Positions 1 to 48,808 of a stretch of DNA of 48,808 nucleotides are shown here, piece after piece (positions within the stretch are counted from its first letter, which is position 1; the number at the start of each line of letters is the position of its first letter). The position numbers and the translations under genes were made by a program. The DNA comes from Octopus bimaculoides (lineage: Eukaryota), in contig NC_068989.1 of the NCBI RefSeq assembly GCF_001194135.2, positions 74,891,839 through 74,940,646 on the forward strand, given 5' to 3'. The notes under the pieces are model-generated. The model was not told the DNA's origin and ran no database searches. It saw only the letters and a program-made list of their open reading frames with translations.

Positions 1-30
1 ATATATATATATATATATAATAATAATAAG

Positions 31-3000
31 ATGAAAGAGAATGTGAGAAAGACAGAGATATCACCAAAAAAGGAGCAACACAAGAGAGGGATGAAAAGGA
101 TCAGTGTGTCTCAGCTGGTTTGCGGAGGAAAATAGAGAATAATAATGCGGCTGAGATACATATTGACACTGAAAAGAAGAAAACTAACATTTTCACTACG
201 ACAGGGGTCATGAGGGTGATACTTACAATATATTTCGTGAAACAGTGATATCCTGACAGAGAAAACGTTGGATAATAATCATGGAAGTCAGTATTGTTGT
301 CAATTATATTGGCAGAGGAATTTAGGCGTTGCAGCGGCAGGTCACGAGGGAGAAGTTTATAAAAAATAGAAAACATTCTGAAAAAACAGTGTTACCATTA
401 TGTAAAATACATTGGTTACTTTGCATGGATAACAATATTTCTGTCACCGATATCCAATGTCCTCATTGCTGTGCAGACGTCGCAAGAACAGCCGCATACA
501 GCTCTGGCTAGATTTTCATTAAAAGTAAGGTGAGAGAATGTCATGAAAGGGGAGAAGGAAAGAGACAAAGAGAGCGAGTGTGAACGGCAGTGATATAACC
601 AGGAGAGTGGAAACCTATAACATGGAGTTCATCACAACTGCTTTGTGGGAAGTGGGTTGATCAGAGAACAATAATACGACTGAGGTAGATAGAGAAACAA
701 AAGAGAGAAAACCGTAACGTTATCACAAAAAGAAATGTCACGAGGGAAATATTTACAATATATACCAAATAGTTATATCCTTACGAAGAATACTTTGAAT
801 AATTTCCATGACAGGCAATATTGCTGTAACTGAAAGGCGGTGAGCTGACAGAAACGTTAGCACATCGGGTGAAATGCTTAGCGGTATTTCGTCTGCGCTA
901 CGTTCTGAGTTCAAATTCCGCCGGGGTCGACTTTGCCTTTCATCCTTTCGGGGTCGATAAATTAAGTACCAGTTACGCACTGGGGTCGATATAATCGACT
1001 TAATCCGTTTGTCTGTCCTTGTTTGTCCCCTCTGTGTGTAGCCCCTTGTGGGCAGTAAAGAAATAGGTATTTCGTCTGTCTTTACGTTCTGAGTTCAAAT
1101 TACGCCGATGTCGACTTTGCCTTCATCCTTTCGGGGTCGATAAATTAAGTACCAGTTGCGTACTACGGTCAATCTAATCAACTGGTCTCCTCCCCAAAAC
1201 TTTCGGCTCTTCTACCGAGAGTAGAAAAGAATATTGCTGTTACTGGTGCCCCAGATTCGGCATAGGAATTTAGATGTCGCCAGGACTTCCGCCTGCAATT
1301 TTATCTACACTTTCTATGAAACCAAGATAGGCATGACGTCATTAACAGAGAGCGACAGACAGACAGAGACAGGCAGAGACAGTGAATACAAGAGAGATAA
1401 GGGAAAACATATCACCGTGAGAGTGTCAATGAAAGAGAGGGCATATGAAGGTTCAGATATCGCAGATGTATTAAGGTAGAAAACAAAGAACTAAATTACG
1501 GGTGATAGAGAAAAAGAGAGAGAACAGTAACATTAAGACACGAAGGAAGAGTTTACAACATACAAAAAGCTATTTTGAAAATGGTGCTATCGTGGCAGAG
1601 AACATATTGGTTATTTTGCTTCGAAGAGAATATTGTTGTCACTGGTATACAAAGTATATTGCTGTCACTGGAATACAAAGTAAACCAGAGAATTCAGAAG
1701 TAACAAAATTTCTAGTGAAACCAGGATGGGCAGAATGTTGCTCTGGGTGACAGAAAAAGCGACATAGGAAAATAGTGTAAACGACAAAGATGTCATCAAA
1801 ACAGTGGCAATGAAAGAGTGATGCGAGTGCAATCAGTGTGTCGTTAGTGTCCTGAGGAAAATATCATAGAACATTCATACGTTTGAGACAGAGAGAGAGA
1901 AAATTGGAAAGGAAAGACGACAGTAATATTAAAATTAAGACCGGGCAACGGGTGAGAAATTGGAAATAAAAAGGAAACATTTCGAAAACCGTGATGATAT
2001 TGCTATCGCAGTAACAGCATACGTACAATGTGTAGCAAATATTTCGAAATACAGCGATATCCTTATGGAGAATACATTGGTTAATTTGCATTGAAGTTCA
2101 TACTGTTATTCCTGATATCCAGATTTGACATAAGAATTATAATTCTTGAAGGATCTCTGCCTGCAGCTGTAGCTAGATTTTTAGTGAAACCAGAATGGGT
2201 AAAATGTCATCAAGAGAGAGAAAGATAAAGATATTAACCATAGAGAGTAATACAGATTTTCAGTGAAACTAGGATGGGAAGAATATCATCAAGAGAGAAA
2301 TGGAAAGAGAAAAAGAGAGAATGTGTGAACAACGGTGATATTACAAACAGAAGAGCAACTTCTATTGGGATGAAAGTCGTCTGTGTGTCGCAGCTGTGTT
2401 TAGGATAAAAAAGACAGAGATAGATAGAGAAAGAAAAAGTGAGGAAACAGTAAGATTATAAGTGGGACAAGGGTGACGAGGAAGAAGTTAACTATAATTA
2501 GAAAAACATTCCGAAAAACCGTGATATCCTTACGGAAAATAGAATAGTTTATTTGAATGGGAAACTATATTACACTTATTGGTAGATTTTATTGGTAGGT
2601 TACAAGAGAGAGGAGTAGATGGGGATATCACCAAGAGGGTGTCAACGAAGGAGAGGTACGAAGATTGCTAGTATGTCACAGATGTGTTGAGTAGTAAACA
2701 AAGAACAATGAGACGGTGGTGAGAGAAGGAGTAAAAAGGGAGGAGAAAACAGTGTGATGCATATCGAGGATAAATTTGTTAATTTATATGCCATCATAGA
2801 TAAATAAATAATGATTCAGAATTGTGAAGTAGCAAGGATTTCCGGCTACGGCAGAAACTATGTTTCTACTTACACCAGGCTGGGCTGTATAGCATTAAGA
2901 AGGAGGGGGAAAGAGAAAGGACAGAGATATCCCCAACAGAGTGGCAACGAAAGAGGGGAACGAAGGTCTTCAGTATGTGGCAGCAGTGTTGAAGAAGAAA

Positions 3001-3735
3001 AATAAAGAATAATAATAAAAAGGAAAGAAAAGGGCAAAAAAACAGTAACATTAACACTAAGGAAGAGATGACAAGGGACAAATTTACAATACCTAGAAAT
3101 ATTTCATGAAACATTGCTATTTTGACGGAGAACATGTGTATTAATTTGCATGCAAAACAATATTTTTGTTACCGATGCCCAAAGTCGGTATGAAAGTTCA
3201 GAAGTCAGAAGGATTTTCGTCAACAGGTGTAGTTAGATTTTTAATGAAATATGTTAATGTAGAAAACAAAGAACCATAATACGGCTGAGTGAAAATAAAA
3301 GGAGAGAGGCGCAACGAAGTAGAAGGATACATTTTGTCAGTCTGTTATCGCTGTGTTGATGAAAACATTGATATCATTACAAAGAATGCATTGCTTAATT
3401 TTTGCATGATAAAGAATATTGTTCTTACCAATATCCAAACTTGGCTTCGGTGCTCGGAGTTCGCAAGAACAATCGCCGTTACTTGCTATGGCTAGATGTG
3501 AAGTAAAAGCAGGATGGGCACAATGTCATTGAAAGAGATGAGAGAAGAGAGACGGAGATAGTGAATGAGAACGACAGAGATATCGACAAGAAAGTGGTAT
3601 CAAATGACAAGGAGCAAAGTGGTTAATATGTCGCAGCCATTTTCCGGAATGAAAGCAGAGACTAATAAAGTGTTTTTGCTCGTAGTTTTGAAGGTGGTAT
3701 GTCTGAAAGCCGACAGTATCTAACAGTTTGTGCAT
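31..3735 (+). repeat. Purine-rich complex satellite array 1 (~300-400 bp diverged monomers)
   Basis: Anchors GCTAGATTT..GTGAAA..GGATGGG..AATGTCAT recur at ~507, 1705, 2170, 2255, 3230, 3490, and GATATCCTTACGG at ~777, 2057, 2522. The same diagnostic motifs recur in 18-28 kb. Confidence 0.9.
833..1229 (+). mobile_element. Dimeric SINE inserted in the satellite
   Basis: Head GGCGGTGAGCTGACAGAAACGTTAGC, core GTCGACTTTGCCTTTCATCCTTTCGGGGTCGATAAATTAAGTACCAGTT present twice, 16-bp TSD AATATTGCTGT(A/T)ACTG at 817-832 and 1230-1245. Confidence 0.85.
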
Positions 3736-3779
3736 TAAAATTCTCTCTAATGCTGAAGTTTGGAACAGGATATTCCATA

Positions 3780-6170
3780 CGTATATTATAGTAAATTTCT
3801 CTCTTCAGCATTCAAGATAGTAGAGAAAACAACGCTTTCAAATATTCCCAGTAGCTAAGTCTTTTAACCAACGGTATTTAATTGGTGAATGTTCTTTGTA
3901 ACCTTTTAATTTTTTCTATGAGACCGGATGAGTTAGGAGACCAAGCAAAAATCTAAGCTGCTCAGAACTCCATAGAGTAAACCTAACTACTGGTTCTCTT
4001 GTCACACCATTTTCAGCAACAGATGGCTTCAACCATGTAAGAGGTAAAAGAGCCATCCACTGAGTTTTCCTGAGATACCAAGATTCCTTAACGTATCAAG
4101 GTATATACAGTCAATGTCCTTTCCTCTCGAGAGATTATTAGAATAATGCTACGGCATTGTAATAGTTATGAAAGGTAACTTCGTCTAGTCCAAAAACTAT
4201 CTACGAAGTTGTTTTCAACAAGGTGTGCACTAATTCTATTTCAGACAATGCGTTTGATAATTTTAGATGTGTGAGATAGGAGGGAAACAGGTCTTTAGTT
4301 TTCAGCTTCAGTCCCGCTATCTTACTTTGTGTGTAGGTATTACTATTGCGTCTTTTAATAGTTCTGGCAATTCGCCGGTAACTAGCGACTTTTGAAATAG
4401 TATGTATGCTTAATTGTTTCACGAGGCTGTCTTTGCACGTTTTTAGTAGTGTGGCTAGGAGACCGTCTGGTCCAGATGCTGAGTTTGAATTTAGGTCATT
4501 AGCTGTAAGTTGAGTTCTGGGAACCAAAGAATTCATTTGGCCCGTATGTTATTTTGTTAACTATAGGTTGGGAAGAAGCTCTATCATAATGTCGACTCAA
4601 GAATGTGCATGTTTGTGATGTATCATTAGTTTATTTGTGATGTATCATTAGTATGTGGAGGCGCAATGGCCCAGTGGTTAGGGCAGCGGACTCGCGGTCG
4701 TAGGATCGCGGTTTCGATTCCCAGACCGGGCGTTGTGAGTGTTTATTGAGCGAAAACACCTAATGCTCCACGAGGCTCCGGCAGGGAATGGTGGCGAACC
4801 CTGCTGTACTCTTCCACCACAACTTTCTCTCACTCTTACTTCCTGTTTCTGTTGTGCCTGTAATTCAAAGGGTCAGCCTTGTCACTCTGTGTCACGCTGA
4901 ATTTCTCCGAGAACTACGTTAAGGGTACACGTGTCTGTGGAGTGCTCAGCTACTTGCACGTTAATTTCACGAGCAGGCTGTTCCGTTGATCGGATCAAGT
5001 GGAACCCTCGACGTCGTAAGCGACGGAGTGCCAACAACAATCATTAGTATATGATTCATTTTGATCCATTAGATAGCCAATCTGATTACTCGTAGATGAT
5101 TTTTGTTTAGCAAAGGAGAAATATTATAGAACTTAGAAATGAGGAGTGAGTCAGGTTTCATGTTAATTACGAGTTACCCTCTTTGAACCATATACAAATA
5201 ATTGTGGCCGGAAATAACTGTCGGAATGATCTAAACATTGTGAGTGAAGTCTATATTGGTGGTAAAGACTAAGTCGAGTATATTTCCCCCTAGTTGGACG
5301 GATAATGATCTACTGTATGAGGAAGTTTTTTAGTTGTATCGAAAAAAGCATTCATATCTCTCCTGTTCAGTTGCATAATTTCAGGCTGGATATAACCCTC
5401 AGGCCAGCTGAGATTAGGAAAACTAAAATTCCCAGCTAAAAGTACATTGGCCAGTCAGTTGGTCTCAATGACGTTTGGCTTATGAGCGACAAAGCATCTT
5501 TGAAGTGATCTCCGTGGCTAGCTGCATCAGGAAGACAGTAGGTAATACCTATGATCAAATTGGGGACAATCACGAGCATTATTAGTGTATCGCACACTAT
5601 GCTGGAGTGGCGAAGGAGGACATTTTTTCCCAGGTTTTCTTGGGTGAAAATTACTATTTCTCCTTGTTTCCATATTCTGTGATCAGTTCTGAATAGTACA
5701 AAACCTGACGTATGTACTTTCGCATCCAATATGTCTGGGGTCAGGTGCGTTTCACTTAGTAGTACACATATTGCCTTATCTCGCTGCACGAGGTCTCTCT
5801 CGCTGTGCAAGACCTCTAAGACATGATACTTATATTCAATTTGTGAAATGTGAAAGACCTTGTACATTCGGTATTATTATAGAGTTGAGTTTGTGGGTTA
5901 ATGACAGCAATGGTGTATGGTTGTGCATTGGGGTAATAGCAATGACTGGTGCTGTGTGAGAGCTAGAAGTTTGTTTTTTGTTTTTGTTTTTTTTTTGCCA
6001 GATTCATCACGGTTTGCGGCTGTTGATTTTACAGAAGATATCAGAGTGACTTCTGAGTTTCGATGTGTGGACCAACACTGCCACTGTAAGGGATATTTCT
6101 TCTGTAGATTTGGTGGTAGTTTGGAGTCATGCTTTTACTGGTGCATCAAGTCCCTAAAAGATTAATGAAG
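3780..6170 (-). mobile_element. Decayed CR1-like LINE, 5'/central part (AP endonuclease and start of RT)
   Basis: ORF 5436-5867 LLSETHLTPDILDAKVHTSGFVLFRTD is APE-like. ORF 4201-4536 has NSASGPDGLLATLLKTC. ~4030-4200 reads KDIDCIYLD..LRNLGISGKLSGWL (RT-like). Many stops and frameshifts. Confidence 0.75.
4655..5039 (+). mobile_element. Full-length tRNA-derived SINE with TSD
   Basis: A box TGGCCCAGTGG, B box GGTTTCGATTCC, (CAA)n tail, 11-bp TSD ATCATTAGTAT at 4644-4654 and 5040-5050. Nested in the CR1 remnant. Confidence 0.9.
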
Positions 6171-6571
6171 GGACAGTCACATATCAGAAATAATCTTTCA
6201 TGTTGAGAAAGCAGTAGATTTTAGGATTCCGGGTTATATATATAGTAGTATATAGGTGGTGGTGGTGGTGGTGGTGGTGGNNNNNNNNNNNNNNNNNNNN
6301 NNNNNNNNNNNNNNNNNNNNNNNNNNNNNNNNNNNNNNNNNNNNNNNNNNNNNNNNNNNNNNNNNNNNNNNNNNNNNNNNNNNNNNNNNNNNNNNNNNNN
6401 NNNNNNNNNNNNNNNNNNNNNNNNNNNNNNNNNNNNNNNNNNNNNNNNNNNNNNNNNNNNNNNNNNNNNNNNNNNNNNNNNNNNNNNNNNNNNNNNNNNN
6501 NNNNNNNNNNNNNNNNNNNNNNNNNNNNNNNNNNNNNNNNNAGTGGTGGTGGTGGTGGCGGTGGTGGTGGT

Positions 6572-6828
6572 AGTGGAAAAGCTAGAGACTGTATTGTCTA
6601 ATTGTTCTACTATTGAAGAGTCACTGCCAATGCCGATCATGTTGTCGTTGCTATTGTTTAGTTGTGGTAAGAGTAAGAGCAGTAGAACATGATGACAATG
6701 ATGATGATGGTGACGAAGGGTCACTTGTGCTATTTCGAGAAAATGATATAGCTACACAGAGAAGGACTCTTGATCGTGGAGTTTAATATTTCATTAATTG
6801 TGCTAGTATCGAGGAGTGGCCGTAGTTT
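6572..6828 (-). repeat. Left arm of a ~260-bp inverted repeat (partner 8138-8412)
   Basis: Reverse complement aligns almost throughout with 8138-8412. The right arm has an extra ~11 nt (GATGATCTATT). Confidence 0.85.
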
Positions 6829-7972
6829 TCGTTGTTTTGTTTTTGTTATATTGTTGTTACACACACACACACACACATATATATACATATATATATCCTC
6901 CTCTCTTCCTCTCCCCTCCCATACCCATCTTCCCCCTCTCTTACATCCACCTTCCCCTTCTCCCTCCTCGTCAACACCCTCTCATAAGCTCATCCCACTA
7001 CACCCCAACACACTCCTACTCTACCTTCCCACTCCACCCCATCCAATTCCTTACACCCACCACCCACCCCAACCNNNNNNNNNNNNNNNNNNNNNNNNNN
7101 NNNNNNNNNNNNNNNNNNNNNNNNNNNNNNNNNNNNNNNNNNNNNNNNNNNNNNNNNNNNNNNNNNNNNNNNNNNNNNNNNNNNNNNNNNNNNNNNNNNN
7201 NNNNNNNNNNNNNNNNNNNNNNNNNNNNNNNNNNNNNNNNNNNNNNNNNNNNNNNNNNNNNNNNNNNNNNNNNNNNNNNNNNNNNNNNNNNNNNNNNNNN
7301 NNNNNNNNNNNNNNNNNNNNNNNNNNNNNNNNNNNNNNNNNNNNNNNNNNNNNNNNNNNNNNNNNNNNNNNNNNNNNNNNNNNNNNNNNNNNNNNNNNNN
7401 NNNNNNNNNNNNNNNNNNNNNNNNNNNNNNNNNNNNNNNNNNNNNNNNNNNNNNNNNNNNNNNNNNNNNNNNNNNNNNNNNNNNNNNNNNNNNNNNNNNN
7501 NNNNNNNNNNNNNNNNNNNNNNNNNNNNNNNNNNNNNNNNNNNNNNNNNNNNNNNNNNNNNNNNNNNNNNNNNNNNNNNNNNNNNNNNNNNNNNNNNNNN
7601 NNNNNNNNNNNNNNNNNNNNNNNNNNNNNNNNNNNNNNNNNNNNNNNNNNNNNNNNNNNNNNNNNNNNNNNNNNNNNNNNNNNNNNNNNNNNNNNNNNNN
7701 NNNNNNNNNNNNNNNNNNNNNNNNNNNNNNNNNNNNNNNNNNNNNNNNNNNNNNNNNNNNNNNNNNNNNNNNNNNNNNNNNNNNNNNNNNNNNNNNNNNN
7801 NNNNNNNNNNNNNNNNNNNNNNNNNNNNNNNNNNNNNNNNNNNNNNNNNNNNNNNNNNNNNNNNNNNNNNNNNNNNNNNNNNNNNNNNNNNNNNNNNNNN
7901 NNNNNNNNNNNNNNNNNNNNNNNNNNNNNNNNNNNNNNNNNNNNNNNNNNNNNNNNNNNNNNNNNNNNNNNN

Positions 7973-8021
<49 letters not shown>

Positions 8022-8048
8022 GTATCTATGTGTACGTGTTTGTGTGCT

Positions 8049-8083
<35 letters not shown>

Positions 8084-8137
8084 GTATATATATCACTGTG
8101 TGTGCGTGTGCGTGTGTGCATATGTACATGTATATGT

Positions 8138-8412
8138 ACTATGGCCACTCCTCGATACTAGCACAATTATTGAAATATTAAACTCCACAATCAAAAGCCC
8201 TTCACTGTGTAGCTATCTCATTTTCTCGAAATAGCACAAGTGACCCTTCGTCACCATCATCATCATTGTCATCATGTTCTACTGCTCTTACTCTTACCAC
8301 AACTAAACAATAGCAACAACAACATGATCGGCATTGGAAGTCACTCTTCAATAGTAGAACAATTGATGATCTATTAGACAACACAGTCTCTAACTTTTCC
8401 ACCACCACTACC
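8138..8412 (+). repeat. Right arm of the inverted repeat (partner 6572-6828)
   Basis: GGCCACTCCTCGATACTAGCACAATT...CTTTTCCAC matches the reverse complement of 6572-6828. Confidence 0.85.
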
Positions 8413-8421
8413 ACAATAAGG

Positions 8422-8504
8422 GTAAACATTGATACACATACACGCACACACATGTACACGCAAAAGCACACACGCACATACACACATAAACACACACGCA
8501 TGTT

Positions 8505-8515
<11 letters not shown>
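8422..8515 (+). repeat. Third copy of the ~90-bp CA-rich segment found upstream of both GPCR genes
   Basis: GTAAACATTGATACACATACACGCACACAC..ACACGCAAAAGCACACACGCA also occurs at ~14853-14935 and ~33665-33725. Confidence 0.75.
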
Positions 8516-8536
<21 letters not shown>

Positions 8537-8547
8537 TGAATTTAATG

Positions 8548-8588
<41 letters not shown>

Positions 8589-9583
8589 TAGTATATTGCC
8601 ACTTAAGTGTGGCTGACCCCTAGGGGTGGATGTTACTGTTGCTTTTAGCCCCAGGAGGACATCTCCTCCAGCTGGCTTATCGACACACGACTGTGTCCTG
8701 TTTGCCAAGGGAGTTATCCCTCTCACCTCGACCAGCAGCACGAACNNNNNNNNNNNNNNNNNNNNNNNNNNNNNNNNNNNNNNNNNNNNNNNNNNNNNNN
8801 NNNNNNNNNNNNNNNNNNNNNNNNNNNNNNNNNNNNNNNNNNNNNNNNNNNNNNNNNNNNNNNNNNNNNNNNNNNNNNNNNNNNNNNNNNNNNNNNNNNN
8901 NNNNNNNNNNNNNNNNNNNNNNNNNNNNNNNNNNNNNNNNNNNNNNNNNNNNNNNNNNNNNNNNNNNNNNNNNNNNNNNNNNNNNNNNNNNNNNNNNNNN
9001 NNNNNNNNNNNNNNNNNNNNNNNNNNNNNNNNNNNNNNNNNNNNNNNNNNNNNNNNNNNNNNNNNNNNNNNNNNNNNNNNNNNNNNNNNNNNNNNNNNNN
9101 NNNNNNNNNNNNNNNNNNNNNNNNNNNNNNNNNNNNNNNNNNNNNNNNNNNNNNNNNNNNNNNNNNNNNNNNNNNNNNNNNNNNNNNNNNNNNNNNNNNN
9201 NNNNNNNNNNNNNNNNNNNNNNNNNNNNNNNNNNNNNNNNNNNNNNNNNNNNNNNNNNNNNNNNNNNNNNNNNNNNNNNNNNNNNNNNNNNNNNNNNNNN
9301 NNNNNNNNNNNNNNNNNNNNNNNNNNNNNNNNNNNNNNNNNNNNNNNNNNNNNNNNNNNNNNNNNNNNNNNNNNNNNNNNNNNNNNNNNNNNNNNNNNNN
9401 NNNNNNNNNNNNNNNNNNNNNNNNNNNNNNNNNNNNNNNNNNNNNNNNNNNNNNNNNNNNNNNNNNNNNNNNNNNNNNNNNNNNNNNNNNNNNNNNNNNN
9501 NNNNNNNNNNNNNNNNNNNNNNNNNNNNNNNNNNNNNNNNNNNNNNNNNNNNNNNNNNNNNNNNNNNNNNNNNNNNNNNNNNN

Positions 9584-9629
<46 letters not shown>

Positions 9630-9631
<2 letters not shown>

Positions 9632-9960
9632 CACAACGTTTCGACTGATTTGCTCTCTAGCATTCATCAGGTGTCCTGGTAGAATTTTGAACCCAACCCT
9701 GGGTTATCATTCTGAAGGTATTTTTGCCGATATTATTATTTATTCAAAGTAATGCCTGGAATTGAACTCGCAATCTTGGGGTTAGTAGCCCGTGCTCTTA
9801 ACCCTTACGTCATATACCCGTGGGCAATTATAGAGTGACTTTTAGGACTTATAAATCTAATATTTTTCTATCCTTCCTTAATACAGGCTCCCATATTCTA
9901 CTCATATCTGGAGAGTAAATCAGCCGAAACTTTGTGGTAACGACAAACAAGATAAGGACA
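9630..9960 (-). mobile_element. Repeat with tRNA-like head and degenerate hammerhead-like tail
   Basis: Minus strand reads GGGTTAAGAGCACGGGCTACTAACCCCAAGATTGCGAGTTCAATTCC (tRNA-like), then CAC-CTGATGA...GAAACGTTGTG at 9631-9674. Confidence 0.5.
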
Positions 9961-10525
9961 CATATCCATCAAATGTAAATAATGTAAACACAAGTTTGTC
10001 TTCCTTTCTTAAACTGCCTGGAACCCTATTTTATATATTTTCAATCCATCTTTACATTCTAAGTTCAAATTCTGTTGAGGTTGATGTAATCGACTTAACC
10101 CCTCTTCCGAAATTGTTGTCTTTCTCCCAAAATTTGGAATCAATATTACTCTATCAATTGACTCTTTCACATTTTCTGTCACTTAGCAATCGATTGCTCC
10201 CAATATCGACCATTTTGCATTTGCATTTGACTCTCTTCTTCTATGTTTATATCCGTGCCCGTATGTACGATCATATATGCATAAAACATACATATATGCG
10301 TGTGCGTATATTCGTAAAACTTCATGCATACACGTACACACACACATTCACTTATACACCTAAACATCTATATCTACACACACACACACAATCATATACA
10401 TACATACATACATACATACATACATACATACATAAATACATACGCACATACATACATACATACATGCATACATACATACATACATACATAGATACATACA
10501 TACATACATACATACATACATACAT

Positions 10526-10743
10526 AGAAACGTTAGCACGCCGGGCGAAATGCTTAGCGGTATTTCGTCTGCCGCTACGTTCTGAGTTCAAATTCCACCG
10601 AGGTCGACTTTGCCTTTCATCCTTTCGAGGTCGATTAAATAAGTACCAGTTACGCACTGGGGTCGAGGTAATCGACTTAATCCGTTTGTCTGTCCTTGTT
10701 TGTCCCCTCTGTGTGTAGCCCCTTGTGGGTAGTAAAGAAATAA
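10526..10743 (+). mobile_element. 5'-truncated SINE inside a (TACA)n microsatellite
   Basis: Same body as 833-1065, flanked on both sides by TACA repeats. Confidence 0.85.
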
Positions 10744-11280
10744 CATACATACATACATACATACATACATACATACATACATACATACATACTGGGCAAG
10801 CATGGAGAAGGTGTACTCAGTGAAAATCTCTGATGAAAACCATGTTAAAAATGTTATTCATTAACGTAGTTGAATAATATTATTGAATAATATTATTTTC
10901 GCTTATGTATATAGACTTAACGTCCACACTTTACATGCATACATGAATAAATAAATAAATAAATTTCTGATTGAACAAACAAGAGAAACATAATTCAGTA
11001 TATGAATATGTCATACTTTTATTTTTAATCGCGACAATGTTACAAAAGTTGCTCAAAGGCCGAGAGCTTTCTAGGTAGTACATAAAACACTGACTTCAAA
11101 TCAGAGGAATCGTTACATAAAAAGTGAATATTTCGTGAAACCTAATACTGGTAGGTCACGTGGATATAATCAGTTAAACAAAGTAAAACAAAGTAGTTTT
11201 AAAAACAAATAATATAAAATTCATGCCGAAAAACATTAAAAGAAAATACATATTCAAACGCACAACATACATAACACATA

Positions 11281-11935
11281 CAGGGTGTTCAGACCAACTT
11301 TGACAATATTTTATGTCTCCATTTTCAGGAACAGTTTAATGTATTGGTGTACAGTCAATGGCGCTGGAGAGCATCAACATGAAAGTTATAGTTGAGAAAA
11401 GTGGAATCCATCTGAATATTTGAAAAGAGTTATCTGTGATATGATGATTTGAGCTGGGTATCAAAATGCTGATGTCATGACTTCTGATCAGTGAACTGTG
11501 AACAGCTTAAAGGCTGTAAGCCGTGACATAAATATCTGAAACAAAGCCGCAACCAGCAAAAAAGACGCAGTAGGCGTTCTGACCTCGTCCGCAAAACGTG
11601 ATTCATCTCCACGTCTTTGAACACAGCTTTAGGCTCAATTAAGACGACTATATGAAGCTGCTGGAGTATGTGGCTAATCCCTCACTGGTGGAACTCTAGA
11701 AGTGTGGCAAAAGAATATGGCTCCTTACCATACCTCCGGAAGGAGTCAGAAGTGGTCGTCGGAGGATTTCTACTACTTCACCATCTCCAATTTCTGGTCT
11801 CCAAATTTACCCGGTTGTAAACCCAATCTTTATTATGCACAACAAGCGGTGAGGAAGAACACCAACCACTGTGCCTGGAGTACAAAAGCAGACTGGTGGC
11901 CAAGGTGAAAGGACACAGTGAGGAACGCATGCACC
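11281..11935 (+). mobile_element. Decayed Tc1/mariner (maT/DD37D-like) transposon
   Basis: Begins TA|CAGGGTGTTC. Translation WQKNMAPYHTSGRSQKW..FW.PN.P..P..YY resembles the WQQDSAPxH...WPPNSPDLNPMDY block with ~37-aa spacing. Confidence 0.7.
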
Positions 11936-12529
11936 AACGCTCAAACTTCATAAACAACCCCCATATTCGAAAAATGTTAGGTCAACAGAAAATATATGAC
12001 TATCTCAAAAAAAGGATACAATAAAATTACAAACTATATGGGGTTTGGAGCAAAACGTGAGTCCGTTCAACAGCTCATGTGGACAAGAAAGTTTTAATAT
12101 ATTGAAGATAGGTGACACTGGCCAAAAATAAACGGGCAAGTTCCTGAAAGAAATAGACACGTACTCATCACACTTCTAAGGCGTTTATTTTACACGAATT
12201 CAAACAGAATCTAGAAAACAACTTTTTTTTTTGTTTTTCATTTTTTTTTTTTTTCGAATTGGCATTTGAGGAATTTCAGTTCAAAGTGTTGTTAATTGTT
12301 GGACTTGGTAACCTCAATTGATTCATACTCTCGAAGATCTATGGTCAAACGTATTCCAATAACGACCATCCTGTCATATATTCAGATTTAATATATAATT
12401 TATAATCCATTATTTCCGTCTTCTATCAAGTGACATTGTGTAACCCACACTGGTTAATTCATACAAGTTTTGCGTGACGGCACGCCTGCGGAGTTAATTA
12501 ACAGAACCTTTCGTAGGTATATCCGTTGA

Positions 12530-14506
12530 TCATGTGTTATGAGTGGGATTAACATCAACAGATTCTTTTGTGGATATATCTCTAATTTTTTGCAGATTCT
12601 GAAAAATACTGCGTCGAACAATATTTGTTGATAGAAACGATAAACATATAAGTAATCCAACGAATGAGTTTAAAATACAAAATAATAGAGAAAATTCTTC
12701 AATTCTTGTAAACGTATACAGAAATGCGAATGTCCATGTTAGTCCCATCACAAAGAATAGTTTTACGCAAATGATAAACTCCAATTTATTATGTTTTGAT
12801 AGATATTTCGAAGAAAGTTTACGTGCCAAATACAGCCCCCTTGCGCTGAGGGCAAATGCTATGATATTAAGACATAAAATTATCATTACAGGGATTAAAA
12901 AAAAACATAGCAGACTTTTTCCATTTTTAATCCAGCAAATACCATTTCCATAGTCTGGGGAAAATCCATGATTTCCAGGAATATACTCAAATATCAGTGA
13001 TACTGTTACTATTACAAGTGGACAGGTCCAAGCATATAAAGAATACAATACAAATCTCTTGGTATGTTTTCCTTTACTTTGAACTTGTGTAAGTCCTGAA
13101 AAAGTGTTCCAGGTAACAAATGACATGACATTCATCCAGAAGAAAGTTGCTAGAAACGAATAATGCAACACCACAGCTAAAGATGTACATAGCACTGTAA
13201 ATTTAGTGACTTGTGATGAGATAAGAAAGAGAAGCTCAGCTACAAACAGTGCTGACAAAAGATTAATGAGTAATTTGCCTGGTAAGGTACGGAGATCAGG
13301 TATACAGAGATAGACTATGATGGTGATTGCTAGAGCTGGAATAGAGATTACGAGTCCCACTAATGTGATATAGCTCTCAGCTACGGAATATTTTGATATA
13401 CCATTGATATTTGATATATTATTCGTACCATTGTTTACACAGATACTTATTACACCTTGAGAATCACGAGTGAATTCTGATTGGTTCAGCAAACGTTGGG
13501 TATTATTTAAGTAGAGACGACCATCATTAGTGATGTAATACTCAGATTCATTTAATCTTGTTGATGTACAGTTTAGTGGAGGATGGTAGATAACTTGTCG
13601 ACATTGATTGGTATTTATATCGTAGACAACATGATTTGGACAGGAGGTCCTCAGTACACCGGTACGATTTGTTCTGGTCTGTGTATATGTTGCCATAAAG
13701 GAATTCGTGTTGGAATAGAATAGGATTGTCAGTGGAGGAGAAATTTCTGCGTACGCGAAAGTAATATAAAATTCAAAACACGGAGCAAAAACCCCGTTAC
13801 ATATGGCACAGGCATTATTTTTGTAAAACTCTTCAAACGAATATATTATCGCCATTGGCTCAGACTCACATGCCACCGTTTGTTCTTTATTACTATCTTC
13901 AGGACAACTCGAAATAAATGGAATACAAGAATACAAATATTTCTTCAAATCTTCTGGAGGTTTCACACCTGGCCAACAATCTCCTTCCTTGAGATAATTT
14001 GTTATATTTTCAAAGCTTACCTTAGGGATTGAGTAGCATCCATATAAAAGATTCCAAAGAATGAATTCTTCTCCATGGCACAGAGCACAATACAGGTTTC
14101 TATAGAGTATTTTACTTGTTTTACCAAAAGCGGGTGTGTTTAGTAGTTGATCATTTGAGTCAGGATTTTCGCAGTTGTTCACATACTCCATAACACCATG
14201 ATTAGGTGGACAACGGTCAAACTGATAATAATAAGTGTCATAATCATAAGGGTCGCCGATTGATCTACAACTGTAATATATTGATGGATAGGATTGTTTC
14301 TGATTAGAAGTGCTCTTATTAACCATGTCAGAACAACATGCCTTGTAGAGGTAGCAGTCCGGACGACACGAACAACGTTCTGGTACGTCATGGGAAGGAG
14401 GATCAGAGCACAAACCTGGGCTACAGTTGTTGAAGTATTCTGCATGTGTTACAATATTTGAGAACAATAAAAGGCAAACAACAGTAAATGCAAAAACTGT
14501 TTCCAT
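12530..14506 (-). CDS. Class-B/Methuselah-like 7TM receptor with SMB-like Cys-rich ectodomain, paralog 1 (658 aa, single exon)
   Basis: The track ORF begins at a GTG. The first ATG (14506) gives signal peptide METVFAFTVVCLLLFSNIVTHA. SMB-like CSCRPDCYLYKACCSD follows. The seven hydrophobic helices carry class-B motifs: LRTLPGK, LHYSFLATFFWMN, YAWTCP, CWI, KLFFVMGLTW, LNSFVG. No GPS (C..HL|T) motif precedes TM1. Confidence 0.93.
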   Translation of the reverse strand: METVFAFTVVCLLLFSNIVTHAEYFNNCSPGLCSDPPSHDVPERCSCRPDCYLYKACCSDMVNKSTSNQKQSYPSIYYSCRSIGDPYDYDTYYYQFDRCPPNHGVMEYVNNCENPDSNDQLLNTPAFGKTSKILYRNLYCALCHGEEFILWNLLYGCYSIPKVSFENITNYLKEGDCWPGVKPPEDLKKYLYSCIPFISSCPEDSNKEQTVACESEPMAIIYSFEEFYKNNACAICNGVFAPCFEFYITFAYAEISPPLTILFYSNTNSFMATYTQTRTNRTGVLRTSCPNHVVYDINTNQCRQVIYHPPLNCTSTRLNESEYYITNDGRLYLNNTQRLLNQSEFTRDSQGVISICVNNGTNNISNINGISKYSVAESYITLVGLVISIPALAITIIVYLCIPDLRTLPGKLLINLLSALFVAELLFLISSQVTKFTVLCTSLAVVLHYSFLATFFWMNVMSFVTWNTFSGLTQVQSKGKHTKRFVLYSLYAWTCPLVIVTVSLIFEYIPGNHGFSPDYGNGICWIKNGKSLLCFFLIPVMIILCLNIIAFALSARGLYLARKLSSKYLSKHNKLEFIICVKLFFVMGLTWTFAFLYTFTRIEEFSLLFCILNSFVGLLICLSFLSTNIVRRSIFQNLQKIRDISTKESVDVNPTHNT

Positions 14507-14759
14507 ATTAAAAGATGTAATTAATAATGCATGAATTGACCTTCCAAGCCCCGGTGATACTTTGAAACTTTGCTTCACTGCCGTAAATTTAAAGGTCTTA
14601 CCATGTACTTTCGAAATTAAGCAATGTCTCCAAGAGATACAATGATTATTACCTTCACAATATTTTCATTCCGAAACGGAGCAGTGAGATTTGTTTCGGT
14701 AGCTTTAGATTCTTGGATTTTATTGGTATTAAATGTTGAATGTTCGCGACTCGGCTACT

Positions 14760-14767
14760 TGACGTCA
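14760..14767. promoter_or_regulatory. Palindromic CRE (TGACGTCA) ~255 bp upstream of the paralog 1 ATG
   Basis: Exact TGACGTCA. The aligned site upstream of paralog 2 is TGGCGTCA (33571-33578). Function untested. Confidence 0.3.
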
Positions 14768-15807
14768 CATATATGCACGTATGAAAATATATGGATGCGA
14801 AGATAGTTGAGGCATCTACAAAAGAACAAATACTTCATTACACATATTATTATTGTAAACATTGATACACATACACGCACACACAAGTACACGCAAAAGC
14901 ACACACGCACATACACACATAAACACACGCATGTAATATATATATATATATATATATATAGTTTTAGGGAAAATAACCAATTTTCAAGAACTCATCGATG
15001 AAAATCCACTATCACATATAGAAAAATTAATAATTAAAAGCACAATAAATGAGTATAATATAAAGTAAAGTAAATATCATAAGATAAATATAATAAAAAG
15101 ATTACACGCGTTTCATAACCAATTTTCAAATAGAAAAGAAATTTAAATCGATTAAAATCAATTNNNNNNNNNNNNNNNNNNNNNNNNNNNNNNNNNNNNN
15201 NNNNNNNNNNNNNNNNNNNNNNNNNNNNNNNNNNNNNNNNNNNNNNNNNNNNNNNNNNNNNNNNNNNNNNNNNNNNNNNNNNNNNNNNNNNNNNNNNNNN
15301 NNNNNNNNNNNNNNNNNNNNNNNNNNNNNNNNNNNNNNNNNNNNNNNNNNNNNNNNNNNNNNNNNNNNNNNNNNNNNNNNNNNNNNNNNNNNNNNNNNNN
15401 NNNNNNNNNNNNNNNNNNNNNNNNNNNNNNNNNNNNNNNNNNNNNNNNNNNNNNNNNNNNNNNNNNNNNNNNNNNNNNNNNNNNNNNNNNNNNNNNNNNN
15501 NNNNNNNNNNNNNNNNNNNNNNNNNNNNNNNNNNNNNNNNNNNNNNNNNNNNNNNNNNNNNNNNNNNNNNNNNNNNNNNNNNNNNNNNNNNNNNNNNNNN
15601 NNNNNNNNNNNNNNNNNNNNNNNNNNNNNNNNNNNNNNNNNNNNNNNNNNNNNNNNNNNNNNNNNNNNNNNNNNNNNNNNNNNNNNNNNNNNNNNNNNNN
15701 NNNNNNNNNNNNNNNNNNNNNNNNNNNNNNNNNNNNNNNNNNNNNNNNNNNNNNNNNNNNNNNNNNNNNNNNNNNNNNNNNNNNNNNNNNNNNNNNNNNN
15801 NNNNNNN

Positions 15808-15846
<39 letters not shown>

Positions 15847-15934
15847 AAATTCTCTTCTTAGTAGTGCCGTGTACTAATTGAGTTTGCCTTGCTGCAAAAG
15901 TAAAATACCTCCAATTTTCAGTGTTTAGCTTCAA

Positions 15935-16150
15935 ATTGATTTCAAATTCTGGTACAAGGCCAGCAAGTCTGGGGGTAGAGGACTAGTCGATTCCATTGAC
16001 CCCAGTGCTCAACTTGTAACTATTTTATCGACCCCCAAAAGGACGGAAGGCAAAGACAACCTCGGTGGAATTTGAACTCAGAACGTAAAGACGGATAAAA
16101 TGCTGCGAAGCATTTGCCCGGTCTACTAACGATTCTGCCAGCTCGTCGCC
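15935..16150 (-). mobile_element. SINE (833-type family) upstream of paralog 1
   Basis: Reverse complement of the SINE head and core. Same position and flanks as the copy at 33835-34073. Confidence 0.8.
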
Positions 16151-19100
16151 ATTCAATGTTTAGTTTCATATTACATATTACAATATAATCGACATTTAAT
16201 TGGAAATATGTTTTATATTATCGTGTTAAGTAATCTAAAACGGTTACTCTTTATACGGTAGGTACGTTTAACTTAGACCTACAGGCTGAACAGACAACAT
16301 AAATTCGCTATCGTATATTTTTCCTTTCTCTTGTAATTAATCATTTTTCATTTTTGTCCATGAAAGGTATCAGCTGAAAGGTTAGATTTAGAGTGAATAA
16401 AGTATTGCACAGCACCGAACCCACTTTTCAGCTATAAAACCTGCGATACAACAAAGGTTGTGACAACCGGAAACCAACTACACTTTGGGATTTTCTATAT
16501 GAATTTACTTCTAGGGAGTTGTAATGAGAAGTGGGTGTCCTTCAATTTCAGTTGTTCATGCGCTAATTAAGCCATATCTGAGACCATAACACGTACTATT
16601 ACTCTGGACAAGCGAAGATCCATGAGAATTAATACTAGAATCGGATACAGATTAAAATCATACCCAGGGCATACTGTGGGAAGGTAGACTTTAGTAAAAC
16701 TACTACACCATTTACTGATCACTGTTTCTGAACTGGTTGGCAACCATTGTATATTGGACTATTACTAGATAGATAGAAGTGCAATCTAGTCACCGTCCTC
16801 CATCGCTGGATGAGCTCATATTTCTGATTATCTAGACATCAGCTCAGCTCTATTTGGTAAAACATATAGGAGCGCTTCAACTCTCTATCGTCCACCATAT
16901 ATTTTATAGGGAATCAATAGTGGAAGTTCTAGATAGAATTTTATTTATAGATTGGGTAACAATCTAAAGAGCTGATACACTTTTTACACTTTTTTTCTGA
17001 AAAATAGGGTAATCTTATCCTGTTCAGGCTATATTATTGGTATTATCCTGCGTTTGAGAATTTAAAATCACTTCTTTAACTTTCTAAGACATCTCAACGC
17101 TTCTAAAAGCAAACTTCGTTTGTTTGTTTACGTTCATCATAATTCAACAAAAAAAACATTTTTTTTTATTTCACTACCAACTTCTACAGCAATGTTTTTG
17201 GGTGTCAATTCTTTCTGTACTTTTCCGGTTTCGTTTACTTAAGGATATTATTATTTCTGCTTCCCATATTCTTCTTGCTACTCCACTCGTTTTACAGACA
17301 ACGTTTTTTACACTAGAAAAACGTAATTCGTTATTACGGTAAAACTCAAAAATAAAAATAATTTTATGATTTTTGAAGAAGTTTAAAATATAGCAATAAG
17401 TGAATTTCATTAAACAATACGATAAGAACGAGAAAATTGCCGATAAAGCAATAACAAATGAATTAAATGACACCAGTCAGAAAGCAGTGGCGCAAATATA
17501 GGTTAACGCGTTTATGCTAAAAGATAAGAGCGAGTTATGTTCACATTCACAAGAAAGACTTTGTGTACACCACATGTCTCCTGATCGCTATGGTGGTGTA
17601 CAATAAGTTTTACAGGTTCCAAATGATTTTAATGTATATGTTTGTCTTTTTAAACATGATGATTTATCCGCCTCCTTTGAATCCAAACTGCACATCGAGC
17701 GAGCCCTTTCAGCCTAATGAGAATTGCTGGTATAATGTATCATGGATGTGAAGACTAATATTTGAAGACTAAGAAACTAAGTAAGCAAGTGGCAGGGAAG
17801 ATTTTTAGTCAGGAATAAAAACCAATTGCAAATGTATAAAAAAAAACTATGAAAATGAATCTGTTTTATAAAATAATGAATGTTTGATTTTACAAATTCA
17901 CATTAAATTACTGTTTTGGGCCGAAGACTGTTTATTACAGATGATTTAAAATATGTCTTCGTGTTGGCTCTTAGAGATTATTTGAAATATATAAATTTTT
18001 TTCTAACACATTAATTCGGCTGACACAGAAAGAGAAACAAAAGGCAGAATGCAGTAACATTATTACTAAGAGAGAGATCACACGGAAGATAAATATAATG
18101 CTGAGTAGGTATTTCGGAATACAACGATATCCTAACGGAGGATACATTGGTTAACTGGCATGGAAGTTCATGTTCCTGTTCCTGATATCCAGGGTTCTCA
18201 TAAGAATTTAAATTCTGGAAGGATTTTCCGTTGCAGCTGTAGCTAGATTTCCAGTGAAACTAGGATGGGGAGAATGTCATTAAAGGAGAGAGGGCAAGAC
18301 GGACCTATCACCAAGAGAGTGTTAACGAAGGAGAGGTGCGGAGATTGCTAATATGTCGCAGATGTGTTAAGTGCTAAACAAAGAACAATAATACGGCAAT
18401 AAGAGGAGAGAAAAAGGAAGAGAAAGCAGTGTAATCCTTTTAGAGGATACATTTGTTAATTTTCATGCTGTCACCAATAGACAAATAATGATTGAGAATT
18501 GTGAAGTAGCAACAATTTCCACCTACGACAGAAGCTATAATTCTACTTACACCAGAATGGGCCGAATAATATTAAGAAGGAGCAGGGAAGAGAGGAAGAT
18601 AAATGACAGAGACATCACCAACAGTATAGCAACGAAAGAGAAGAACGAAGATGGTCAGTATGTGGCAGCAGTGTTGAGTAAGAAAATAAAGAACAATGAT
18701 AAAAAAGAAACAAAAGGGGAGAATGCAGTAACATTACCACTAGAGGAGGGAATGCGTGAACGACAGAGTTATTACCAATAGAGGAGCAACTTCTATAGGG
18801 ATGATAGGGATGAAAGCTGCGTTGAGGAAAAAGAGACAGAGACAGACAGAGAAAGAAAGGAGAGGAAACAGTAACATTATCAGTGAGACAGGGGTCACGA
18901 GGAAGAAGTTAACAATATATTGAAAACCGTTCTGAAAAACAGTGACATCCTTACGGAAAAGGCAATGGTTGATTTGAATGGAAAACGATATTGCGGTTAC
19001 TGCTAGATTTTAAGTTAAAACAGGACAGAATTTGATTAGAGCAGAAAGAGAAAGAGACAGAAAGAGAAAGAGACAGAAAGAGAAAGAGACAGAAAGAGAA

Positions 19101-22100
19101 AGAGACAGAAAGAGAAAGAGACAGAAAGACACAGAGTGGGAGTGACAATAACAGAAATATCACCAAGAGAGGGCCAACGAATAAGAGGGTTGAATGTCGT
19201 CAGAATGTTTCGCCTGTGTTGAGGAAGAGAACAGAGAACAATAATACTACTGAGACAAGAAAAGAACAAAAAGAAAAGGGCAAAAACAGTAGCATTATCG
19301 CTGAGAGGTGGAAGAAGTTTGAAAAAATAGAAATCGTATAGATAAACAGTTATATCCTTACGGAGAATATATTTGTTAATTAGCATGGAAGTCAAAATTT
19401 GAATGGAAAACAATATTGCTGTTTTTACTAGATTTTAAGTTAAAACAGGACAGAATTTCATTAAGACAAAGAGAGAAAGAGACAGAGAGACAGAGAGGGG
19501 AAGTGACAATGGCAAAGATATCACCAAGAGAGGGCCAACGAGTGAGAAGTTTGAAAGTCGTCAGAAGAATAGATTTGTCAATTAAGTTGGAAGTCAATAT
19601 TGCTGTTACTGCTATCCCAGAATCGGCACACAAATTTAAATGTTACAAGAACTTCCGCCTACAGTTTCAGCTAAATTTATAGTGAAATCAGGAAAAGCAG
19701 AAGATGAATATGAAGAGAGAAGAAAAAAAAGAGTGAGAGCAGAAAAGAGAGAGTGAGAGAAGGACAAAGATATCAAAGAGAAAGGCAACAAAGGTTAGTA
19801 TGTTTTAGATGAGTTAAGGTAGGAAACAAAGAAGTACGACTGAGAGAAAAATAAAAGGAGAAAGGAGCAACGAAGGAGGGGAATGGATTTTGCCAGTATG
19901 TTATCGCTGTGTTGAGGAAAACAGTGATATTATTACAAAGAATACATTGCTTAATTTGCATTGTAAAGAATATTGCTCTTACCAATACCCAAAATCGTCC
20001 TCGGTGTTCAGACGTCGCAAGAACAATCGCCGTCACCTCCTATAGTTAGATGTGAAGTTAAAGCAAGATGAGCGGAATGTCATTGAAAGAGAGGAGGAGA
20101 GAGAGGGAGACAGGGAGAGTCAATGAAAACGACAGAGATAATGACAAGATAGTGGAAACGAATGACAAGTGGCAAAAGGGTCAGTATCACGCAGCCTTTT
20201 TTCCGGAAAAAAAAAACAGAGAATAATAGTACTGCTGAGACAGAGACAGAGAAGAAGAAAAAGGGAGAATACTGCAACATTATCATTAAGAGCGAGGTCA
20301 CAAGGAAGATATATACAATATATAGTAACTATTTCGAAATACAATGATATCCTTATGAGGAATACATTTATTACCTGGCATAGAAGCTAATGCTGCTTTT
20401 CCTAATATCCAGAGTTGGCATAAGAATTTAGGTTCTGGAAGGATTTCCACCTGCAGCTGTAGCTAGATTTTTAGTGAAACCAGGATGTGTACAATGTCAT
20501 TAAGAGAAAGAAGGCTAAATATATTACCGATAGAAAGTAATACAGATTTTCAGTGCAAATAGGACGGGGAAAATGTCATCAAGAGAGAGAGAGCTACATG
20601 GACATATCACCAAGAGAGTGTCAACGAAGATTGCTAGCACGTCGCGAGTGAGTTCACGAGTAAACAAAGAGCAATAATATGGTAGTGAGAGAAGGTGCAA
20701 AAAGAAAGAGAAAACAGTATGATCCTTATCGAGTATACATATGTTAATTTGCATGCAATCGCCGACAGACAAAGGATGATTGAGAATTGCAGAAGCTATA
20801 GTTCTACTTACACCAGGATGGACCGAATAACATTAAGAATAGGGGAGAAAAACCGGAAGAGAAAATGACAGAGATATCACCCACAGTGTGGCAACGAAAC
20901 AGAGGAACGATGTTTGTCAGTATGTGTCAGCAGTGTTGGGGAAGAAAATAAAGAACAAAAATATAAAAAAATGAAAAGGAGAGTAAATCGTAACATTACC
21001 ATTAAGGTATTTGTGACAGGGGACAGATTTACAATACCTAGAAAATATTTTAAGAAACTTAGCTATTTTTACAGAGAACATATGTATTAATTTGTATGCA
21101 AGGCAATATTTTTGTTACCGATGCCCAAAGTCGGTATGAGAATTCAGAAGTCGGAAGGATGTCTGGCAACAGCTGTAGTTAGATTATTAACGAAATTAGG
21201 AGGGCCAGAATGTTATTCAGAGAGAAAGGGAAAGAGACAAAGAGAGAATGTGTGAACGACAGAGATATTACCAATAGAGGAGCAAAATTCTAGTGGGGTG
21301 AATGTGGTCAGTGTGTCGCAGCTTGGTTGAGGGGAAAAAAAGACAGAAATAGACAGAGAAAGAAAAGGAGAGGAAACAGTAGGATTCTCAGAGAGACATG
21401 GGTCACGAGGAAGAAGTTAACAATATATAAAAAAACGTTTCCAAAGACAGTGACATCCTTACTGAAAATACAATGATTGATTTTAATTGAAATCTATACT
21501 ACTGTTATTGCTAGATTTTAAGCTAAAACAAGAGAACAGAATTTGATAAAAACAGAGAGAGAGATAGAAAGACGTTGATCTAGCAAGCGGGGCCTCATAT
21601 CAGTGAGGGGGGCCGGTGCGCATTGATACCTTCGACAGGTAGGCCTCGAAGCAGCGCACATTCTCTCCTGATGACCCCATACACTTGCTGGCTTTCGGTG
21701 GCACTCACCAAGCGAGTGCCACCGAATGGGAGGGTTGAAAGTCGTCAGAATGTCTCACCTGTGTTGAGGAAGAGAACAGAGAACGATAATACGAATGAGT
21801 AAGATACAGAAAAAGAAAAGGAGAAAAATAGGAGCATTATCATTGAGAGGGGTTTCACGTGGAAGAAGTTGGCAAAATATAGAAAAACAGTGATATGCAT
21901 ACGAAGAATACGTTTGTTAATTGGCATGGAAGTCAATATTACCGTTACTGATATTGCTGAGTCGCTTTAGGAATTAAGATGTAACAAGGACTTAGCTAGA
22001 TTTTTAGTGAAAACATGATGGGGACTATGTTATTGAGAAAGAGAGGAAAAAAGAGAGAGAGAAGGACAAAGACATCAAAGAGGGAGACAACGAATGTTAG

Positions 22101-22110
22101 TATGTTTTAG

Positions 22111-23223
22111 GGATCTAGTTGGTTTGGCTGCCAGCATTTCAAACATTAAAGTTTATCGAAAATTGTAAAATTTGACGCAGTAGTATACTTTTCCAAGCTG
22201 AATTGCTGGAGTTATTTCTTTTTTCTCAAGAAAAATGTTGTTTTTAAAAAGCTATAGGAGTTTGAAGTTTGATCATTTGGAAGAATTAGATGAAAGTTCT
22301 CCGGTAATTGTCTTTCATGCAAATAAATGTTTGTTAATTTTAAAAAACTGCCATCAAAATCTTATGAAATGACAATGTTCTAAAAAGATGTACATGTTTA
22401 TATGTTACGTATATGAAATAAAAATGTGAACAAAATATGCTTAAAAAACAATCATTTAATCATCCAATAAGCAACACATTACAAAATATTTTTAAAATTA
22501 AAGCGAAAGTTAGAAATACATTCAATCAATTTCTCAAACAAATCAGGTTTGGTATCTCCTGCGCCACATAAATTCACAGATATATGAATCTACAATGGAA
22601 CGGTGAGTGCCACAGTATCGTTTATTACCTCACTTCACAGAGGCCCACGTACTCTCCACTTGTTGAGTGTGAGTACCATCTTTTTGGTTAACAGAAAAAA
22701 GAAAGGGTAAACAACACGTCTTTTGTAGTTTAAAGCATCCATTATGCATTTAATGCTATAGCACGAACTTAAAGATTTATCTAAAAACAAGATAGCACAT
22801 TACAAGTGAAATATTTTTTAAAAAACAAACATTTTGTTGACCAGTTCATTAATAACGAAAGTTTGCAATGCATTCAATCAATTTCTCGAACAAATCACAA
22901 TTTTCATATCTCCTGCGTTACAAATGCTTAATTGGCAACAGATAGGTAAAACAAGTGGTTTCAGTATATTTGTCAGCACGTTCTTTCTCGTAGACAAAAG
23001 AGCTCTGCTTGTTACTATGGAAACATGCATGAATGTGTCTGCGGTTTACGATTGGGTAAAATTACCAAAATTTTCATACTTTAATCCCTAACAACTCTTT
23101 ATTTATTGATTTATAACGAAAATGATTTTCACGTCATTCATTGGCTAATAAAAGTGTTTCATTACACTGAATATGAAATCAATTCGAACAAAATTGATGC
23201 TGGCAGATAAACCGAATAGATCC
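22111..23223. mobile_element. Non-autonomous TIR element A (GGATCT termini, Merlin-like?)
   Basis: TIRs GGATCTAGTTGGTTTGGCTGCCAGCAT / GGATCTATTCGGTTTATCTGCCAGCAT. Flanks TGTTTTAG / TGTTTTAT (7/8, TSD-like). No ORF. The superfamily call rests only on GG ends plus an 8-bp TSD. Confidence 0.75.
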
Positions 23224-25191
23224 TGTTTTATTGAGCACATCTGCGACATACTAGCAATCGTCGCACCGCTCCTTCGTTGACACTCTCTTGGTGGTTCTTC
23301 CCATCCTAGTTTCACAGAAGATCTGTATTACTATCTATGTTTATCCCTTTCTTTCTCTCTTAATGACATTCTATCCATCCTGGTTTCGCTAAAACTCTAA
23401 CAATAACTGCAGATGCAAATCCTTCCAGAATCTAAATTCTTTGCCAACTCTGGGTATCAGGAACAACATGGGCTTCCATATAAATTAACTAATGTATTCT
23501 TCGGAAGGATATCGGTGTATTTCAAAATATTTACTATACACTGTATATATCCTCCTTGTGAACTCTCTCTTAGTGATAATGTTACTGTATTCTCTCTTTC
23601 ATTTCTCTCTCTGTCTCAGCCGTATTATTATTCTCTACTTTCTTCCGCAAAACAGTTGCAACATACTGACCACTTTGCTCCTTGTCACTTGTTTCCACTC
23701 TCTTGTCGCTCTCTCTGTCGTTATAACTCACTCTCCCTTCTCTCTCTCTCACACTCTTTCCCCCTCTCTTATAATGGCATTCTGCCCATCCTGCTTTAAG
23801 TTCACCTCTTGCTATAGGAGGTAACGGCGATTGTTCTTGCGACATCTGAACACATACTGACAAAATTCATTCTTCTACTTCGTTGCGCCTCTCTTCTTTT
23901 ATTTTCTCTCAGCCATATTATTTGTTCTTTGTTTTCTACCTTAACACGTCTAAAACATACTAATCTCCGTTGTGACTGTCTTTGATAATTTTGTCCTTCT
24001 CTCTATCTCTATCTTTTCCGCTCTCTCTCTTTTTTTTTTCTGCCTTCCTTAATAACATATTTCCATCATGGTTTCACTAAAAATCTAGCTAAACCTGTAG
24101 GTGAACGTTCTTGCCGCATCTACATTCCTCTGCCGTCTCTGGGGTATCAGCAACAGCAATATTGACTTCCATGCTAATTGACAAACGTCTTCTTCGTAAC
24201 GATATAACTGTTTTTCGAAACGGTTTCTATATTTCGGGCACTTCCGTCACATAATCCTCCCTCAGCGATAATGTTACTGTTTTTTGTCCTTTTCTTTTTG
24301 TCCTTTACGTGTCTCAGTCGTATTATTGTTCTCTGTTCTCTTCCTCAACACAGATGAGACAGTCTGACGACTTCAACCCACTCATTGGCCCTCTGTGGGT
24401 GATATCTCTGTCATTGTCACTCACCCTCTCTGTCCCTCTGCCTTTTCTTCTGTTTTAATCAAATTTATGTCCTCCTATTTTAACTCAAAATTTTGCAATA
24501 ACAGCAATATAGTTTTCCAATCAAATCAACAATTGTATTTCCCGTAAGGATATCATTGTTTTTCGAAACGTTTTTCTATATATTGGTAACTTCTTCCTCG
24601 TGACTCCTGTCTCACTTATAATCTTACTGTTTCCTCTCCTTTTCTTTCTCTGTCTATCTCTCTCTCTCTCTCTCTCTCTGTTTTTTCCTCAACACAGCTG
24701 CAGCACACTAAACGTTTTCATCCCAATAAAAGTTGCCCCTCTGTTGGTAATATCTTTGTCGTTCACACATTCTCTCTTTGTCGCTTTCACTTTTCACTCT
24801 TGATGACATTCTGCCCCTCCTCTTTTCATTAACAATCTAAATACAGCTGTCGACGGAAATCCTTCTGACTTCTGAATTCTCACACCGACTTTGGGCATCG
24901 GTAACAAAAGTATTTTCTTGCATGCAAATTAATATATATGTTCTCTGTAAAAACAACAATATTTCTTGAAATGTTTTCTAGGTATTGTAAATCTGTTCCA
25001 TGTCACCCCTCCCTCAATGGTAAACTTACTGTTTTCTTCTCCTTTCTTTCTTTTTTATTATTCTTAGAACGACTGAGATATCGACAAGAGAGTAGAAACG
25101 AATGACAACGAGCAAAGTGGTCAGTATCTCGAAGCCGTTTTTCGGAAGAAAGCACAGAAAAACAATAATATGGTTGAAACTGAGAGAGAAA

Positions 25192-26113
25192 GGATCTTTG
25201 TAGTTTTCGTTACTGTCTACAATTTTGTTCCAGGTGTTTTCTAATTTGGTATGTGGTTTAAGTTTTGTATACTAATTATGAAAGGGAAATTCATTTTTCC
25301 TATAATTCCATAATTAAAAAGTTATCAGCCTTTAAAGTTTTCAAAATTTTGGTATTTTAGCCAATCAGAAGCAAGTATTTTACACAACACTGTGGCGAAG
25401 AACTCTGTTTCCATAGCAACCAAAGATGCTGCGTATACGCACAATGAGTGTAACCACCGCGTGTTCTAAAATATGTTTTCATAACAGACAGAATTCCACT
25501 GTTCCATGATTGACTCATCTTTGTGAATTTATGTGACGAAGGAGATATGAGAAAGATAATTTATTTTATAAAATCCTAGAGTATATTGCAAACTTTCGTT
25601 CTTGAATTTTTTAACAAATAAATGTCTTTTTTAAGCAAGTTTTTGATTGCTATTTCTAGCAACTCCTGTGGATTTGTTTGTAGCTTTTAAATATTTAATT
25701 TGCTCCTGAATATTTTAATGTCTTTTACTGTTAACTTAGCTCGTGTATATTTTAATATTTTGATTGTTATTTCTACCAACATCTGCTGGTTTGTTCGGAG
25801 CTTTTAAATATTTAATTTGCTTGCGAATGTTTAACGTTTTTCATTGTTTACTGTAGCTACTTTAATGTTTCAACATGCCGGTGCACGCCTTGCCCTTGAT
25901 GTTAATAGAGGCAGCGAACGCGCTGTTTTCTGATTGGCTGAAAATTCTAAATATCATCAAGCTATGAACACCAAATTTTCGCAAATTTGTTTTTTTGTTT
26001 TTTTTAATAAATGGACAACAAATTTGGATTCAAAGTCAAAAGTGGCATCTATAGGATACATTAAAAATGTTTTGAAAAATTTTGACATGCAGTGACGAAA
26101 GCCACAAAGATCC
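25192..26113. mobile_element. Non-autonomous TIR element B (GGATCT termini, Merlin-like?)
   Basis: TIRs GGATCTTTGTAGTTTTCGTTACTG / GGATCTTTGTGGCTTTCGTCACTG. Flanks GAGAGAAA / GAGAGGAG (6/8). Symmetric subterminal AGCCAATCAGAA / TTCTGATTGGCT, and an internal ~117-bp tandem duplication. Confidence 0.75.
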
Positions 26114-27634
26114 GAGAGGAGAATACAGTAACATTATCACTAAGGATCACGAGGAAGATATATATATATACACTATAAAGTAAATATTTCGAAATACAGC
26201 GATATCCTTACGGAGAATACATTGGTTAATTTGCATGGATGCTCATACTACTATTCCTGATATCCAGATTTGGCATAAGAATTTAGATTCCTGAAGGATT
26301 TCTGCCTGCAGCTGTAGCTAGATTTTTAGTGAAACCAGGATGAGTAGAATGTCATTAAGAGAGAGAAAGATAAAGATATTACCGATAGAGAGTAATACAG
26401 ATTTTCAGTGAAACTAGGATGGGAAGAATGTTATTAAGAGAGGGAGGACAATACGGACATATCACCAAGAGGGTGTGAACGAAGGGGAGATACGAAGATA
26501 GCTAATATGTCGCAAATGTGTACACTAGTAACAAAGAACAATGATACGGTGGTGAGAGAAGGAGAAAAATGGTAGAGAAAACAGTGTAATGCTTATCGAG
26601 GATACATTCGTTAATTTGCATGCCATCACAGATAGACATACGACGATTGAGAATTGCAAAGTAGCAAGGATTTCCACATACGGTGGAAGTTACAGTTCTA
26701 CTTACACCAGGATGGGCCGAATAACATTAAGAATAGGGGAGAAAAACAGGAAGAGAAATGACAGAAATATCACCAACAGAGTGGCAACGAAACAGAGTAA
26801 CAAAGGTGGTCAGTATGTGGCAGTAGTGTTGAGGAAGGAAATAAATAACAGTAATAAAAAAGAATGAAAATGGGAGAAAACAGCAGCACTACCACTAATG
26901 GAGGGTTGATAGGGGACAAATTTACAATACCTAGATAATATTTCAAGAAACGTTGCTATTTTTACGGAGAACATATGTATTAATTTATATGCAAGGCAAT
27001 ATTTTTGTTACCGATGCCCAAAGTCTGTATGAGAATTCAGAAGTCAGAAGGATGTCTGCCAACAACTGTAGTTAGATTTTTAATGAGATGAGGAGGGGCA
27101 GAATGTTATTCAGAGAGAAAGGGAAAGAGACAAAGAGAGAGATATTACCAATAGAGGAGCAACTTCAAGTGGGGTGAAAGTGGTCAGTGTGTCGAGGAAA
27201 AAACAGAGAGAGATAGACAGAGAAAGATAGACAGAGAAAGAAAAGGAGAGAAAGCAGTAACGTTACCAGTGAGACAGGGGTCACGGGGAAGAAGTTAACA
27301 ATATATAGAGAGAATATATAGAGAGACAGAGAGAGAATATGTGACCGACAGAGATATTACCAATAGAGGAGCAACTTCTATTGGGATGAAAATGATCAGT
27401 ATGTCGTAGCTACGTTGAGGAAAAAAGACAGAGATAGGCAGAGAAAGAAAAAGAGAGGAAACTGACATTATCAGTGAGACAGAAATCACGAGGAAGAGGT
27501 TAACAAGAAATAGAAAAATGTTCCGAAAAGCAGTGAGATCTTTACGGAAAATACAATTGTTGATTTGAATAGAAATTTATATTGGACTAATTGCTAGATT
27601 TTAAGTTAAAACAAGACAGAATTTGATTAAAACA

Positions 27635-27691
<57 letters not shown>

Positions 27692-28254
27692 NNNNNNNNN
27701 NNNNNNNNNNNNNNNNNNNNNNNNNNNNNNNNNNNNNNNNNNNNNNNNNNNNNNNNNNNNNNNNNNNNNNNNNNNNNNNNNNNNNNNNNNNNNNNNNNNN
27801 NNNNNNNNNNNNNNNNNNNNNNNNNNNNNNNGACAGGCAGACAGACAGGCAGACAGACAGGCAGACAGACAGGCAGACAGACAGGCAGACAGACAGGCAG
27901 ACAGACAGGCAGACAGACAGGCAGGGTGAGTAACAATGACAAAGATATCACTCAGAGAGGGCCAACGAATGAAAGGGTCGAAAGTCGTCAGAATATATCA
28001 ACTGTATTGAGGAAGAGAACAGAGAATAATAATACGACTGAGAGAGATACAGAAAAAGAAAAAGAACATAAACAGTAGCATTATCGCAGAGAGGTGAGGA
28101 TCATATGGAAGAAGTTTGCAAAATATACAAACATTTGTTAATTAGAATGGAAGTCAATATTGATACTGATATTGCAGAGCCGGCATAGGAATTTAGATGC
28201 AGCAAGGAGTTTCACCTACAGGTTTAGCTAGATTTTTAGTGAAACCATGATGGC

Positions 28255-28648
28255 AGAATGTTATGGCTGTCACACAATTTCTGCGATCACATCGACCCTA
28301 ACATCAAGCCAGCTAACTCCTCAGACTGCAACTCTCTTTATTATTATTATTATGTGGGGGGGCGCAGTTGAGCGAGAGACCAACAAAACTTTTTGTAACA
28401 CCGATGATCTGAAGGCAAGGATTATGACAACATTCACCAACTTAAACAAGGAGACCGTCCAGAAGAGTTGCAGAAGATTCCCAAATCGCCTGGAGGCCGT
28501 GGTTGAAGCCAATTGCGATTTTATTGAATAGATTTACTGTTTAGTATTCCAAGATACTTTATGTAATTTTGGTAAATATATATCTTAAAATGAGATGTCA
28601 GTTTCATTTTCAATTTTGCATAATTTAGACGACAGTTTATTCACCGCA
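28255..28648 (+). mobile_element. 3' remnant of a maT/DD37D-like transposon
   Basis: WGGAVERETNKTFCNTDDLKARI..CRRFPNRLEAVVEANCDFIE* is a typical Tc1/mariner C-terminus. It ends TTCACCGCA at a 10-N gap. Confidence 0.75.
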
Positions 28649-28679
28649 NNNNNNNNNNAACTTAGATTGGTTTCCGCCA

Positions 28680-29775
28680 TTATCGGCCCAGACCGTGACT
28701 AACTCAATAGCACCACCTGGAAAAGTATTTTAGTTAATTATTTCAGGACACCATGGACTCGAGCAGAGAGTTGTTGGTTGAGATGTAACTAGATGTAAGT
28801 GGTTTATCCGGTATTTTCTGCAGGAATTTGTTCAGGTACCGTTTGAAAGTTGTGGGGTCTTCTACTTTAATTTCTTTTAGGATAACATTGAAAAGAGCTG
28901 GACTATTTGTAATGAAGAAATTGTGTCGCAATGTTCTTATGTGATGTGATCTCGACCTTTGTAGGGAACACATTGCACGGAGGCCTAGTCTTGGGTGAAC
29001 TGTAAACATAATTCCAATATCATTTGGATAATACTGGTGAAATATTTTCCACATGGTGCGAATAATGTATCACGGCGGCGCAGAGAATAGAGCTTCAGCT
29101 GATTAAGTCGAGCTCAATAATCAAGTCCCATCATGCCATTTATGTATTTTTTGTGTGTGATTGATCTTTGTGGCGCTTCGATCCTCATTATGTCTTGTTT
29201 TTTGTAGGGGGACCACAATAGACAGCAGTATTCGAAGTGGGGTTCTAGCGAATGTGGAGAAGAGAAGGCTGATGGCTTCATGATCGCTATATTGGAAAGT
29301 TCAGAGGATCCATGAGCATCTTCTGCGGGCAACATCGACCTTCTTGCTGATGTTCACACTCCAACTAATGTTGCTGTCAACAGTTACACCTAAGTCTCTG
29401 ATATTATCCGACGGTTCAAGTAGGTCTCCCGACGGTAGTGGATATGGTTGTTTGAGTGTACCCTCTCTTCCAAAGTGGATGAGCTCAAATTTTTCTTCGT
29501 TCAACCGGATATTGTTTTTTGTTTTTTTTGTTTTTTGTGCCCACTGGGTTACTGGGCATAGGTCCAATTGAAGCATTGTTCAATCATATGCTCCCTTAAT
29601 GACTTTCTGGAGTTTAGAGTCATCTGCAAATATTTTTAGGATGCTATGTTCAATGGAATCTGCAATGTCATTGATACAATGTAAAGAAGTGGACCCAGCA
29701 CAGTACCCTGTGGGACTCCGCTGATGTCTTTTGCTGGTCTTGAGTGGATGCCATCAACCACAATATATTGGGTCA
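28680..29775 (-). mobile_element. CR1-like LINE, 3' half (RT C-terminal region), decayed
   Basis: SGVPQGTVLGP, FADDSKL, RDLGVTVDSN, PHFEYCCLLWSPY, FKRYLNKFLQKIPDKP..NSLL, spread over several frames. Confidence 0.85.
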
Positions 29776-29899
29776 GTACAGACATAGGATACGTAAGTAA
29801 AAAAGCTCATCATTAATGACACGATATTATGATCCACTGAATCTCGTTATTATGCAGTGTATTAGCCAACAAGAACAGATTATTATATGGTATCCCCAG

Positions 29900-30132
29900 A
29901 GGGTGGTGAGCTGGCAGAATCGTTAGCATGCCGGGCGAAATGCTTAGCAGTATTTCGTCTGCCGTTATGTTCTGAGTTCAAATTCCGCCGAGGTCGACTT
30001 TGCCTTTCATCCTTTCGGGGTCGATTAAGTACCTGTTATGCACTGGGATCGATGTCATCGACTTAATCTCTTTGTCTGTCCTTGTTTGTCCCGTCTATGT
30101 TTGGTCCCCTATGGGCAATAAAGAAATATATG
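29900..30132 (+). mobile_element. SINE (833-type family) with TSD
   Basis: 12-bp TSD TGGTATCCCCAG at 29888-29899 and 30133-30144. Confidence 0.88.
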
Positions 30133-30738
30133 TGGTATCCCCAGTGACTTAACGCATTTATCTAAGTAAGTATTATGACAATTCAAAATAAAGTTTAAAA
30201 TTAATTGATTTTGCTCTTGTCGAAACAATCTATTTTCTCATGCAAAAAGTTTATATAAGTTACCAGAAGACCAAAAGACTTGTTGAGAATATCATAAAAT
30301 TAACGAAATGTTGTCTGCATTCTTTTTAACACCATCAGATCTCTCCGTAGATAATGTGCTATGGACAGGAAGATAAATGCACAGCAACATCTTGTTTGCT
30401 GGACAAATAAGAGCTGATTAGCAGAGAAATTGTTGGATAATTAAAAGCGATAAATAATAATAATTAATAGAGTTGGGATACAAATGTGATACACGAATAA
30501 TAGTCTCTTATCACGCACAACTGTCTCTCTACGAATCCCGTCACATGTGACGCAATAAATGTTTTTCAAAGCGTTTTCCAAAAGGCATTTTATTTCATAA
30601 TTATTCAATATGTGTGTACATTTGTGGGGAGGAAGAGATTATATAAGATAGAAAGAGAATGAGATTATATAAATTAGGAAACTTAACTCCATGCCAATTG
30701 CTAGATTAGCAAATTTTGCATGAATCTTTCAAATCGTT

Positions 30739-31292
30739 TGACCGAAATAAGAGACAACGAAAGACGAGCGAGCTCGAATTTCATAAAAGCAACCCGCATA
30801 TTCATAAAATGTTAGGTCAACAGAAAATAAATGAGCGTCTCATAAAAAGAATACAATAAAGTTACAAAGTATATGGAGTTTGCAGCAAAAAGTGAGTCCG
30901 TTCAACAGTTGACGTGGACAAGAAAATTTTAATATATTGAAGAGCAGGAGAACTGGCCTGAAAGAGATAGACACATGATTTTTACACTTGTAAGATGTTT
31001 ATCTTACATGAATGTCAATAGATTCCAGAAAATATGACTTTTCTTTTGTTTTTTCGAATCGGCATCCGAGGATTTTCATTTCGAACTGTTCTTAATTATA
31101 CTTCGTAACTTCAGCTGATTCACAGTCACGAAGATCTATGGTGAAAGGCATTTCAGTTACGACTAACCTGTCATATATTTAGATTTAATATATAACTTAT
31201 TATCCATCATTTCAATCTTCTTTCTCCTGGCGATATTGAGTATGACCGAAATAAGAGACAACGAAAGACGAGCGAGCTCGAATTTCATAAAA
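30739..31292 (+). repeat. Perfect 50-bp direct repeat (30739-30788 and 31243-31292)
   Basis: TGACCGAAATAAGAGACAACGAAAGACGAGCGAGCTCGAATTTCATAAAA occurs twice, 504 bp apart. Confidence 0.9.
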
Positions 31293-31325
31293 TTCATACA
31301 AATTTTGCGTAACAAAACTGCGGAG

Positions 31326-33322
31326 TTAATTAACAGACCCTTTGGTAGGTATATCCGTTCGTGTTGTTTTACGAGTAGAAGTTACATCAACAGATTTTTT
31401 TGAGGACGGTTTTATAATTATTTCAAAATTCTTGAGAATATTGCGACGGACAGTCTTTGTTGATAGAAATGATACGCAAATAAATAATCCAACGAATGAG
31501 TTTAAAATACAAAATAATAGAGAAAATTCTTCAATTCTTGTAAACGTATACAGAAATGCAAATGTCCACGTTAATCCCATGATAAAGAATAGTTTTACAC
31601 AAATGATGAACTCCATTTCATTATGTTTTGGTAAATATTTCGAAGAAAGTTTACTTGCCAAATAGAGCCCTCTAGCGGTGAGTGTAAACGCTATGATATT
31701 AAGACATAAAATAATCATTACAGGGATTACAAAAAACCATAGCCGACTTTTTCCATTTTCAGTCCAGCAAATACCATTTCCATATTCCGGAGAAAGTCCG
31801 TGATTTCCAGGAATATACTCAAATATCAGTGACACTGTTACTATTACAAGTGGACAGATCCAAGCATATAAGGAATACAATACAAATCTCTTGGTAACTT
31901 TCCCTTTACTTCGAAGTTGTGTGAATCCTGAGAAAGTGTGCCAGGCATCAAATGAGATGACATTCATCCAGAAGAAACTCGCTAGAAAGGAATAATGCAT
32001 GACAACAGCTAAAGATTTACACAGCAGTAGAGATGTAGTGATTTGTGATGAGATAAGAAAGAGAAGCTCAGCTACAAACAATGCTGATAAAAGACTAATG
32101 AGTAATTTACCTGGTAATGTACGGAGATCAGGTATACAGAGATAAACTATAATAGTGATTACCTGAGCCGGAATAGAGATCACTAGTCCCACTAATGTGA
32201 TATAACTCTCAGCTACGGAATATTTTGATATTCCATTGATATTTGATATATTATTCGTACCATTGTTTACACAGATACTTATTATACCTTGAGAATCACG
32301 AGTGAATTCTGATTGGTTCAGCAAACGTTGGGTATTATTTAAGTAGAGAAGACCATCATTAGTGACGTAATACTCGGATTCATTTAATTTTGTTGCCATA
32401 CATTTTAGCGGTGGATGGTAGATAACTTGTCGACATTTCTCAATTCTCAAATCGTAGATAGCGTATTTTGGACAGGAAGGCGACTGAACATATCTATTTT
32501 CCGTGTTGTCTAATTTATTTGTTACCTTTAGAGTATTGGTATGATAATCAAAAAGTATCGTTAGAGCAAAAGGTCGCATACTGCCAGCTATTTCACTATA
32601 AATCACATTACACGTATCACTGGAAAACCCGTTGCATGTAGCACAACCTTTGTTTTTGTAAACTTTATGAAATTTAAGATCGCCATCTACATAGTATGGT
32701 TCTGTCTCTACATATATCAATGCCATTGGATCAGACTCACATGCCATTATTTGTTCCTTATTATTGTTATCTTGAGGACAATTCGAAATATAAGGAGTAC
32801 AACGATGCAAATATNNNNNNNNNNNNNNNNNNNNNNNNNNNNNNNNNNNNNNNNNNNNNNNNNNNNNNNNNNNNNNNNNNNNNNNNNNNNNNNNNNNNNN
32901 NNNNNNNNNNNNNNNNNNNNNNNNNNNNNNNNNNNNNNNNNNNNNNNNNNNNNNNNNNNNNNNNNNNNNNNNNNNNNNNNNNNNNNNNNNNNNNNNNNNN
33001 NNNNNNNNNNNNNNNNNNNNNNNNNNNNNNNNNNNNNNNNNNNNNNATCATGGTTATATGGACAACGGTCAAACTGATAACAATAGTGATAACCAGCTTT
33101 TCGGCAATTCATAGTCGGGTAGTTTGTGATAGAAGTGGTCTTATTAATAATGTCAGAACAGCATCCATTGTAGAGGTAGCAGTTTGGTTGACACGAACAA
33201 CGTTTCGGTACGCCATCTGTGCGAGGATCAGAACACAAAGCTGGGCTACAGTTGTTGAAGTATCCTGCATGTGTTACAATATTTGAGAACAATAGAACGC
33301 AAACTAAAAACAATGTTTCCAT
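31326..33322 (-). CDS. Class-B/Methuselah-like 7TM receptor with SMB-like ectodomain, paralog 2 (gap at 32815-33046)
   Basis: ATG at 33322 gives METLFLVCVLLFSNIVTHA and CSCQPNCYLYNGCCSD. After the gap the frame resumes YLHRCTPYISNCP (paralog 1: YLYSCIPFISSCP). The aligned span in paralog 1 is 254 nt versus 232 N, and 254 nt would restore frame. Intactness inside the gap is unverified. Confidence 0.85.
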
Positions 33323-33724
33323 TTTAAAAGATGTAAATAATGCATGAATTAACCTTTCAAATCCTGATGATACTTTGATATTTTGCTTCACTACCGTAAA
33401 TTTAAAATGTCTGACGTACTTTCGAAATTTAGCAATGTCTCCAAGAGATACAATGATTATTACCTTCACAATATTTTCATTCCGAAACGGAGTAATGAAA
33501 TTAGTTTCAGTAGATTTAGATTCTTGGATTTTATTGGTATTAAATGTTGAATGTTCTCGACTCGGCTACTTGGCGTCACATATATGTACGTATGAAAATA
33601 TATACATGCGAAGATAGTAGAGGCATCTGCAAAAGAACAAATATTTCATTACACATACTATTATTGTAAACATTGGCACACATACATGCACACACATATA
33701 CACGCAAAAGCACACACGCATGTA

Positions 33725-33769
<45 letters not shown>

Positions 33770-33834
33770 TCAATTTTTAATAGTGCGGTGTAGCAAGTGA
33801 GGTTGCCTTGCTGCAATAGTAAAATATCTACAAT

Positions 33835-34073
33835 TTTCAGTGTTTAGTTTCAAATTGATTTCAAATTCTGGTACAAGGCCAGCAAGTCTGAGAGCAGTGG
33901 ACTAGTCAATTACATGGACCCCAGTGCTCAACTTGTAATCATTTTATCGACCCTCAAAAGAACGGAAAGCAAAGACAACTTTGGCAGAATTTGAATTCAG
34001 AACGTAAAGACGGACAAAATACCGCTACGCAGTTTGTCCGGCTGTACTAACGATTCAGTCAGCTCGCAGCCAT
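33835..34073 (-). mobile_element. SINE paralogous to 15935-16150
   Basis: Shared body and shared left flank (TACCTCCAATTTTCAGTGTTTAG / TATCTACAATTTTCAGTGTTTAG), so the insertion predates the duplication. Confidence 0.8.
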
Positions 34074-34077
34074 TCAG

Positions 34078-35650
34078 TGTCAACCAGTACGGAGAATGGT
34101 GTGTCAGTCGTTCTTATTTGGGGTTAAGTGTCAGTTACGTGTTATAGTCGAGTTCGAATTACAGTCACGGTAGACGATTCAAAATCGGTGTCTTGTAGAG
34201 CTATCAGCGATAGCACGATATACGAAGCGGTGTATTACCATTCCGGTGTATTACCATAGAAGAGATACACTCTATCCGATACCAAAAACATAGCGTGGCC
34301 ACTAGAGTAGACACAATACCTACAGTTACTACAGTGGGAACACATTATAACTGGAAAATACCAATTCATAACGGTGGCGACGAGGATATAAACAATTCAC
34401 ACGGGCGACGTTGATTTTTTTTTTTTTTTTCACGCGGAGGAATTTAAAAACAAATTCATGTGGAGAAATGAACAACCCGACAGAAGGGTAACAAATGTTT
34501 TGTTATGCACATTTTACGAAAAATCCGTACAATTATTGGAAAACTTGCTGGCCGTTTTAGTTGAGTTGTTAAAACAGCAATAACAACTCAAAGAATAATA
34601 AGAACAACAAATGTTACATCGTTAAAAGATAAGTTCATAAATGAAATAAAAAAAACTGTGGTCAACAAAAAAAAAAGAAAAACTTCAGTATGAAAAAACA
34701 CCAAGGCGTAAACATATATTCAACATGTGACGGTGTACTGATGTATGCCCAAATGGTAGTGATACCAGAGACACTACAAAAAAGAATATCGAAAGAATTT
34801 CATATTGGACATCCGGGGATCTCAAAGATAAAAGCGCTAAAGCGCAGTTATGTATATTGGCCGAAGACGGACAAGGAAATTGAAAACTTGGGAAAAAGGC
34901 TGCAGAGGATGTGCTCTGGCAGCGAAATTGCCTACAAAAAATAAGAGCTTTGGCCAGAAGTAAAAGTCCCATGGTCGATATTACACATCGATTCCGCGGG
35001 TCCGTTAAATGGTTATTACTACTTAGTTGTAATTGAGAGTTTTATAAAATGGCCTGAAATTATTAGGTGCAAAAGACCAACCTCCCCAACTGTAATAAAT
35101 TTTTTGCACGAATTATTCGCAAGATTTGGCATCCCAGGCGTGACTACGTCTGATAATGGAAAACAATTTGTGTCCAGTGAATTTAGAAAATTCCGTGAAA
35201 TGTTCATGGTAGAATATATAACGATAGCGCCTTACCATCTCAGATCAAATGGATAGGCAAAACGTTTGGTTGATACCTTTAAAAGAGCTTTAAGAAAAGT
35301 AAACAAGGACGTCACAAACGAAGTCGTTCTTCAAAAATTTTTAAGAGTGCACAGGGTGACACCGAACCCGAATACACCAGCAGGAATTTCACCAGCAGAA
35401 CTGATATTCGCGAGGAAGCTGAAATCAGTACTTGATAAACTGCCACCTGGCGAGGAAAGGAACAGTGCCAGAAAGGACATATCAAATTTTTTCAAAGTTG
35501 GTGATAAGGTTGTACGTGAGATTGTATAAAAACGGAAAACAGTACTGAGAAGACGAAATTACGAAGTACGTAGGAAAAATGATGTATGGGATAAAAAGCA
35601 AAAAAGTTATTGAAAAAGACACAGAAACCAATTAAAGAAGAGATTCATAG
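34078..35650 (+). mobile_element. Internally deleted Ty3/gypsy element: putative 5' LTR, PBS and integrase
   Basis: PBS TGGCGACGAGGAT at 34375-34387 (complementary to the tRNA-Ser(GCT) 3' end as I recall it). FHIGHPGISK..RSYVYWP (HHCC region), HIDSAGP, SDNGKQFVS, PYHLRSNG, VDTFKRAL, with frameshifts. Confidence 0.85.
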
Positions 35651-35874
35651 AAAATGAACCAAACAGATTAAAGGTACCTATGGCATGGCTATATGACACA
35701 TTCCAGGTCCCAACACTGTTACATAATACATACACTCGTCCCAAAGAAATATGGAAGGTATCAGGCCAGTTTATGTTCAGTAGCTGCATTCAAACACAGA
35801 GGATGCACACATACTGAATTTGTATAGATGTTATCAAAGTAATATTTTTTTCTATGAAATTTAAAATTTAAATA

Positions 35875-36075
35875 AGAGGTGGTATCAAAAAGTTTCCGGA
35901 CTAGTTCTGTAACGCGCCAGCAGATGGCAGCACACGTTAGCGTGTGCAGTGAGCGCTAACAGTGGCTTTCATTAGGCAGTGTGCAGAATGACGTGGATGT
36001 GCTTGTTTCTCAAGATGTGAAATTTGTGTTCTTGTGATCACGTGTATGCTGTAGTCTTCGATTTTGTCATGGAAT
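35875..36075 (+). mobile_element. 5' end of a mariner-like element
   Basis: TA followed by AGAGGTGGTATCAAAAAGTTTCCGGACT resembles mariner TIRs. No second TIR was found. Confidence 0.5.
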
Positions 36076-37049
36076 TGTGACAATAGTAAACGCAATTTTC
36101 CACGCAGACACATTTAACCGTCTTTCCAGCTTACACTTAGATTGTTTTTACTTCTTATTTATGAATATGTATTTTATTTTTACTTTTTTATTTTTAGTTT
36201 GGCGGAGTTTCGTATCAGGACGTCTACATAATTTGGATTTTTTTTTTTTTCCATTTTGACAGGGATTTTTTCCTTGGAAATGAGGAAGACCATCTTTTTA
36301 TGAGAAAACATTCTTGAAAATTTATGATTTTCTCCGCACGAACGCATTTTATGGAATAATGATGCGGAAGTAATACATGAGTAGTCCATTGCTGGGATTT
36401 AAGCAACAAAAAGGAAAAAAATTATAATTTAAATATTTTACAGTCCGTCCTTTCCCCCACCCCCACACTGAAACAAGCACGTCTGTGCAGCGTATGTGTG
36501 TGTGTATGTGTATGTGTGTATGTGTGTGTGTGCGCGTGTGTGTACATGTGTGTGTGTGTGCTTCTGTGTATGTGTATGTGTGTGTTTCGGCGGGGGTAAG
36601 AAAGAACATATTTACTAACAGAAAAGTATGCTACTAAACTAAATAATCTTTTACGTACCTTTTTTACATCATTGTGGATAAATTCTAGCAATCGCCTTCT
36701 CAGGCTCTCCAATATTTTAAAACTATAGACAGAAACAATGGGTGAGGAGAATAGAGTCGAACTTTTAAAATTGTATTTTTAATTGCATAAATGTGTTTTT
36801 GAAAGGGGTGGGATATTGAAAAACATCAATACTTGTCAGTCACAATGAAACGAGGAAGGTGATCGTGGGATGTGGTAGAAACAACAGCCAAATCTTTTCA
36901 TCTAAAAATATTTTCATTTTTTGTTTTTCTTTCCTTGAGAGGATTCTCCGAAGAGTGTATTGCAAAGCAGAATATGGCCCAAATCAGTCCGGAGTAGGAT
37001 GATGAGGGCGGAGGTGAAATGAAACCTAAGTTTCAAACAATTTTTTCAT

Positions 37050-38065
37050 AAAAATATTTGTGTGTGTGACCCGGGAGGGATTCCCGTTTCTGAACCAAAA
37101 TCGGTGCGTGACATGAATAATGATGCATCTTTCCAGGTGCATGTTACCAAGTTGGCGATAAAATGCAGACGCTTGGTCGGATGGACCCTTCGATCTTCAA
37201 AACAAGAGAAAAGAAAACCATGATGGTCCTCTAGAGCAGGGGTTTTCAAACTTTTTGACTTGCGGACCCCTTTATATTTCAGGCTTTACCTTAGGGACCC
37301 CCTTATAAACGCTTATGAAATTTATACATAAATATTTGCATAAAATAACATATATTTTTACATTTGTTTATCTAACAGTATTTACTAAATAGGTTTATTG
37401 GCAATTAAAAGATTTCGATTAAAAACCATATATAAAATCAAATTGCCCATAAAAAGTATTTGCTGTTCACGGACCCCCTGTCTTGTCCTTGCGGACCCCC
37501 TGTGGTCCGCGGACCACAGTTTGAAAACCACTGCTCTAGAGGACATTCGTTCTCAGCCGTCTGGGTTACTGCTCCCAACTGTAGACATCAAACAGTGCCA
37601 AATTAATGATGCAACCTGAGGCGATCCATCGAAGCTACACGAAAGTGATTGACACAATATGGCATATCAGCTATTAGGAGAAACTGAGAGTTAAGACTCT
37701 ACTCCCTGGAGTGAAGGCGAGAAAGATATGCAGTTATATACATCTGGAAAATCCTAGAAAAATTTGTGCAAAACTTTGGCATTGTCAGTTACATAAACAG
37801 TAGGACGGGGCGCTTCTGCATTGTACCAAGAATCCTAATATTGCCATCTGGATACAAAACCAGATACTGCAACATCTTGAACTTCAAGGCCCACAGTTCT
37901 TCAATATCCTCCCACAAAGCCTGAGAAAATCTACATGGCATCGATGTAGGCTTCTTCAAAACAAAACTGGATCTCCTGTCAAGAGTTCCGGATGAACCTA
38001 CCTCAAGACAAGAAACATAGATGAGGGTAGCAACGTCAAACTCACTCATCCACCAACTGTCACAC
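37050..38065 (+). mobile_element. CR1-like LINE 3' part, interrupted by a hAT MITE
   Basis: DMNNDASFQVHVTKLAIKCRRLVGW..., YIWKILEKF, FFKTKLDL.SRVPDEPTSRQ..NSLIHQL across frameshifts. Confidence 0.75.
37237..37533. mobile_element. hAT-type MITE (297 bp)
   Basis: TIRs CAGGGGTTTTCAAACT / AGTTTGAAAACCACTG. Perfect 8-bp TSD CTCTAGAG at 37229-37236 and 37534-37541. Confidence 0.92.
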
Positions 38066-38204
38066 ATTAGAGGTTTAGTGAAAGTGTAGCAATGTAAATG
38101 GCGGTTCTCCGGAATATCCACAGTCCTTGGACTGTATATTATATATATTATATATATATTACATAAATTATACATTATATATGTATATCATATATATTAT
38201 ATTA

Positions 38205-38240
<36 letters not shown>

Positions 38241-38309
38241 TGCATGCATGTATGTATGTATGTATGTACGTATGTATGTATGTATGCATGTATGTATGTA
38301 TATACAACA

Positions 38310-38460
38310 GTTTTCTCTCAGTTTCCGTTCGCCGAATCTGTTTGCCATCCACTTGTATGCTCAGGGCTATATTAGAAGACACTCAAAGAGCGACGCAATG
38401 GTACTGACCTAGGAACTATGTGGTTGAGAAGGAAACTTCTTATCACTCAACCATGCGCAT
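38310..38460 (-). mobile_element. 5' fragment of the SINE family seen at 39861-40260
   Basis: Reverse complement resembles its tRNA-like head and the GTGTCTTCTA..ATAG core. Confidence 0.55.
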
Positions 38461-39860
38461 CTATATATGTATTCATATGTGTGTTTGACGTTTAGCGTTG
38501 TTGATGCAACAGGATTCACATTACAAAGAGTTGTCAAGAAATGGAATAATCGTTTCAAAATAACACAAATACAACGATTTAACAATGATATTAGATACTA
38601 CTAGCTGTCAGCTTTTCCCGCTTATTTCTCGTAACTTCTTTTCTGCAGGACCGTGAGAAGAACATGGTTTAGTCAAATAAAATCAACATTATCAAAGATT
38701 TAAAAACGAAAAAGAATGCAAGTCCCTTGTGCAAATGAAACTTTCATTGGAGAATTTTGCAATAAGAAAAACTCCCATTGAACACAATACTTGCTAAACA
38801 GACATCGATAAACAATACAGAAATTCCAAATATATAATGAGACATACCTGCAACTATGAATAATATAAACTTCGAATACACATGGTTGTCTAATAGCATG
38901 AAATAGCAAAGCTGCCGAGAAATGGTAAAACTACTACAGTACTGAATTATAGATATAGCCTAGCAATGATTGGTCAATGAATATGACGATACTACCTTTA
39001 TGCTTTTAAAACAATACTTGGTAGAAAGACACAAATTTATATATTTATATTTAGAAGTCATGGTTGTGTGATTCAGAAGCTCACTTTCCAATCATGTTGA
39101 TTTGTGTTCAGCCCACTGGCGGCATCTTAGGCACATACCTTGTGAATAAATTTGATAATCTTTGAAATTCTGTTGTATATATAATTATATATATATATAT
39201 ATATATATACAATTAAACCTTGGGAGAGGCATTATGCCGGTAATGTATTTCTTTCAACACACGTATCCACATCAAGAATCTTGCACACGAAATACACATA
39301 CGAAATATATATATATATATATGCTTGTGACCATCGTCCATCTTTCTTTTCCTCACGTAATCATCTTTTTTTTTCTTCAGTGCTGTCGTACAGACTGCAC
39401 ATATTCCTATCTATCTCCTTTTCTATCTTTTCTCTGGTCAACGACAGTATTTTTCCAGCGTTCACTACTCTACCTCGTTTGGTCTATAGACCCTCCATGT
39501 TTGTATTCGTTCGGTTTCATTGTATGTCTCCACTGTCCTGTTTTTGTTACCAACTTTGACCCTCCGCAAATCCTAAATTTCATTTTGATTCGCGGGAGCA
39601 ACAGCTTTCAAAGTCTTATATTGTCGTCCAATGCTCGAAATAAGGAGTAAAAGGACAGCCGGCAACTGATGAAGGGTCGTTTTTATGTTACTTGTCTTGT
39701 TTTCCATTTGTTGCTCTCGTTGTTTGCACATCCAACTTTATTTTCGTATTTCATGTTGTTTACGTTTTGCGATGTCCTGTACCCATATATGCGTATTTAT
39801 ATACATATATGTATGTACACATGCATATATATATATTATTTATATTATTATTTGATTGAA

Positions 39861-40260
39861 CGCCACGCACCCGGCTGTGTGGTAAGTAGCTTGCTTACCA
39901 ACCACATGGTCCCAGGTCCAGTCCCACTTCGTGGTACCATGGGCAAGTGTCTTCTACTATAGTCTCGAGCCGACAAAAGCCTTGTGAGTGGATTTTGTAG
40001 ACGGAAACTGGAAGAAGCCCGTTGCATATGTATTTATATATGTATATGTGTGTGTGTCTGTGTTTGTTCCCGCCGACATCGCTTGACAACCGATGTTGAT
40101 GTGTTTACGTCCCCGTAACTTAGCGGTTCGGCAAAAGAGACTGATAGAATAAGTACTAGGCTCACAAAGAATAAGCTCTGGGGTCGGTTTGCTCGACTAA
40201 CGGCGATGCTCCAGCATGACCGCAGTCAAATGACTGAAACAAGTAAAAGAATAAAAGAGT
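39861..40260 (+). mobile_element. tRNA-derived SINE (third family)
   Basis: GTGTGGTAAGTAGCTTGCTTACCAACCAC head, GGGCAAGTGTCTTCTACTATAG core, internal (TG)n, AAAAGAATAAAAGA tail. Confidence 0.8.
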
Positions 40261-41199
40261 AATATATATATATTTAATATATCTAATTTGTTTATCTGTA
40301 TAATTACGTTTATATCTGCTCAACCTGCCCCTCTTATAGCCATACTTTACTCACGCAGAATTGACCCCCTGTAAAGACAATGGAGTTTAATTTCGAATCA
40401 TTTCAGCACTACTAAGTTTCTTCTATACTGAGAATCTCTGGATCTCATCTGTTGGCTATATATNNNNNNNNNNNNNNNNNNNNNNNNNNNNNNNNNNNNN
40501 NNNNNNNNNNNNNNNNNNNNNNNNNNNNNNNNNNNNNNNNNNNNNNNNNNNNNNNNNNNNNNNNNNNNNNNNNNNNNNNNNNNNNNNNNNNNNNNNNNNN
40601 NNNNNNNNNNNNNNNNNNNNNNNNNNNNNNNNNNNNNNNNNNNNNNNNNNNNNNNNNNNNNNNNNNNNNNNNNNNNNNNNNNNNNNNNNNNNNNNNNNNN
40701 NNNNNNNNNNNNNNNNNNNNNNNNNNNNNNNNNNNNNATATATGTCTCTTAAAAGATAGAGCTCAAAATCAATGCATTGAAGATACTTTATTGCAGCAAC
40801 AATTATAATAACAGAAACAACCACAATAAGCCAAACCTATGCACGTTTCAATAGGGTATCCCGGATAAATAAACCACATCATAAGATGTCTCGTAAAATA
40901 TTGTTACATATTACAACATATTACAAATTGCTGGATACTCCATCTCTTCAGGGTCGCATTATTGCCATCACCAATACTACTATTATTAGCAAAATACACA
41001 CATCATCCGAGAGGGTGAAAGAATAATCGACGGTACGCAACCTACCATCGCTATTTTCTTTCAGAATGTAAACAAACAAATCAATTCAAATCCAGTGACG
41101 TACACCGCCCGGTTTACAGCGTAAAAATCCCTTGCCAAAAATTTATCCACCATGTACATCAAGATTTCCTAATGGATCTTTCTATAATCATAATATATT

Positions 41200-41989
41200 A
41201 ATTAATTATACCCGCCCGTGCACACGCACACACACACCCACTCACACACCCACACACACACACCCCACACACACACATACACATATATACCTATACTTAC
41301 ATACACACACCCATATATATCTAAATGTATTTTTTTAATATATAACTATATACACACAAACACATATATACATGCACATATGCATGCATATACATATACA
41401 CACATACATATACACATACATATACACCCACATATAAACACACACATACAGATATACGTATATATACTCACATACACACATACGTGCATACATACATACA
41501 TACATATAGCTATACCTCCATATATACACATATATATACACCCATACATATGCACATACACACATACAAACTTATATATGTATACATGTTTACATGTACA
41601 CACATACACATACATCTACATACACACACATACATATATATATACACATATATATGCATATACGTACACATACATATAAATGTACACACATACATACAAC
41701 CATAACACACATTCACATACCTACAAACACATATACACACATATACACATATATACACACAAGCAAACATAACCATACAAAAATAAACACATATACACAT
41801 CCACACATACACACATATATATAAAAAAAAGTTACATATATATATAAATAAATATATAAATAAATAAAAACCCATATATACATATACATATACACATACA
41901 TATACACACATACATATATACACATACACACACATACACATACATATATATATATACCCACCCACATACACATACATATACAAATACAT

Positions 41990-42032
<43 letters not shown>

Positions 42033-42130
42033 CACACACACATATACATATATACATATATACACACATACACTCTCGCCTGTCTCCACATGTGTACCTA
42101 CACCCAAATACATATACACTCATATATTTG
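41200..42130. repeat. Compound (CA)/(TA)/(TACA) microsatellite
   Basis: Direct inspection. It explains the many H/T/Y/I-rich spurious ORFs here. Confidence 0.95.
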
Positions 42131-42716
42131 CGCCACAGACCTAATTCCAGTAAGATATATAGAGATGAATATACCTATTCCTTAATTGCGAACTTGTGCC
42201 TATACACATTCCGGTAATTCCTATTTATAAAATGCATACGTATGCCTATACATATGTAGACATCTGTAAACTTTAAACGTTATTTTATTAACTAGGTGAC
42301 CCTTGGAAAAAAGTATGGAAAATAATTTCAAGTTATATAATGTGCCGTTCCGTGTGAGAAAATTCAACAATAAAAGTACTCCATCTGCTGAGAGGTAAAT
42401 ATTATTTATTTAAAGGACACAATATGTCGTTAAGTGATACTAATAGTTTCATATGAGAAATATCTCAAACATATTCATATGGCAGAAACCACATATCATA
42501 AGGAACTAAAAAATTCGAATAAGAGACGAAACGCGAAAAAACTGAGAAGACAGCATATAGGAAACGCAGATAGTTAAAAAAAAAACGGAAAACGGAAAAC
42601 GAAAATACAAAACTAAAATCTAGAGTAAAAAGTAAAAATAGTAAAAGAGTTATCGTCCTTAAACCTTAAATTACAAGGCTGGAAAGATATTAAGTTAATC
42701 AGGTAGAATTTTCTTC

Positions 42717-42751
<35 letters not shown>

Positions 42752-42809
42752 TAGTTTCAGCCCTCAGCTGTTGCCATGCCGTAGCAATCGCCGTTTTGCT
42801 ACACTTTTA

Positions 42810-43100
42810 CTACTGAGATCTCCCTTTAATATATCGCACTTGGTGTAGAAATGAGTTTGATATAGCTACCCTCATTTTCACGTCTTGCCGTGAGGTATGT
42901 TCATCTGGGACACTCGACAGGAAGAGGTCCAGCCTTGATTTGGAAACGCCTACATCTACTTTGTGGAGATTCCTCAAGCTCTTTCGGAGAATGTTAAAAA
43001 GCTGTGGGCCCCTGAATATCTCGAAGCAAACGCAAAAAGCTACGAATAATAATATAAATACCGCATTGAATATTAGCATGAAACACCACACACGCTATTA
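42810..43100 (-). mobile_element. CR1-like LINE 3' end
   Basis: GPQLFNIL..LRNLHKVDVGVSKSRLDLFLSSVPDEHTSRQ, the same family as 37900-38065. Confidence 0.75.
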
Positions 43101-43341
43101 CTTTGTATGTGCTTCGAGATTTTCCAAAAATATATATCTAAGAATTACATGTGTGTGTGAGAGAGGGTGCAAACGTATTTATGTATGTGTATGTCTTTGT
43201 ATTTCTGTTTGTCGACCACCACCACTTGGTATTTGGTTGTAGTTTGTTTAAATCCCCATTACTTAACAGTTTGGCACAAGAGACACATAAAATAAGTAGC
43301 AGACTTAAATCACGTACTAGGGTCCATTTGTCCGACTAAGC

Positions 43342-43831
43342 CAGAGGTCGCCAAAGGGGGCCCGATGAACCCCGTAGGGGTCGGCGAGTAATTAAAGGAG
43401 GTTGCTGATAGCCAAGTTGTCGAATGGGGGTCGGTGTGAGAAAGACCAGCTCACTCAGATGAACTATTTGAAATACTTAGTCACAGCCATGATGTTGTCA
43501 ATTTCAATAAAGGATATTCTTGTAATATAATGTATTTTTCACATTTTCTAACTGTGAGAGCATTTTCATAACAATTGATAGTTTAATACAGTATACTAGT
43601 ATACGTAGTTTAAAATATAAAAAGTGTGTCATCTTCAATAGAATTTCTTAATTTGTCGTACATGTATATTTTAGCTAACATTTTAATTTCCAGTATCAGT
43701 ATCTGGTACATATTTAAGATATGGTAGGGTGGGGTGGGATAGGATATTAAGATATTTTAAATGAGGAGGGTAATCGATGCGGAAGAAGTAATTAAAGGGG
43801 TTCGATGGTCGAAAACATTTGGCGACCTCTA
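43342..43831. mobile_element. hAT-type MITE (490 bp) nested in a SINE fragment (~43240-43900)
   Basis: TIRs CAGAGGTCGCCAAA / TTTGGCGACCTCTA. Flanks GACTAAGC / AACTAAAC (6/8). SINE 3' sequence continues on both sides. Confidence 0.75.
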
Positions 43832-44006
43832 AACTAAACCTTTCAAAGCGTTGCTCCTGCATAGTCGCTGTCCCTTAACTGAAACAAGTAGTAGTGTGAA
43901 CGTATGGATAAGAACCTTTAGCATCTTCAAATGCAGTCGCTGTATGTAAGATTGCCACTCCCGTGTGACCTTCGCAGCCTCAGCAGATGCGACACCGCCA
44001 TCAGCA

Positions 44007-44086
44007 GGTCTTTCGAGACTATATCAGACACCATGGAAATGGATATCCACATCCATATCCATGGTGTCTGTCGGTCTCGAAAGGCC
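44007..44086. other. 80-nt fold-back hairpin
   Basis: CTTTCGAGAC/GTCTCGAAAG (10 bp), CAGACACCATGGA/TCCATGGTGTCTG (13 bp), ATGGAT/ATCCAT (6 bp), 6-nt loop. Confidence 0.8.
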
Positions 44087-44103
44087 GTGTATTTGCGCCT
44101 GGA

Positions 44104-44154
<51 letters not shown>

Positions 44155-44599
44155 ACCATAGTGAGAGACATATACATACATAAGAAGTGTGTGTGGAAGA
44201 CAAGAGGGGGAAAGGGAGAGACGATGCAAACACAAAGACCAAAATATCAAATCGATATTGGGACTAACCGATTACCATAGGGAAATATGAAATGCTCAGT
44301 ATGAAGGATAGATTGATATTACTATTCAGTAATATTTACAAAGTTCAAAATGTTAGCAGCTTCTGCTAAAGTAATTAGTTTTATTCATAGTTAAGTGGGA
44401 TCCGAACATTTATTAATAAGACAAAAACTTTTCTCCCTTTCTTAAACTGCTTGGAACCTTATCTTCAACTATAACAATACTCTTGTGTTTTTCTCCATCA
44501 CAACATATGAATGAGAAAAGAAGGGGTGATGGAAACTGGTAGTGGGAGCGTTTCAACCCTGAGTAAATGTGTATGTAAAAGGGAGGTGTGTGAATGTGT

Positions 44600-44639
<40 letters not shown>

Positions 44640-45279
44640 ATGTGTGTGTGTTTGTGGAATGGAAGTGGGATGGTGAACATTCAACGCTGAAAAGAAAAAT
44701 CAAACAACGTTTCAACTCTATGTGAGTATATGTGTGTATGTGTGTGCGTATACAAAGGAACTATGTGAATGTTTGTATGTGTGAACCAGCGTTCTTTTAG
44801 TTGCAAACGATGATCTATGTCACATCTCAAAAGACAACCACAAGATAACATTGACAAGTGTATTAATTTGATTTACCATCCATATTTATATATAAAATAC
44901 TACAATTAACCGTCATTTTTGACGGCACGGGGCCAGTTAGTTTTATATATTTGCGATCCAAAAAAAGGCACATCGGCTTCTCCTGATTGAACTTTCTCAA
45001 TAAGATTAACAAAGCATCTAAACCAAACTCCATATTCGCCGTTTTAATATTTTTTTTTCACATATGAATAAATCACTGGTAATTCAAACTTACAACATAT
45101 CTCAAAATACAACCTCAAATTCTCATAACCATCAATCTATTTTAAAATGTTTCAAAATGGATATTTTCTTTTATTCTTGATGGTTCCACTACCGTTTTCA
45201 AATCCTACATCATAGACAGCAGTAATCGACAATAAAATGGATCCTCACAAAAGTCCATCCTTTGAGGATTTATTGTGGT

Positions 45280-45950
45280 TTACAGTCTACCAGAGTTTAC
45301 AACTTACGTTCAGTTTTGTGTCCTTACAATCGCATACATTACACATTTAAACGACATTATTCGTATCTCCAGAACTGCTATTCTTCTGACATGATTAATA
45401 ATGCTAGTTATGATCACAAAAATCCTTTCTATCAACAGTTGTATAAATATTGATTTTAAATTTTAGTACAATACTAGCAATTTCGGGGCAGAAGTAAGTC
45501 GACTACATAAACCCTAGTGATCCACTGGTACTTATAATGTAATTTATAAATGCACTGTCCTTGTCACATTACACAATTCTACAGCCATATATATAGGATC
45601 AACTATAATTTTAAACAAAGATATGCCACTCACCTCCATTCTTTTAGATACGATAAAAATAATAAATCTACAACACTCGCCAGTCACATACATCATCTCA
45701 AAAGTACAAATATACCCCATACTTTGTCATGGTCTATATGATTTAGAGTTTCCATACCAATGTCAACGCTCAACCTGCAAGCTTTGCCTGAAGGAGGCAC
45801 TCCACATATTTAAGCACAACTCTTTAATACTACTAAATAAATATAATGAAGCCCTTAGCACATGCAACCACCGCTTTTTTCATACCTTCAAATTCCACCA
45901 CAAATCTAAATGCCTATATAATCACACAATATATTTCCACAACATCCCGT
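45280..45950 (+). mobile_element. Penelope-like element remnant (GIY-YIG endonuclease C-terminus)
   Basis: FKQRYATHLHSFRY...STTLASHIHHLK....LSWSI and CKLCLKEALHI....LLNKYNEALSTCNH resemble the PLE endonuclease C-terminal block. Frameshifted. Confidence 0.7.
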
Positions 45951-46041
45951 AGGTAATCCCCAGCAACCTTATGAATTTCCATTTAAATTCTAATCCTTAT
46001 CTAACTCCCCCATACTTACTTTAGGATCACAATCATTTAAT

Positions 46042-46086
<45 letters not shown>

Positions 46087-47247
46087 NNNNNNNNNNNNNN
46101 NNNNNNNNNNNNNNNNNNNNNNNNNNNNNNNNNNNNNNNNNNNNNNNNNNNNNNNNNNNNNNNNNNNNNNNNNNNNNNNNNNNNNNNNNNNNNNNNNNNN
46201 NNNNNNNNNNNNNNNNNNNNNNNNNNNNNNNNNNNNNNNNNNNNNNNNNNNNNNNNNNNNNNNNNNNNNNNNNNNNNNNTATATATATATATATGTATGT
46301 ATATATATATATATATATATATACGGGTGTATGTGTGTGTATACATATATGAGCATACAAACGGGTACATGTGAGTATGTATGAGTTTATGTATAGATAT
46401 TTATATAAGAATAGGTTTGTATGTGGGTATATGTAATTATATATATGTACACATACGTGCTTGTGTATGTGTGTGTGTGCACATATTCGTGTGAACATGC
46501 ATGAGTTTGTATGCATATGTTTGTGTGGAAGTATGTATACGTCTATATATATGTGTGGGTATGTATGTGTCTATACATATTCACAGATATACATTCTTTC
46601 TTTTCCTACTTATCACTACCCATCACACATGTCTATAGTAACTTGACTTATATTCTTCATTCCACCTCAATTTTTACTACCAAACCTAATACCCACTTAC
46701 ACATCACCCTACCCTTACCTTCTCTCAACCTTTTCTATACCCATGCCTTAATGCAGATCTATCACACCACCCCGGCTCACATACCTCACACTCTTTTACT
46801 CCTTACCCTCTCATCTCTTCCTCTTTCTCCCCCTCAACTCTCCCTTCCTCCTATCACTTTATCCTGACCACTAGCTAAAGCACCCTCTCTCATTTCATTT
46901 CGTTCCCACTTCATTTCTTTTTTGTTTCCTTCCCTCTTTCTTTTTTCTTTTTCCTCCCATTCTCCTCCTGTTTTCGATTTGACCTATCTCCTCTTTCTAA
47001 TCATACACATCTCTCCACGTTCCTAAATTTTAATTCACACCAAAAATTCCCCCTCGATCGAACAACACTATTTACAAGGCTCTATGCTTGGAATGACCAA
47101 ATATAACTACCATTGGAACTCACACCATTCTACTTGAACTGTAAATACAATATCTTTATGTGTCTCACTTCTATTTTCGTTCTACTACTTCCCTCTGTAT
47201 TTCATATCTTCTCTACAATAATTAATACTCAAACATTTTCTCGCACC

Positions 47248-47295
47248 GTCTCTGATGAAGGAATATATAAAATATCCCGGAAACAGCTGTAAGAT
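47248..47295 (+). ncRNA. Minimal type-I hammerhead ribozyme motif (Penelope-like)
   Basis: Helix I GTCT/AGAT, core CTGATGA (47252-47258), helix II GG.ATAT/ATAT.CC, GAAA (47280-47283), palindromic helix III ACAGCTGT, cleavage triplet GUA. Confidence 0.65.
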
Positions 47296-47671
47296 CTTTT
47301 CTTTATAAATGTTCTGAAAACTACTTACAGCCTTNNNNNNNNNNNNNNNNNNNNNNNNNNNNNNNNNNNNNNNNNNNNNNNNNNNNNNNNNNNNNNNNNN
47401 NNNNNNNNNNNNNNNNNNNNNNNNNNNNNNNNNNNNNNNNNNNNNNNNNNNNNNNNNNNNNNNNNNNNNNNNNNNNNNNNNNNNNNNNNNNNNNNNNNNN
47501 NNNNNNNNNNNNNNNNNNNNNNNNNNNNNNNNNNNNNNNNNNNNNNNNNNNNNNNNNNNNNNNNNNNNNNNNNNNNNNNNNNNNNNNNNNNNNNNNNNNN
47601 NNNNNNNNNNNNNNNNNNNNNNNNNNNNNNNNNNNNNNNNNNNNNNNNNNNNNNNNNNNNNNNNNNNNNNN

Positions 47672-47715
<44 letters not shown>

Positions 47716-48808
47716 GTATATTGATACATTTATACAAACATGCATAGACATATTTATACATACACACACTTCTACTTTATGTCTTAAATCTTAAGTACAA
47801 AACAAATATATTCAATACATCTTCCTGTTAATCTTATACATATATCTGTGTGTGTGTGTGTGTGTGTTCGTACTTATGTGCATTTGTTCGTGTGTATGTT
47901 TGTGTATTTTATATGTGTGTATATATATCAAGCGTAGTGCAATAGCTTCTTCACTGTATGTTCTATGTGCATATATAATCCTATTCTAAACTAAAACAAA
48001 TAACAATAATGCACGAATTCGATAATTGAAAGCATTGTCTTTCTACGACCGTAGATTATTATATACAAATGACTCCCTCGCATCGTATTACTCAACCATT
48101 AATACGTCTATTCTCAATACCTACTAGACACACAGCAATTCGATATTCATTGGTGCATATATATTTTTTTAATACCTTCATATAAGTTTCTCTTATGCTA
48201 TATCTTATGCTTCTATTATTCTTTGTATCAGTAGCATTAATGGCTCAATCATTTTATTACTAGCCGTTTTCTGAAAGAAAACAAATGATGATTTTGGAGG
48301 AAAAGGAATTGAAGTGATCGAGGGCGCATTTTCATAATAATTGACGAAGAACAGCAAAATGGCAGCCCCAGATGCATGATGTCATTCGTCAAGATGTCTG
48401 CTAAAGTAAACAGGGATATTTTGATGATATCCAAATTAATGAGGGGAATAACGAACAAAAATTCGACAATTTGAACTTTGAAATAAAATCTAGTAAGTCT
48501 TCTTAATTGTTTCTTCTTCATCACATTCTTCCTAGAATACCAGTGTGTAACGAAGGTTGTCCAAGGTATACTTTCCTATTTGGGAATGAGATTCAAATCT
48601 ATCACAAGCGATCCAACAATGATTGCTTTTATTATTTTAAACTTTCTCAGTTCAAACCATTCTAACAAACATAATATTTTGCTAAACGATTACTAATATT
48701 TTCTTTTAATTCTAGTGTACTGCTTAAACTCGATTGATTACATATAGAATAAAAGTTTACTAATAAATCAAGCTAGTCCCAACATTATATATATATATAT
48801 ATATATAT

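Follow-up and report, generated by a model that had tools for sequence, protein, structure and literature searches.

The window analysed here, a stretch of 48,808 nucleotides on Octopus bimaculoides chromosome CM046609.1 (about 74.89–74.94 Mb), contains two receptor genes, both on the minus strand, and two arrays of diverged tandem repeats, laid out as gene 2 – array 2 – gene 1 – array 1 (Table 1). Both genes match PF00002 (7tm_2; E = 4e-27 and 7e-26), and their closest relatives carry PF00002 and PF28443 and are named Mth or Mth-like; DUF8401, the Mth-type N-terminal ectodomain, is seen together with 7tm_2 in these relatives. The two genes are Methuselah-like class-B GPCRs of octopus group 4, the octopus-specific expansion described by Ritschard et al. 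2019 (PMC6408891). Our conclusion that this family grew by local tandem duplication is the same as theirs, whereas their paper reports neither an accompanying tandem repeat nor a defined duplicated unit. Gene 1 is collinear with O. sinensis P0008 (90.2% over 2.3 kb) and O. vulgaris Va (87.2% over 3.06 kb), and is a mosaic of the kind left by gene conversion. Gene 2, in which the reading frame is open on either side of an assembly gap, falls into an ortholog group with O. sinensis P0004 and O. vulgaris Vb.

Table 1. Repeat arrays, inserted elements, flank blocks and receptor genes in the window (HOR, higher-order repeat; A–F, monomer types)
Feature	Position	Strand	Remarks
Array 1, three diverged untyped monomers	44–834	+	nhmmer hits 44–330, 339–578, 579–834
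SINE-like retroposon, two partial tandem copies, splitting a monomer	835–1221	+	~17-bp target duplication AATATTGCTGT(A/T)ACTG
Array 1, four further untyped monomers or fragments	1222–1995	+	profile hits
Array 1, typed part: A, (C-tail) D, B, C, F, A-head	2019–3668	+	
Flank blocks Z 4006–4634, Y 5139–5752, X 6544–6861	4006–6861	+	spans gap 6281–6541
Inverted second X copy (8138–8414) fused to gene-upstream fragment (8422–8529, similar to 14855–14960)	8138–8585	+	
Gene 1, intact intronless Methuselah-like class-B GPCR	12530–14506	-	658 aa from METVF...
Array 2 block I, HOR copy 1: A B c(148 bp) D E e ? F	18009–20124	+	
Array 2 block I, HOR copy 2: A a B C D E + head of next monomer	20125–22110	+	
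T1, 1.1-kb MITE-like element	22111–23223	.	27-nt terminal inverted repeats (GGATCTAG...)
Array 2 block II, inverted partial HOR: C D E f ? f A b	23226–25054	-	minus-strand reading
Array 2 block III, head of A monomer, split from tail by T2	25066–25191	+	profile positions 3–126
T2, 0.9-kb MITE-like element	25192–26113	.	24-nt TIRs (GGATCTTTGT...)
Array 2 block III continued: A-tail ? B C D' D (gap 27692–27831) E	26104–28264	+	
Gene 2, paralogous Methuselah-like GPCR	31326–33469	-	broken by gap 32815–33046

The repeat was delineated with an nhmmer profile of 413 positions, built iteratively from one monomer, which gives 44 matches in the window (lowest E value 1e-92), arranged head to tail along the arrays at 44–3668 (+), 18009–22061 (+), 23226–25054 (-) and 25066–28264 (+). 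Neighbouring monomers mostly lie 0–25 bp apart and the profile hits are 240–413 bp long; TRF detected no 290–420 bp array in the window because the copies are too diverged. Six monomer types of about 370 bp each can be distinguished, with identities of 78–90% within and 56–72% between types, and one strand of the monomers is purine-rich, giving strong purine/pyrimidine strand asymmetry and GA-rich junctions. The higher-order tandem-repeat structure is real. The fixed cyclic order that a first-pass annotation of this DNA had claimed for array 2 reads A>B>C>D>E>F and is obeyed there in 19 of 19 typed transitions, and the annotation's recurrence (18180 to 20401) agrees exactly with the A-to-A offset of 2221 bp found by self-BLAST (18022–18295 versus 20243–20515), a HOR period of about 2.2 kb. 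Clustering of monomers by HOR position, which that annotation had set as its own test, holds across species, with the nearest neighbour being of the same type for all typed long monomers (55/55). The annotation drew the satellite as one span of 31–28250; both arrays lie inside it, but about 14 kb (3669–18008) is non-satellite. Array 1 uses the monomer types of array 2 at 2019–3668; its part at 44–1995 is untyped.

Array 1 continues beyond the left edge of the window. Its first three monomers share 56–71% identity with all other monomers, and the seven untyped monomers of 44–1995 together are 55–71% identical to everything else. The typed part follows the cyclic order with units skipped, and its monomers are 83–89% identical to same-type monomers of O. 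vulgaris and O. sinensis. Monomer profile positions 250–275 overlap on the two sides of the SINE-like insertion, an element also present at 10526–10742, 29902–30128, 15985–16159 (-) and 33904–34080 (-), and in most loci. In array 2, T1 is placed at the left breakpoint of inverted block II. T2, a distant relative of T1 that holds a 117-bp internal tandem duplication, interrupts an A monomer whose head ends at profile position 126 and whose tail starts at 117. The full order of block III is a[T2]A ? B C D D E, and 20264–21429 matches 26118–27307 at 80.4% identity (self-BLAST).

An origin of the arrays or of the inverted block in mis-assembly of the gap-rich O. bimaculoides scaffold is hardly credible, even with ten N gaps in the window and a placement of array 1 and of the second X copy (X') that is non-canonical compared with the other species. 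The copies differ by 13–22% and are therefore not collapsed or duplicated reads. The stretch 15808–27691 has no gap, so that a single contig holds block I, all of block II (the inverted one) and the larger part of block III, and the same arrays occur in two independent gapless assemblies of other species. Gap 6281–6541 is situated inside a GGT/GTG microsatellite, and its flanking Y and X blocks match X–Y of O. vulgaris L007 and O. sinensis L008 in the same orientation, which supports order and orientation across it. Gap 15164–15807 is situated inside an (AT)n tract; its flanks (14296–14909 and 15846–16159) are collinear with an ungapped paralogous copy (33122–33720 and 33765–34080), which supports the order here also, the gene-1 copy having ∼0.9 kb of extra or undefined content relative to the gene-2 copy. 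Gap 27692–27831, bordered by (AG)29 and a 12-mer repeat, has a D monomer on its left (ending at 27670) and an E monomer on its right (starting at 27933); the HOR register D>E is kept across it, and the gap may still hide whole HOR units. No collinear counterpart was found for the flanks of gaps 7075–7972 and 8746–9583, and the segment between them (8138–8585) appears to be a rearranged piece of the unit described below. An artefact could at most concern how some contigs are ordered and would leave the repeat untouched.

The same monomer types and order are found in three arrays of O. vulgaris and three of O. sinensis; types and cyclic order are common to 10/10 arrays in the three species, and the type order predates the species split. 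O. vulgaris L007 has the layout V1-Va-V2-Vb-V3-Vc, with each array ending ∼1.45 kb from a receptor gene, and the L006 array is V3 at 99–100%. O. sinensis L008 holds S1-P0008 and, in addition, an inverted gene with S2. The arrays of both species lie 0.36–1.45 kb upstream (5') of the receptor gene in a constant orientation, antiparallel to it. For V1, V2, V3, L006 and S2 the gene-proximal end is the same F monomer, about 1.42–1.45 kb from the gene, while S1 adjoins a conserved ∼350-bp promoter-proximal region of P0008. In each of the three species the arrays are preceded by the same X-Y-Z flank, giving the conserved unit order X-Y-Z-array-gene. The window's Z/Y/X blocks match O. vulgaris L007 (3394–4000/2354–2946/1600–1919 and 32242–32836/31157–31749/30284–30623) and O. 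sinensis L008 (5380–5975/4315–4907/3387–3691) at 83–86% in both species. Proximal S1 and P0008 are collinear with window positions 19891–18018 and gene 1, including the 148-bp truncated C monomer (L008 8708–9619 versus window 18960–18018, 82.9%; L008 8119–8584 versus 19891–19422, 90.9%). Judged by these alignments, HOR copy 1 of block I is orthologous to S1, and array 2, which lies 3.5 kb upstream of gene 1 and 3.1 kb downstream of gene 2, belongs to gene 1 as the counterpart of S1-P0008. The first-pass description of one array 3' of each gene is literally correct in the window, where both genes are on the minus strand, but the conserved position, as seen in O. vulgaris and O. sinensis, is 5'.

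Array and gene have been copied together. A single O. vulgaris L007 HSP (6973–13613 versus 34356–40981; 6.7 kb, 90.4%) passes through array end, spacer, gene and downstream flank, which were therefore duplicated as one segment, and a second alignment (7257–10504 versus 55658–58841, 90%) also runs through satellite and gene. Flanking matches in L007 (1889–4432 versus 30694–33276, 95%; 13725–17160 versus 40978–44363, 94%) extend the unit to roughly 20–29 kb (21–29 kb array-to-array). Within the window, homology between the gene copies (11939–16159 versus 30772–34080) stops short of the arrays. It had been suggested in the annotation that array plus receptor may be the duplicating unit, and tandem repeats were noted there to promote unequal crossover. 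That both belong to one duplicating unit is supported, but the unit is much larger, with homology extending well beyond the arrays on both sides. No observation points to the repeat as the driver of duplication.

The array-bearing genes form one clade in an NJ tree. Every clade gene in O. vulgaris and O. sinensis has an array upstream, and Va, Vb, Vc, P0004, P0008 and gene 1 each carry one. At least eight other paralogs of the same cluster have none, and the monomer profile gave no hit in L001, L002, L004, L005 or L009, or around Vd. A monomer profile search also found no array within 15 kb upstream of gene 2, and the idea that an array accompanies each GPCR paralog has to be dropped in favour of one clade only. 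If array 1 belongs to a gene, that gene would lie beyond the left edge of the window; no gene following array 1 with its X-Y-Z flank is visible, and in L001 there is none for 10 kb before P0002 (∼6.1 kb between being unseen). The absence of an upstream array at gene 2, together with array 1 lacking a visible gene, requires loss, rearrangement or scaffold mis-order.

The diverged, 'monomeric' part of array 1 resembles the edges of large satellite domains, as would be expected of a genome-wide satellite (e.g. pericentromeric or dispersed) whose adjacency to receptors is incidental. Such a family is nevertheless highly improbable: 10/10 arrays sit at corresponding sites of homologous units and came there through duplication, no isolated copy away from such sites occurs in the ∼262 kb scanned, the surroundings of the at least eight other paralogs included, and, as a weak additional point, a search of the protein collection with an ORF through the monomer found nothing. 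In these ∼262 kb the array looks like a passenger of segment duplication rather than a genome-wide satellite. Also very unlikely is an origin in a transposable element that carried the array as its internal tandem repeats and X-Y-Z as its remainder, and that landed beside the ancestral gene or, repeatedly, beside paralogs. Mollusc satellites borne by Helitron or MITE elements exist, octopus genomes are TE-rich and the array always occurs with the same X(-Y-Z) flank. However, no terminal repeats, target duplications or other element termini were found bounding X-Y-Z-array, there are no dispersed copies in the region scanned, the Y ORF has no Pfam domain, and searching X, Y, Z, T1, T2, the SINE and the spacers with the monomer profile yielded no match (E<=10). 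Between units, homology carries on well past the supposed element, into the gene and the sequence downstream of it, so that the copies arose by segmental duplication, not transposition.

Comparable cassettes are known in primates. The human 19p12 cluster of ZNF91-type zinc-finger genes is reportedly interspersed with beta-satellite blocks (Eichler et al. 1998, Genome Res 8:791, cited in PMC2671837). As in that cluster, HOR-structured satellite blocks lie between tandem paralogs in the octopus, satellite and gene share one duplicated cassette (with unbroken homology through both and shared junctions in L007), and block size varies at orthologous positions in related species; the same likenesses hold for the Y-chromosomal DUX4-related family with its beta-satellite blocks (PMC2671837). 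The octopus monomer of about 370 bp is unrelated to the 68 bp beta-satellite, and its arrays are tiny (1.4–10 kb) and known only from this cluster, whereas beta-satellite is a genome-wide pericentromeric/acrocentric family. With primate alpha-satellite, to which the first-pass annotation had likened the repeat, it shares head-to-tail monomer types in fixed cyclic order, clustering by HOR position and not by neighbourhood, and a diverged 'monomeric' edge (44–1995 of array 1). It differs in that alpha-satellite HOR copies are 95–100% identical while those of the octopus, at 78–87%, are not homogenised, in having only 1–4.5 copies per array, in lying between genes in euchromatin with no sign of a link to centromeres, and in HOR types that are conserved across species rather than turning over. 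Short euchromatic satellite arrays near genes are also familiar from Drosophila 1.688 and Tribolium TCAST, and few-monomer arrays in gene-rich euchromatin are a point of likeness. Those families are dispersed at many loci and form large heterochromatic blocks, however, and the octopus copies, known from one gene cluster, have instead spread by segmental duplication. Euchromatic satDNAs have been reported in a beetle as well (PMC11049206).

The arrays have decayed. Same-type copies within array 2 are only 78–87% identical, about as diverged as orthologues between species, and therefore show no ongoing homogenisation; the HOR copies are broken up by one SINE, two MITE-like elements and one inversion. 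Orthologous identities are 83–91% for arrays, 83–86% for X/Y/Z and about 88–90% for coding sequence, so that the arrays diverge at a rate similar to neutral flanks, although gene conversion confounds these figures (gene 1 is mosaic, and the O. vulgaris units share 88–98% identity). The array is a relic and, judged by these comparisons, probably a passenger. This bears on the proposal that it is a functional cis-element (an enhancer or silencer in repeated form, a boundary, or a nucleation site for heterochromatin or small RNAs) choosing the expressed paralog and kept by selection in every unit. Its presence upstream of every clade gene in O. vulgaris and O. sinensis in constant orientation and at similar spacing, its being kept at every unit across three species, the S1 array adjoining the promoter-proximal region ∼350 bp from the start codon (the ancestral position), the type order retained from before the species split and the strand asymmetry with GA-rich junctions are all consistent with such a role. 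So is the finding that co-localised group-4 genes differ in expression, for which duplicated regulatory elements were raised as a possibility (Ritschard et al., PMC6408891). We nevertheless consider it unlikely: constant position and orientation follow automatically from co-duplication, orthologous arrays diverge as much as adjacent non-coding blocks, no conserved box was found along the monomer, array length and array-to-gene distance (0.36–3.5 kb) vary, transposon insertions and an inversion are tolerated, and O. bimaculoides gene 2, open on both sides of its gap, has no upstream array.

Taken together, it is likely that the repeat is an old, no-longer-homogenised HOR carried passively in the segmental duplication unit of one receptor clade. 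We infer a single origin, with the six-type repeat having arisen once in the Octopus lineage, immediately 5' of an ancestral Methuselah-like class-B receptor gene. It would afterwards have been carried as a neutral passenger inside the tandem unit of X-Y-Z flank, array, gene and downstream sequence; unequal crossing-over or non-allelic recombination between adjacent units may have produced the duplications and inversions of this unit. Each new receptor copy would inherit an array on unit duplication, which explains the nearby array of every member of the clade. Local unequal exchange, deletion, growth of junction microsatellites, transposon insertion and one inversion would then have altered array length and content, with the A–F order still recognisable.

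Receptor choice in vertebrate chemoreceptor clusters, where it is based on repeats or heterochromatin, offers a loose parallel to a more specific proposal, to which we attach only a slight probability: that selection maintains the purine-rich HOR array as a cis-regulatory module close upstream of each promoter, acting as a boundary or as a heterochromatin/small-RNA nucleation site. If so, each tandem paralog would have its own expression domain, or the paralogs would be expressed in a mutually exclusive manner, and the conservation of monomer order across Octopus would reflect function and not slow decay.

The six-type repeat in the window is real. Self-BLAST recovers a diverged family at 1-3700 and 18000-28260 in both orientations, and a 413-position profile, iterated starting from a single monomer, gives 44 matches with E-values down to 1e-92 that tile two arrays (see table). 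Pairwise comparison distinguishes six monomer types (A-F), with identities of 78-90% within and 56-72% between types, and in array 2 each of the 19 typed transitions moves one step forward in the cycle. The A-to-A offset measured by self-BLAST, 2221 bp, is the recurrence value put forward in the first-pass annotation. In array 1, seven strongly diverged, untyped monomers at 44-1995 are accompanied at 2019-3668 by A, D, B, C, F and an A-head, which is the cycle of array 2 with units skipped. The monomer strand is 61-67% purine in the arrays compared with 50% in the surroundings.

Coordinates of arrays, receptor genes, mobile elements and units
Feature	Sequence	Coordinates	Strand	Description
Array 1	window	44-834 and 1222-3668		head-to-tail tiling by profile
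Array 2, block I	window	18009-22061	+	profile tiling; A B c D E e ? F, then A a B C D E
Array 2, block II (inverted)	window	23226-25054	-	profile tiling; C D E f ? f A b
Array 2, block III	window	25066-25192 and 26104-28264	+	profile tiling; A-head, inserted element, A-tail, then B C D D E
Gene 1	window	12530-14506	-	intronless ORF
Gene 2	window	31326-33469	-	intronless ORF, gap-interrupted
T1, MITE-like	window	22111-23223		27-nt terminal inverted repeats, start GGATCT
T2, MITE-like	window	25192-26113		24-nt terminal inverted repeats, start GGATCT
SINE-like copy	window	835-1221		interrupts array 1 monomer; ~17-bp target duplication
SINE-like copies	window	10526-10742, 29902-30128
SINE-like copies	window	15985-16159, 33904-34080		within the duplicated gene-upstream block
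SINE-like copies	L001, L002, L007			many further sites
Arrays of O. vulgaris	L007	4576-7726, 33283-35112, 54774-56130		82.6-kb gapless locus
Unit of O. sinensis	L008			X-Y-Z-S1-P0008
Partial unit of O. sinensis	L008	11947-16299		inverted; truncated receptor (N-terminal ~370 aa only) and own array S2, tail-to-tail with P0008

TRF at default settings detected no array in the window: the copies are not similar enough, and a period of 2.2 kb is beyond the 500 bp that it allows. Searches of the window with ARAGORN and with Rfam at gathering threshold also came back empty; the monomer, which holds no tRNA-like gene, and the SINE-like element therefore fit no curated RNA family. Along the monomer no conserved box stands out (major-base frequency is flat, 0.66-0.87), and a sub-period of ~130 bp was rejected, its local score being 23 against a shuffle mean of 17.2 (SD 2.2, maximum 27). 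The monomer has no match at E<=10 to the SINE-like element, to T1 or T2, to the flank blocks X, Y and Z or to the spacers, and a protein search with a 128-aa ORF crossing it, an indirect and uninformative genome-wide probe, found no match. A literature search turned up no description of an octopus satellite and, judged from the literature rather than from Repbase or Dfam, the monomer family appears to be undescribed.

Both window genes encode class-B receptors (7tm_2). Their relatives are the Octopus 'Methuselah-like' receptors (7tm_2 and DUF8401), all held by one chromosome per species, and the fetched loci contain at least nine such genes at 74.75-74.93 Mb in O. bimaculoides. The octopus-specific group-4 expansion of these receptors was ascribed to tandem duplication by Ritschard et al., with no repeat mentioned (PMC6408891). 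A gap at 32815-33046 puts 232 N inside the coding sequence of gene 2, where O. sinensis has 252 bp at the matching place; going by this length, gene 2 may be intact, and the public gene call (466 aa, 100% identical to the window) begins at an internal Met because of the gap. That product is located on O. bimaculoides chromosome CM046609.1 (GCA_001194135.2), which puts the first base of the window at about 74,891,839. Relative to O. sinensis P0004 (L006 10001-11992), gene 1 is a mosaic, its 7TM (3') half being 91.9% identical at the DNA level and its ectodomain (5') half 76%, and the identity of gene 2 to P0004 is uniform at about 88.5%. The mosaic suggests either that gene conversion has acted on the 7TM half among paralogs or that the ectodomain has diverged fast. 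P0001 was considered as a 'gene 0' left of the window and rejected, as it sits in tail-to-tail orientation at the distant end of L001, the locus to the left. Pfam searches of the ORF in block Y (5436-5867) and of 37789-38175 found no domain, and a translation of block Z runs into stop codons.

In the two other Octopus species the arrays lie on the 5' side of the receptors. Each of the three O. vulgaris arrays ends ~1.45 kb upstream of a receptor (Va, Vb and Vc, respectively), and the orthologue of the third, 99-100% identical, is found 1.4 kb upstream of P0004 in the O. sinensis locus L006. Two more O. sinensis units are located ~80-100 kb upstream of this array on the same chromosome (L008); the inverted partial unit with S2 is 94.8% identical to O. 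vulgaris unit 2, so units can invert as well as duplicate. All O. vulgaris and O. sinensis arrays consist of types A-F in one cyclic order and are antiparallel to their own gene. That two independent gapless assemblies hold the repeat excludes an assembly artefact as the source of the repeat itself.

Paralogous homology in O. vulgaris is unbroken across array, spacer, gene and downstream flank (6973-13613 vs 34356-40981, 90.4%) and reaches many kb further on both sides; array and receptor were therefore copied together, with a unit period of 21-29 kb. This upholds the first-pass proposal that array and receptor duplicate together, and the duplicating unit does contain both, but it is far larger than the gene plus array envisaged there, and the conserved place of the array is 5' of the gene rather than 3'. 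Nothing shows the repeat to be the cause of the duplications, because the unit homology continues past the arrays. Vc (L007 57582-59432) aligns to gene 1 only as several frame-shifted pieces and is therefore a pseudogene or affected by assembly errors; O. sinensis has an intact counterpart in P0004. The O. vulgaris model P0028 (L007 10001-72629), a 62-kb 'hypothetical protein', is a chimera that combines a Va exon with TE-like exons in repeated copies and further pieces; none of its exons lies within an array, so it gives no hint of transcription.

In a neighbour-joining receptor tree the array-bearing genes all fall in one clade, which comprises two orthologue groups (gene 1/Va/P0008 and gene 2/Vb/P0004), indicating that duplication of the unit predates the separation of these species. 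No array lies within the fetched flanks of P0002, P0001, P0006, P0009, P0010, P0011, a third L005 gene, P0003 and Vd (the fourth L007 gene, orthologue of P0003/P0002); the repeat marks this clade only, and does not accompany every paralog as had been supposed. A genome-wide satellite whose adjacency to receptors is incidental is unlikely: 10 of 10 arrays are homologous in position, and the monomer profile found no match anywhere else in the ~262 kb scanned. Carriage by a transposon is likewise unlikely, as neither termini nor, within those ~262 kb, dispersed copies were found.

The window departs from the canonical layout. The X-Y-Z blocks that precede the O. vulgaris arrays also adjoin array 1 (6861-4006). 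The proximal part of S1 together with P0008 is collinear with 19891-18018 and gene 1 (83-91% identity), and even an odd C monomer truncated to 148 bp is shared. This makes S1 the orthologue of block I and assigns array 2 to gene 1 rather than to gene 2, which has no array across 15 kb upstream by profile scan of the window. Array 1 with its X-Y-Z flank points left, out of the window; ~6.1 kb separate the window from L001, and the 10 kb of L001 beyond contain neither satellite nor gene ahead of P0002. Either O. bimaculoides has undergone rearrangement or partial loss of a unit, or this gap-rich scaffold has contigs in the wrong order. Between gaps 7075-7972 and 8746-9583, whose flanks have no collinear counterpart, 8138-8585 carries an inverted second X copy (91% to 6561-6826) fused to a 108-bp piece of the gene-1 upstream region (8422-8529 vs 14855-14960, 90.7%); this is either what is left of a unit after rearrangement or deletion, or a contig put in the wrong place.

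The window has 10 N gaps and numerous microsatellites, with five gaps inside the studied region. Gap 6281-6541 lies within a GGT/GTG microsatellite, and the flanking Y and X blocks are collinear with O. vulgaris and O. sinensis; gap 15164-15807 lies within (AT)n, and its flanks are collinear with the paralogous sequence upstream of gene 2, where there is no gap; and gap 27692-27831 falls in GA-rich simple sequence between D and E monomers, across which the repeat register is kept. Blocks I-III of array 2 up to 27691 form a single gap-free contig. A degenerate 0.7-kb ACAT/AT-rich compound microsatellite occupies 41348-42073, and similar simple repeats border many window gaps.

Orthologous identities between O. 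bimaculoides and the other two species are 83-91% for arrays, 83-86% for X, Y and Z, 72-78% for the downstream flank and about 88-90% for coding sequence, so the arrays evolve like their neutral neighbours. This bears on whether the array is a selected regulatory element of the receptor genes: its position and orientation are conserved, but both follow from co-duplication, and the array sequence is unconstrained. Units are 88-98% alike within O. vulgaris, as against about 80% for the two window units; gene conversion and lineage-specific duplication both act, which makes precise dating unsafe.

The arrays look old: same-type monomers within array 2 are only 78-87% identical, hence homogenisation is not ongoing, and the arrays have been interrupted by insertions. 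The SINE-like retroposon (~220 bp, starting GGCGGTGAGCTGACAGAAACGTTAGCAC) is abundant, with copies 74-94% alike, some of them shared at orthologous or paralogous positions. T1 and T2 are related (internal similarity 72-78%), and the fetched loci yielded no further copies. The left breakpoint of inverted block II falls exactly at T1, and T2, which cleanly splits an A monomer, lies 126 bp past the right one; aberrant transposition of these elements, or recombination involving them, may have produced the inversion. Segment 11704-11938 (235 bp) recurs beside a SINE at L001 149-383, ~18 kb away on the same chromosome, with 97.9% identity; its window copy runs right up to the edge of the gene-1 duplicated block (11939). 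It is much younger than all other sequence compared and probably a recently active element. An unclassified dispersed repeat of ~390 bp at 39873-40262 has several copies in both orientations in L001, L002, L006 and L007 (80-87%).

Taken together, it is fairly likely that the arrays are a relic higher-order repeat (HOR), which would have arisen upstream of an ancestral receptor and since been copied as a hitch-hiker inside a tandem segmental-duplication unit. Monomer tiling and fixed type order resemble HOR satellites, whereas the degree of homogenisation does not. In behaviour the closest parallels are the human 19p12 ZNF cluster, with its cassettes of gene plus beta-satellite (Eichler 1998, as cited in PMC2671837), and the DUX4-related Y cluster. 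As it stands, this is a tidy, unsurprising instance of repeat hitch-hiking in segmental duplication. If the array were regulatory, it would tie tandem repeats to the way in which cephalopod receptors diversified in expression. The main value of the repeat is as a duplication-unit marker and a trans-species fossil HOR. It is a rare case of an HOR that has kept its monomer types and their order across species instead of turning them over, and the arrays are therefore useful for studying HOR decay after homogenisation stops. Truncated monomers, inserted transposons and type order provide derived characters shared across species. The octopus-specific Methuselah-like expansion thereby gains a concrete anatomy, growth by a cassette of ~20-29 kb, and the repeat provides a built-in marker with which to recognise its copies and put them in order.
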